NCBI GenBank assembly: GCA_904063045.1
Contig: CAJFCJ010000012.1
Coordinates: 2,428,810-2,492,809 of the forward strand
Direction: 5' to 3'
From: Dimorphilus gyrociliatus
Lineage: Eukaryota > Animalia > Annelida
DNA length: 64,000 nucleotides
Both the position numbers and the translations under genes were made by a program. Every line of letters begins with the position of its first letter. Positions within the stretch are counted from its first letter, which is position 1. Below are positions 1-64,000 of the stretch, piece by piece. Under the pieces are notes generated by a model. The model saw nothing but the letters and a program-made list of their open reading frames with translations, was not told the origin of the DNA and searched no databases.

Positions 1-121
1 AGTTCCATATTTAAATAGCATTTATATATATTAGCTTTTACGCGCTAGAGATTATCTCTTCTGCTGAACTATAAGCCGACGATAAATGACTTAAATTGTA
101 AATGTTATACTTTACGTATAG

Positions 122-1579
122 GCTGACGTCGAGTTGAACAACTGTAGAGAACGTCTAAGTATGCTAGAAAGTGACAAATTGCAGTTACAAAGCGATCTTT
201 CAAAATCAACAATGTCATTGAAAAGTTTGGAAATGGTGGAAAGTCAAGTTGGTACTCACTTATTCAATAGAAAACACACTGGCAATTAGGATTGTTTATA
301 AAAACAATTATCATTCGCAAACAGGTAATCGATTTGAGAAAAACGTTAACGGATGAAAAACGAAACACAACAAAATTAGGTGGTATGCTTAAGACAGGTC
401 AGGATGCTCTAAAAGCTGAACAAGAGCGTGTTAAATATTTAGAAGATCAATTAAAAGCCAAGTCCGAAGTAAGTTTTGATGGAAAAACCAATTTTGTTCA
501 ATTGTTTTTTCTCGTCCTTTCCAATTCATGAAATTTTTAAGAGAGACGGCCTTTCGTTCGATTATTTATGTGTAAAACGTCTCTGAATTCAGGAGTTGAT
601 TACGTTGGCGAAAGAGACGCATCCGGATTGGGATGTTATCGATACGGTTGTAGAGGTATTAGGATGCATATAGAGAAATGTTTAAGTTTAACAAACGACT
701 AATATGATATAAACAAAAAGCAAACAAAAAACTTTGTACTGAACTCTTCTTCTTCTTCTTCTCCTTCTTCTTCCTCTTTTTCTTCTAACTATTATTATTA
801 TTATTTTTACTTTCCTTGCATATCTCTTTCAAGCGAAACCGGGAAATGTTCAGCGAAAACTCTCATCCAGATTTCTTCTATTCTCTATAGTAACTGTTCT
901 ATGTTTCATGCCTGTTTCGTATTTTCCTTTTAAAGTTTTCTTTTATCTGTCTGGTGAATGCCGTGTGTAGATAGATAGAAGAGTGACTATTCTCGAAAAA
1001 GACTTTTAACGAGAAGACCGATCCAAGAGTGACAGTACAATGCTGTTTAAGCTTATTAACAATTTGTTTGGTAGAGAAACCCATTAGTCTGTAAAGCCTG
1101 AACCTTGATTTTTTTTGAAGTCCTAGCTAATATTACAACTCTCTGCTTCTAATACGCCTATATTTATATACAAGATAGCTAAATTTAGAGGTTTTATTGA
1201 GGAGATTAGCCGAGTAACGACTGTTTCTTTTTGAATAGGGTTTGAATAGTGGGGAGACTGAAAAGAAAATCGATGAGGTAATGATTATTAGATAAATTTG
1301 AATGTGAATGGAAAAAATCTATGAGATTTTCATTGTTTTGTTTTTTTTTTCCCCACGTTACCCAGTTGCACGAAAAATTGGAAATGACTCAACGGGAGCT
1401 GCAAGACGAAATAAAAGCTAATCAACATTTATCTGGTAGATTAGTGAGTGAATAATAAAATAAGAGAGTGCTGCGAAAGGAATTGAATGATAATAAAATT
1501 TTGTTTTTTTTTTCTTTCCTCTCTTCCAACTTTTCAACAGGCTTCGCTGGGGATTATGGTCAATAATAAGAAGAAGTAA
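122..1579 (+). CDS. 3' part of a multi-exon coiled-coil protein gene (5' end outside the window)
   Basis: Phase-0 GT-AG exons 122-247, 325-468, 593-655, 1239-1277, 1366-1443 and 1541-1579 join in frame (ADVELNNCRERLSMLESDKLQ...VIDLRKTLTDEKR...LHEKLEMTQRELQDEIK...NNKKK*). The sequence is heptad-like and Leu/Glu/Lys-rich. Family not recognised. Confidence 0.7.
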
Positions 1580-2203
1580 TAATAATAATAAAACAATAAA
1601 AACTGCTAAAGAAAAAAAAATGAAGTAAGAAATGAGAAGAGGACGGCTGGAAAAAAAATATTAGATGAAATATATAGAAAATTACTGGAAAATAGATAAA
1701 AAAATTGATAAAAAATAGATAAAATTTATAAATAATCAACTAATTGAATATATTTAATGCTAATATATAAGAAAAGAAATGAATATAGATACGTAATGTA
1801 TAATTTATTAAACAAAATGTTCCTAGGGGTATTTATTCGAAGAAATATTGGCTCAAGACATCAATTTAGACTTGTGTTATGAAATGTTCTGTTTCAATTC
1901 GTTGCATGTATTAACGATGATGATTATGATGGTGGTGATGTTGTTGTTATTATTATATACTATATTTATTAAAACAAAAAAAAACAAAAAGACTAAATAC
2001 ACTGCTTCCTTATATCATGTTGAATACTGGCTAGATGTCGCTAGTTTAACTTTTTTGTAAGAAATTATGAATATTCAAGATAACGATTACCGATAATCGG
2101 CCTACCGCCGGCCGCACTAGGAGACAGCAACAACAACATGGCAGTATGTTGTCGGATAAGGAGAATTTTGCAGTTTTGTAGAAAATGTCTTTAAATGTAG
2201 AAA

Positions 2204-5200
2204 ATGTCTTTAAATTGGTCGGATAACGATTACTTTGTACGGCTTTTAAAGGCCGATAAACGCGGTTACGCCGCCTTAGAATGCCTCGTCGACGATCTTC
2301 ACGTGGATAAAGATCGTACAATCGGCAAATTATTAAGACATTCAGGTTCTGAGGATTTTTTATGGGCCCTCGTTAAACTACTAGGTGACCCAAATTCAAG
2401 GTTAGTCTATCATTGTACTAAATGTTAGTAATATAAAAATATATCTATAAATATATATCCGTGCGGCAAGTGTGTGAAATCAACAGCAAAATCAATAATA
2501 ACAGAAGGGATTGAATTTTTGTTTGGCAGATTGATTTTCTCATTTTAATTCCTTTTTATCCTTTTGATCTAACGAGAAAAATCTTTGTACGTTAATTAGC
2601 CAAAGTATTATTAATAATCAAGTGATATTTATTTGTTATTTAGCTATAAATTTATTAATTATTATTTACTCAGCCATATTCTTCTTATATATTTCAATAT
2701 ACCATAAAGCTTTACAAGAATCTCTCTACTGCCTAAATTCATTCAAGCTACTTGAACAATAATGGATTATAGAAACTCTCCTACAACCGATTTAAGCTTT
2801 AAGATTAAACTAATCTGATTTAGTGGTAAAAATAGCATAGTTTTTAGGGAATAGTGAAAGAGAAAGACTGATGATTGACACTCTAATTGTTGAATATCCT
2901 GAATCTTCTTCCTCTTCTTTTCAGGGTTGCTGGCAACGCCGCTTATATATTGGGAACTCTAGCCGAAAATGAACTTGGCTACCTTCGAGTCATCTCACTC
3001 ATCAACTCAAAATGCGCGGAAAGTAGACGGATACTATCCGACCTAACTAATATGTTGACCTTCGACGACTCGGAAAGCGTTATGAACGCAGCTGGAACTA
3101 TAGGTGGGCATTTCTGGGTCTTTGTTAATTTTCTATCAGATTTTTCCTTTGTTTCTTTGTGTTTCAGTGTAATGTTATAGATTTATTGAGTTGAGTATAC
3201 ACTTTAATCTATTTATATTTAGTTTAATTGTCATACAAATATATTAAAATTGCTATCAATTTACTTTACCACACACTTTCTATTTATACTAGTCTTTTCT
3301 TTATTCGTTTCTTCAGGAACCCTCGCCGAAAGTCCGGAAGGTAGGGAGTGGATGCTAAGGCAAGACTGCTTGGACGATACTATCGACCGTATTACGAATC
3401 TACTATCGCACAATAATCTTTGGACGGCTAGCAACGCTGCCTTAGTCTTAGCTAGAATTACCATCTCGGAAGACGGCTGCGAACGTCTGCTTTGCCATTC
3501 GAATTCCTCTTCGATTCTTACTAATCTAATACTTTCGTTGGGTGTCGACGAAGCGGGAAGGGGTATGAACGCCGCTTTTGCCGTTGGACGCCTGTGCGAT
3601 ACCGATAAGGGTAGGCATAAACTCCTATCGTTACCAGAGTCCGAAAAGATGATAAGTTCACTATCCAAAATGCTATGCTGTAACGATTCGGGAGCGTCGA
3701 AGAACGCCTGCTTCGCTATAAGTTGTCTAGCCACAAATCCAATGGGACATTCTCGACTATTAGAAAATCAAAGATCGGAAACGGTTTTAAAGACTTTAGC
3801 CGAACTGTTGTGCGCCGAAGATTCGGAGACTGCCTGGTTTTCTGCTATGACCCTACATACTTTAGCTAGTCAGCCGAAGGGTTGCCTTAGGTTAAGGAAG
3901 ACGAGCGACGTTACCAACTCCCTCAAGTCAATAGCCCAATCGGAGATGAGCGAACATAAGTAAGTAAACTCGAATGCATCACAAACAGAATGTTCAATAA
4001 ACTTTGTTTTACCTCTTATCCAGGGAAGATTTAAAGGAGGAGGTAAATAAGACTCTGGCCATTCTCAAGAGGTTAGACAAAGCCGAACCGCCTGACATTG
4101 AACGTAAGTTGTTAAGTAAACACAAATGCTTTATGATATGTTAATGAGATTTTGAATTGCAGAGGAGTCGTTCGAGAAAGTCCTAGTTAAATGGAAAGAG
4201 TCAAAAACAAATTCTGGACTCAAAGTAAAATATCAATTGTTTTTAGGTAAGTGATTAATCAATGAAAAATTCAACTTGAACATAATTAATCATTCAAATA
4301 TCAAGAATAATCCATTTTTTATCTTCATTGCCCCTGTCTTTTTTTTCATTCTTATCAAATAGTAAAATGCACTTAAAGTATACTTGATATTCTAGTTATT
4401 TATTGCTATTATTCTTTATCGAGTATCATCGTTATACAATCTAGACGGCTGTAGACCGGATTCTCTCTTATCAATATATCTATGTAGTTTTTGTTTGTTC
4501 AACGCCATCTAACGGTGGGAATTGTCACTTTCCCCCTCCCTCCGACCAATTGTTAGTAGAGAGAATTCTTAGTATTTAGGGGGGCGGGGGGAGTAACGGG
4601 AAAAAATGCGATTAATTGAACGCTTACGTTTAGTCATAGAAACTTATCTCTCCATATATCGATTATTTAATTGCTTTGTATTAGGTTCTTTTACTTGGAT
4701 ATGTACTTCTTGTCGATTCAATTATCTTTACTGGATATTGTTTGAAACGCCATCTAACGGTCAAAATAAAATATTCATTATAATAAGTGTAATATGCAAT
4801 TTTTATAAGATGTACTATGGAATTAGGTTAAAAAAAACCAAACTTTAATGAATAGTTAAAATAAAGCGATTAATTAACCTTTTTCAGACGATATATCTGT
4901 TTACAACGGTGAAAAAATTGAACACGTTCTTAACAAGCTACAACCTCATACGACTTATACTGTTCGTTTAAGAGCCTTTACGGAGGGTGACGAAGCTCCA
5001 CTTTCCGATCCAGTTAATTTTACAACAGCCGAAACTGTTCCAACTATTCCACTTAATTTTAGATTGTTAGTTCGAACAACAACACAACTTAAATTAGCTT
5101 GGGATCCTCCAGAATTTTCTAATGGAATATTAAAAGGATACTACGTTTATCTTGGGGAAAAACTATCCGAACATACTTACGAAACCAGTTGTATAGTCTC

Positions 5201-8082
5201 TAGTTTACAGCCGAGTACTAGTTATGACTTTAAAATATGTGCCGCGACGAGTAAAGGGAAAGGACCTTTTGATCAAATCACAGCAACAACTGCTGAGATG
5301 GGTAATATAACTATTATATATAAATATACAATTGTGTATTTCGAATCTCTATACCTAAACCATCGTATTTCCTATTCTATTTAATAGGCGCACACGCTCC
5401 AAGTAAACCCGAAGTTGTAGTTCTTGGACGAAATGAGTTAACTGTTTCGTGGAATCCACCAGAAGTACCGTTAGGGCGTATTTCTAGATATGATCTAGTT
5501 ATGAATAATAAAACGATATTTTCTGGAACGGATTTACATTTTCATGTGACCAGATTATCGCCTGATACTGAGTATACATTCCACGTTACAGCGGTGACTT
5601 CTGAGGGGAAGGTAAGTTTAAAATGACCGAATTAATAACGGAGAGCAGATTGTAAATCACATATTCATTCATTTTTTCTTTTTTGAACAGTGCGAAAGTA
5701 AAACCACAAAGAAGCGAACCGCAAAAGATGAATGTAAATATTCTCCTTCTCTATTCAATCTATTGCAAACTCCTTTTTCCTCTTATTCATTCATTCATTC
5801 ATTCATCAATCTTTTTAACGACATATTCCTTTCCAATCGATGTAGACGAAGGTGAGAGACAGCCACTTTATCAAACTCCAGTGAAAAAAGATGGAACAGA
5901 AGTCGACATTAAAGTTGATTCTCCGCCAAAATCTGTTAAAAGAAGGCGAAAATCAACAGCAACAGTTTGCTCTCAAGAAAATGTCCCAGCAGTTCAGACA
6001 ACTCCAAGAGTTAGTAGCGCAAGTGCCAAAAAGGTAAGACGGAAACAGAAATCTCATCATCTAGGCATTTTATTAAAGAAAGAAAAGTAGGACTAAAATA
6101 AGCAAACAAACAAACAAACAAACAAAACAAAAACAAATTATTAACAAAAATCACCGCTTTGCACTCGATGTGTGTTTTATTTATTTTCTTACTGATTGAC
6201 GAGAATAGGAGAGTGAGACCCTAGAAGAAAATGGATGAAAAATTAAGGGAAAGATTTAAATTGTTAAAGATCGCTAAAATAAACAAATAAACAAAGAAAA
6301 AAACATCATTGTTTTTAATGCACGGTGTTTGTGTGTGTGTGTGTTTTTTTCCCACTAATTTCTTAAACAAAATATTCAGAAAAACAACCACGTTCACAGC
6401 GCTTTGCCGAAAGCCAGATTAAAATTACAGGTAATTATATCTAACAGCAAAAATAATTCAACATTAACCTATCACTTGTATCTTTTAAGTATTTCCTTTT
6501 ATATATACTGTATTATATTTATATACTTTACATCTTTTCCTTCACTCTCTCTCTCTCTCTCTTATGCCACAACAACAACAAATACAATTACCATAACAAC
6601 CTAATTCTCTTGGACTAGTTGAATATATTCATTAAATTGTCTATAATCTCATTTCAGAAAGTTCGTGCAAAAACTCCAGATGTAACCTTGAAAAGGTCGC
6701 AGACAATGATAGGTATCTATAAAAACTAGATTGTTTAACGTATATCGGATAAAAGACTTTGTATTCATTAGAAAAACCTGTAAGCTTAGTGAGGAAAGAA
6801 AGTGTAGAAACAACTGTAACATCTAAAAGTTCTGAAGTTGAACAGCAGGAGGTAAGCGTTTGATTTTTTAGCAAATAATTAAACATATTCCCCATAAAGA
6901 TTTTCTTATCATTACAAATTGTTGTAAACAAATTATTAAACCAAAAACAACCTTATTGTTATATAATAAAGATTTGTAAAGAACTTAACGCACAACGTTG
7001 GATTGAAATGTTCGATTGGCGCACTACTTTACGTTGTTATAATAATTTTACAGAGGTAGTCGAAACTTTGTTGTGTGAACATTTTGTGTTTACTTATTTA
7101 ATTAATTAATTAATTAATTAGATAATTATTTTTTAGATAGAATAGAATTAATATTATTATTACTATTATTATTATTTAGTATTAATTCTTTGTTTTAAAT
7201 ATGTTATACAATAACTACTAACTTGTTGGGTTTTTTTTATATTTACCTTTACTTTCGTTTTCATCTTGTTTTATGTAGTTTCACACATCAACGATTTATA
7301 CCTTATTATATCTATTATTAGAGTGCTCCTGTTCCTAGAAGGCGAACGTCCATTTCTAAAAAGGACATAGAAGTCAGTGAAGAGGAAACTACTAGAGTTC
7401 ATTCCAAGTTAACAATGCCTAAACCTGAGTTTTTTGGTATTAAGAAACAAACTCGAAATAATCAATTTGAGCATCAAAATTCGGCTAATTCAACAAGAAA
7501 AGAATCTCAAACACCTTATCGCTTCGATATTACTCGAACTTTTACTACTTTCAATCTCTTGAGAACTGCCTCTCAAAACCGTCCAAAACCCGGTTATGCT
7601 GATGAAAATCAAGGTCAAGCTGAGAATCAGATGCCAAGCTTACGTAGAGCGGCGACTTTTGTTCAGAATAGCAGAAGAGATAGTGGCCTAAGCCGATCAT
7701 CTAATAATAGTAATTCTAATAATAACTATGTAATTGACGTTCCTGAAACAGCAGTGAGATCTGCGGCAAACCATACAAAATTTGTTCCAATGCAATTTAG
7801 AACTCAGCCGCAAAATTTGCCATCTTCTTTACACAGACAAGCTACAATGGTTAAGGGGGATAAATCAACGCAATGGTTAGATAATCTGCCAAAAAAGGAA
7901 GATCATGGCCATCTGACTGGTTTAAGTATGAAAACCAAGTAAGTTAACAAACATAAACAAGCATAATGTTTTTTTTATTTAACGAAAAAAAAACACGCAG
8001 AGTCTTTCAAAGCCGTCCGTTGCCAAATCAACTTCCGTCTTCGAGTCGAAAGCCTAAAAAGACGGTTGCTTTCGTTTCATAG
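2204..8082 (+). CDS. Armadillo-repeat + three fibronectin type III domains + basic low-complexity tail (intracellular, uncharacterised)
   Basis: Exons 2204-2400, 2925-3103, 3317-3959, 4024-4103, 4163-4246, 4888-5301, 5388-5611, 5691-5733, ~5847-6033, ~6658-6712, ~6771-6851, 6972-7055, 7322-~7939 and 8001-8082 join in frame. ARM-like repeats (VAGNAAYILGTLA, ASNAALVLARI, GMNAAFAVGRL, SKNACFAISCL) are followed by FN3 motifs (LQPHTTYTVRLRA, AWDPP..NG, LQPSTSYDFKI, SWNPP, LSPDTEYTFHV). No signal peptide. Exons in the disordered tail are less certain. Confidence 0.8.
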
Positions 8083-8788
8083 TGCCTTTATTACCTGTTT
8101 CATTAATGGGAAATAAGCGAAAATAAACAGAATAAATAAATAAATAAAATAAACTGATCATTTGGTTCTCTTTTCAGTTCCTTTTTTTTTTAAATGAAAA
8201 CAACAAATATTTGTTATACAAGAAACAATCTACCTTTTATGTTTTTCTCTTTCAATAAAGATTACTTAATTTCTCTTTTTGGGTTCGATTGATTCTGTAG
8301 AATAATTTAATTAATAAAATTTCTATGTAAATCTATACCTTCGCTAACGATCGAATATTCTAGTTAATTTGTGTGGGCGTATTCCAATGAAGAATTTAGA
8401 ATTGGCATTAAAAGTAAAAATTAAACAATTCATCGGGTAGTCAAGCCAACAATCCAAACCACCGCCTTTATAAGTGACTAATTACGGTCGATTTCATTGA
8501 ATTTTATGAAAAGACACTAGCGTGGGAGATATTTGTTTTTTATTTTTATTTTAAAATTAACATTTGCTATAGTGATAAAAAAATACTTTTTTATTCCCTT
8601 CGATACCCCTCCCTTAATCCTTTGTCAAAGATAGATCAGTAAATCTTTTCCGTTACGAGTGAAAGCTTTGTAGACGTTTTCCTTATGAAGACTTTTGAAG
8701 GATTTTGTGACTAGTTGATTTGAATACAGGGAAAAAAGTCCTATATCTAATAAAACTGTAAAATTGTCTATCCATTTTTCTTGTCGAA

Positions 8789-10759
8789 TTAATACATAAC
8801 GGGCCAAATTGACGGCTGTTCGCAAACGTCCTTTCCTGTTCCACAAACAACGTTGTACGTAGTTTTCGCATCAAAACCTAAAATTTGACGCTCTTCGTGT
8901 ATTCGAAAAGAGAATGTAGATAAATTTGTGCCAATAAAGAATCTGTAAACATTTCGATATACAGTGTAAATGTGTTCGAAAGAAAATCTATTAGGCAAAC
9001 GCTTACCTGGCATGAACACATATTAGTTGATCAATAATTGCTATTCCTCCGTCCGTAAATTTTTCGAGCTCCTCTTGAGTTGGTATGTATCTATATACTT
9101 CAAAATCTGGAAGACTTTCAACGAGTTCTCTGTACTCATTGTCCGGAGCGTCAGTAGCTACAAACAATTTCATTAGATCTTTATCAACTAGAATTTTTCG
9201 AAGTTGATGAGCAGCCCATTGAATTGACGGAACATCATCTTTGTGACCGTATAAAAAATCCCTCCTCCTTAAGTGAACTGCAACGTACGGTCCTCCTATA
9301 GCTTCACCGGGTTTTTTCTGGAAAAATTCAAAAATTTATTTAAAGAAAACAGTTGCAATCCTCTACCAACCACTTGTTTAGTCCAATCAGGATCTTGTAT
9401 AGTTTTATCGCTGTCGTCTGTTGATTGTAGCTTTTCCTTCCTGAATGAGTTAGCTGTGTTGACTAGTTCCTTGGAAAATCTCATACTTCTTCTTGCCTTA
9501 ATTGAAAAAGAGTGATAATATATATATATATATACAGTATAAATTTATGTATTTATATATATTAAAAAATAATTACAGTCCACCATTCTCTACTCCATTC
9601 CGAAAATCGACCGTGAATTAATTCTTCAGCGTGAAGAAGGAAAATTGACCTATTTCGTGAACATGCATTAAAAATAGAAAATATAGCATTCCCATATAAA
9701 ACAATATAATAATATCATGTGTCTTTGATGGTATTCACTAACTAATGATACAACTATATCTAATATTTAAATGTCATCATTGTGTTTACTATTTTTACCG
9801 TCCAATAGAAATACTCTCCAAAGCCGAAATGAATTAAATGTTCGGCACGATCAATTAAAACAGATCTATTATAATTATATAACAATAATAACATTAACAA
9901 TAATAATAATGACCCTCTTTGATTGAAAATTATTAAAAAAAACTTGCAAATTACCTAGCTTTTTCATTTAAAAGAAACTTTTTCATAGTGGCTATTTCGG
10001 CTTGAACCGATAAACAATCAAATTTTTCACCGTATATTTTTTCAGAATAACCAAAAAAACTCCACTTCCATTTACCGTCTATCTATTAGTAATAAACATA
10101 CAAAATTATAGATAACTGTGCAAAACCGACAAAACTTTTATTAACCTTTTCAAAGCCTGTTGGATCTAAACAATCTCTAACATCTATTTTTTCTTCCCAA
10201 CGACCTCCCGACCAACCTTCCTTATATCGTTGCAAATAATATATTTGTTCAATTTTAGGCTTAGAATCTTCTATAAAAACAAACAGAATAGATGAATGTT
10301 AATCGCTGAAAACAATTTTAGCATATAAAGACTTTTAATATAATCTTCAAATTCCATAACGGGAATATGTTTACTTAAACTTTGCACATCAAAGAAAGTT
10401 TTCCAAGGAATTCTACTACTTTTAATGCCAGAAGTTTGCCAATGATATAGACGACCCCAAGGTGGAAGAACTAACACCCACTTTTCTTTCTCATTTAAAA
10501 ATTTTATCATATTTGCCATTCTTATATAAACATCTCGCCTTAAATTAAATCCTTCCCCAGGATTAATATCGTACAGTAAGTATCTGCAAGTTATTGATTG
10601 TATAAATAATTCAAGAAACTTGTTGATGTTCGAAAAAAAGAATATCAACAAAATTTAACGAAAAATAACGTTTTCTTACCTTGTATCACTTTCTTCATTA
10701 GCATTTAAAAGAGATATGGAATTAAATATTAATATAAAAATGGAGAGACTTAGGATCAT
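8789..10759 (-). CDS. POFUT2: GDP-fucose protein O-fucosyltransferase 2
   Basis: The signal-peptide exon 10680-10759 ([20 protein letters not shown]) splices to [22 protein letters not shown]...[14 protein letters not shown]. The later exons give VHLRRRDF...LFVATDA...[37 protein letters not shown], which are hallmark POFUT2 motifs. Confidence 0.95.
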
Positions 10760-10963
10760 ATTTAAAAGAGATAGATAGCTATGGTTTATTAAATATATAT
10801 ATGAATATAGAGCGAAGATGACGGTCTACCAGTTTATTCTGAATATTTTGTTTTTTTCAATATCTACCAGTTTTTAAGTAGTTCAGGTGACTAATTTACA
10901 GGTAAAGTAACCTGTGGATAAGACTTGTTTTTAATTTGAAGATAATCAAAGTGATACTTAGTT

Positions 10964-11852
10964 ATGAAGATCTTGGGACAAATTTTATTAGTTTTATCCA
11001 TGGTTGCTATAGGTAAGGAGCTACAAATATATATTTATTTGTTTCAAAATATCAATAGAATCGTCTGTTTATTTTATACAATCTCTTTTCTATCTTCGAA
11101 TAGGTTACTCTTTGGAGTGCTATAGATGCCGGGAACAGAGGGATAATTCTGATTGCACACTCGAGAGACACCAATGCGCCGAATATCAAGATGCTTGTAC
11201 AAGCTACGTGAGATGGGGAGGTAAGACGATAATGCAAGAAATATAATACTGTATACTAACACAGATATACAGTATATATATACTGTATATAATTGATATA
11301 AAATTGGATAAAACTGTTTCATAGCTTTTACTAAAAAATAATATTTTAACTATAGTTCCATCAAAATGGACACCTAGAGGAGATCGAGTTCATTCTATAT
11401 CAAAAGATTGCGACACTATGCAAGGTTGCAATAGACGTCAGGCTGCCCTGCAGGTAAACAACAAGCGAAAAGTTTAAAAAATCTACCAGCATTAATCCAA
11501 TATGTTGTGTTGCAGATGCACTGCAGAAGGGACTGGTTTCACGATTGGGCCTGCGTTGAATGTTGCAGAGGAGATTTATGCAATCATTATATAACTGTAA
11601 GTTGTCTTAGCGAATAACCAAATGTCTTTTTCATCAAATTAAACAAACAAACAGAGATGCGACTCTTTGACCGGAAATTGTAACTATGTAATGAGATTTC
11701 ACGTAAGTTTCTATCTTCATTTCTAGAGAACGATAAATAATAATCAAATCTTTCTATCTTTACAACAGTCGGCTGCTAACAACGTCAAAGGAGAAAGTGG
11801 ATTATACCTGTTGCTTACCACATTTGGTTTTATTTCGTTATTCCATATATGA
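10964..11852 (+). CDS. GPI-anchored Ly6/uPAR (three-finger) protein; absent from the ORF track
   Basis: Exons 10964-11012, ~11103-11220, ~11357-11454, ~11516-11597, (11655-11702) and 11769-11852 give MKILGQILLVLSMVAIG-YSLECYRC...HCRRDWFHDWACVECCRGDLCNHYIT...SAANNVKGESGLYLLLTTFGFISLFHI*. This is signal peptide, LECxxC...CCxxDLCN and a hydrophobic GPI-type tail, with canonical GT-AG junctions and consistent phases. Confidence 0.88.
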
Positions 11853-12025
11853 AACTGTTATAGTTGTTTTCTTCTCTTTTTTTGTACTTACCTTTAAATG
11901 TTTTTAGAGAATTTAACCGATGATTTTATATTATTTTTATTAATACGTAAATTGTTGAAAAAAGGTGAAAAATTAAACAACGGATTTTGTTTTGTAAAGT
12001 GGAATTGTATTAATTTAAATTCACT

Positions 12026-13232
12026 TTAGAAATATTTTCTGAATTTTGCAGTAGTGTGAGGATAAACGATATCATCCAATGTTAGGGTGTAGCAATTCTG
12101 CGTTCCCATACTAGCTTTCTTGAAAGCTTTTACCACACGGCCATTGACTTTGACACTTGCGGCGTTGATATCATCTTGGACTGGCTTCATAAATTCATAC
12201 TTGTTGTTTGCAGTAAAGCCGAACAAACCACCATGATGTTGATCCAACAATTGACCTGGTTGAGATGTTTCCGACACTAGCACGTTCAAGTAACTTTTGC
12301 CATATTCCTGGACAGTTCGCTGAACTTGAATGGCAATTTTTCTGGATGATCCATGAACATGCACAGTTAAGGTCTTGTCGAGTTCCATAAGAAGAGAAGG
12401 ATCGCTTCCAAGTGTTACTCGTTGTACATCTTTCCAGCTTCTCTTGAAGTGACCAAGGCAGGAAATTTCTTCGGAGGTGGCATAAATAACACCCAAAGGA
12501 GTATGAATACGAATTGCTCCAATATAGAAATCATCTCTCAGTTTGCACATAACACTTACATCTAGCTTTTCATCGGTAATCAGTTCAAATACATCTCCAG
12601 CTTTTCCAAATAAGTCGTAGCAAATGTTCTCCTGAGTTTCTAGTCCATTTTCATTCAATCCAGAAACTCTTTGAATAATATGAGGATCATCGCACATTTT
12701 TGCTAAATCTTTAACTTGAGAAATATGATCGCATGGATCAACAGTAATCTGATCTTCATTGTTATTTACTATTCTTACGCAAGCAGCATGGAAATATATA
12801 TTTTCACGACAGTCAGGGCGATCCGAAATATTATCTTGTATATAGTTAATCGTAAAAGTGACAACAGGAGAACCTGGTGTCAACGTAACCGTCCAAGGAA
12901 AATTTTCGCTTAGAGAAAAGTCTGGATTAGGCGAGCCTGGCTTTTCAGCTGGTTCTATAGTACTGACGACTTCATTAGGATCTCGGCAAGTCAGGATACA
13001 TTGTACTTGATTACCATAATGTGTATCCCAGGCTCCTATAAGTCCGAATTTCACATCTTGGGAAGTTCCTTCGAAGCCCATACTCATTTCCTCATGAAAA
13101 CCAACTGAAAGACAAGATTATATTGATACTTCAATCTTTAGGAACAGATTATTCTCTATGATACTTACTTTTGCCATAGCACACATGTAAAGAAATGAAC
13201 ACGCAAAGAGCAATTGATTGAAACCACTTCAT
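12026..13232 (-). CDS. Secreted protein with an inter-alpha-trypsin inhibitor heavy-chain C-terminal (ITI_HC_C)-like domain, no VIT/vWA
   Basis: Exon 1 13169-13232 (MKWFQSIALCVFISLHVCYGK, signal peptide) joins exon 2 12026-13104 at phase 1. Motifs DDPHII...NICYDLFGKAGDVFELITDEKLDVSV and HHGGLFG resemble the ITIH C-terminal DPHF...ICF...G..G.IL.LVSD and HGLLGQF pattern. The family call is from memory of motifs. Confidence 0.7.
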
Positions 13233-14846
13233 ATCTTCAGTGTCCTTTAACGTTTCAGCTAAACTGACGATGAGCATATGACAAATTTTCTTTTTATATT
13301 GTAAATAAGCATCTCCAAATTAGTTCAAATGTGATTAGTAGTACTCAATTACTTGCATCTCAAACTGAAAAATTTTCACAAGTTTTCAAGTAATATACCA
13401 ACCTAGTTAGGGGGTTTTCTTGAATAAAATTCCTTTTTAACAAAGCAAGTTGATGATAAATTTACTAGCAATTGGTGAAAAACTAAAAAGATTTATTGAT
13501 ATATAGTTTATAAACAAAATAGAAGCGAAAATAGAGTTGAATAAGAGAATACTTTTCTTGGCCCCCCTTTCTTTAATTAATAGGATTACTGTTAACTTGT
13601 TTTTTGGATGTTTTTGGAAGAGGAAAAAAAAAGTCGTCTTGTTTTTTAATTCTGTCTATTTTTGGTGTAATAAGTAGAGCATGGAAATAAAAGGGTCATT
13701 ATGTGCGTCTAAATATATATACACAGTATATAAATACGTATTAGTAATATCTTATCTCTTCAATTATGTATTCATTATTAAGGAATATAAAGGGAAAACT
13801 GTGAATTTAACGGAAAAACGAATACTTTAAATTCAATAAAGTTATATAAAATTCTGTTTACGAGGTTTATTGACCCAGAAAGGTGACGAGTTGTCAAATT
13901 AAAAAAATGAAGTGAAAAGGGAGACGTAGACGGCTTTCTTTTTTTTAACTCTCTGATTGAGATTAACTGATACGAAGATAATTAATGATATAGAAAAAGA
14001 GAAGAAAGACATATAGAAAAGAAAGTAGAGAAAGAGAAAATAAGATAGAAAAACGCTAGAAATCTTGATTTTTTTTCTAATGACAAGACATTAATAACTA
14101 ATTAAATAGTTATTTACAATAGTGAAGAAAGAAGCTTTCGTTTAATAAAAGCATAATTGATATAATATAGAAATATATTTATATTATTCCATTTTGTTTA
14201 TGTGTTTATTACGAATTTCTTACTTTGTATAGTATTTAATCAAAATTTCATTCGTTAAGATATTTGTTGACCTTTCACTCTTTAAATGAGAGAGAAAGCA
14301 TACGAATCAATGGAAAGTGTCATTGTTGCTATAATCTAGGTTTTTATTAATCTGTTGTACATATTTATATGAATTTTGGAATAAATATTTAACGGTTATT
14401 TTAATGCTCAATTAATTCCTTTGAAGGAGAGGAGAAAATGGAGGATTTGCATAAAATACTAGAAGAAGAAGAAAGTTTGAAATTCCCTCATTTGTAATAT
14501 ATCAAAATCAATAAATCAATAAGAGAAAATTGGAAATTGCAGAAATCTCGGCGATTTTAATACAAAAAATGTACGATTACGATATTTAGTTGTTTTGAGG
14601 AAATTATTAATAACGAAAAGAAAGAGATTTGTCGTTTATCTTATTAAATAAGTAACTAATAACGAAAGTGTCTACAAAGCTTTGATAGAAGCATTGAAAT
14701 CGCTTTTAATAAACAAGTGAAAAGAAAGAAGGGAAGAGTGAAGAGGTTTGTTCTTTTTCATTTAAATTCAATTACGCTGTTCTTTCTAAAACACTTAGCC
14801 TTTTCCCTCTATCGTCTATATAGTATAATTTATACTAAAAGAGAAG

Positions 14847-16104
14847 ATGGACACAGTTAGTTCAAAGACTAAATTCTTGTATAAGTCACAGCATAACGAC
14901 GATGACTTTATGGACAAAGTTAATCATAGATATACAATCGCTATTCTCCTTTTCTTTATAATTATTCTTGGCGCTAAACAACACGTTGGCGATCCAATTG
15001 ATTGTTGGTGTCCAGCTCATTACACAAGCAACCATATTAAATATGCCAATTCGGTTTGTTGGGTAGAGAATACTTATTACGTTCCAATAACTACAAAACG
15101 TATACCGGATAAGAAAAAGATAATTGTCTATTATCAGTGGGTTCCTATAATACTATTACTTTCGGGGATGCTCTTTTACTTTCCAAGATTTATATGGAAG
15201 ATAATGAACATAAGGGAAGGAGTTGAAATCAATGATTTCGTCGAAACTGCTTGTGCATTGTATTCGGCTAAAAATAAGATAGATAGAAAATCAACTATAA
15301 ATTCTTTAGTATTTATTATACACAAATATCTATTGTTCTCTAGAAGTAAGAAAGAATATCATAAAAGTATTAAAAGAATCTTTTACGGCGATACCTTATA
15401 CATTCTATTTATTGCAACAAAGTTATTATACATTATCAATTCTGTTGGACAATTGTTTCTAATTAATTCGCTGTTGGGAGGAGATAAATATCTCTTTGGT
15501 TTTAAATTAATTCAAAGTCTCCTTACTACTGATGAATTTCAAATATCATCAATGTTTCCTAGAGTAACTATATGCGATTTCAATATCAGAGTTGTTAATA
15601 ATATTCAACGTCATACTCTTCAATGTGTTATTCCTATCAATTTATTTAATGAGAAGATCTTTGTTATACTTTGGATGTGGATAGCTCTCCTTGCATTTTT
15701 TAACGTTTATACTCTCCTCTATTGGCTGTACGATAGCCTTTCTTACCAATCGAGAAAATCTTACATTCTAGTAAGTTCTCTTACATATGTACTTTACTGT
15801 TTATAGTTATACTTAGCCTTTTCCTCCTCCGAAGGGACGATTAAGCCTCCAAGATCGTATATGGAAAATGACAAATATCAATCGTCAAAGCAACATAAAT
15901 CCTTCGGAAGAGGATAGTCAAATATCACATTTTACCAAGGCATACTTACAGAAGGATGGTATACTAATAATGAAATTATTAGAGATAAACGCCAGCAAGC
16001 TCGTCGTTATTCGCTTAATAGCAGCCTTATACCTTTATTGGAAAAAATCTCTAACAATGAAAGAAAACCGGCGAGATATCTTCTCTTTCCTAGAGCAATC
16101 CTAA
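14847..16104 (+). CDS. Innexin (invertebrate gap-junction protein)
   Basis: Motifs DDFMDKVNHRYT, GDPIDCWCP, ANSVCWV, YYQWVP, MFPRVTICDF, CVIPINLFNEKIF and YLQKDG are present, with four TM segments. One GT-AG intron at ~15770-15833 restores the frame to the TAA at 16102-16104. Confidence 0.95.
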
Positions 16105-16677
16105 GAGAAGATTAACAATTAACAAAAAGAGATTGGATTTTTTTTTTAATATTTTCATCAAATATATTTTTTCAAGGCATTTTTTTTTCAATTTCCCTTT
16201 TTTCTCTTTTCTTCTAAAATTTAGAATTAAAGAAAACAAAGGAAAAATGTTTTTTTCAACATCTTAATAAGAATAATAAAAACAAACAATTTTTAGAAAA
16301 TCAACTTTTCAAAACTTCATTAATTATTTGTTTAAAAGATAAAAAGAAAATTACTTCTTGAAGAGGAAGATAATAATCAATTACCTTTCAATAGAAATCA
16401 TATCAGTTCTGATAAAAGTATCATATAAATAAAGCAACAGTTTTCACAACAAAGAACAATGAAAAACTACAAGTCTTCCACTGTCTTTCATTCTATTGCC
16501 CTAATTAAGTCTTCAGCATGAATTGATGCATCTTCAGACCCTACTTTTCATACTTTTTCTTTTACATTCTTTCAAATATGAAAAGTGGATAGAGAAATAT
16601 TACAAGATCATTAAAAAACACAAAATTACATAACATTACATAAATTTTTTCGTTATCTGAATTGTTCATAGGGTATC

Positions 16678-19600
16678 TTAGGCCATCATTGCAGCAAAGA
16701 TAGCTGCTAGAATTAGCGAGATGTTAATAAATATAGCTGCAGCTCCCGCATCACCGTCGTTGAAGAAGATGTTACATTTATCTCCTACGCAGCATTTTTC
16801 ACATGCTGTTGTACCATCAGATGTTTTCTTACAGTGTTCCTCCTTTGTTGAACTAGTACATGTTACATTTCTACATTCTCTTGTAAATGTTGTTACGCCT
16901 CCCTTTTCTAATCTAGCAACCCAGCAGGCGCCACCATTACCGCATTCTTTCAATTTGATGGTGTCAGTTTCATTGACAAAGTTGGATTGTTCCTTTCCGC
17001 AGTTTGCTTCATTTCCAGAACAAGTAAGACATTGGACTGTTCAAAGTTCATAGGAAAAAATAGGTTTTATGAGTAATGAAACAAATGATTATGTATATAT
17101 ATATATACTTACTTGCACATTGTCTGTCATTATCGTGAAGATGATACGCGCTTGAGCATTTATCACATTTAAAGCCATGAACACAAACTCCACAATTTGT
17201 TACTTGATTGGAACTGCACGAAATACATTCAGTTTTATCATCAGATAAAGTGTAGCCGGATTGACATTTGAAGCAACTTGCTTTTCCAGTAGTGTCCGCT
17301 TGTGGAGAACAATCCATGCAATTAGCGAAAGCAGATGTTGAACAGTCTGAAAGAAAATATATTTATTTTAGCCCAAAGCCTATTAACTATAAACATTAAC
17401 TATAAACATAGATGAAAATACAATCACTTTACCTTCGCAAACTCCAGCTTTCAATGTAAATCCTTTTCTACATTTAGTACATACTGATTTATCTGATGCG
17501 GAGGCGGTACAAACGTCACAATTGGCGGGACATGAAGCGCATTGTTTGAATGAACTTCCGTATAGAGCATAGTATTGTTTGCATTGCGAACAGGATACGG
17601 AACCACTGTCAACTGTACATGTTGGACAATTCTTTGGACATTCGCTACATTGTTCTGAGCTCTTTCTGTATCCTTGCATACAATTTGAGCATACAAGAAC
17701 CCCTTTATCGTCTACATCTTTACATTCTGAGCATTGATTTGGACAAGAGTAACATTTTCTATCGGATGTTTTTCTGCCATAATTACTATCACAACTGTTA
17801 ACGTCACATCCAATGACGTCATTTTCGTACGAACATTTGTTACAGTTATCAGGACAAGCTGAAATATTCATTGAAAAATTATATTCAGTAATAATTCATT
17901 CTGTTTTTTTTTCTTCAAATTTTTACCTTCACATTTTGCAGTATTAGAATTCAAAACAAATCTTCCTTTACATTTTGTACAAAGTGTACCAGTTTTATCA
18001 TCGTTCAATTTACAAGTTTCGCAATTTCCTTCGCAAGCTGTAAACATCATTTTTCATAATTATAAAAAATATACTGTTACTTATGGATTATTTGACTTAC
18101 GTAGACATTTTCCATCAGCAGTTGATGATGCGTAACCAGCAATACATGTTGCGCATGTTGTTACTCCTTTAGAATCAATGTTACAAGATGAACAAGGACT
18201 GTTACACGAAACACATTTGTTTCCAGATGTAAACAGTTTGTGTGTGCTCTTACATTCCTTACATTTTGTTTCTTTTGCAACATCATCCCAATCGCAATTT
18301 ACGCAATTACTCGGGCAAGATATACAATTCCTACTACTGTCGAAAGTGAAACCAGAAGCACATTTAGAACATCCTTGACTTCCGTCATTTTTCAAATAAC
18401 ATCTCATACAAGAATCATCGCATTTTACACATGTTCCATCGTCAGATTTTGTGATATATCCATCAATGCAACCAGTTGGAAGGCAATATGTTTGTTCGTT
18501 TTTGAAATAACACTTGGCACAGTTTGATGGACACTCATTACAATCAAAATCTGACCAATCAAGAGCATATCCTGATGTGCATTCTACACATTTCTTTACT
18601 GCTGCATTATCTTGAACACATTTATCACAATTACCTGGGCATTCTATACATTCGTAACTACTGTCAGTTAAACCATAGCTACTGGCGCAATGGAATTGTA
18701 AGCATAGAGTTTCTGTATCACTTTTAGCTCGGCATTTTCCACAATTATCAGGGCATTTTAGGCAATTCTTTTTGGTGGTAAGTTGAAGAACATGAGTGTT
18801 TTCATCACATTTTGTGCATTTGTCTACAACGTCGCCTTCTTTAATTGTACAAGAAAGACATCCATCTCCGCAAGAAACGCATGTTTTTTTATCAACACTT
18901 GGAGCGTATCCCGACTTGCAAACTTGACATTCGTTTGGTGTAATGTCGTCGGGTTTTAGTGAACAAGTGTTACAGTTGTCCATGCATCCAACACATGCTG
19001 TTCTTGCACTGTTCGTCGAAAATCCACTCTCACATTTAGAACACTCCTTTACTTTTGATACTCCTCCTCGATCAACAAAGGAACAAGTTTCACAAAAATC
19101 GTAACAACCATCACAATCCTTTTTATGTTCTTTAAAGATTTTACCAGTTGTACATGAGGTACATTCGACAAGAGTTGCACCACTATATTTGCAAGTTGGA
19201 CATGCATCAGGACATTTTCTACATTGCTTAGCAGCTGTATCCAAATTATAGTTCGATGCACAATCAGAACATTCCGTGGTGGTGAAGGTTTTGTCAACGG
19301 AACAAGTTTTACAATTATTTTCACATTCTGTGCATGTTGTTTTATCATCAGATATTAAATATCCATCGTTGCATGTATCACATTTGGAACTATCTGATGG
19401 ACAGGTTGCGCAGTTGGCCACTTGGCATGTTTGACAAGTAGTTTTTGCAGTATCAGGGAATTTAGTAGGATCTGTACATTCTTCACACTGGGCTTTATTG
19501 GCATCACACTTTTTGCAACCACCAACGGTACATTCCTCACATGTTTTAGTGGCGGATACAAATCTATATCCATCAGCACAACCAGTTGATTTACATGCTG

Positions 19601-22600
19601 CCTTGTCGTTTAGTTCGCAATCATCGCAATTAGTAGCTGTACAAGCTACGCATACACTTGCTGCACCCGCATCAATAGCTTTTCCTTTGACGCAATCTGT
19701 GCATACGTCTGGTGTACCAAAGTCACAGAGTTTACAATTGCTGCCAACAGTACATGGTACACAAGTTTGATCAAGAGCTTTATATCCATGTCCTGTAGGA
19801 CAACCAGTTGGCTTACACTTTGCCTTGTCATTTGGTTCGCAGTCGTCGCAAGGGGCTGTGCAAGCTGCGCATACACTTGCTGCACCCGCATCAATAGCTT
19901 TTCCTTTGTCGCAATCTGTGCATACGGCTGGTGTACCAAAGTCACAGAGTTTACAATTGCTGCCAACAGTACATGGTACACAAGTTTGATCAAGAGCTTT
20001 ATATCCATGTCCTGTAGGACAACCAGTTGGCTTACACTTTGCCTTGTCATTTGGTTCGCAGTCGTCGCAAGGGGCTGTGCAAACTGAGCATACGCTTGAT
20101 GCACCCGCATCAATGGCTCTTCCTTTAGCGCAAGATGTGCATACGGCTGGTGTTGCTTTATCACAGGTTGCACAGTTACTGCCTACTGTACATTGATAAC
20201 AGGTCGCATCAGCCGAATTAAACAGATATCCGGAAGAACATCCAGTTGATGTACATTTTGTCTTGTCAGTTGGTTCACAAACATCACAATTTGTTGCTAC
20301 GCAGGGTTCACAAGTACCCAAGTCTGTTACTGTATATGTAGCTGCACACACACTACATTGATTAGGATCCTTTTCTTTATAAAGACACTTTGTGCAAGGT
20401 GAAGGACAGCTTACACATTTGTTCTTCCTAGTATTTACAACATAGTTGTCATTACATACACTGCACGTTCCATCAGAATTACAAGTGGCGCAATTAGCAG
20501 GACATTTGTTACATTTGAGACCATCGCTTTGAACTTCGTATCCCGTATTGCATTTCGTACATTTTCCAAGTCCTGATAGATCAGTCTTCAAACTGCATTC
20601 AATACAGTTGCTATCAATACCACTACATGCTAAACATTCAGAGTTATCTTTATTCAAGATATATTTGTCGTCGCATTTCAAGCAACCATTTGCCCAAATT
20701 CCATCTCCAGCTTCATTCGGAACACACTTGATACAATTTGAAATAGTATCGGCACAAGCTTTACACGTTTGTAAATCGTGTTCCAAAGTTCTGCCACTTG
20801 AACATTTCTCTTCATAGCATTTTCCATTTCCATCACATTTGTCACAATTTCCGGTACAAGCGGTACAACTATCACCATTTTTACCATATTTATTCATGCA
20901 GACGATACATTTTGGACTGCCATCAACAATTTTACAATGAGCACAACCTTCTCCGCAGGCTGTAAAACAATATATTTCAATTAGGGTTTTCCTTGTTTTT
21001 TCTCTTTATTTGCTTTACAAATTGAAAATATGAAGACAAAGAAGACTTACATGAACATTGTCCACTTTCATCAACAAAACCATAGTTAACTTCGCATTCG
21101 GAAGCAAAGCATCGAGAGACGCCACTGACATCTTTACACAGTTTGCAGTTTGATGGACAACCTTTAGTTGAAAAATAACAATAATGAGAATATGTCGAAT
21201 AGAAGGCATTTGAAGCTTTTATATATTGACTAATTAATTGTTATCGCTTCATATTTATCATTTTATCGGAGATATATTTGCATGAAAATTGAACTAACCT
21301 AAACAAGTTTTATCAGAATCTTTGATGACGTATTTAGCCTCGCAGTTCGTACATTCGGCTCTGTTGTTCTTCCATTGACACGAGTTACAGTTGGATGGAC
21401 ATGCTTGACATTTTCCGTCACTGTCTTTTATATACTTGGCTTTACACAGCGTACACAATGTCGATTTACCAGATAGAACGCAAGTGAGACAGTTGGATGG
21501 ACATTGTGTGCATGTTGTTGAGTCGGCAGAAAGTTGATAATACGATTGGCATTCAGTGCATGTTGTTCCATCTGGATTGTTGGAATCTTCCGTACATTTA
21601 TTACAGAATTCTTTGCAGGCCATACAAGTTTTGTCAGCAGATCTAACAGTATAACCAACAACACATTCCGAACATTTGGCAACCCCATTATCATTAGTGC
21701 ATGTAGCGCAATTGGAAGGGCAGGATAAACATGTTCCATCACTATTTTCTACATAACGATCTCTACATTTCGAGCAAAACGTTTTCTTCGTATCTGATTT
21801 GAAAGTACATTCGAGACAAGCCGAAGGACACGAATCGCATTTCTTTGTTTCGGTGTTAAGAGCAGTTCCTTTATCACAAGACGAACAAACGAGATTATCG
21901 TTAGAATCGGCACTACAAACAGCACAATTGGAACTGCATGAAGAGCATGATTTATCAGACTTGAGACCGTATCTTTTGAAGCACTGTGAACAGACTGTAG
22001 CTGCACCACTGACTGAACAAGTTTGGCAGAAACTGGGACATTCTGAAAATGAAAAAATTTTATAATATGAAGAACAGAAGAAGAATACAAATGTGAAGAA
22101 AAACATACTCATGCATTTTTTGTCATCTGTCAAAGGAGCACTAAAATCGTAGCAGTCGTAACATACTGGTTTACTATTTGTAACGTTACAAAATCTGCAC
22201 GTACTGTCATCCGAGCAAGCTGTATTGACAAAAAATTGGTATATAAGCTTCAATAAATATTAAACGGCGAAGAAGAAAGATAGATAGATAGATTGATAAT
22301 ACAAATAATCATTTACCAATGCATTTTTGTGTTGCGGGATCTACACCATAACCATGTACGCATTGAAGGCATTTTGTGTTGTCACCAGTTCCAGTTAATT
22401 CGCATTTCATACATTTGTCTGAGCAGTCTGATATTTAAATAAGCAGTTAATGAAAATAATGATGATGAAGGAGATAATGATAAAACTCTTTTTTTTTATT
22501 GATTTGAATAATGAAAACTTACCGATACACTTTTTCTGATCAGTGGATATAACTTGATTTGTGGCGCACTTCGCACATCTCAGGTCTCTTTTTGCACAAG

Positions 22601-22697
22601 ATTCACAATTTGATACACCGTCACAGCCAGAGGTAGTTGCCGATTGCACGTATGCAACGGCAAGCAGGAAACCTGCTAATGCTAGAAATACTTTCAT
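16678..22697 (-). CDS. Array copy A: giant GPI-anchored Cys-rich (furin-like/VSP-like CxxC repeat) protein with C-terminal Ly6/uPAR domain, 1,746 aa
   Basis: Ten exons: 22523-22697, 22317-22427, 22109-22219, 21299-22042, 21051-21161, 18101-20959, 17927-18037, 17433-17858, 17113-17346, 16678-17036. All junctions are GT-AG phase 1 and the total of 5,241 nt is open. Order: signal peptide MKVFLALAGFLLAVAYVQS, then CxxC..C..GY...C modules, then QCLTC...CCVGDKCN, then hydrophobic tail AAAIFINISLILAAIFAAMMA. Confidence 0.9.
19644..20081 (-). repeat. Two near-identical 219-bp (73-aa) coding tandem units in copy A exon 6
   Basis: gccttgtcatttggttcgcagtcg occurs at 19822 and 20041, an offset of 219. 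The unit is CTAPCDDCEPNDKAKCKPTGCPTGHGYKALDQTCVPCTVGSNCKLCDFGTP...GKAIDAGAASVC. Confidence 0.95.
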
Positions 22698-23140
22698 GTT
22701 TTCGTTTTCTTCAACTTCTTATAAGTTTCTCTTCAAATGTGTATATTGTAAATAGGAAACTTTAATGTGAATCTCTTCGTTCGAGTTGCTTGAAAGTGTA
22801 ATGGATTGTTGCCTTTATATATACATAGCTTTTCAGTTTAGTTTTAGCAACCGCTAAGGAAAATATTTATGAAGTAATATGTAAAAATATTCAAATCAGT
22901 TAATATTAAGGGTGAAAGACAGTGTAACCCATTTTTCTGTTTTTTAAGCAATACAACCAATGGCAACTTTCAAAGTCTAAGAATATTATTTATATTATGC
23001 TAGGCAACTATTTATTAACATATCAGCGTTTCGTGTTTCAACTTGAAAAGAAGAATAGAAGAGATTTTCTCTATTGAACATTTAATACCAAAATAGACTT
23101 TTTTTTGGGTTTAATAGGCTATTTTTTCATTTATTCTTTA

Positions 23141-23180
23141 ATTCATTCATTCATTCATTCATTCATTCATGCATTCATTG
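23141..23180. repeat. (TTCA)n microsatellite
   Basis: attcattcattcattcattcattcattcat read directly. Other short SSRs occur in the window, e.g. (TAAT)n ~7098-7120, (TCT)n/(CT)n ~23572-23606 and (TA)n ~61038-61058. Confidence 0.9.
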
Positions 23181-24046
23181 GGTTCATTATATGAAATTCA
23201 ACCTTGTGAAAGTACTATTCGTTTCCGAAGGTAAAACATACTTCAACGAAGAGTCGAGGAAACTTTCTATCTGAAACTTTTTGAAGAGCTTCCTTTGAAG
23301 AAACTTTGTCAAGTAAACTACTTGTTTGAATAGATGAGAACAAAATATTTATTAATTAGTCAAAAAGTAGGATAATAATAATAATCATTTATTTGATTTA
23401 ATTGAGTCAAATTACTATTCATTAAATGTTTAAAGTATTAAATATTAAGAAATTAATTTATTCATCTTTAAAGAAAATAGCAAAGACTACGATTTTTGCT
23501 TTTAATTTATGCGGAAGTCTAAATTAAAGATTTTGGCTTGTTCTATTTCTTTATTATTCATTAATCTTTTTTTCTTCTTCTTCTTCTTCTCTCTCTCTCT
23601 CTCTTTCTATTCTTACAATTAATAGGTTTTGAGAAATTTCGAAGGGTTTAGTAAAAATTAATCATAAATGATCGATTCGAAATAATCCTTAATACAAACA
23701 GAAGAAGTTGCATTTGTAAAGAAAGGCTTGGCAACAAAAGGCTTTTGTTAATACAATATTTAGAAATGGCTTCTTCTTTTCTTAAACCAAGGATTAGTTG
23801 GACATTAGCCTTATAGAGTTGAAATTGTATTTTTGGACATTTTCTTAATACTAGTTCATAATGAATTGTAAATGATGCTCTAAATAGTTTGAATTATCTG
23901 AACGATAGAATGAAATAAATATAATGTTTCATTACAATTAAAAATGATAGTTTTAAATATAAAGTCTATATTCAATTCAACACAAGAGTCATAAAGTAGT
24001 TTACAATTGAATAATAACGGTCTTTTTACTTTGATTTTTAAGTTTT

Positions 24047-27009
24047 TCACGTTTGAACAAGTTCTATTACTTCTTCTTGTTCTTTTTCTTGATCTTCTAT
24101 TAATATAGATTTCGTTGGGCTGTAGCAATAATCCCTTCTGTATTTGTGACCTCCACAGCCATGACAATAAACAAACAGTTTTGCTAGAATATTCTTCCAG
24201 CTAAGGGTGAGCAATATCGAAAATAAACATAGCATTACTAAAGCACTAATACAACCCATTGCAACAGATATAAAGATCATTAGCGAAAATCTTCTCAAGG
24301 CGTGAATATCTGTACAATACGATATAAGGCTTGTGCCAATAGACGTTAAGGCTGCAAGACAAACAGCCATACCGATCCTATCCACAGTAGCCTGAACTCT
24401 GTAGAAAGGTTGATCGGTTAAATTCGATGTATCGAGTTTAGCTTGTAGAACTGAAATATGCAATATAAAGTCAACACTTAAACCGGCTCCCAAAGCCAGA
24501 CAGACTGTATCGCTAACGCCTATCTTCCAGTTCATTAGGGCCAGAACAGATATAGTAATTAGAACGGAAGAAGCCAAACTTGTAATAGATATAACAGAAA
24601 TACATAGTTTTCTGGTAGATAAGATTAATACTATCGCTGTACCTGAAAGGGCAATTGCCAAAGACGAGCCCACACCTGTTAAGAGTGTTCTCTGAAGGTC
24701 GAACAATTCGAACTTTGACCAAAAAAAACCGTATCTTAACTTTCCTTTTTTGGAATTTTTAACCCAAAACGCTTGCACCTTACGATAGAATTGCGCAATT
24801 TCGTTATAAGCAGGTGTAAAGTCTTGATTCGTGATGAAACTATAAGAAAATATCGACGATGAGTAATTATCTCCATGAGCAAAATTTCCTAATTGATGTC
24901 CTAATAGTTTGTTTTCTATTAAAAAATTTAATTGTCTTTCATAGCAATTCTCAAAGAATTTATAGCCATTCAATAATTTCCAGTTACAACAATCTGGAGA
25001 AAAGGTTAAAGGTAATCTTGAACATTCTCTCGAACCATATTTGAGTAGTGTATCGATTAAACAAGGATAATTTGTAATATTAAATTCTTTTCTTAAACTG
25101 TAACAGAATAATTGTAAATCTCTAACAGTTTCAGGATTAAACACGTCAATTCTCTTATCAACTTTTCCAGAGATCTTATCAAGAGGTTTCAGGAAAGGAT
25201 AGCTCTTTACATCCTCAACAATTCCCCAAACGAAAGCGAGAGGCATTTTATACGTATCTACTTTGCCACGAAGATCTTGATATTTTTCGAGAAGATTATT
25301 TTCAGAGAATAAAAGTTGTCTCTTCCTATCCGATAGTTTTAATGGTCTACCCCATAATAGAATATAGCATGACCCAATTCCACACATCAAATACAGTCCT
25401 ATCCATATATACCTGAACTTGAAGATTAACTTAGAGACAAGTTGCGCAATCTTCTCAGATAACTTGACAAGTTCTACCTTTAATTTATAACGACAAATAG
25501 CCTTAATACTGTCGGGAGTTAGTCTATATTTAATGGGTTTAATGTATATTTGATGGATGCAAAGAGTCATAGGTGTCCATGTCAAAGCGAGTAAAAGGTT
25601 GAATAAGAGTCCAAAAGTTGTCATTGTTCCAAACGCGTGAATAGCCGGAATTTTTGTTGTTAGTGTAGAACCAGTGAAGGGAAGAGATTAAGAGAGAGAA
25701 AAAGGAAATTTATCATTATATTTAATTGGTAGGTCTCTTCCATTCACTAATAAATACCTAAAATGGCTATACAAGTTGAAAATGTTGAAGTTTGCAAAGA
25801 TACTATTGAAAAGCGTAAGGCATCTCTAATAGCTAATTGTAAATTTAAGTCTGGTTCTGTTCTCTTCCATGCTGCTAGTATAATGAAGACATCATCAACT
25901 CCAACTGCTAGGTGAATAACTATAGATACCAGATTAACAAATGGGAAAAATCTTATCGAAAAGACAATGCTATAGGTGAATATAGAGAAAATGATGCTCA
26001 TTAATAGTAAGAGACCAGTTGATAAGGTAATTGTTATCGATTTACTATTAAAGTATACTAGTAAAGATATGAAAATTCCACCCAGTATAGTTATCCTGGT
26101 GATAGTTTCGTTTAATCTAACGAAGAATAGATGACGATAAGTGTCAAGGCTATATTCGGTATCAAGTCTTACTCCAGCTATCGCTATATCTTTCGTATTA
26201 ATAGAATGAAATATAGAAAAATGATCTATGTACCAATTTGTTGTCTCTTCCATTGTAAAAGTTGGTTGTTTACTTGAAAATATATAAGTATATGTAGAAT
26301 TATGAAGAACGAATTTGTAAGATTCCTCAACATTTTGAAATAATTGATTAGATTGAATATTCTTTAATTGTTCTTTATCTAAATTACAACAAGATTGATT
26401 GAGAAATGATGAAACTATTACGGATATCGATGTGTAATCTTTCTTAAATAATCTCTTCCCAAATTTCTCTATTGAACATAATATCTCCCTATCTTCTAAA
26501 GATTTCCTCTTTAATTCCAATAGAATAAATGGTCTTGAATTATGAGGATTAACTAACAACGCAATAGCGGGGCAAAAAAAGAATAAAGACATTATTCATA
26601 GTAGTTAAGTAGTTAAGTACATGTATATACTTACAGTCTGATAATCCACTTCTCGGTATACGTCGTTTAAAAATATTATATTTCACTCTAATATCATTCA
26701 TTAATAGTCTAAACTTGGATAATTCTGTTCCTTGGGCGATAAATCCCTAGTTAAATTATTTAGATATGTGTTTTTATATATGCAATAGTTGTTATGTAAT
26801 AGTTAATTAACAGTCTCACATCTTCCGGTGGCGATACTTTAGGGAAATTGTACAGAATTATGAATAGAAAGAGTAAACTAAGAGAAAATATAATGCCGCA
26901 AAATTTTGTACTATTATTACAAATGAAACTGGAATAACTGTAATAATACTATTATTATATTCAATATATGATTAAAAAAAGAGGAAGAGTACCTGTTCAA
27001 GATATACAT
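24047..27009 (-). CDS. DISP: Dispatched-like 12-TM sterol-sensing-domain/RND protein, ~888 aa
   Basis: Proposed exons 26993-27009, 26820-26937, 26635-26746, 25758-26552 and 24047-25671 (2,667 nt, frame-consistent). Motifs: PPEDGFIAQGT (cf. DPxxGFEPRGT), LAVGVDDVFII (TM4 GxxxDD), MPLAFVWGI, FELFDLQRTL and GLSVDFILH (TM10). The last junction requires a TG acceptor (see findings). The start exon is the least certain part. Confidence 0.85.
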
Positions 27010-27759
27010 TCCAAATCTATACAATTCTTTATTAACCTAAAAGAATGAAGGAGAAACGTATGAATGTTCAAGTTTATTGGCTTTTCTGTATTTTATATTA
27101 TAAATATTGTTATTTTTCTTATAAAACTAATTGGTAATAAGATATTTAGAAAATATTCAAATTATTAGCTAAATATTCTTATTACACAATAAGAATAAAG
27201 AGGGAAAAAATGATATATCGCTTATAGAAGAGATATAAGAAAAAACTGCAACTAAGCCAGTTTGTTGGTAAATCCTTTCAATTTATATTTAGCGTTGACT
27301 ATAAATAAATATTTATACTCTGTTCAAACATTGTTAAAAAAGTTTTCCAATTCAACAGTGACGAACTAGTAGTGACACCTGAAATAATCAGATATTCAAC
27401 GCGATTTATAGCTATTCATATATTTAATACTAGAATAGTAATATAAATATTTCTATTGATTTATATATAAATAGCATAAGTACTTCTATATACGAATGCA
27501 ATATATGAATAGCATTTGTTCCTTCAGTTTACAACCTATTCCCTTAATTCATCTTTCCTTGTCAAATTTAACCATATATGTTACAGCATAGGAGTAACAA
27601 AGAGCATATAATAACTATATAATAGTAGATAGACTGCGGATTATTAAGTTCTCTTTGTATTAATTATAATTATTTACTGAAAAAGGTAATACATATCTTT
27701 AAAGCTTTCACAAAATATAAATTAACTTTTCTCGTTAGCTGAATTGTTCATAGGATATC

Positions 27760-30700
27760 TTAGGCCGTCAAAGCAGCAACCACAGCTGATAGAATTAGCG
27801 AAACATTAATAAATATTGCCGCAGCTCCCGCGTCACCATCGTTAAAGAAGATGTTACATTTATCTCCAACACAACATTTTTCACAAACCGTTGTACCATC
27901 CGATGTTTTCTGACAGTGTTCCTCCTTTGTTGAACTACTACATGTCACGTTTTTACATTCTCTTGTAAATGTTGTTACACCTTCCTTTTCTAATCTGGCA
28001 ACCCAACAGGCACCTCCTTTCCCGCATTCTTTTAATTTGATTGTATCAGTTTCATTGACAAAATTGGATTGTTCCTTTCCACAGTTTGCTTCATTTCCAG
28101 AACAAGTAAGACATTGGACTGTTCAAAATTCATGAGAAAAACCAGTCATATGAAGAATAATGGGATTGAATATGTATATATACTTACTTGCACATTGTCT
28201 GTCATTATCGTGAAGATGATACGCGCTTGAGCATTTATCACATTTAAAGCCATGAACACAAACTCCACAATTGGTTACTTGATTGGAACTGCACGAAATA
28301 CATTCAGTTTTATTTTCAGATAAAGTGTAGCCGGATTGACATTTGAAGCAACTTGCTTTTCCAGCAGTGTCCGCTTGTGGAGAACAATCCATGCAATTAG
28401 CGAAAGCAGATGTTGAACAATCTAATAAAACCAAAATACATTGTACCTCATTTAAGTGGTTGATGACTTTTTAAGATAATAAATAATTTATAACCTTCGC
28501 AAGCTCCTGCTATAATTGAAAATCCTTTTTTACATTTGGTACATACTGATTTATCGGATGAGGTTGCTGAGCAAACATCGCAATTAGGGGGACAAAAAGT
28601 GCACTGCTTAAAGGAATCGCCGAACAAAGCATAGTACTGTCTGCATTTCGTACAAGATATTGAACCTCTATCGATTGCACAATTTGGACAATTCTTTGGA
28701 CATTCGCTACATTGTTCTGAGCTCTTTCTGTATCCTTGCATACAATTTGAGCATACAAGAACCCCTTTATCGTCTACATCTTTACATTCTGAGCATTGAT
28801 TTGGACAAGAGTAACATTTTCTATCGGATGTTTTTCTGCCATAATTACTATCACAACTGTTAACGTCACATCCAATGACGTCATTTTCGTACGAACATTT
28901 GTTACAGTTATCAGGACAAGCTGAAATATTCATTGAAAAATTATATTCAGTAATAATTCATTCTGTTTTTTTTTCTTCAAATTTTTACCTTCACATTTTG
29001 CAGTATTAGAATTCAAAACAAATCTTCCTTTACATTTTGTACAAAGTGTACCAGTTTTATCATCGTTCAATTTACAAGTTACGCAATTTCCTTCGCAAGC
29101 TGTAAACATCATTTTTCAAAATTATAAAAAATATACTGTTACTTATGGATTATTTGACTTACGTAGACATTTTCCATCAGCAGTTGATGATGCGTAACCA
29201 GCAATACATGTTGCGCATGTTGTTACTCCTTTAGAATCAATGTTACAAGATGAACAAGGACTGTTACACGAAACACATTTGTTTCCAGATGTAAACAGTT
29301 TGTGTGTGCTCTTACATTCCTTACATTTTGTTTCTTTTGCAACATCATCCCAATCGCAATTTACGCAATTACTCGGGCAAGATATACAATTCCTACTACT
29401 GTCGAAAGTGAAACCAGAAGAACATTTAGAACATCCTTGACTTCCGTCATTTTTCAAATAACATCTCATACAAGAATCATCGCATTTTACACATGTTCCA
29501 TCGTCAGATTTTGTGATATATCCATCAATGCAACCAGTTGGAAGGCAATATGTTTGTCCGTTTTTGAAATAACACTTGTCACAGTTTGATGGACAAGCAT
29601 TACAATCAAAATCTGACCAATCAAGAGCATATCCTGATGTGCATTCTACACATTTCTTTACTGCTGCATTATCTTGAACACATTTATCACAATTACCTGG
29701 GCATTGTGTACATTCGTAACTACTGTCAGTTAAACCATAGCTACTGGCGCAATGGAATTGTAAGCATAGAGTTTCTGTATCACTTTTAGCTCGGCATTTT
29801 CCACAATTATCAGGGCATTTTAGGCAAGTCTTTTTGGTGGTAAGTTGAAGAACATGAGTGTTTTCATCACATTTTGTGCATTTGTCTACAACGTCGCCTT
29901 CTTTAATTGTACAAGAAAGACATCCATCTCCGCAAGAAACGCATGTTTTTTTATCAACACTTGGAGCGTATCCCGACTTGCAAACTTGACATTCGTTTGC
30001 TGTAATGTCGTCGGGTTTTAGTGAACAAGTGTTACAGTTGTCCATGCATCCAACACATGCTGTTCTTGCACTGTTCGTCGAAAATCCACTGTTACATTTG
30101 GAACACTCATTTACTTTTGATGCTCCTCCTCGATCAACAAGGGAACAAGTTTCACAATTTGTTTTACAACCAACACAACTCTTTTTATCATCATCTAAGA
30201 TTTTACCAGTTGGACATGAGGTACATTCGACAAGAGTTGCACCATTATGTTTGCAAGTTAGACATGAAGAAGGACATGGTTCACATTTGTTATCACCTGT
30301 ATTGAAATTAGCGTCCGATGCACAACCAGAACAGAGTGGTATAAAATCTGGTTTCCATGTACATGTTTTACAGTTATCTTCACATTTTGTGCATGTTGTT
30401 TTATCATCAGATATTAAATATCCATCATTGCATGTATCACATTTGGAGCTATCTGATGAGCAGTCTTTGCAGTTAGCCACTTGGCATGTTTTACAAGTTT
30501 TACTAGCTGTTATGAAGTTAAATCCAGCATCGCAACCAGTTGATTTACACTTCGTCTTGTCGTTAAGTTCGCAATCATTGCAATTAGCAACTGTGCAAGC
30601 TACGCAGTTGCCTGAATCGATAGCTTTTCCTTTATCGCAATCTGTGCAAGTTCCAAGAGTACCGGTAACACATAATTTACAATCAGTTGCCGTGCATGGT

Positions 30701-33700
30701 TCACATTCTTTACTACCAGCATTATATGCAGTTCCAGCATTGCAACCAGTAGATTTACACTCCGCCTTGTTGGTTAGTACGCAATCATTGCAATTAGCAG
30801 CTGTGCAAGCTACGCAGTCGTTTCCATCGATAGCTTTTCCTTTATCGCAATCTGTGCAAGTTCCAAGAGTACCGGTAACACATAATTTACAATCAGTTCC
30901 CGTGCATGGTTCACATTCTTTACTACCAGCATTATATGCAGTTCCAGCATTGCAACCAGTAGATTTACACTCCGCCTTGTTGGTTAGTACGCAATCATTG
31001 CAATCAGCAGCTGTGCAAGCTACGCAGTTGCCTCCATCAATAGCTTTTCCTTTATCGCAATCTGTGCAAACTGCAAGATCAGCGGTAACACATAATTTAC
31101 AATCAGTTCCCGTGCATGGTTCACAGATTTCAGTACCAGCATTAAATGCAGTTCCAGCATTACAACCAGAAGATTTACACTTGTCCTTGTCACCTTCTTT
31201 GCAATCATTGCAATGAGCAGCTGCACAAGCTACACAAGTGGAATCACTAGCGATAAACATAAACCCAGTTGAACAGCCGGTAGTTTTGCACTTGGTCTTA
31301 TCAGTTGGTTCACACTCATCACAATTTTGTACGGTGCATGGTTCACAAGTACCCGAATCTGTTGGTGTATATTTAGGAGCACATACACTACATTGGTCGG
31401 GATCCTTTCCTTTATAAGTACAGCTTTTGCAAGGTGAAGGACAACTGATACATTTGTTTTTCCTACTATTCACCACATAGTCATCATTACATACACTACA
31501 CGTTCCATCAGAATTACATTTGTTGCAATTATCTGGACATTTGTTACATTTGAGACCATCGCTTTGAACTCCGTATCCCGATTTACATTTCGTACATTTT
31601 CCAAGTCCCGATAGATCAGTCTTCAAACTGCATTCAATACAGTTGCTATCAATACCACTACATGCTAAACATTCAGAGTTATCTTTATTCAAGATATATT
31701 TGTCGTTGCATTTCAAGCAACCATTTGCCCAAATTCCATCTCCAGCTTCATTCGGAACACACTTGATACAATTTGAAATAGTATCGGCACAAGCTTTACA
31801 CGTTTGTAAATCGTGTTCCAAAGTTCTGCCACTCGAACATTTCTCTTCATAGCATTTTCCATTTCCATCACATTTGTCACAATTTCCGGTACAAGCGGTA
31901 CAACTATCACCATTTTTACCATATTTCTTCATGCAAACAATACATTTTGGACTGCCATCAACAATTTTACAATGAGCACAACCTTCTCCGCAGGCTGTAA
32001 AACAATATATTTCAATTATAAGTTTTCCTTGTTTTTTCTCTTTATTTGCTTTACAAATTGAAAATATGAAGACAAAGAAGACTTACATGAACATTGTCCA
32101 CTTTCATCAACAAATCCATAGTTAACTTTGCATTCAGAAGCATAGCATCGAGAGACGCCGCTGACATCTTTACACAGTTTGCAGTTTGATGGACATCCTT
32201 TAGTTGAAAAATAACAATAATGAGAATATGTCGAATAGAAGGCATTTGAAGCTTTTATATATTGACTAATTAATTGTTATCGTTTCATATTCATCATTTT
32301 TTCGGAGATTTATTTGCATGAAAATTGAACTAACCTAAACAAGTTTTATCAGAATCTTTGATGACGTATTTAGCCTCGCAGTTCGTACATTCGGCTCTGT
32401 TGTTCTTCCATTGACACGAGTTACAGTTGGATGGACATGCTTGACATTTTCCGTCACTATCTTTTATATACTTGGCTTTACACAACGTACACAATGTCGA
32501 TTTACCAGATAGAACGCAAGTGAGACAGTTTAATGGGCATTGCGTGCATGGTGTTGAACCAAAAGAAAGTTGAAAATACGATTGGCATTCAGTGCATGTT
32601 GTTCCATCTGGATTGTTGGAATCTTCCGTACATTTATTACAGAATTCTTTGCAGGTCATACAAGTTTTGTCAGCAGATCTAACAGTATAACCGACGATAC
32701 ATTCCGAACATTTGGCAACTCCATTATCATTAATGCATTTAGCGCAATTGGAAGGGCAGGATAAACATGTTCCATCACTATTTTCTACATAACGATCTCT
32801 ACATTTCGAGCAAAACGTCTTCTTTGTATCTGATTTGAAAGTACATTCGAGACAAGCCGAAGGACACGGATCGCATTTCTTTATTTCGGTATTAAGAGCA
32901 GTTCCTTTATCGCAAGATGAACAAACGAGATTATCGTTGGAATCGGCACTACAAACAGCACAATTGGAACTGCATGAAGAGCATGATTTATCAGACTTGA
33001 GACCGTATCTTTTGAAGCACTGTGAACAGACTGTAGCTGCACCACTGACTGAACAAGTTTGGCAGAAACTGGGACATTCTGAAAAATAAATGAATATGAT
33101 AAAGAAATGGAAAAGAATGTAAGATTTAAAAAAGACTTACTGATGCATTTTTTGTCATCTGTCAAAGGTGCACTATAATCGTAGCAATCGTAGCAAACTG
33201 GTTTACCATGTTTAATATTACATAATTTGCATGAATTATCTTCGGAACAGGCTGCAAGTAATTAGACTAAAAATGAAATAGTTTGACAAGAGTAAAGCGA
33301 TCTGAAAATCAAAATTCTGTTTGGCTATTGCATTCGTATTTTTAGCATTATTTTTTTGGAAATTGTAAGACATTCGGGAAAAAGTAAGTATGTAAGAGTC
33401 AGGCGAAAAAATGTGAATAGAGCTGTTTTCAATTTGACTAGTTGAAGAAATAGGTTTAAAGGGAAAAAGCTTGTATAACAAGTTTGTTTTATTGAAAGAA
33501 TGTTTCAAAACGAAGTATTACTATTTTCTTAATTTTCATGAATAATGACATCATAATCTCTTAAATTGGAAACATTGCTTGAACTTTTTTTATCTACATA
33601 AATGACTTTTGTCCATGACAAAAAAGACTATCTGTTTTTTTAAAATTAGTAATGCCATACTGATTAGGTATGAAAAATTTCTTCCATATTCTTTCATGAA

Positions 33701-34107
33701 AGATATAGACATAAGAAGAGATTCGGAATAAAAGAGAAATGTTTACCGAAGCACGTTTGAGTATCGGGATTGACAGCATAACCAATAAAACATTCAAGGC
33801 ATTTTGTAGCATCACCAGAACCACTTAAACTGCATTTCATACAGTTTGCCGTACAGTCTGAAATGACGATAGAGAATGAATGGAAATAGAATTAATGACA
33901 GAGAAACGAGGATAAAGATAATGAAAACATACCAATGCATTTCTTCTGATTACTGGATAAAACCTGATTGGAGGCGCACATTGAACACCTTAATCCTCTA
34001 TTGCTGCAACTTTCACAATTCGCTATGTCTTTACAGGCAGATGTGGTAGCGGATTGCAAGTGTTTAGCAGTAAGCCAAATTGTTATTAAAAACAGATAAA
34101 GTTTCAT
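27760..34107 (-). CDS. Array copy B: giant GPI-anchored Cys-rich + Ly6 protein (~1,740 aa), apparently intact
   Basis: Same 10-exon structure as copy A: E1 33933-34107, E4 32335-33078 (744 nt, translated by hand and open), E5 32087-32197, E6 29163-31994 (944 codons), E8 28495-28920 and E10 27760-28108. It ends CCVGDKCN...LILSAVVAALTA*. Confidence 0.88.
30598..31227 (-). repeat. Three 210-bp (70-aa) coding tandem units in copy B exon 6
   Basis: attatatgcagttccagcattgcaaccagt occurs at 30721 and 30931, an offset of 210. The unit is CTAAxCNDCVLTNKAECKSTGCNAGTAYNAGSKECEPCTGTDCKLCVTGTLGTCTDCDKGKAIDGxxCVA. Units 2 and 3 are near-identical; unit 1 is more diverged. Confidence 0.95.
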
Positions 34108-34209
34108 ATTGAACTTTATTGAACTTTTACAATTGAAAAAGTGTTTATTACAACGGGAAACTTTTAAAGCTATTTTGTCTCCTCCTTTATGTCGCTTGAG
34201 GAATCTATA

Positions 34210-34241
34210 GCGAATGAATGGTGATGTCTGAAGCTTATATA
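34210..34241 (-). promoter_or_regulatory. Putative TATA/Inr core promoter of copy B (paralogous element at 52409-52438 for copy D)
   Basis: TATATAAG on the minus strand at 34241-34234 with a TCATT Inr-like motif ~26 nt downstream and the ATG ~110 nt further on. The surrounding block (cgcttgaggaatct.tag.gaatgaatgg..gtctgaagcttatataag) is conserved upstream of D and partly upstream of C and the 36.4-kb remnant. Confidence 0.5.
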
Positions 34242-35193
34242 AGAATTTTTATCAATCTGAAACGAAAAGGCTAAATGAAAAAATTAAAGTAAAAGTGTAA
34301 ATATTGAAAATATAAACAGTAATGCGAAACAATGAATTATTAATTCCATTTTGATAGTTTGAAAGAAATGAATGATTTTGTTGTTGATTTGAAGAATACA
34401 ATAAATTGCCAATTTCTTAAGAACCTTTTATTAAAGAGAAAGTTTTTGTTAAGTTTTATTTTAGTTACCTAACAACGCCATTGTTTTTCATAATAAATTT
34501 GTTGTTTGAAAGAAATTTCCTGGTTTTATGCAACAAATGCAACTTTCTTTTTCTATCTGATTTAAAATCGTTTCCTTAGAGATTATCTACATATGTTCAA
34601 GTCTAATGAACATTTTTGCGAGTGATGTCTATTGCTATGTCTATTGATTGTTTTTTGTGATTTGTAATGCTATGCTTGTTTCGATAATTCTCAACATAAG
34701 GTGAAAGAATATTTTACAAACACTGATGGTATATTAATCGCTGTGGACATTACAAAAGCAGAAAATTAAATGCTTCTTCTTTGATTTATTATGTAATCGT
34801 AGAAATATATAAATTAGGAATAAATCTTTCTTCAACACTCTAGTTATTCGTTTAAAAGGCGACAACTACCTATCATAGATAAAGTTTCGGTGCTGCTAAA
34901 AGTATCATAAAATTAGAGCAATAGCTTTTTATATCATCAAATAACAATGAAAATCACAATTGTTCAGCGATCTTCCCTTCTATTACTTTTATTGTGTCTT
35001 CAGCAACAAATGTTACATCTTCAGATCCTGTATTTCTTACAATTGGTTTTAATGTCATTTAAATATGAGAGGTGGATAGAGAAGTATTACGAGCACATTA
35101 AAAGACTCAAAATTACCGAACACAACATAACTTAAAAACCTTCAAAAATATAAGTAGACTTATTTTCGTTATCTGAATAGTTCATCGAAGATC

Positions 35194-36335
35194 TTAGGCC
35201 ATCATATTAGCAAAGACAGCCACTAGAAGTAGCGAAATGTTAATAAAAATTGCTGCAGCTAACGCATCGCCTTCGTTGAAGAAAATGTTACATTTATATC
35301 CAACGCAGCATCTTGCGCACATCGTTGTACCGTCAGGTATTTTCTTGCACTGTTCCTCTATTGTTGAACTATCACAGGTTAGATAGAACTGAAGTTAGAC
35401 ATAATACGATTGGCAATCAATTCATGTTGTTCCATCTTGATTGTTGGAATCTTCGTACATTTATTACAGAATTCTTTGCAGGCCATACAAGTTTTGTCAG
35501 CAGATCTAATAGTATAACCATCAACACATTCTGAGCATTTGGCAACTCTATTATCATTAGTGCTTGTAGCGCAATTGGAAGGGCAGGATAAACATGTTCC
35601 ATAAGTATTTTCTACATAACGATCGCTACATTTCGAACAAAAAATAAAGAAAGTGTTTGTATTATTATAAATTGTGTTTGTTGTTGTCAGCTGTCAAAGG
35701 AGCGCTATAATCGTAGCAATCGTGGCAAACTGGTTTTCAATGTTTAATTTTACAGAATTTGCATGAATTATCTTCGAAACAGGCTGTAAATAATTGGAGT
35801 AAAAATGGAATTCTATGGCAAGAGTAAAGCGATCTAAAAAATCCAAATTTTCTTTGTGTATTGCGCTCGTGTTTTTACTGTAATTTTTGCGGGAAATTAT
35901 GAGAAATTCCGGGAAAACTTGAAGGTGAAGTTAGATGTATAGAAAAAAATGTAATAATGAGTTTAAAGGGAAAAAAACTTGTACGATATGATGATCATCG
36001 GAAGAATGTTTCAAAATAAAGTATTATTAATATATCGTGCAATTTTTTGAATACTAAAGTTATATTCTCATAAATTGAAAAAATAGCTGAAATTTCATTT
36101 ATCTGCATAAATGACTTTTTCCATGGAAAATAAAACTAGCAGTCCTTTAAACTTAAAGTAGTACAATACTTATTTGGTATGACTAATTTCTTTGATATTC
36201 TTTCATGAAGCATATGCAGATTAAACAGAAAAAAGCCTTAAGAAAAATAGATAAACATTTACCAAAGCAGGTTTTAGAGTCGGAATCTACAGCATAACCA
36301 ACAGACTGCATTGTATACAATTTGCGGTACAATCT
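35194..36335 (-). pseudogene. Array remnant psi1: internally deleted copy (3' half of exon 10 fused to mid exon 4; exon 3 and part of exon 2 kept; exon 1 and TATA lost)
   Basis: 35194-~35380 matches the GPI-tail/CCxxDKCN exon and ~35385-35640 matches E4 (CMACKNSV.., frameshifted). ~35680-35785 is E3 and ~36262-36330 is a truncated E2. About 4.6 kb is missing relative to copy A. Confidence 0.85.
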
Positions 36336-36480
36336 AAAATTAAGAGAAACAATGAATGGAAAATAGAAATAATGGTAAAGAAATGCAATTGAAAAAGAGT
36401 TTATGGCAACGGGAAACTTTTACAGCTACTTTATCTCTTCCCTTACGTCGCTTGAGGAATCTATAGCGAATGAATGTAGC

Positions 36481-37110
36481 AAATTCAACTTTCTCTTTCT
36501 ATTTGATTTATAATCGTTTCCTCACAGATTATTTACGGATGTTCAGAAAATTGAATGCTTATCATTTGACTTATTACATATTGGCAGAAATTTGTAAATT
36601 GGGATTAATTGTTACCTCAACACTTTAGTTGTTTGTTTAAAAGGCAACAACTGCAATAGATAGAGTATGTGTACAGTTAAAATTATCTTAAACTTAAGGC
36701 AATAGTTTACCTTACATCATCAAATAACAACGAACATCTAGAAGTTTTCACTTATATTTCTTTCTATTACCTACATTTAGTTTTCAGAATAAAATGTTCG
36801 ATATTCAGATCCTGCTTTTCTTAAATTACGAGAACATTAAAATACATAAATTACATAACTTTAAAATCATCACAAAATTTAAATTAACATTCTTTTCATG
36901 ATCTGAATAGTTTGTTGACATTATTAGACTTTCATAGCAGTAAAAATAGCTGCTAGAATTAGCGTAATGTTCATAAATATACCCTCAGCTCCGGCATCGC
37001 CATTGTTAAAGAATATATTACATTTATCTCCTACGCAGCATTTTTCACATGCTTTTGTACCATCAGATGCTTTCTTGCAATGTTCCTCCACTGTTGAACT
37101 ACTACATGTC
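36481..37110. repeat. Near-identical duplicated block (3' flank + exon-10 end), second copy at 52791-53420
   Basis: aaattcaactttctctttctatttgatttataatcg... is at 36481 and 52791. The stop codons at 36924 and 53234 share the same 16,310-bp offset. Confidence 0.92.
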
Positions 37111-40100
37111 ACATTTCTACATTCTCTTGTAAATGTTGTTACGCCTCCCTTTTCTAATCTAGAAACCCAACAGGCGCCACCATTGCCACATTCTTTTAAT
37201 TTGATTGTATCAGTTTCATTGACAAAGTTGGATTGTTCCTTTCCGCAGTTTGCTTCACTTCCAGAACAAGTAAGACATTTCACTGTTCAGAGGAAAAATG
37301 AGTTATATATGTAATGAAAAGAGTAATAATGTATGTATACTTACTTGCGCATTCTCTATCATTCTTGTAAAGATGATACTCACTTGAACATTTATCACAT
37401 TTGAAGCCGTGAACACAAACTCCACAATTCGTTACTTGATTGGAACTACACGAAATACATTCAGTTTTATAATCAGATAAAGTGTAGCCTAGTTGACATT
37501 TGAAGCAACTTGCTTTTCCAGTACTATCAACTTGTGGAGAACACTCCATGCAATTAGCAAAAGCAGATATTGAACAATCTAATTAAGCAATACATATTGT
37601 AGGTCATTTAACAAGTTGATGATATTTTAAGATAGTAAATATATAATCACCTTCGCAGGCTCCTGATCTAATTGAAAATCCCGTTCTACATTTGGTACAG
37701 ACTGAATTATAGAATGAAGTAGCAGAGCAAACATCGCAATTAGGGGGACAAAAAGTGCACTCCTTAAAAGAATCTCCGAACAAAGCATAGTACTGTCTGC
37801 ATTTCGTACAAGTTATTGAACCTTTCTCAATTGCACAGTTCGGACAATTCCTCGGACATTCGCTACATTGTTCTGTACTTTTCCTAAATCCTTGCATACA
37901 AGTTGAACATACAAGAACTCCTTTATCGTCTAAATCTTCACAAACTGAGCAGTGATTTGGACAAGCATAACATTTTCTATCGAATGTCTTTCTGCCAAAT
38001 TTATAATCACAACTGTTGACGTCGCAACCAATGACGCCATTTTGAATCGAACATTTTTTACAGTGATTTGGACATGCTGAAATGTTTTGAATTAAATTAA
38101 ATTGAATTGTACAGGAAAATTCCTTTCGTAGAAATTACCTCTGCAGTTTCCAACATCCAAATTCAGAATAAACCTTGGTTTACATTCAGAACAAAGTGTA
38201 CCAGTTTTAGCATCATTCAATTGACAAGTTAGACAATTTTCATCACAAGCTGTGGGAATAGTTTTTTTCACATATGCAAAAAAAGATTATAACATCAGTA
38301 ACTTACGTAGACATTTTCCACCATCAGTTGATGAAGCGTAATTAGTAATACATGTTGCGCATGTTGTTACTCCTTTCGAATCAATGTGACAAGATGCACA
38401 GGGACGATTACAGGACACACATTTATTTCCAGATGTAAACAGTTTATGTGTGCTTTTACATTGCCTACATTTCGTTTCTTTTGCAACATCATCCCAATCG
38501 CATTTTACGCAATTACTCGGACAAGATACACAATTCCTACTAATGTCGAAAGTGAAACCAGAAGAACATTTAGAACATCCTTGACTTCCGTCATTTTTCA
38601 AATAACATCTCATACAAGAATCATCGCATTTTACACAAGTTCCATCGTCAGATTTAGTGATATATCCATCAATACAACCAGTTGGAAGACAATACGTTTG
38701 TCCATTTTTGAAATAACAATTATTACAGTTTGTAGGACAAGCATTACAATCGTAATCTGTCATGTCAAGAGCATATCCTGATGTGCATTCTACACATTTC
38801 TTTACTGCTAAATTGTCTTGAATACATTTATCGCAATTACCTGGGCATTGTGTACATTCGTAACTGCTGTCGGTTAAACCATAACTACTGGCGCAATGAA
38901 ATTGTAAGCATAGAGTTTCTGTATCACTTTTAGCTCGGCATTTTCCACAATTATCAGGACATTTCAAGCAAGTCTTTTTCGTGATCGGTTCTAAAACATG
39001 GGTGTTTTCATTACATTTTGTGCATTTGTCAACAATATTTCCTTCTTTAATGTTACAAGATAAACAATCATTTCCGCAAGAAATGCATGACGTTTTGTCA
39101 AGACTTGGAGAGAATCCAGACTTGCAACCTTGACACTCGTTTGGTGTATTGTCGACTTTTAGTGAACAAGTTAAGCAGTGAGCCATACATGGAACGCATG
39201 ATGTTTTCGCACTGTGAACCGAATATCCACTCTCACATTTAGAACACTCCTTTACTTTTGATACTCCTCCTCGATCAACAAAGGAACAAGTTTCACAATT
39301 TGCGGGACAATATACACAACTCTTTTTATCTTCGGCAAAAATTTTACCATATGTACATGACATACATTCGACAAGATTTGCACCAGTATGTTTGCAAGTT
39401 GGACATGAAGAAGGACATGTTCTACATTGCTTAGCAGCTGTATCGAAATTAGCGTTCGATGCACAACCAGAACATTCCGTGGTGAAGGTTTTGTCAACGG
39501 AACAAGTTTTACAATTATCTGTACATTTTGTGCATTCTGTTTTATCATAAGATATTAAATATCCGTCGGCACATATATCACATTTGGAGCTATCTGACGA
39601 ACAAGCGGCGCAGTTGGCTACTTGGCAGGTTTGACAAGTAGTTTTTGTAGTGTCAGGGAATTTATTAGGATCTATACACTCTTCACACAGGCCTTTATTG
39701 ACATCACACTTTTTGCAACCTGCAACACTACATTGTTCACAAGTTCTAGTGGGCCAAATGAATCTGTATCCAAGAGCACAGCCGGTTGATTTACATGCTG
39801 CCTTGTCATATGTTTCGCAATCGTCGCAATAAGTAGCTGTACAAGCTTCACAGTTGACTCCATCAATAGCTTTTCCTTTGGGGCATTCTGTGCATTGATG
39901 TGGTGTAACATAAAGACACTTTTTACAATTACTAGCTACCGAACACTGTATACAGATTTTATCAGGTTTGAATGAATATCCGTCTGCACAACCAGTTGGT
40001 TTGCATGCATGCTTGTTATATTCTTCGCAATCGTCGCAATTGCCTGTACAAGTTACGCATACATTTCCTGCTCCAGCGTCAATAGCTCTTCCTTTATCAC

Positions 40101-42978
40101 AAGATGTGCATTCATTTGGCGAATCAGCATAACATTTTTTACAACTACTAGCAGCAGTACATCTCACACAGGTTTTATCAGAAGATTTAAATGAATATCC
40201 ACTAGGACAACCAGTTGGTTTGCATGCATTCTTGTTATATTCTTCGCAATCTTCGCAATTGCCTGTACAAGTTACGCATACATTTCCTGCTCCGAAGTCA
40301 ATGGCTCTCCCTCTATGGCAAGATGTGCATACAGCTGGTGTAGCTTTATCACAGGTTGCACAGTTACTGGCAGGTATACATTGATAACAAGTTTCATCAA
40401 AGAAGCTGAATAAAAATCCGAAAGCACAGCCGGCTGCAGTACATTTAGTTATGTCTATTGGGTTACAAACATCACAATTTTGTGCGTTGCAGGGTACACA
40501 AGTACAAAATTCTGTTAGTGTATATGTAGCTGCACACACACTACATTGATTAGGATCTTTTTCATTATAGAAACACTTTGTGCAAGGAGAAGGACAGCTT
40601 ACACATTTGTTTTTCCTAGTATTTATCACGTAGTTTTCATTGCAGACACGACACGTTCCATCAGAATTACATTTGTCGCAATTATCAGGACACTTGTTAC
40701 ATCTAAGACCATCGCTTTGAACTCCGTATCCCGTATTGCATTTCGTACAGTGGCCAAGTCCCGATAGATCAGTCTTTAAACTGCATTCAATACAGTTGCT
40801 ATCAATACCACTACATGCTAAACATTCAGAGTTATCTTTATTCAAGATATATTTGTCACGGCATTTCAAGCAACCATTTGTCCAAATTCCATCTCCAGCT
40901 TCATTAGGAACGCATTTAATACAATTCGAAATAGTATCGGCACAAGCTTGACACGTTTGTAAATCGTGTAGCAAAGTTCTGCCACTCGAACATTTCTCTT
41001 CATAGCATTTTCCATTTCCATCACATTTGTCACAATTTCCGGTACAAGCGGTACAACTATCACCATTTTTACCATATTTATTCATGCAGACGATACATTT
41101 TGGACTGCCATCAACAATTTTACAATGAGCACAACCTTCTCCGCAGGCTGTAAAACAATATATTTCAATTAGGGTTTTCCTTGTTTTTTCTCTTTATTTG
41201 CTTTACAAATTGAAAATATGAAGACAAAGAAGACTTACATGAACATTGTCCACTTTCATCAACAAATCCATAGTTAACTTCACATTCGGAAGCATAACAT
41301 CGAGAGACGCCATTAACATCTTTACATAATTTGCAGTTTAACGGACAAACTATAATTGAGAAAGGCAAACAATGAGAATATGTAAGATTAAATGAGATTT
41401 ACAAGTGATGTCTACAAAATTATCAATCACTTATCTGTATTACCTAAACAAGTTTTATCAAAATCTTTGATGACGTATTTGGCTTCGCAGTTCGTACATT
41501 CGGCTCTGTTGTTCTTCCATTCACAAGAGTTACAGTTGGATGGACATGCTTGGCATTTTCCGTCACTATTTTTTATATACCTGTCTTTACACAACGTACA
41601 CAACGTCGATTTACCAGATAGAATGCAAGTAAGACAGTTGGATGGACACTGTGTGCATGGTGTAGAGCCAAAAGAAAGTTGATAATAGGATTGGCATTCA
41701 GTGCAGGTTGTGTCGAGTTTATCATAGTCCTCTATACATTTATTACAGGAACGGTGGCAAGATATACAATTTTTGTCAGTAGATCTAATAGTATAACCAA
41801 GGTCACATTTCGAACATTTCGGAACTCCATTATCATTTGTGCATATGGCACAATTGGAAGGGCACGGTAGACAGATTCCATCAGTATTTTTTACATAGCC
41901 GTCGCTACATTTCCAGCAAAACGTCTTCTTAGTATCTGACTTGAAAGTGCATTCAAGACAAGCGGAAGGACACGAATCGCATTTCTTTGTTTCGATATTA
42001 AGAGCAGTTCCTTTATCGCAAGATGAACAAACTAGATTATTGTTAGAATCGGCACCACAAACAGCACAATTGGAACTACATGAAGTGCAGGATTTATCAG
42101 ACCTGAGACCGTATCTTTTGAAGCATTGTGAACAGACTGTATCTGAACCACTGACTGAACAAATTTGGCAGAAACTGGGACATTCTGGAGATGAAAAAAT
42201 ATTTTAAAATGAAGAAAATAAAGAAGGTGTTTGTATTAAAAAACCATACTCAAGCATTTGTTGTCAGCTGTCAAAGGAGCGCTATAATCTTAGCAATCGT
42301 GGCAAACTGGTTTACCTTGCTCAATTTTGCAGAGTTTGCATGAATAATCTTCGGAACAAGCTATAAAGAATTAAAATGAATACGTAGTTTTAGTTTCTGA
42401 TGAAATTATTTGATTTGCTTTTCATTTCAACTTTGGAATTAAATGCTTAACTTCTATCGACATAAATGACTGTATGGCATAAGAAAATGGAACTCTCTGT
42501 TCTTTGAAATGAGTAATGCAAGAGCAAATATGCATGAAGAACTTCTTTGATAAAATACTAATATCATGAAAGATATTGATGTAGGAAGAGATTAAGAATA
42601 AAAGACAAAATTTTACCAAAGCATGTGTTACTGTCGGGATCTAGACCATAACCAGCAGAACATTCAAGGCATTTTGTGGCATCACCAGATCCAGTCAAAC
42701 TGCATTTCATACAGTTTGCGGTACAGTCTGAAATGAAGAAAAAGATTGAATGGAAAATAAAATTAATGATAGAGAAATGAGGATAGAAATAATGAAAACA
42801 TACCAATGCATTTTTTTTGATCAGTTGATAAAACTTGATTAGAGGCGCACTGCAAACACCTCAAGTCTTTATCGCTACAAATTTGACAATTCGCAATATC
42901 TTCACAGCCAGATGTTGTTGCGAATTGCAGATTTGTAGCCTTTAGCCAAATTATTATTAAAAATATATAAAATTTCAT
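36924..42978 (-). CDS. Array copy C: full-length structure but with an in-frame TAA in exon 3 (recent pseudogene, or expressed by exon skipping)
   Basis: E1 starts at 42978 (MKFYIFLIIIW). E3 (42250-42360) has TGC-TAA-GAT at 42292-42290 where the other copies have TGC-TAC-GAx. E4 41444-42184 (741 nt), E6 38307-41147 (947 codons) and E7-E10 are all open with canonical splice sites. Confidence 0.8.
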
Positions 42979-44049
42979 TTTGAACTTCCTTTAAGTTTTA
43001 CAATTGAAAAAGTGTTTTTGGCAAGTGGAAACTTTCACAGCTACTTTTGTCTCTTCTTTTGCGTCGTTTCAGGAATCTATGTTAATGAATCGTGGCTTGC
43101 GCTAGGTTATATAGGAGATATAGAGTTTTGACAAAAGCAAAAGAAAAACTAAAAAAAATAACCATTTATAATATCCATAACATTTGAATAGTTTAAAAGT
43201 AATTAATCACTGTTTGTTGATTTTAGCATTTCGATCAAATGGTAATTTTCCTTCAAATACTTTTATCAAACAACATCAGAGAGAATGACAGTTGTTTTAG
43301 AAGGATTTTTCATTAATTTTTCTTTAAACAAAATAACTTTTTCCTTAGTTTTTGTTTCAATTATCTGTCAACGCACATCCTTTTTCTTATATAATTGTCA
43401 ATTGAATGAAATTTCCAGGTTTCATTTAACAAATTCAACTTTCTGTTTATATCTGACATCAGAAACTTTGCTGTGGCATTAAAAATATTTATCTAATGGG
43501 AAAATAGAAGAAGTCTTATAGACTTGAATGGTCTAATCAGAATAAAAATCATGTATTCTTTTGTTAGATTTATTCAAATAATTAGTATGAAAACTATAGT
43601 GTGTAAAATGTTTACAGCTTTGCTATTAAACTCCATTCTTAAAGCTACTAAGGATTTTCATTTATTAAGATATAGAAGAAGCGAGAGGGTTTTCACAATT
43701 GATCTTTATGTTAATGGCATATGGTTGTATTATCGCTTTGTAATGCTAAGCTTTCTTTTTCAACATTATATAAATTTATCTAAGCTTAACTGATATATTA
43801 TTCTAACAAAAGAGATTGTTTAGTCGTGATTTTGTAAGTTATAAATGCTTATAGGATTATTACTACTGCTATACAGATAACTTTATATCATCAGCAGATC
43901 TAGTTAAAAGTACAGTGAATAAGCTATTGGTTAAACAAAAGTAAAGGCAATTTGAAGGATTGTTAAAAACAAAAGTAGCCTCTTTTAATAAATCAGGAGT
44001 TTGAAGCTCCTTCAAATATCCATTGACACATACTTCACATTTTGAACTA

Positions 44050-44810
44050 TCTTATTTGCAGATTGCGCAATTCATTACTTTCAAAGTTTGTCAAGTAGTT
44101 TTTGCAGTGTCAGGGAATTCAACACCACTTGCAAATTGTTCTTTTGTTCGAAATCAGGGCAGTTAGTATACAGTAGATATCACGTATTGCATTTCGTACA
44201 ATTTCCAAGTCCCGATAGATCAGTTTTTAAACCGCATTCATTACAGTTGATATCAATACGACTGCATTCTGAACATTCAGAGTTATCTTTATTCAAAAAA
44301 TATTTTTCATTTGGAACACACTTAATACAATTCGCACCGTTGCAAATTTGCACAGTTGCTTATGTTTGAAATTATAAGATATTCGGGAAAATTTAAAGAC
44401 AAACCTCAATTTTAGAAATACGTTTAAAAGAAGAGAAACTGGTATAATATGATTTTTTTTATTGGAAGAATGTCTCAAAAAGAAATATTAATATATCTCT
44501 ATTTTTCATTTTGAACTATGAAATTATATGCTGAACTTCTATCTACATAAATGACTGTATGACATAAGAAAATGGAACTTTCTGTTCTTGAAAATGAGTG
44601 AAGCAATAATGATTTTGCATGATAAATTTCTTTGATATCATTTAATGAAAGATGTAGATTTAACTTGATTAGAGGCGCAAATTAAACACCTTAAGTCTTT
44701 TTTGCTACAAATGTGATAGTTTGATATATCGTCACAGGCAGTTGTAGTTGCAGATTGCATGTGTTTAGCAGTAAGCCAAATTGTTACTACTAACAGATAT
44801 AATTTCAGAT
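44050..44810 (-). pseudogene. Array remnant psi2: exon 1 with destroyed start codon plus scattered exon-6 fragments
   Basis: 44650-44808 translates as LKLYLLVVTIWLTAKHMQSATTTACDDISNYHICSKKDLRCLICASNQV, with the ATG disrupted (caatATctGaaa versus caatATGaaa in B and D) and a Cys->Tyr change. 44185-44330 matches CIKCVPNE..NKDNSEC..KTDLSGLG and 44085-44115 matches PDTAKTTC. Confidence 0.8.
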
Positions 44811-45769
44811 ATTGGCGGTATATAAAGCCTATATAAAAAACTTGATTCAAACTGAAAGTAAAAGGTTAAATATAGAATTTTGGGAGAAAGTAATAAATAT
44901 TAAAGAAATAACCACTAATGCTAAGTAACAAAACATTCATTTCATTTGAATAGTTTGAAAGAAATTATTGATTTTGTTGTTGGTTTTAACAATTCAATCA
45001 ATTACCAATTTCTCTGGCTATTTTTTATGAAAGATTGTAAATGAGATTGATAGTGGCTTTACAAAGATTAATAGATATTTTTGCTTTGAGCAGAGCAAAT
45101 TTTTTGTTAGTTATCTGGCAAACCCAATTAGTTTTATAACACAATGAAATTTCCAGCTTTTATTTAGTAAACTTTGCTATAACATTTAAAATATTTATCT
45201 AATAGCAAAGTAGAGAAAGTCACCTTGACTTGATAGCGACCACTGGCCTTTAAAGAATTAAATTATCTATTCTTTGTTAGATTTAATCAAACAATTACTA
45301 TAAAAAGTATACTCTGCGGAGCTTTCGCAGCTTTACTATTAAACTTAATTCTTCAAACTATAAGGGATTTTCGATTATTTTATTTCAGACATTCTATAAA
45401 TATTGAAGACTTGCAAAGGTTTTCTCTGATGATTTTCATGTTTATTCCATTAGGTTTGTATTAACGCTATTGTTAATGCTATGACTTTTTTGAATCGATA
45501 TTGCACCTAAGCCTTGCTAAAGAATATTCCAACAAGAATGTTTGTTTAATCGTGGTTGTGTTATAATTAATATTATAATCATGATGTTATTCATCAGTAG
45601 GTCTAGTTGAGATCTGATGAGTTTTGATCAAAAATGATAGAGAGAATAGTTATTTATATAAACAAAATGTATACTTCCGAATATTTAGATGCATAGTGCA
45701 TCATTTCTCATTGAAGATTGAACAGAAAGTAAAATTAATGATAGAAAAATGAGGATAGAAATAATGAAA

Positions 45770-45930
45770 TATTATTGTGACCAGTAGATAAAACTTGATT
45801 AGAGGCGCACATTGAACACTTTAATCCTCTATTACTGCAACTTTCGCAATTCGCTATATCTTCGCAACCAGATGTGGGTACGGACTGCAAGTGCTTAGCA
45901 ATAAACCTAATTGTTACTACAAAGAGATAT
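45770..45930 (-). pseudogene. Array remnant psi3: isolated exon-1 fragment
   Basis: The minus strand reads ..AKHLQSVPTSGCEDIANCESCSNRGLKCSMCASNQVLST.., close to copy B exon 1. It has no ATG and no downstream exons. Confidence 0.75.
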
Positions 45931-46030
45931 GACGGATTATATTAAACTATAGTGAATGAATGGTGACATCAATCAATTGACAATTTCTCAGAATATCATT
46001 TCTCATTATCTGAATTGTTTATTGAGTATC

Positions 46031-49000
46031 TTAGGCCATCATAGCAGCAACAACACCTAATAAAACTAGCGAGATATTAATAAATATAGCTGCAGCTCCC
46101 GCAATACCATCGTTAAAGAAGATGTTGCATTTATCTCCTACGCAGCATTTTTCACATGCTTTTGTACCATCAGATGCTTTCTTGCAATGTTCCTCCACTG
46201 TTGAACTACTACATGTCACATTTCTACATTCTCTTGTAAATGTTGTTACGCCTCCCTTTTCTAATCTAGAAACCCAACAGGCGCCACCATTGCCACATTC
46301 TTTTAATTTGATTGTATCAGTTTCATTGACAAAGTTGGATTGTTCCTTTCCGCAGTTTTCTTCATTTCCAGAACAAGTAAGACATTTCACTGTTCATAAT
46401 TCATGAGAAAAACAAGTCATATAAAGAATAATGGGATTGATTATGTATAGATACTTACTTGCGCATTGTCTGTCATTATCATAAAGATGATACTCGCTTA
46501 AACATTTATCACATTTGAATCCATGAACACAAACTCCACAATCGGTTACTTGATTGGAACTGCACGAAATACATTCAGTTTTCTCATCAGATAAAGCGTA
46601 ACCGGATTGACACTTGAAGCAGCTTGCTTTTCCAGTACTATCCACTTGTGGAGAACAATCCATGCAATTAGCGAAAGCAGATGTTGAACAATCTAATAAA
46701 ATCAAAATACATTGTACATCATTTAATTGGTTGATGACTTTTTAAGATAATAGATATTTATAACCTTCGCAAGCTCCTGCTCTAATTGAAAATCCTTTTT
46801 TACATTTAGTACATACTGATTTATCGGATGAAGTTGCTGAGCAAACATCGCAATTAGGGGGACAAAAAGTGCACTGCTTAAAAGAATCTCCGAACAAAGC
46901 ATAGTACTGTCTGCATTTCGTACAAGTTATTGAACCTTTCTCAATTGCACAGTTCGGACAATTTCTCGGACATTCGCTACATTGTTCTGTACTTTTCCTA
47001 AATCCTTGCGTACAAGTTGAGCATACAAGAACTCCTTTATCGTCAACATCTTCACAAACCGAGCATTGATTTGGACAAGCGTAACATTTTCTGTCCGATG
47101 TTTTTCTGCCAAATTTATCATCACAACTGTTGACGTCGCAACCAATGACGCCATTTTGAATCGAACATTTTCTACAGTGATTCGGACAAGCTGAAATGTT
47201 GTGAATTGAATTGAATTGTACAGGAAAATTCCTTTCGTAGAAATTACCTCTACAGTTTCCAACATCCAAATTCAGAATAAACCTTGGTTTACATTTGGTA
47301 CAAAGTGTACCAGTTTTAGCATCATTTAATTTACAAGTCACACAATTCCCATGACAAGCTATAAAAACAATTTTTTTTTCATATACACAAAGAAAGATAA
47401 TAAGAATCACTTTTCAACAAGAATATAAATGATTTATTTCACTTACGTTGACATTTTCCATCAGCAGTTGATGAAGCGTAACCAGCATTACATGTTGCGC
47501 ATGTTGTTACTCCTGTGGCATCAATGTTACAGGATGCACAAGGACTAGTACATGACACACATTTGTTTCCAGATGTAAACAGTTTGTGTGTGCTCTTACA
47601 TTCCTTACATTTTATTTCTTTTGCAACATCATCCCAATCGCATTTTACGCAATTACTCGGACAAGATACACAATTCCTACTAATGTCGAAAGTGAAACCA
47701 GAAGAACATTTAGAACATCCTTGACTTCCGTCATTTTTCAAATAACATCTCATACAAGAATCATCGCATTTTACACAAGTTCCATCGTCAGATTTAGTGA
47801 TATATCCATCAATACAACCAGTTGGAAGACAATATGTTTGTCCGTTTTTAAAGTAACACTTGTTACAATTTGTAGGACAAGCATTACAATCGAAATCAGA
47901 CCAGTCAAGAGCATATCCTGCATTGCATTCTACGCATTTCTTTACTGCTGAATTATCTTGAATACATTTATCGCAATTACTTGGGCATTGTGTGCATTCA
48001 TAACTGCTGTCGGTTAAACCATAACTACTGTCGCAATGAAATTGTAAGCATAGAGTTTCTGTATCACTTTTAGCTCGGCATTTTCCACAATTATCAGGAC
48101 ATTTCAGGCAAGTCTTTTTCGTGGTTAGTTGAAGAACATGGGTGTTTTCATTACATTTTGTGCATTTGTCTACAACATCGCCTTCTTTAATTGTACAAGA
48201 AAGACATCCATCTCCGCAAGAAACGCATGTTGTTTTATCAAAGCTTGGAGCGTATCCCGACTTGCAAACTTGACATTCGTTTGGTGAATTATCGGCTTTT
48301 AACGAACAAGTGTTACAGTTAGTCATACATTTAACACAGGATGTTTTCGCACTGTGAACCGAATATCCACTGTTACATTTGGAGCACTCCAACACTTTTG
48401 ATACTCCTCCTTGATCAACAAAGGAACAAGTTTCACAATTTCCTGGACAAGAAACACAACTCTTTTTATCTTCAGCAAAGATTTTACCAGTTGTACATGA
48501 GCTACATTCGACAAGAGTTGCACCAGTATGTTTGCAAGTTGGACATGAAGAAGGACATGTTCTACATTGCTTAGCACCTGTATCGAAATTAGCGTTCGAA
48601 GCACAACCGGAACATTGCGTTATAAAGGTTTTGTCAACTGAACAAGTTTTACAATTATTTTCACATTTTGTGCATGATGTTTTGTCATCAGATATTAAAT
48701 ATCCGTCGGCACATATATCACATTTGGAGCTATCTGATTGGCAATTTAGGCAGTTGGCTACTTGGCAGGTTTGACAAGTAGTTTTTGCAGTATCAGGGAA
48801 TTTAGTAGGATTTGTACATTCTTCACACTGGGCTTTATTGGCATCACACTTTTTGCAACCTGTAACAGCACATTGCTCACATGTTTTAGTGGCGGTTACA
48901 AATCTATATCCAGCAGCACAACCAGTTGATTTACATGTGGCCTTGTCGTTTATTTCGCAGTCATCACAGTTAATAGCTGTACAAGCTACGCAATTAGTTC

Positions 49001-52000
49001 CATCAATGGCTTTTCCTGTAGGGCAATCGATACATTGCATAAGAGTATTAACGTCACAAAGTTTACAATCATTTGCAGCACAAACATCACACGTTTCACG
49101 TATAGGATTATAAACACTTCCAGCGTTGCATCCAGTTGATTTACATTTGTATATGTCTTTACAATCATTACAATAAGTTGCAAAACATGTTTCACAACGT
49201 TGAGTTAAAGGATTATAAACACTTCCAGCAATGCATCCAGTTGATTTACACTTGTACTTATCTCGTAGTTCACAATCATTGCAGTTTTGAGTTGCACAAG
49301 CTACACAATCGTCTCCATCAATAGTAAATCCTTTAGTGCAATCTGTGCATCGTCCCGGTGTGTATGGGTCACAGGCTTTACAGTTATTGCCAATACAAGA
49401 AACACAAGCGGCATCACTAGCTCTAAAAAAATACCCACTTTTACAACCAAATGATGTACATTTTGATACATCGGTTGATTCACAAAAATCACAATTTTGT
49501 GCCGTGCAGGGTACACAAGTTCCCAATTCTGTTAGTGTAAATGTAGCTGCACACACACTACATTGATTAGGATCTTTTTCATTATAGAAACACTTTGTGC
49601 AAGGTGAAGGACAGCTTAAACATGTGTTCTTCTTAGTATTTACAACATAGTTTTCATTGCAGACACTACATGTTCCATCAGAATTACAATTGGCACAATT
49701 AGCAGGACATTTGTTACATTTGAGACCATCGCTTTGAATTTCGTATCCATAATTGCATTTCGTACATTTTCCAACTCCTGATAGATCAGTCTTCAAACTG
49801 CATTCAATACAGTTGCTATCAATACCATTACATGCTAAACATTCAGAGTTATCTTTATTCAAGATATATTTGTCACGGCATTTCAAGCAACCATTTGTCC
49901 AAATTCCATCTCCAGCTTCATTAGGAACGCATTTAATACAATTCGAAATAGTATCGGCACAAGCTTTACACGTTTGTAAATCGTGTAGCAAAGTTCTGCC
50001 ACTCGAACATTTCTCTTCATAGCATTTTCCATTTCCATCACATTTGTCACAATTTCCGGTACAAGCGGTACAACTATCACCATTTTTACCATATTTATTC
50101 ATGCAGACGATACATTTTGGACTGCCATCAACAATTTTACAATGAGCACAACCTTCTCCGCAGGCTGTAAAACAATATATTTCAATTAGGGTTTTCCTTG
50201 TTTTTTCTCTTTATTTGCTTTACAAATTGAAAATATGAAGACAAAGAAGACTTACATGAACATTGTCCACTTTCATCAACAAATCCATAGTTAACTTCAC
50301 ATTCGGAAGCATAACATCGAGAGACGCCATTAACATCTTTACATAATTTGCAGTTTAACGGACAAACTATAATTGAGAAAGGCAAACAATGAGAATATGT
50401 AAGATTAAATGAGATTTACAAGTGATGTCTACAAAATTATCAATCACTTATCTGTATTACCTAAACAAGTTTTATCAAAATCTTTGATGACGTATTTGGC
50501 TTCGCAGTTCGTACATTCGGCTCTGTTGTTCTTCCATTCACAAGAGTTACAGTTGGATGGACATGCTTGGCATTTTCCGTCACTATTTTTTATATACCTG
50601 TCTTTACACAACGTACACAACGTCGATTTACCAGATAGAATGCAAGTAAGACAGTTGGATGGACACTGTGTGCATGGTGTTGAGCCAAAAGAAAGTTGAA
50701 AATACGGTTGGCATTCAGTGCATGTTGTTCCATCTGGATTGTTTGAATCTTCTGTACATTTATTACAGAATTCTTTGCAGGTCATACAAGTTTTGTCAGC
50801 AGATCTAACAGTATAACCAACAACACATTCCGAACATTTGGTAACTCCATTATCATTAGTGCATGTAGCGCAATTGGAAGGGCAGGATAGACATGTTCCA
50901 TCACTATTTTCTACATAACGATCTCTACATTTCGAGCAAAACGTCTTCTTAGTATCTGATTTGAAAGTACATTCGAGACAAGCCGAAGGACACGAATCGC
51001 ATTTCTTTGTTTCAGTGTTAAGAGCAGTTCCTTTATCGCAAGATGAACAAACTAGATTATCTTCGGAATCTGCACTACAAACAGCACAATTGGAAGTGCA
51101 CGAAGAGCATGATTTGTCAGACTTGAGACCGTATCTTTTGAAGCATTGTGAACATACTGTATCTGAACCACTGACAGAACAAATTTGGCAGAAACTGGGA
51201 CATTCTGAAAAACAAGAAAATATTATATGAAGAATATAGAGAAAGTGTTTGTATTCAAAAAACCCACTGATGCACTTGTTGTCATCTGTCAAAGGAGCAC
51301 TATACTCGTAGCAATCGTAGCAAACTGGTTTTCGATGTGTAATATTACAGAATTTGCATGAATTATCTTCGGAACAGGCTGTAAATAATTAGAGTAAAAA
51401 TGAAATTCTATGGCAGGAGTAAAGCAATCTAAAAAATCCAAATTTTCCTTGCGTATTGAGCTCGTATTTTTACTATAATTTTTGTTGGAAATTATAAGAA
51501 ATTCCGGGAAAAGTTGAAGGTGAAATGAGATGTATAGGAAAAAATGTGTATATAACTGTCTTCAGCTTGAGTACTTGTTATAATGAGTTTAAAGGGAAAA
51601 AAACGTGTAAGATATGATGATCATCGGAAGAATGTTTCAAAGTAAAGTATTAAATATATCGTTCAGTTTTTTAAATAATGAAATTATATTCTGATAAATT
51701 GAAGAAATTGCTTAAATTTCATTTATCTGCATAATTGACTTTTTTCCATGAAAAATAAAACCAGCTGTCTCTTAAGTTGAGTAGTACAATACTTATTTGG
51801 TATGACTGATATTCTTTCATGAAGCATATACAGACTAAAATGAAAAAAACCTTAAGAAAAATAGATAAACATTTACCAAAGCAGGTTTTGGAGTCGGGAT
51901 CTACAGCATAACCAGCAGAGCATGCAACGCATTGTGTTTTATCACCAGACCTAATCAAACTGCATTTTATACAGTTTGCGGTACAATCTGAAATTAAGAA

Positions 52001-52308
52001 AAACATTAGCATCACCAGAACCACTTAAACTGCATTTCATACAGTTTGCCGTACAGTCTGAAATGACGATAGAGAATGAATGGAAAATAGAATTAATGGC
52101 AAAGAAATGAGGATAGAAATATTGAAAACATACCAATACATTTCTTTTGATCGATAGATAAAACTTGATTAGAGGCGCATGACAGACACCTCAAGTCTTT
52201 TTTCCCGCAATTTTGACAATTTGGTACAGTGTGGCAGCCAGATGTGGTTGCGCATTGCATGTGTTTAGCAGCAAGGCAAATTGTTACTAAAAACAGAAAT
52301 AATTTCAT
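46031..52308 (-). CDS. Array copy D: giant GPI-anchored Cys-rich + Ly6 protein (~1,700 aa), intact if the distal exon-2 acceptor is used
   Basis: E1 starts at 52308 (MKLFLFLVTICLAAKHMQC). E2 is 51877-51987 (111 nt), preceded by an out-of-frame half-duplicate at 52005-52057. E3 is open, E4 lies within ORF 50444-51292, E6 is 47447-50164 (906 codons), and E7-E10 are open, ending CCVGDKCN...LVLLGVVAAMMA*. Confidence 0.85.
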
Positions 52309-53233
52309 ATTGATCTTCCTTCAACTTTTGCAATAGAAAAATGGTTTAAGCTGAAAACTTTTACAGCTACTTTATCTCTTCCCTTACGTCGCTTGAGGAA
52401 TCTGTAGGGAATGAATGGTGGTGTCTGAAGCTTATATAAGAATTTTTTCAATCTGAAACGAAAAGGTTAAATGAAAAAATTAAAGTAAAAGTGTAAATAT
52501 TGAAAAAATAACCATTAATGGCGAAACAATGACTTCCCAATTCCGTTTTAATATTTTTAAAGAAATCAATGACTTTGTTGTTAATTTTAACAATACAATG
52601 AATTTCCAATTCTTGAGAACCTTTTATTAAAGATTGTCAAAGAGAATGAAAGAAGTTTTTGAACGATTATCAAATATTTCTGCTTTAAGCACAGTAAGTT
52701 TTTGTTCAGTTTTATTTTAGTTCCCTAAAAACGCTCATGTTTTTCATAATATATTTGTCACTTGAATGAAATTTCCCGTTTCTATGTAGCAAATTCAACT
52801 TTCTCTTTCTATTTGATTTATAATCGTTTCCTCACAGATTATTTACGGATGTTCAGAAAATTGAATGCTTATCATTTGACTTATTACATATTGGCAGAAA
52901 TTTGTAAATTGGGATTAATTGTTACCTCAACACTTTAGTTGTTTGTTTAAAAGGCAACAACTGCAATAGATAGAGTATGTGTACAGTTAAAATTATCTTA
53001 AACTTAAGGCAATAGTTTACCTTACATCATCAAATAACAACGAACATCTAGAAGTTTTCACTTATATTTCTTTCTATTACCTACATTTAGTTTTCAGAAT
53101 AAAATGTTCGATATTCAGATCCTGCTTTTCTTAAATTACGAGAACATTAAAATACATAAATTACATAACTTTAAAATCATCACAAAATTTAAATTAACAT
53201 TCTTTTCATGATCTGAATAGTTTGTTGACATTA

Positions 53234-55466
53234 TTAGACTTTCATAGCAGTAAAAATAGCTGCTAGAATTAGCGTAATGTTCATAAATATACCCTCAGCT
53301 CCGGCATCGCCATTGTTAAAGAATATATTACATTTATCTCCTACGCAGCATTTTTCACATGCTTTTGTACCATCAGATGTTTTCTTGCAGTGCTCCTCCA
53401 CTGTTGAACTACTACATGTCACATTTCTACATTCTCTTGTGAATGTTGTTATGCCTCCCTTTTCTAATCTAGAAACCCAACAGGCACCGCCGTTACCTCA
53501 TTCTTTCAATTTGAATGTATCAGTTTCATTGACCAAATTGGATTGCTTCTTTCCGCAATTAGCTTCATTTCCAGAACAAGTAAGACATTTGACTGTTCAG
53601 AGTTCATAAAAGCATGGGTTATAAAAGTATTGAAAAAAGTGATTTTGCATATATGTTTACCTGAGCATTGAGTGTCATTTTCGTAAAGGAGAATAATGGT
53701 TGTTTTAGAGGAATATTAAATATTATGTTGTTGGCTTTTCACGACATACACAATGTCATTTTGTTCAAAGTAAAACGAGATTTTTTTAGTTTTTTTTACT
53801 TACCTGACAACGCAAATGATTTTCATAAACAGTTGTTACTCGAATGAAATTTTCTGGTTTTTTTTTTAAGAAATTCAACTCTTTGTTTATGCCTGACATC
53901 ATAACTTTTTATCTAATGAGAAAATAAAGAAAGACGTCTCGATTTGATACCAAACACAAGTACTAAATCATTTATTATTCGCAATACTCAATGGACTTGT
54001 TACTTCCTTGTAAAGCTATACAAGATGAAGGTTACGCAGCTTCATTATTAATCTAATTACTTGAAGAGGTTAGTGATTTACAATCGTTTCCTCAAAGATT
54101 GCCTACACATGTTGAAATCCTATGAAGGTTTCCGCTAACGATGTCTATAGCTGTGTCTATTGATTGTTTTATGTGATTTGTATTGCTATGCTTGTTTTGA
54201 TAATGCTCAACACAAGACGAAAGAATATTCAACACAAACTGTTTGTTTATTATATCGCTGTGGAGATTACAAATGCAGAAAATTAAGTGCTTATTGTTTA
54301 ATTCATCATGTAAAATTACAAATTGCCAGATGACAACAAATGCCTGAGTATGTTTTTTTTATGTTAACACTCTTTTTAAATGAAAAAATGAAGATCATTT
54401 TCTTAATGATAATATTTTTTCATTTTCAAGAATGTCCCAGTTTCTGCCAAACTAATCTGATAAATTATGCTCTTTAGGCAGTTCCAATTGTGCTGAAATG
54501 TTTTGAATTAAATTGAATTGAATTGTAGAGGAAGTTTCCTTTCATAGAAATTACCTCTACAATTTCCTACATCGAAATTCAGAATAAACCTTGGTTTACA
54601 TTCAGTACAAAGTGTGCCAGTTTTAGCATCATTCAATTGACAAGTTAGACAAGGGTTGGGGAAACCTTGGAGCGAATCCAGACTTGCAAACTTGACATTT
54701 ATTTGGTGAATTATCGACTTTCAATGAACATGTTAAGCAGTTAGCCATACATGCAACACATGGTGTTTTCGCATTGTGCAACGAAAATTCACTGTTACAC
54801 CTGGAACACACCAATACTTTTGATGGTCCTCCTTGAACAGCAATTAAGCAAGTTTCACAATTTGGGGGACATGTTCTACATATCTTGGCTACTTCATCGA
54901 AATTAGTATTCAATTCACAACCGGAACATTGCGTTGTGAAGGTTTTCTCAACTGAACAAGTTTTACAATTATTTGTACATTTTGTGCATGACGTTTTATC
55001 ATCAGATATTGAATATCCATCATTGCATGTATCACATTTTGAACTATCTGATTGGCAGTAGACTACTTGGAGGCTTTGACAAATAGTTTTTGTAGCATCC
55101 GGAAATTCGGCAATATTTATTCACTCTTCGCATGGCAGTAAGGGCCTGTACAAGCTATCCAGTTGGCTCCTTCTAAAGCTTTTCCTATATGGCATTCTGA
55201 GCATTGTCCAAGAGCGCCAATAGCACAAGCTGTACAACCAAATGTGATGCAATGATGACAGGCATCAGTGCCATCAAATACACTTCCATAGTAACAAGCA
55301 GTTGGTTTACATTTGGATTTTTCGTTGAGTATGCAATCTTTGTAGTTAGTAGCTGTACAGACAACGCAATCTGTTCCATCAAGGCTTTTCCTATATCGCA
55401 ATCTGTACATTGTCCTGGTGACTCCTGGGTCACAAGCTTTACAGTCATTGACGGTACAAGCAACAC
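53234..55466 (-). pseudogene. Array remnant psi4: rearranged, 5'-truncated copy
   Basis: E10 has TGC->TGA at 53500-53498. Only the end of E9 remains. E7 is fused to mid-E6 at ~54650-54660 through a GGGTTGGGGAAAC filler. Frameshifted E6 pieces run to ~55466, and an inverted E3/intron/E4 piece lies at 54327-54495. Confidence 0.88.
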
Positions 55467-56509
55467 AAAATCATTGATTTCTTTTAACTATTCCAACAAA
55501 AACTTTCCAACTTCTATAAGCTATTACGCCGCTATTCATTTACTATAATTTCCTCAAGCAATGGTTGACTATATATAAAGGCAATTTGAACGACTTTTAA
55601 AGACAAAAATAACCTCTTTCAACAATTCAGAAGCTTGAAGCTTCAAAATTACGTTGAAACATCTGATAATTTTTTATTATAAATGATATGGAGTATGTAA
55701 ACAAAATGTATATTTCAGAATATTTAGGTGTATACTGCATCATTTCTCATATTTATTAATGTATCTTCAAATTTTATAACACGTGTGCTATTTGCTTAAA
55801 AGAAGCATTATAACAAACTTAAAAGGGGTACGCTATATTGTTGAATTTCCATACTAGTGCTGCCATCTGTAATTGAACACACAATTGAAAATTAATTATT
55901 TAGTTTAATTGGATAGGAACTGTAGTGAATGATTAAATGATTTATTAAAAAACTCATTTTTCTTAATTATCTTTCTGTCTCTCTCTACGTAACTTTTCAC
56001 ATTCTACCGTTTCCTTCCCTTTTCCTTCCTTTACTTGCAATTTTAAAGAGTATCTATAAAATGTTTGATGATCGAGTAATTTCTTTGAATTCATCTGGAA
56101 AGATTCTTTTAAAGGTTATCATTCAATTTTTTCAAACTCCATTTAAAAAAACGTATTAAACTTGATTTTAAAAAGAAAACAATTATTTTTCAGAGTAGCG
56201 CCATCTATAGGTAATCGTTGCGGTTTCTAGAACGTTTTGGCCAACATAGCGAGGGAATTTTAAAGTCTAATAAAAATTTGGTGAGTTATTTAATATTACT
56301 AATCCTTTAAAGACAATGTAATTTATCGTTCTAAACTTTAAATCAATACGGACTATCCTAAATAAACTTTACAATAGACTATAAAAAATATCGAGCGATA
56401 ATAAGGTATTTTTTCAAACCCTTTTATTGATTTAAAATATATGTTAAAAAAAAGAGTAAAAATTGAATAAATAAGGAATGAATAATTAATATCAACTTTT
56501 TAATAGATA

Positions 56510-58454
56510 ATGCTTGAATTTGAATTTTCCGAAAAGGATTTAAATTTTGAATGTACTGGTTGGAGAGATTTGGCGAATATTGAGGAAACTTTAACAAAGG
56601 TATGGTAATACAACTACACCTACGTTGTCGTTTAACGATATACAAATATTGTTTGTAGTTTGATAGAGCGCTTTTTGAAAAATGGCGGGAAATTAGTAAT
56701 AATGGAATACTTATGTATAAACTGGATGATTTAGAGGGTAGATGTATTGGAGATAGGTATAAATTTCAACTGCAGCTTAATCCTGAAAGAGTTAAGAAGA
56801 GAAAAGGACCAACTATCTCACAGATAAACATTCCATTTGATCCCAATCGCTTTCATTTTGGTAAAGTTAGACAAGAGGAGATCCTATTCAAGATAAAAGA
56901 TAACCTCATCATCATAAATATATACCCGTTGGACATTGGGCACGTTCTACTAGTTCCTTCGATTGACCGTCAATTACCACAGTCTCTAAATGATTCTGCA
57001 GTTCTGTTCGGCGTCGAGTGTTTGCTTTTGAGTGGACATCCGTAGTTGATTAATTTAATTAACTTAATTAGATTTAATGATTTGATTATTGTTTTTTTTT
57101 CTTTTTGACAGGGGATGTACAGTAGGGTTTAACAGTCTTGGGGCTCTAGCCTCGGTCAATCATTTACATATGCATATGTGGTTTGTCAGAGGACAGTTAC
57201 CCATCTCATCTGTGGTAATGTACCATTTTCTTTATATAGATTATTAATTTTTTTTGTCTCTTCTCTACCCTTCTCTCTTCCCTTTTCTTTCGATTTTTTC
57301 TTCTTTTCCTATCTAATCTAATCTTATCTATTTAATTAACCTAAAGGAAAGCAAGAATATTAATGACTTATCAAATAGATAATAATATTACTCGCCATGA
57401 ACGATCCTTAATCTAATTTCCAATCATTGAATATCATTTCTTTTCCCTTTCTATATCAATAGTCCGCAACGCCCTTTATAAATAGAGAGTAATCAGTCAT
57501 TTTCCTCTTGTTCAATAAAAAAAAAGGGAAGAGAGATGTCAATGCCAAAACTTCTCTCGAGATATATAGATAGATAGATAGATAGAGGGGCGAAAGAGAG
57601 AGTTTATATGAAGTCAATATAAAAAAGTGCTAATAATATACACTCTTCAAGCTTTTTTTCTTCTTCTTCTCTGACACTCTTATTATGTTTATAAATGAGC
57701 TATTTATAGATTTATAAATGCATTTCTTATCAAACAGGAAGTACGTGAAATAGAAGGAACTACGTTATCGATGGGTGACGTCACAAAGGATGACTACGTA
57801 GTACGTCTAGTGGCTTTTCAAATGATTAATAACGACGTGAATAAATTTGTGGAGTAAGAGTCACTTTATCATTTACGTTTAGTCATCTTTCTTTTGTTTA
57901 ACCTTTTATTGTCTTTGTTTTTTATAGATTAATCACCGCCTCCGCCCAATATTTACAAAAAAAGGAAATCGCCCACAACATCATCCTTGTCAAGGGATCT
58001 AACTTTTCCAAGAACGGAAATACTATTAGAGCTTTTGTGTGGCCTAGACAATCAATTTTAGGTTAGATGTCAACCTATTCGTCCGTGCGTCCGCGCATCA
58101 CCCAATGACACTTTTGACTTTTTACATTTTTCCTTCATTTACTTTCTTTTGTCGAAGCTTAATAACACCAACAACATTTTTAATAGGTGAACCGAAAAAT
58201 CCCATTAATCATTTCGTAGCAGTTGCCGAAGTAGCTGGTCACGTGACTGTATATAGTAAGTTAATAAGATTGCATAGCAAATTGTCGAAAAGGATAATGA
58301 GGCTAGAAAACTTTTTGTTCTATTAGATGAGGAATTTTATAGGACAGCCAAAGAAGAATTGATGTCAGAGTCGATTAGAGAGCCTGCATTCGAAGACAAA
58401 GTTTTTGATGAGATTAGGAATGGATTAGTAAATACGGTTAAGAAAATTTTATAA
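56510..58454 (+). CDS. GDPGP1: GDP-D-glucose phosphorylase 1 (VTC2/HIT-family homologue)
   Basis: Spliced model: MLEFEFSEKD...|FDRALFEKW...QLNPER...FDPNRFHFGKV...INIYPLDIGHVLLVP...LPQ...|GFNSLGALASVNHLHMH (HIT-like motif)...|AHNIIL...VWPRQ...|AVAEVAGH...|..VKKIL*. Confidence 0.92.
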
Positions 58455-59363
58455 TCTTAACAATAATAGAATTAGAAATCTTTTGATATTTAATTGGTTT
58501 GTTATTATTCAAATAAACTAATAAAATGGGATAAAGGAGAAAGGAAAAAGAAAAGAAATCTTTAAATTGAATGAAAAATAAGGATAGAGTACTTATCTAA
58601 AAAATCTCGCGATACTGATATTCAATAAATACACGGAAGCGCCTTTTTTTCTCTTTCTTTATTCCTATCAGTCCCTCTCCCTCCCTCTCTCTCTCTTTCT
58701 TTACTTTCTTTCCTTTACTATTAACCGAATGAATAATTCAAAAGAGACGCAATTTTATAAGTTTTGTATATATTTATACTGTATTTATATATAAGTAGAA
58801 ACGTATATTCAAGGCTGGTATCTGTTAAGGCATTGTGTTTTGTTTTCCCCGCTTAAAATACAAAAAACAAACATATTATCACATTATCTCCAATGGAAAA
58901 GTATATGTAGTATATATCAATAATAGACAAGAATTCTTATCATTTCTTGTCTCCTTATCACATTGAATAAAATGACTAGAGAAGATGAAGTTTTTTCAAA
59001 GAAACACATCATATTGAGACTCTTAACAACTAAAGATAAAATATATGTAAATGTAGAATTGTTTATGTACACACATACACATGTAAATTGATATTCAAAT
59101 GTGGAAAATGATAAGAATTAGTCGAATAAACAATCCTTATTCGACATTTAAATAGATAAAGAAAAAGGAAGAGGGAGAGAGAGAGAGAGAGAGAGAGAAT
59201 AAAATATAAAAAGAGATAAAATACGATAAACAAAGACAGAAGGAAAAAATTGTTAAGATAAAAGATGGAGAAGAAAGAATGATTAACCGTCCGTAATTTT
59301 GTAATGTAAACTCTTTTCTTTCTTTTCTCTTCTCTTCTCATTCATTGTTCATTTTTTTCTTTA

Positions 59364-60173
59364 TTACATAATTGAAATGGAAGACTGTTGAACGCAGTCC
59401 GGGTCAAACCAATTGTCGTACTCGAAATCGACTGGGTCGCACCTTTGCATTGCAGCGGTAAATCGAGCTTGCATTTCAGCCGGATTTACGATATATTTAG
59501 CACCAGCCGGAAGAGATGCTTCTTGAACGTCTGGTCTCCATACTGGACTAGGCGTTTCTTGGCTATACTCTTTCTTGACCAGATAATTCTGAGCGCAGTA
59601 GGGGGAAGGATATTGGGGCGGAAAATCGTGGGCAACTAATGACCTCGGGTTTATTTGCATGGTACCAGCAACCAAATTCATTGTATTTTGCGATAACCCC
59701 TTTGAAAGAGAGCGGGCAAAGTAGACGCTGTCGGGTTTCTTGCCTGATCTCAATATTTCGGATAGGACCCCGATATAATTCCTCGCTAATCTCAATGTCT
59801 CTATTTTACTTAGTTTCTGAGTAGAGCTCTGACCGCATGGAACGTGTTCTCGAAGTTCGTCCAAAGCCTCGTTTAAACCGTGCATTCTTGATCTTTCTCT
59901 AGTATTCGCTTTAACTCTTCGTAGTCTGAGCTTTGCTAGTCTGGCTCTGGTTAATTTCTTCTTTTTGGGACCTCTCTTCTTTGGAGAGTCCTCTTCTCTC
60001 TCTCTCGACTCCAATTGTTTCTTGGCTCTTAACTTGTCGCGTTCATTTGCTAGAGGAGTGCCGACGAGATCTTCTTCAACGTCGGATACCTCCGATTGAT
60101 CTTCTTTCTCGTCGTCGGCCATTCTTTCTAGCTCGCGAACTTCGTCTGGTGTGAGTACACATCGAATTGGCAT
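59364..60173 (-). CDS. NeuroD: NeuroD-family bHLH transcription factor
   Basis: [29 protein letters not shown]...[23 protein letters not shown] is followed by the NeuroD-specific extension [28 protein letters not shown], with an acidic/basic N-terminus. The ATG directly follows a strong acceptor (ttttatttccag|ATG). Confidence 0.95.
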
Positions 60174-60446
60174 CTGGAAATAAAATGTTATATAATTCCC
60201 TTTTCCCTTCGGTTCTCATTAACTTAACTACAGAATTTTCTAGTTTGCATGGTTGGTTGCTACGGTTACATTTTGAATCGTTGAGGAAGCCATTAAATTG
60301 ACTGGAAAGTACCTTGACGTAAGAAGCGGATATTGATGGGTTAATCGAATGATTTAGTTAGGAGAGTATTTAAAAGTGTCGTTCAAGTTTACGCAGACGT
60401 ACAATTAGGCGTCATTTGTATTATTGGGTACTCAAGTATGAATTCG

Positions 60447-60460
60447 GTTGCCATAGTTAC
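60447..60460 (-). promoter_or_regulatory. RFX X-box-like palindrome
   Basis: The minus strand reads GTAACT-AT-GGCAAC, which matches GTNRCY-N2-RGYAAC, ~275 bp upstream of the NeuroD coding exon. Confidence 0.5.
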
Positions 60461-60840
60461 AACCGATAGAGTCTATTACGACGAGAAAGCGAACCAAGCG
60501 TGATTATGTAATAAGCTGAATAATTCAGTTGTCGACTGGTCAACGAGATTAACACCTTGAATGGGTAATTTCCTTAAGTTAACTCAACACTTGGAAAATG
60601 AGGAATGAAAACCATATTACGTAATTTGTCTCATACGATGCGCCTTCGACAAATTATACGATTGGGGTAATAAAACGCCTGCCAAACATTGAAATATAGC
60701 CGTATTCAGTTACCGAGGCAACGAAAACTAAAACGGCCAAAGATTGCGATAAAACAGTCAATTGCGACGACTTTATCTTGATATGATGGGCGTTCCTTCA
60801 CCAAAACTGTCAACATTCGTGTGTCGAAATTCGATGATGG

Positions 60841-60861
60841 ATGACGTCATCATGACGTCAT
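60841..60861. promoter_or_regulatory. Tandem double CRE palindrome (ATGACGTCAT-C-ATGACGTCAT); further full CREs at 62252-62259 and 63336-63343
   Basis: Read directly from the sequence. TGACGTCA is the canonical CREB/ATF site. Confidence 0.6.
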
Positions 60862-62638
60862 GGCTTTAACGTGACATTTTCGCTTATGAGAAAAGACAAA
60901 GGAAATTGACGATTAAGAGAATATCGCTAATTCTATTAGGGGAATACGTGCTTATTTTTAAACGCTTTCCTTTAAAAAAGCCGTCAGAAAGAGCAGAAGG
61001 TCATTTAACGGTTCATTAAATACGCTAATGTAAAACTTTATATATATATATATATATAGATTAATTTAACGTAAAGATATCCTAAGGACGAAATGAAAGG
61101 AATATATTTGAATAAATTAGTGGAAAGATTGTAAAAATTAACGGTTTAAAAATGTCAATTGTTAAAGAATTAGTATTAAGAGTAGGATACTTGAAATGAG
61201 AATGTCTTTTTCACAAGGTGTTTTGTTTGTTTAAGCAGTTGCACGTGCCGCTTTTACACATTTGTGTATATCGTTTTACGCCCCCTTTTTAATTCATAAG
61301 TTTACAAAGGGAAACCGTATCTACTTTAAACCGACTTCTGAAGCCGAAAATCTTTGCTTAATATTATTTAATTTGCATATTATACATTCAATATTCATTT
61401 GACCTTTCTCCTTCTATTTCTTTCTTTCTTTCTGCCCTACTCTCTCTCTCCTATCCAGCTGCTCAAAACACCTACAGTCTAAAACGCCTCCTTTAACGCT
61501 CTATTCAACTTTCATTTCTTTCAATTATATTGTGAATTGGTTCGATACGGCGACGCCTTTGGGGTGACTTTTCCTTTTAAAAGCATATCTTTGGATAATG
61601 GATGTCGCTACATGACGCCTGTCCACTGGACATTTCGCATATAGCCCAGCGTGTATTAAAAAGACAACGCTAAGGAATGTGTTGTGACGCCTTTTACGTC
61701 AGAATTGTTGCTTACGTAGTAGTCTTTTCAGTAAAAAGTGCCTCGAAGGTAAGAGTTTTATGGGTGAAAAATTATCGAAGCATATTGGATGAATTTTATT
61801 TAGCGTCTCCTTCAGCGTGTCAAATTATTTCTGTGTAATTATGTAACGGTCCTATTATATAATTCATTGCAGAATTACAGTTCAATAATTTACTTAAAAA
61901 TTTGCAGGTATCGTCTTTTAAAAGAGTAATTTCAAAGATACTCTTTAGGAGGTAGGGGAGGAGGTGGGCGGTAGTAAAAAGGGGATAATTCTTTTTTCTC
62001 CCTCCTACCTCTACCTCCCCCCCCCCACCTCCTTCTCTGCTCTCCTAAACGGCCTCCTAGCTTTGAGTGACCGCTAAAAGGTTAATAGTGGACACTCCTA
62101 CTCTGGAATTATAATCTTGTAAAAGGTGTGGCCAGAACGCCCATAGTTCCCCCGTTCACAAATATTATGTAATTCAATCTTTTTAGGGAAGCGCCAGCAG
62201 ATAGAATGGAGAGTGCTCCTAAACGTCATTATACCATTGACATGTCCTCGATGACGTCACAACTATCTCCAACTGTCTCCAACTGGGCCTCTGGGAGTAT
62301 GGAGAATTAGTAAGAAGCACCTCCTTTTAAACGCTTCATTATCTTTAATTAAGAAGGCTTTTTTTGAACTCGGTTGAACGATTAGTGAGGGACGCTTTGT
62401 TAGAAACGTTTCTTTTTTTTTTCTTCACGCATAATCGAGCAGGAGGAGGAAAATATAAAAAAAGGCGTCTCTAAAGCGCGTGCTTCGCGTGTTGGCGGAC
62501 CACTTCAAACAGAATTGAAATTAATCGATTCCGATGAGGATTGTGCAAGAGGGAATGGAAAAAATGACAGGGCGCTTCGAAAATATTTTCAATAGCGTGA
62601 CCGTGTAATTAAACGTATAGTCCTTGTTCCACAACTGG

Positions 62639-62661
62639 TTATGTAACGCTTGGTTACGTAA
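62639..62661. promoter_or_regulatory. Tandem D-box pair (TTATGTAA...TTACGTAA), part of a D-box cluster upstream of NeuroD
   Basis: ggTTATGTAAcgcttggTTACGTAA read directly. Other TTAYGTAA sites are at 60504, 60617, 61839, 62165 and 63846. Confidence 0.5.
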
Positions 62662-64000
62662 TTTTTTCTTTTTTTTTCCAAATGTTCAAGCATACGATTC
62701 CCTTATTTCTTTTTCTCTATTACGATATGCTTGAGTATCTTCAGTTATTTTCTTTATCCCGAGTCGAGAGACCGTTATAGCTATTGTTCGACGGGGAGAA
62801 ATAAAAGAAGGCGGAAGGAAGGGGAGGGGAAGAAAGGATAAGGGAACAATGTTTACCTACAGATGGCGTAAAGACGCTTACCTAACTAGTAATCGGTTAA
62901 CGGCTATTTGATCAAAATATCAGTTTAAATATTAAGGGATCTAATACCCTATAAGTTGATAGGTTCATGAATATTAATGACATAAAGTGCTTTTGTAATC
63001 GGTGTAAGGCATCAATTAAGAAAACTTTTGATGTTATAATACGTATTTTACTAATATGACATCATCAGCGTTCAAGCGTTGAGAGTCATCTTTGTAAGAA
63101 TTCAACCAGTTGTTTGATGCTTTCAAAAACAGATTGCAAGAGTTTACGCCTATTAAATGGACAATTTTAACGGTTGGAATGAACGAAAGTCACGTGATAA
63201 GTGCACTCTCTTCTTTCGAAACAAAAAAAAGGCTGGAGGAGAAAATGCACTATATAAACAAGGACAAAAGCAAAAAAAACGCTAACGCGATTAGCAATCG
63301 AATTAGGGACAATAATTGGGTGAACTTTCCTGCCATGACGTCATCATTCTATACGTTGAACACTCCTTAAAAAATAGTACATGAAAAGAACAAGAGATGG
63401 GTAAATAACAGAGTTGAATTAAAATGTTCACCAACAAAATAATGGAATGCACCTGCCCATCCCCTATATGTGTATAGGGATATATACATATACATTTATA
63501 TATGTATATAGCTTTATATACCAGCCCATAGCGGAACGCAAACATTCTGGGTCATTCGTTCCGAGATCAAAGAGAAAATTCAACGACAATAGAGGCGAAA
63601 ATAGGACAAAAGCTGCACTTTATGTTCCTAGAAGGCGCATCTGTCAAATTTTAGCACGGAACCTTTTCGAACGCGCTTTGATCGTCGTTGTTTAAGCCGC
63701 ACCTGTTCAATTGGTTACCTATTCAATACCTTTATTTTTCTTTTAAACAAAACCCTTTACGCATCTTGACTCTTCTTCAGAGGATTAAGGAATAAGAAAG
63801 CGAAGAAGAAGGGGTAGAATAAGTGAGAGATATACCGTTACAGAATTACGTAATGCTAATAAGTTAAGTATTCCAATTAATTTAAATTAGCGCAATTCCT
63901 ATAAGATGCAATCTGCATCTATATATATACCGTATATACATATATAACAATTCTTTCATTATACTAATGCTCGGTAAAGATTATGAATATTCAATAGGTA

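Follow-up and report, generated by a model that had tools for sequence, protein, structure and literature searches.

What do the giant cysteine-rich genes repeated in tandem in the genome of the annelid Dimorphilus gyrociliatus encode, and what could such proteins do on the surface of a small free-living animal? The window (the whole stretch of DNA that was analysed, 64,000 nucleotides) holds on its minus strand four 10-exon copies, A, B, C and D, together with five clusters of decayed fragments, and the neighbours of the array are innexin, Dispatched-like and NeuroD-like genes. When gene A was compared with the window using blastn, three more full-length copies and dispersed pieces were matched. 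The features of the array are as follows.

16678 to 22697, minus strand: gene A, intact, with 1746 aa encoded in 10 exons; the protein has a putative signal peptide and 44 six-Cys modules, then an LU-type domain and a GPI-type tail
27760 to 34107, minus strand: gene B, intact, with 1737 aa encoded in 10 exons whose splice sites were mapped from A; frame open
36924 to 42978, minus strand: gene C, with 1739 codons in 10 exons whose splice sites were mapped from A
46031 to 52308, minus strand: gene D, intact, with 1699 aa encoded in 10 exons whose splice sites were mapped from A
35194 to 35900, minus strand: remnant 1, parts of exons 10, 4 and 3, with 76-93% identity to the genes
44013 to 44808, minus strand: remnant 2, exon 6 pieces and a copy of exon 1
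45714 to 45930, minus strand: remnant 3, a piece resembling exon 1, immediately 3' of gene D
53234 to 53688, minus strand: remnant 4, exon 10 and part of the upstream intron, 90% identity to C
54323 to 55467, minus strand: remnant 5, exon 6 and 7 pieces, 66-93% identity, with 54323-54495 inverted

Every splice site of A finds a counterpart in B, C and D, and the sites mapped from A gave exactly the coordinates at which a preliminary description of this DNA had placed four full-length 10-exon minus-strand genes. The count of four full-length genes was right, but only three of them (A, B and D) have open frames; gene C is interrupted by an in-frame TAA at 42290-42292 in place of Tyr119, which is present in A, B and D, and is probably a recent pseudogene, or a null allele. 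Likewise, remnants were correctly noticed but form five fragment clusters instead of four, and remnant 4 carries an in-frame stop within its LU domain. The birth-and-death turnover that had been proposed is thus visible on the side of decay, in the remnants and in the nonsense codon of C.

RNA shows that gene A is transcribed and that its transcript is correctly spliced. Its nine GT-AG introns, all in phase 1, are each spanned by spliced contigs of RNA run X4, and five of the joints, 22219/22317 among them, were also spliced in RNA run X1; this evidence from RNA contigs covers gene A. The coding sequence of 5241 nt is translated to 1746 aa with 276 Cys and 124 CxxC. The k-mer depth on gene A reached 7,700-25,000 in single X4 contigs (bulk RNA; depth uncalibrated), and 72% of the sampled words of exon 6 of D were present in this same run. 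The exons of gene A are the following.

22697-22523, 22427-22317, 22219-22109, 22042-21299 and 21161-21051, minus strand: exons 1-5 of A, from RNA contig joints
20959-18101, 18037-17927, 17858-17433, 17346-17113 and 17036-16678, minus strand: exons 6-10 of A, from RNA contig joints
18101 to 20959, minus strand: exon 6 of A, 953 codons, about 26 modules within a single exon
16678 to 17036, minus strand: exon 10 of A, 12-Cys LU domain (CCxxxxCN end), DGDAGAAA and a 17-aa hydrophobic C-terminus

In a repeat-rich region the copies could be mis-assembled haplotypes or collapsed repeats and not true paralogues, and two placements were possible for 38/667 X4 contigs. However, the copies diverge far too much for this (pairwise dS 0.27-0.44, amino-acid identity 76-84%), and mis-assembled haplotypes, which the preliminary description had named as a possible source of error, were therefore rejected. 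The content of introns and intergenic regions is also unlike from copy to copy, the Dispatched-like gene sits between A and B, and 41-86% of the words of exon 6 of D were present in several DNA runs, so that an artefact of either kind is extremely improbable.

The cysteines of the spliced proteins are strictly periodic (C-x3-C-x2-C-x(5-13)-C-x2-C-x~12-C-x2) and 261/269 ungapped Cys columns are common to all four copies. Counted by this periodicity, each gene has 44 six-Cys modules of ~37 aa followed by the 12-Cys terminal domain, which confirms the CxxC rod of the preliminary description and replaces its estimate of about 40 modules. An AF2 model of four modules had a pLDDT of 95.5, and we are confident that the predicted fold is furin-like/VSP-like, as had been suggested from the sequence. 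The closest predicted shape was a ciliate 'furin-like repeat/VSP' cluster (TM 0.69, rmsd 2.8 A), and Atlas clusters with Furin-like_2, GF_recep_IV or VSP matched the model at TM 0.45-0.69. Further matches were found to proprotein-convertase Cys-rich regions and PCSK6-type clusters (TM 0.45-0.55), to R-spondin Fu1-Fu2 (Z 3.9-4.2) and to SCARF1, HER2 and the EphA2 Cys-rich domain, with Z-scores that are weak (4.2 or less).

Pfam, structure and homology searches were run per exon and through paralogues, and for the modules the family models were less clear than the fold. Exon 6 scored 18.3 bits against Pfam VSP (PF03302) and relatives scored 17-19.6 bits, under the gathering cut-off of 31.4; exons 4, 6 and 8 gave no match to Furin-like, Furin-like_2 or GF_recep_IV at E up to 0.01, and exon 6 gave no match to PDB sequences using phmmer. 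With a module profile, the only solved chain under E 0.001 was the Chlamydomonas mastigoneme protein Mst1 (PDB 8tx1; E 6.4e-4, marginal), which likewise has cysteine-rich repeats, described as mastigoneme-like. Mst1 also has domains of other types and assembles into filaments, and we know of no LU domain or GPI signal in it.

Two known groups of proteins come near to the rod. With Giardia VSPs the worm proteins share a CxxC-rich extracellular rod, the weak Pfam VSP match and a superposition on VSP4A1 that was the best global one among Swiss-Prot models (TM 0.49). The C-terminus of Giardia VSPs is formed by a transmembrane helix with a CRGKA tail, whereas that of the worm proteins has an LU domain and a GPI-type signal and no CRGKA cytoplasmic tail. 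The FU repeats of PCSK5/6 and R-spondins resemble the modules in fold, and the worm spacing, written as C-x2-C-x3-C-x2-C-x(5-13)-C-x2-C, is presumably similar to the convertase Cys-rich motif; they differ in that the worm has 44 repeats as compared with 2-22 and lacks any partner domain such as a protease or thrombospondin. The spliced proteins of the array contain neither a protease nor a kinase nor a transmembrane-plus-cytoplasmic part, in agreement with the preliminary description.

Only 0-1 N-x-S/T sequons were observed in the rod, compared with 19-21 expected from composition, and we infer that the rod is almost unglycosylated. These features bear on the idea that the proteins are ligand-binding co-receptors or scavengers, with furin-like repeats that would serve, as those of R-spondins, SCARF1 and convertases do, to bind a partner, and an LU domain that would modulate a membrane receptor in cis. 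The shape matches to R-spondin Fu1-Fu2, SCARF1, HER2, the EphA2 Cys-rich domain and PCSK6 are in line with it, as is the fact that receptor modulation is common among LU proteins (PMC13719153). Given the weakness of the Z-scores, and that 44 near-uniform modules, a high RNA depth and sequon depletion favour a bulk structural role over signalling stoichiometry, we consider such a function quite improbable.

The terminal domain has 12 Cys in the order C-x2-C-x6-C-x18-C-x5-C-x16-C-x4-C-x8-C-x9-C-x2-CC-x4-CN. In an alignment of 16 family members, CC-x4-CN and eight invariant positions (seven Cys and one Gly) were kept, and the CC and the next Cys were invariant. The AF2 model has six strands at moderate confidence (pLDDT 65), and its leading Foldseek matches in PDB and Swiss-Prot models were with few exceptions three-finger proteins (probability as high as 1.00, E ~0.04, TM 0.35-0.52), including GPIHBP1, LYPD6B, TGF-beta RII, PSCA, TEX101, uPAR, SP-10 and Bouncer. 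Together with the Cys framework, these matches support the earlier assignment to the Ly6/uPAR type. Family models supported it in part: exon 10 and seven full-length relatives had no match to the Pfam LU models (UPAR_LY6, QVR, CD59, Toxin_TOLIP) at E up to 1, and a profile of the domain had non-significant matches only among PDB sequences (BMPR2 E 0.36, LYPD6 E 1.5), but among 52 scanned proteins out of the 98 found by this profile there were matches to QVR (3), CD59 (2), UPAR_LY6 (1) and UPAR_LY6_2 (1). Most of the profile-found proteins that were inspected end in a hydrophobic GPI-type tail.

The LU domain contains two conserved N-x-S/T sequons and is followed by ...NDGDAGAAA and then by 17 hydrophobic residues (IFINISLILAAIFAAMMA) that run up to the stop codon, with no cytoplasmic residues. 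By inspection of the sequence this looks like a GPI-attachment signal, kept in B, C, D and relatives, and the N-terminus looks like a signal peptide, both as described before. The LU domain and the GPI-type signal share a single terminal exon, and in related sequences the same combination follows Kringle, EGF, trypsin and ShK domains, which points to a reusable cassette.

Compared with known LU proteins (GPIHBP1, LYPD6B, PSCA, CD59, Drosophila Quiver, Boudin), the worm domain has the same 10+2 Cys framework with a CCxxxxCN end, a predicted three-finger fold and a GPI-type tail straight after the domain. The known proteins are either small (1-4 LU domains) or have the LU domain N-terminal to a kinase or GPCR, whereas in the worm a single LU domain is placed beneath a rod of 1,600 aa. 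A survey from 2026, which covered 387 invertebrate genomes, gave annelids only 'LU, RK' as LU-domain architectures, listed a CxxC-rod fusion for no phylum, and named Kunitz, C1q, FreD, Ig, MAM, TRX, permease and 7TM as non-standard partners (PMC13719153). Thus the combination of CxxC rod, LU domain and GPI-type tail, thought to be new in the preliminary description, appears to be undescribed in animals and adds an architecture to the Ly6/uPAR superfamily; the survey missed it because curated models fail to recognise the divergent LU domain.

The four copies evolve under purifying selection, with a whole-gene dN/dS of 0.30-0.38. Their flanks contain tracts that are 99-100% identical, with a nearest partner copy that switches along the gene, and are conserved because gene conversion homogenises them; gene B, for example, is a mosaic with a D-like 5' end and a 3' half that is in large part A-like at 99-100%. 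The variable core is the product of old divergence and of copy-specific tandem repeats of 70-73 aa, located as follows.

19578 to 20153, minus strand: variable core of A, 219 nt repeat (73 aa, two modules), 2.6 copies, 92% matches (TRF, blastn self-matches)
30523 to 31233, minus strand: variable core of B, 210 nt tandem repeat (70 aa), 3.4 copies, 90% matches (TRF)
39916 to 40330, minus strand: variable core of C, 219 nt tandem repeat, 1.9 copies, 85% matches (TRF)

In the core dS is near 1 (saturated) and omega is 0.3-0.7, and values near or above 1 were obtained only in alignment columns 976-1125. The diversifying pressure that had been assumed is therefore not borne out by these ratios. When RNA of run X1, from another population, was compared with gene A, all 10 codon differences at aa 514-793 were amino-acid changing and all 4 at aa 219-471 were silent, the differences in the core coming from short contigs inside the repeat that may represent another repeat unit or copy.

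These results can be set against the view that the array is a variable-surface or recognition system, in which one member would be used per cell or individual and a hypervariable core would be under diversifying selection in immunity, allorecognition or evasion. A family of several genes in which the cores are copy-specific and some copies have decayed, a layout equal to that of Paramecium variable antigens, the elevated omega in one block of columns and the replacements in X1 are what this view would predict. However, the ratios over the whole gene and the core as well as the alternative origins of the X1 differences speak against it, the array has only three intact copies, and run X4 contains the greater part of the D exon 6 words besides spliced A mRNA. 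Nor did the remnants serve as gene-conversion donors, at least recently, because their identity to the genes is 66-93% and none exceeds 93%. We therefore regard a system of this kind as unlikely.

The same selection data weigh on a role in reproduction or in an extracellular structure, such as egg- or sperm-surface recognition, cocoon, cuticle or adhesive gland, with an LU domain as in Bouncer, SPACA4, TEX101 and SP-10. Fast tandem duplication and repeat turnover are common in reproductive proteins, three of these four proteins (TEX101, SP-10 and Bouncer) were among the LU fold matches, and the RNA depth, uncalibrated as it is, was very high. Given that most of the length is under purifying selection and that a GPI signal speaks against a purely secreted matrix protein, this role seems rather unlikely.

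The annelid gene family to which the array belongs is lineage-expanded. In Dimorphilus gyrociliatus it has at least 13 more paralogues at ~29% identity, and relatives occur in the annelid Paralvinella, where the design is the same, and in environmental transcriptomes. The word-indexed search for exon 6 homologues (938-aa query) covered candidates of up to about 1,640 aa, a length below that of the full proteins of the window, and a word-prefiltered search with Paralvinella P0004 gave no named orthologues in other phyla. Contamination from, or horizontal origin in, a protist was considered and rejected on the basis of the phase-1 spliceosomal introns at module borders, the ordinary animal neighbour genes and the Paralvinella gene, in which each exon is one module.

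The function that we favour, as on balance slightly probable, is that of a GPI-anchored, almost unglycosylated and abundant surface-coat family with a design closest to Paramecium surface antigens. A precursor of ~180 kDa with a cleavable signal peptide, 44 furin-like/VSP-like modules, a three-finger domain and a GPI-attachment-type signal would give a long, rigid, disulfide-dense rod held by GPI on the outer membrane leaflet, with the three-finger domain and its two conserved N-glycan sites near the membrane as the base of the rod. Many such rods may form a protective or anti-adhesive coat on an exposed surface, probably of epidermal or ciliated cells. The centres of the copies change by gain and loss of 70-73-aa two-module repeats while conversion homogenises the flanks, and copies also decay, as in C and the five fragment clusters. 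This coat role is argued from design, with which a specific ligand would also be compatible. The most variable part lies mid-rod and not at the membrane-distal tip, which a simple barrier role leaves unexplained.

To our knowledge, the function of the coat is not known even in Paramecium. Paramecium surface antigens are very large, GPI-anchored members of a multigene family in which the cysteines are periodic from end to end, both terminal parts are conserved and the centre, made of tandem repeats, is less so (PMC9788069). The worm genes share the size, Cys periodicity, conserved ends, central repeats and GPI-type tail, and their modules have the nearest predicted shape in a ciliate cluster, so that the comparison with ciliate antigens and Giardia VSPs drawn in the preliminary description agrees with both design and predicted shapes. 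In contrast to the ciliate proteins, the worm proteins have an LU domain, phase-1 introns between modules and ordinary animal genes around them, and mutually exclusive, switchable expression is a feature of the unicellular ciliates. The likeness is one of design and does not amount to shown homology.

A stronger form of the analogy, an animal counterpart of the ciliate variable-antigen system, would have 17 or more genes with one or a few expressed per cell, stage or individual, and conversion and core-repeat change would produce new coat variants on which predators, microbes or mates would exert selection. We consider this highly unlikely; if true, the core differences between the two populations, 10 that change an amino acid and none that is silent, would be the first sign of it. 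For the surface coat itself, a design of protists (ciliates, and Giardia with a transmembrane anchor) is now found in a free-living animal, in spliced genes numbering well over a dozen, with apparently very abundant RNA and fused to a Ly6/uPAR domain. This suggests that coats of such a design suit exposed ciliated surfaces in general, beyond protists, and Dimorphilus is culturable, tiny and genome-compact and therefore allows coat function to be tested genetically in an animal. The Dimorphilus gyrociliatus locus is not unique, with paralogues in the same genome and the same design in Paralvinella.

The base composition of the window was that of AT-rich animal DNA, and a blastn search of the window with gene A returned three more complete copies plus several fragments; almost all of these hits were on the minus strand. 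Contigs from four public sequencing runs were aligned to 16698-22697 (within gene A). All nine introns were bridged by contigs of one of these runs (X4), and their ends read CT..AC, corresponding to GT..AG on the minus strand. Four of the X4 joints recurred in the joints table of a second run (X1, RNA from another population) and a fifth was spanned by X1 contig 5. The resulting model of gene A has 10 exons with all introns in phase 1 and a coding sequence of 5241 nt. The encoded protein is 1746 aa long and contains 276 cysteines and 124 CxxC motifs. In a four-way genomic alignment all splice sites of A transferred to B, C and D, and the proposal in the preliminary description of four 10-exon genes, with the coordinates listed below, was borne out almost to the base.

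Features of the array and its neighbourhood (window positions)
3250-3963, plus strand, PUL-domain fragment
14847-15806, plus strand, innexin (Pfam E 1.8e-81)
16678-22697, minus strand, gene A
24047-26592, minus strand, Dispatched/Patched-like gene between A and B (two long open frames with Patched/sterol-sensing-domain matches, E about 1e-5)
27760-34107, minus strand, gene B
35194-35900, remnant cluster
36924-42978, minus strand, gene C
44013-44808, remnant cluster
45714-45930, remnant cluster
46031-52308, minus strand, gene D
53234-53688, remnant cluster
54323-55467, remnant cluster
59364-60173, minus strand, NeuroD-type bHLH gene (HLH and Neuro_bHLH matches)

Genes B and D have open reading frames of 1737 aa and 1699 aa, respectively, and gene C carries a single TAA at 42290-42292, replacing Tyr119. 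The five fragment clusters between and beyond the genes are 66-93% identical to genes A-D; among them are a copy of exon 10 interrupted by an in-frame stop and a piece in inverted orientation. Given its innexin, NeuroD-type bHLH and PUL-domain neighbours, the array is anchored in a normal animal chromosome context. The X4 contigs show gene A to be transcribed, with all its introns removed, and the k-mer depth of single contigs (7,700-25,000, uncalibrated) suggests that its mRNA is very abundant. For exon 6 of gene D, 72% of the sampled words were present in X4; as these words are too diverged to derive from A, D is probably expressed too.

In our reading, the array belongs to an annelid family of candidate coat proteins, namely abundant cysteine rods that would be held by a GPI anchor and be unglycosylated. 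Each protein starts with a typical signal peptide, behind which the cysteines recur in strict periodicity (C-x3-C-x2-C-x(5-13)-C-x2-C-x~12-C-x2) through 44 repeats, followed by a 12-Cys domain. Rod sequences gave only a sub-threshold VSP match in Pfam, and a module profile matched the Chlamydomonas mastigoneme-like protein Mst1 marginally (E 6.4e-4). An AlphaFold2 model of four modules, built from an alignment of 39 four-module blocks from the window and relatives, was a very confident beta-hairpin stack (pLDDT 95.5). The closest shape in the ESM Atlas was a ciliate furin-like repeat/Giardia VSP cluster (TM 0.69, rmsd 2.8 A, 126 residues), followed by the Cys-rich regions of proprotein convertases; the top global fit among Swiss-Prot models was Giardia VSP4A1 (TM 0.49) and that among solved chains was R-spondin Fu1-Fu2 (Z 3.9-4.2). 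The rods of A-D contain 0-1 N-x-S/T sequons against 19-21 expected from composition, a depletion common to most relatives checked (P0028, P0030, P0031, P0032, P0009 and P0005 entered); two conserved sequons lie within the terminal domain.

Exon 10 encodes this terminal Ly6/uPAR-type (LU) domain, with the pattern C-x2-C...CC-x4-CN, followed by small residues and 17 hydrophobic residues directly before the stop. None of the Pfam LU models matched the domain. Its invariant cysteine framework is kept across 16 relatives, and when its AF2 model (pLDDT 65) was compared with the PDB and Swiss-Prot models using Foldseek, the leading matches were almost all three-finger proteins (E about 0.04, probability up to 1.00), namely GPIHBP1, LYPD6B, TGF-beta RII, PSCA, TEX101, uPAR, snake toxins, Bouncer and Boudin. 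When 1.84 billion representatives were searched with a profile of the domain, 98 matches emerged. Most of those inspected were either small proteins with a signal peptide or the C-terminal parts of cysteine-rich proteins, ending in a hydrophobic tail; in a Pfam scan of 52 of the matches some matched QVR, CD59, UPAR_LY6 or UPAR_LY6_2. Taken together, the cysteine framework, the structural matches and the profile matches place the exon-10 domain in the Ly6/uPAR three-finger superfamily. The architecture first proposed, a signal peptide, a VSP-like/furin-like rod, an LU-type domain and a GPI-type tail, was correct.

In some of the profile matches (P0037-P0134), mostly from metatranscriptomes, the LU-plus-tail module is preceded by Kringle, EGF, trypsin or ShK domains, and in both Dimorphilus subfamilies it forms a single terminal exon. 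With these varied partners and its own exon, LU-plus-tail behaves as an anchoring cassette, and its recurrence behind unlike domains suggests that the cassette may be mobile. In a relative from the hydrothermal-vent annelid Paralvinella palmiformis (P0004), whose genome is large, the LU region is divided over about three exons. Nearly each 33-41-aa module of this Paralvinella gene (L004:10001-19762) is its own exon. In Dimorphilus, exons 2, 3, 5 and 7 (111 nt each) correspond to exactly one module apiece and exon 6 of gene A holds about 26 fused modules. Given the one-module exons of Paralvinella, the large exon 6 of Dimorphilus, whose genome is compact, looks as if it arose by intron loss while that genome was being compacted.

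The preliminary description over-reached on uniqueness, since the design is shared by D. gyrociliatus paralogues, P. palmiformis (905 aa) and several environmental transcript contigs. Full-length D. gyrociliatus relatives are about 29% identical and have a signal peptide, about 90 CxxC motifs, the LU domain and a hydrophobic tail, which is missing in some of the annotated models. The paralogues are DgyrCDS832, 833, 836 and 837, which share a 3.6-Mb contig; DgyrCDS14431, 14434, 14465, 14539, 14640, 14781 and 14891; and DgyrCDS9669 and 9671. DgyrCDS836 (plus strand) and DgyrCDS837 (minus strand), both of the second subfamily (DgyrCDS832-837), are tail-to-tail neighbours (L003:10001-23378; CAJFCJ010000001.1, 3.33-3.36 Mb), a second cluster with another orientation pattern than A-D. 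A search from the Paralvinella protein, with a reach limited by its word prefilter, found no named orthologues in other phyla, and nothing on this family was found in published work on Dimorphilus and related subjects.

The surface antigens of Paramecium, whose function is still unknown, are large proteins on a GPI anchor; their cysteines are periodic along the whole chain, their ends are conserved, and their centre, made of tandem repeats in some, is less so (PMC9788069). The worm proteins show the same layout but differ in their LU base, introns and animal host. The analogy to protist antigens drawn in the preliminary description was apt. From Giardia VSPs the worm proteins are set apart by both their Pfam score and the lack of a TM/CRGKA tail; among other animals, VSP-like genes have been reported in one, the myxozoan Sphaerospora (PMC11792419). 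For annelids, a 2026 survey covering the LU architectures of 387 invertebrate genomes gives only 'LU, RK', and it has no cysteine-rod fusion in any group (PMC13719153). The LU-rod fusion is an unlisted Ly6/uPAR architecture, and the worm proteins are a variant of a known surface-protein type.

Pairwise amino-acid identity among A-D is 76-84%, and whole-gene dN/dS (Nei-Gojobori) was 0.30-0.38 for all pairs. C and D are 100% identical across about 500 aligned columns (intron 4, exon 5 and intron 5 region), A and B are 99-100% identical through much of the 3' half, and the nearest partner of the 5' end of B is D. A mosaic of this kind along the gene is what gene conversion or unequal exchange leaves behind. 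In the centre of exon 6 every pair is 55-75% identical with dS near 1 and omega of 0.3-0.7, and the core contains copy-specific tandem repeats of a two-module unit (gene A, 219 nt x 2.6; gene B, 210 nt x 3.4; gene C, 219 nt x 1.9). The 'hypervariable core' therefore consists chiefly of old divergence left untouched by homogenisation, with repeat instability added. Omega was near or above 1 only in alignment columns 976-1125 for some pairs, and the earlier view of the family as diversifying under selection was too strong given these values. Purifying selection would maintain the family, with gene conversion and repeat slippage reshaping its genes. The X1 contigs, which are short and lie inside a repeat, differed from gene A at 14 codons, with 4/4 silent at aa 219-471 and 10/10 amino-acid-changing at aa 514-793 (window 19834-20672), two pairs of which occupied corresponding C-T-V-G-S-N-C loops in consecutive repeats. 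These all-replacement differences could reflect diversifying selection, or else contigs of a repeat or a paralogue that were placed wrongly.

Two further features lie beside the array. One, an open reading frame of 353 aa (12026-13087, minus strand), has no Pfam match. The other is a stand-alone small Ly6-type gene of about three exons at 10964-11600 (plus strand), about 5 kb from gene A and on the opposite strand, which encodes a signal peptide (MKILGQILLVLSMVAIG), then ECYRCREQ... and then ...CVECCRGDLCN.

Follow-up and report, generated by a model that had tools for sequence, protein, structure and literature searches.

An old repeat core amid gene-converted flanks as the probable basis of the variable exon in four tandem cysteine-rich genes of an annelid

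The variable centre of exon 6 in four neighbouring tandem paralogues (A, B, C and D), which encode long cysteine-rich surface proteins and all lie on the minus strand, is probably an old repeat core amid gene-converted flanks, the outcome of an ordinary process, and we put the probability of this whole explanation at about 0.65. As judged from the aligned sequences, the contrast of the core with the flanks and intron 5 is mostly a matter of interlocus gene conversion outside the core, not of hypermutation or diversifying selection within it. The core itself would represent old divergence under a relaxed form of purifying selection, with the cysteine scaffold fixed and the module total held at 26 (25 in D).

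The window, i.e. the whole stretch of 64,000 nucleotides that was analysed, comes from the annelid Dimorphilus gyrociliatus, and no part of it resembles human DNA. Exon 6 carries no stop codon in any of its four copies (Table 1), and its length in codons is in each case exactly that given, in frame, in a preliminary description of this DNA. Its product is a chain of ~36-aa modules with six cysteines each, and the total of 26 is found also in a distant paralogue on another contig (E). We call X a module with a C-x4-C pair, Y one with a C-x2-C pair and a KGKAID motif, and Z the CTVGGCKKC... module. A signal peptide is present, and the last exon supplies a C-terminal Ly6-like motif (CCxxDxCN) and a hydrophobic tail that is followed by no charged cytoplasmic end; the product is probably secreted and GPI-anchored. 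AF2 models of the modules are all-beta hairpins (pLDDT 82-88) that look like furin-type repeats, the nearest being the Fu1-Fu2 repeats of R-spondin. These ranked top in Foldseek with weak E-values of 0.03-0.1, probability up to 0.94 and TM-scores of 0.35-0.47, and the X+Y unit superposes on them over 54 columns at 2.9 Å rmsd. It may be noted that for the 361-aa rod model the global Foldseek scores are meaningless, the rod being flexible, and only the local FU/EGF-like matches are usable. Protein searches were made exon by exon. No furin-like Pfam family matched core or flanks at E<=10, and the whole exon and its four pieces gave only sub-threshold VSP and cEGF matches, with PF03302 scoring 18.3 and 15.6 bits (exon pieces 12-17) against a gathering cut-off of 31.4. 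The worm's own paralogues (37%) and proteins of Paralvinella (26-34%) were the best homologues; in the library searched no protein reached 50% identity to exon 6, a word search and a full-library search found no orthologue in close species, and a literature search for the gene family in Dimorphilus returned nothing relevant.

Table 1. Positions of exon 6, its variable core and associated features in the window.
Feature	Position	Strand	Description
Exon 6, copy A	18101..20959	-	2859 nt, 953 codons, 26 six-Cys modules; AG/GT boundaries, open frame, Cys spacing
Exon 6, copy B	29163..31994	-	944 codons, 26 modules; AG/GT boundaries, open frame
Exon 6, copy C	38307..41147	-	947 codons, 26 modules and one extra Cys; AG/GT boundaries, open frame
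Exon 6, copy D	47447..50164	-	906 codons, 25 modules; AG/GT boundaries, open frame
Variable core A	19428..20303	-	X Y X Y X Y X Z; alpha type; unalignable to other copies by self-BLAST
Variable core B	30487..31338	-	X X Y X Y X Y X, without Z; beta type; three 210-bp units at 30598-31227
Variable core C	39628..40491	-	X Y X Y X Y X Z; alpha type; the units have diverged from each other (dS 0.55)
Variable core D	48768..49508	-	X Y X X Y X Z; beta type; its two neighbouring X modules are sisters
Tandem 219-bp (73-aa) X+Y units of A (n=2)	19644..20081	-	3 differences in 219 nt, all nonsynonymous; X modules identical
Patch of excess amino-acid change, modules 16-18 of A	19038..19280	-	Private changes 13N:0S
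Equivalent patch, modules 16-18 of B	30100-30342	-	Private changes 14N:1S
Conversion tract A = C = D	20800..21078	-	279 nt identical; runs from the end of exon 5 through the complete intron 5 (20960-21050) to ~160 nt into exon 6
Conversion tract C = D	40951..41663 (D 49968-50680)	-	713 nt identical, spanning exons and introns
Conversion tracts A = B	17622..18358 (B 28684-29420)	-	397 nt and 301 nt identical, intron 6 included
Relic of modules 3-4, between C and D	44171..44332	-	Internal deletion and TGA stop
Relic of alpha-like core module, beyond D	55294..55410	-	CKPTAC; one Cys changed to Tyr

The overall identity of the copies is 82-88%, against which stand identical runs of 713, 397, 301 and 279 nt, and on a sliding scale the identity reaches 97-100% in these tracts as compared with 68-72% in the unconverted introns. 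In intron 5 (91-92 nt) there is no difference among A, C and D, and B departs from them at 3 positions, which bears out the earlier claim that this intron is almost base-identical in all four copies. Intron 6 (63, 63, 57 and 88 nt in A to D), on the other hand, cannot be aligned between A/B, C and D, and in the intron upstream of exon 5 the identity of A/B to C/D is 68-70%, about the same as that of the core. The statement that the core is less conserved than an intron therefore holds for intron 5 only. Similarly, the flanks had been called nearly identical, which is true of the first ~130 codons and of parts of the 3′ third; the sliding window shows that divergence along exon 6 is not uniform and that identity is low in the core, but also that it falls gradually towards the core and that divergence is moderate in modules 15-19. 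The likeness of the flanks and of intron 5 is due to recent gene conversion. The informative sites group the copies differently in flanks and core, with 53 sites for AB|CD against 1 for AC|BD in the flanks and 41 for AC|BD against 14 for AB|CD in the core (Fisher P=1e-16 for the switch of topology).

In self-BLAST the flanks align at 84-93% and the alignment breaks down across the core, where the type and order of modules 7-14 differ among the copies (8, 8, 8 and 7 modules between the flanks in A, B, C and D). The make-up reported before for each core was recovered, viz. two near-identical 219-bp units differing by 3 bases in A, three 210-bp units and no Z module in B, two diverged units in C and two adjacent X modules in D, and the coordinates then given lie close to the cores delimited here. 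That every copy has an architecture of its own is true only in part, since A and C have the same module order. These two also share a cysteine spacing (5-2-7-2-13 / 3-2-7-4-12), as do B and D (4-2-7-2-10 / 4-2-7-4-12). Tandem Repeats Finder reports a period of 219 with 2.6 copies and 92% matches in A (19578-20153), of 210 with 3.4 copies and 90% in B (30523-31233) and of 219 with 1.9 copies and 85% in C (39916-40330); the repeats are head-to-tail, of high identity, a multiple of three in length and within a coding exon. The near-identity of such units raises the question of whether the module counts and orders are themselves real or a product of mis-assembly of the 210-219-bp units, as units that are 97-99% identical are difficult to assemble. 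We consider this a very remote prospect, as each of the four exons keeps an open frame through 906-953 codons with its Cys spacing intact, what separates the copies is mostly old substitution and module type and not copy-number noise, and no alternative contig carries the core. Within the worm's own genome there is likewise no haplotig with another core length.

Turnover of modules within each gene, which had been put down to unequal crossover or slippage, is real at the module level. In the module tree the inner modules group by gene and the edge modules by position; A09 and A11 do not differ at all in DNA, and clades with 96-100% bootstrap are formed by B10+B12, C09+C11, D09+D10 and B09/11/13. 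This clustering fits in-register unequal exchange. Inner two-module units (219 bp in the alpha type, 210 bp in the beta type) may have been duplicated, lost or made alike, either through unequal exchange in register or through conversion within the gene, and such turnover within each gene would give rise to gene-specific inner modules. The further idea that selection keeps the frame is not required, because units of 210 and 219 bp are multiples of three and an in-register exchange preserves the frame unaided. The Paralvinella homologue has a two-module duplication of its own (71 aa, 92% identity).

The age of the core is reflected in its synonymous divergence, with dS of 0.55-1.5 in the core as compared with 0.10-0.38 in the flanks. 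The dN/dS test proposed earlier for diversifying selection did not bear it out, as the core values are 0.25-0.7 by NG86, YN00 and ML, not above 1, with 0.14-0.45 in the flanks. By core module pair the ratio is 0.17-0.55, and among the within-core comparisons none is significantly above 1 and many are significantly below it. These core ratios are rough, as dS is near saturation and the positional homology of repeated modules is uncertain, and they may mask positively selected sites. As dS is raised in the core as much as dN, age and not rate accounts for most of the contrast. The youngest repeat pairs show nonsynonymous changes only (3N:0S in A and 7N:0S in B; pooled 10N:0S, P=0.08), and unit 1 of B against units 2 and 3 gives a dN/dS of 1.6, which is not significant. 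Recently made repeat copies may be diversifying. An accelerated divergence of new protein repeats was described by Persi, Wolf and Koonin in 2016 (PMC5120217), and our case is similar in that the youngest units of A and B have amino-acid changes only while older units are under purifying selection, except that the A and B counts are too small for significance.

Relative to paralogue E, the dN of the copies is 0.13-0.34 in the end modules (1-4 and 20-26) and rises to 0.41-0.94 in modules 5-19. On this comparison, the whole centre (modules 5-19) is fast-evolving at the protein level independently of conversion, a zone wider than the core first noted. The clearest apparent excess of amino-acid change also sits outside that core, just 3′ of it in modules 16-18 of A and B, where the pooled private changes are 27N:1S; this is the one stretch whose dN/dS rises above 1. 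The variable positions lie in hairpin loops and the Cys/G scaffold is fixed.

These observations bear on the suggestion that the core is a specificity-determining region, in which diversifying selection favours new module arrangements and purges the conversions that would erase them. A role as a "specificity region" is possible, and the position of the core within the fastest-evolving part of the protein even when conversion is set aside, its higher dN/dS relative to the flanks, the changes in the youngest repeats and in the adjoining modules 16-18, and the confinement of variation to the loops all speak for it. R-spondin FU repeats bind their partners through hairpins, and this repeat is the nearest fold to our modules. 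Relaxed or positive selection is also a frequent stage in the history of new repeat copies (PMC5120217). Moreover, selection against conversion would likewise leave a lasting divergence peak between flanks that are converted. Against it are the lack of any within-core dN/dS significantly above 1, the parallel rise of dS that leaves most of the contrast to age, and a module number that is conserved and not variable among the paralogues. On balance we regard the suggestion as rather unlikely. The same holds for a more speculative version, in which the alternating alpha and beta cores and the patch in modules 16-18 would be the surfaces by which an undescribed annelid system recognises gametes, self/non-self or microbes, conversion being selected against so that binding sites are kept paralogue-specific and the rest of the rod is homogenised.

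Under the explanation by an old core and converted flanks, the four tandem paralogues would be in concerted evolution, with conversion, mainly among adjacent genes (A with B, C with D), that repeatedly overwrites flanks and introns alike. Modules 7-14 would be outside this exchange and so retain an old divergence, either because they are too diverged and out of register or because conversion there is selected against, and the core would lie where the protein is least constrained, in modules 5-19. There would be two ancient core types, alpha (A, C) and beta (B, D), alternating along the array, which is the expected outcome if a two-gene block was duplicated; we infer this from four genes and two relics. 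Two observations beyond D fit the alternation, viz. the relic 3′ end is closest to C (94.8%) and the relic core module has the alpha-type CKPT motif. The history may also be turned around, such that the flanks record the true relationship ((A,B),(C,D)) and the cores were transferred later within the pairs A/C and B/D, by two conversions or double crossovers limited to the core. AB|CD is indeed backed by most of the 5.6-kb unit, AC|BD by only ~0.9 kb. This would, however, require two independent transfers with matching boundaries, and the several flank tracts of 100% identity and varied extent are the mark of repeated recent conversion. Also, the A-C and B-D core dS (0.57-1.26; 0.57-0.97 for A-C, which is thus not younger) equals or exceeds the AB-CD divergence (flank dS 0.2-0.4, intron identity 68-72%). 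The core splits are not recent, because core dS is at least that of the AB-versus-CD flanks and unconverted introns, and we consider a later transfer of the cores improbable.

Among known systems, the FU repeats of R-spondin (Fu1-Fu2) are the best structural match to the X+Y unit, at weak E-values, in what would likewise be serial small beta-hairpin modules stapled by disulfides, but our modules have no Pfam furin-like match, six Cys per ~36 aa and a run of 26 in one exon. The Giardia VSPs and other protist CXXC-rich surface proteins (PF03302) share the dense CXXC, the surface location, a multigene family and a weak profile similarity; A-D differ from the VSPs in having a Ly6-like end and a GPI-type tail instead of a transmembrane helix and CRGKA tail, and in being animal genes with introns and no sign of switching. 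Examples of yeast adhesin genes are FLO and ALS. Yeast surface adhesin genes contain in-frame minisatellites and megasatellites (PMC2566889), with which A-D have in common long in-frame tandem units in the middle of the protein, conserved ends and turnover by unequal recombination, except that the yeast units form Ser/Thr-rich stalks of widely variable number and those of A-D are paired disulfide-rich folded modules with a total of 26 (25 in D). Mosaic divergence of tandem paralogues through conversion is an already described process, known from HMA4 in Arabidopsis halleri (bioRxiv 10.1101/2025.10.29.685298) and from Caenorhabditis paralogues (PMC3966223). Tandem copies, identical tracts that cross introns, an uneven conversion rate and a diverged island are common to these and our genes, but in A-D the island is itself a tandem module array with intragenic homogenisation and comes in two alternating types.

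The four genes thus offer a clean animal example of a "hypervariable" block without hypermutation or strong positive selection, in which conversion wipes out differences on either side of an out-of-register repeat island. For tandem arrays in general, an exon less conserved than an intron is no proof of selection. Modules 5-19, and especially 16-18 of A and B, are the places to probe for binding by these giant annelid surface proteins. A tRNA scan found no tRNA, and a plus-strand ORF of 403 aa (30005-31216) opposite the B core was dismissed as the stop-poor antisense of a Cys/Thr/Ala-rich repeat.

Exon 6 of the tandem paralogues A to D (minus strand of the window, transcribed in the order D-C-B-A) is throughout a chain of six-cysteine modules with the spacing C x3-6 C x2 C x5-13 C x2 or 4 C x10-14 C x2, of which there are 26 in A, B and C, 25 in D and 26 in E, a distant paralogue on another contig. 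The in-frame exon lengths given in the preliminary description were confirmed by AG/GT boundaries without stops (see table). Modules are of type X (with a C-x4-C pair), Y (with a C-x2-C pair and a KGKAID motif) or Z (the CTVGGCKKC module). By self-BLAST the flanks of the exon align among copies at 84-93%, while the core, i.e. the variable modules 7-14, fails to align. Flank identity decays by degrees on approaching the core, with moderate divergence in modules 15-19. The reported differences of module type, number and order were recovered by TRF and by splitting the modules on Cys spacing: the repeat unit is 219 bp in A (2.6 copies, 92%) and C (1.9 copies, 85%) and 210 bp in B (3.4 copies, 90%), and the order is X Y X Y X Y X Z in A and C, X X Y X Y X Y X in B, where Z has been lost and an X added, and X Y X X Y X Z in D. 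Not all four architectures are thus distinct, as A and C have the same one. The hairpin loops are where the X+Y units vary; their Cys, Gly, DK..CK.TGC and KGKAID positions are invariant.

Features of exon 6 in copies A to D, with substitution rates as ranges over six copy pairs by NG86, YN00 and ML (3′ flank ranges without the nearly identical A-B pair)
Feature	Position	Strand	Description
Exon 6 of A	20959-18101	-	AG/GT bounded, 953 codons, no stop
Exon 6 of B	31994-29163	-	AG/GT bounded, 944 codons, no stop
Exon 6 of C	41147-38307	-	AG/GT bounded, 947 codons, no stop
Exon 6 of D	50164-47447	-	AG/GT bounded, 906 codons, no stop
5′ flank of exon 6			dN 0.04-0.08; dS 0.10-0.32; dN/dS 0.20-0.45
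Core of exon 6			dN 0.31-0.51; dS 0.55-1.5; dN/dS 0.25-0.71
3′ flank of exon 6			dN 0.04-0.09; dS 0.18-0.38; dN/dS 0.14-0.39
Modules 16-18 patch	A 19038-19280; B 30100-30342	-	almost only amino-acid changes in A and B lineages

Parsimony-informative sites in the exon 6 flanks favour AB|CD over AC|BD by 53 to 1, whereas in the core AC|BD leads by 41 to 14 (Fisher P=1e-16 for the flank-core contrast). On aligning the whole 5.6-kb units, tracts of 97-100% identity were found to cross exon-intron borders freely, and identical tracts (C = D over 713 nt; A = C and D over 279 nt, intron 5 included; A = B over 397 nt and 301 nt, intron 6 included) contrast with an overall identity of 82-88% among units. 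The topology switch and the identical tracts bear the mark of interlocus gene conversion or recombination from which the core was excluded. Intron 5 does not vary among A, C and D, and B departs from them at 3 positions, so that the core is indeed less conserved than this intron; but intron 6 is unalignable between A/B, C and D, and identity of A/B to C/D is only 68-70% in the intron upstream of exon 5. The near-identity of intron 5 is a conversion tract and does not reflect intron constraint. Downstream of exon 6 (17416-17641 in A, and equivalents) B and D are 92-95% identical, while A reaches only 66-76% against each of the others. This makes gene B a mosaic, in part A-like and in part D-like, and its chimeric nature was confirmed in the whole-unit alignment.

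Since dN and dS are both several-fold higher in the core, its divergence is mainly a matter of age, with a slight loss of constraint. Its dN/dS stays below 1 by all three methods, and module by module it is 0.17-0.55, often significantly <1, which does not demonstrate diversifying selection on the core; such selection, and the specificity region proposed earlier, are possible. The evidence also speaks against a recent swap of cores between paralogues, as core dS for the A-C and B-D pairs (0.57-1.26) is not smaller than the AB-vs-CD flank dS; these values speak for an old core surrounded by homogenised flanks. The motif CKPTGC goes with the Cys spacing 5-2-7-2-13 / 3-2-7-4-12 in both A and C, and CKSTGC with 4-2-7-2-10 / 4-2-7-4-12 in both B and D, and there are therefore two core types, alpha and beta, alternating along the array. 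We infer that a two-gene alpha+beta block may have been duplicated, which fits the relics beyond D. Those relics, a partial 3′ end closest to C (52784-53688, 94.8%) and a decayed alpha-type core module with CKPTAC (55294-55410), look like remains of a fifth copy. Between C and D, a fragment of modules 3-4 (44171-44332) is interrupted by a TGA stop and has lost an internal stretch, and so must be the defunct remnant of a further copy.

When the 31 core modules of A-D were placed in a maximum-likelihood tree, the edge modules were found to fall apart from the inner ones: the edge modules (module 7, last X, Z) cluster by position and the inner modules by gene (B10+B12 96/94; C09+C11 100/99; D09+D10 97/92; B09/11/13 98/94), with A09 and A11 the same at DNA level. 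The recombination of modules within genes that was proposed earlier is thereby upheld. As A and C have like module order but gene-wise inner clusters, their inner units were homogenised or re-duplicated after the two separated. Selection had also been invoked for keeping the frame, but it is not needed, since 210- and 219-bp units recombining in register preserve open frames automatically. In B the loss of Z is balanced by an additional X and the total is still 26 modules, which suggests that rod length is under selection. The homologue in another annelid, Paralvinella palmiformis LSH36_391g02056, has its own 71-aa two-module tandem duplication (residues 625-766, 92% identity), and this mode of growth therefore recurs in the family.

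The exon 6 contrast is a combination of known processes, in which the flanks would undergo concerted evolution, the core would be an old island outside it, two-module units would exchange unequally and in register within genes, and the rod centre would be weakly constrained. The flanks may be compared with HMA4-type mosaic paralogue divergence (bioRxiv 10.1101/2025.10.29.685298), and the in-register exchange with in-frame megasatellites of yeast adhesins (PMC2566889). Paralogue E (56% identical; contig C214, 6380-9196, plus strand) also has conserved ends and a different centre in its 26-module exon. Between A-D and E, dN is 0.13-0.34 in modules 1-4 and 20-26 and 0.41-0.94 in modules 5-19, with dS saturated everywhere; amino-acid identity in modules 5-19 is 21-54%, of which cysteines alone give 17%. 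The conserved-variable-conserved layout is thus an old family property, with a variable zone wider than the core first described, and the centre of the exon is special even without conversion.

Within the core, hints of positive selection are limited to the youngest units (A unit 1 vs unit 2, 3N:0S; B unit 2 vs unit 3, 7N:0S; pooled P=0.08), which match the behaviour of new protein repeats in general (PMC5120217). B unit 1 against the other B units gave a dN/dS of 1.6, not significant. A clearer signal, which we treat as a lead and not a result, suggests positive selection on A and B in a patch 3′ of the core (alignment columns 600-680, from late in module 16 to early in module 18), the single such peak in a scan of the exon. 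Here the A-B comparison gave 43N:4S, with dN/dS of 3.3 (NG86) or 1.8-2.1 (YN00 and ML), and private changes are 13N:0S in A, 14N:1S in B, 3:1 in C and 1:4 in D. The patch differs from the rest of exon 6 (P=6e-6), but against neutrality P is only 0.008, uncorrected for about 12 windows.

By AF2, both modules 6-15 (pLDDT 82) and a single X+Y unit (pLDDT 88) were modelled as beta hairpins. The top-ranked Foldseek matches of the X+Y unit were the furin-like repeats Fu1-Fu2 of R-spondin, with E 0.03-0.1, a probability of at most 0.94 and 54 columns aligned at 2.9 A; the rod model gave local FU/EGF-like matches only. Single exons rather than a spliced protein were the queries in all searches. Pfam returned only VSP matches, all below threshold, and at E<=0.001 the full library yielded 363 proteins, none of them an orthologue from a close species or 50% or more identical; the top matches were the same-worm paralogues DgyrCDS14553 and DgyrCDS14780 (37%) and Paralvinella proteins. 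Exon 1 of copy A encodes a signal peptide, and its last exon ends with a Ly6-like CCxxDxCN motif and a hydrophobic tail, features that point to a secreted, probably GPI-anchored product. The A-B spacing is 11 kb, against 9.1 kb elsewhere in the array, because an unrelated gene with two long ORFs (525 and 281 aa) intervenes at 24047-26592 on the minus strand. Opposite the core of B, a plus-strand ORF of 403 aa (30005-31216) most likely reflects the scarcity of stops in the antisense of the repeat rather than a gene.
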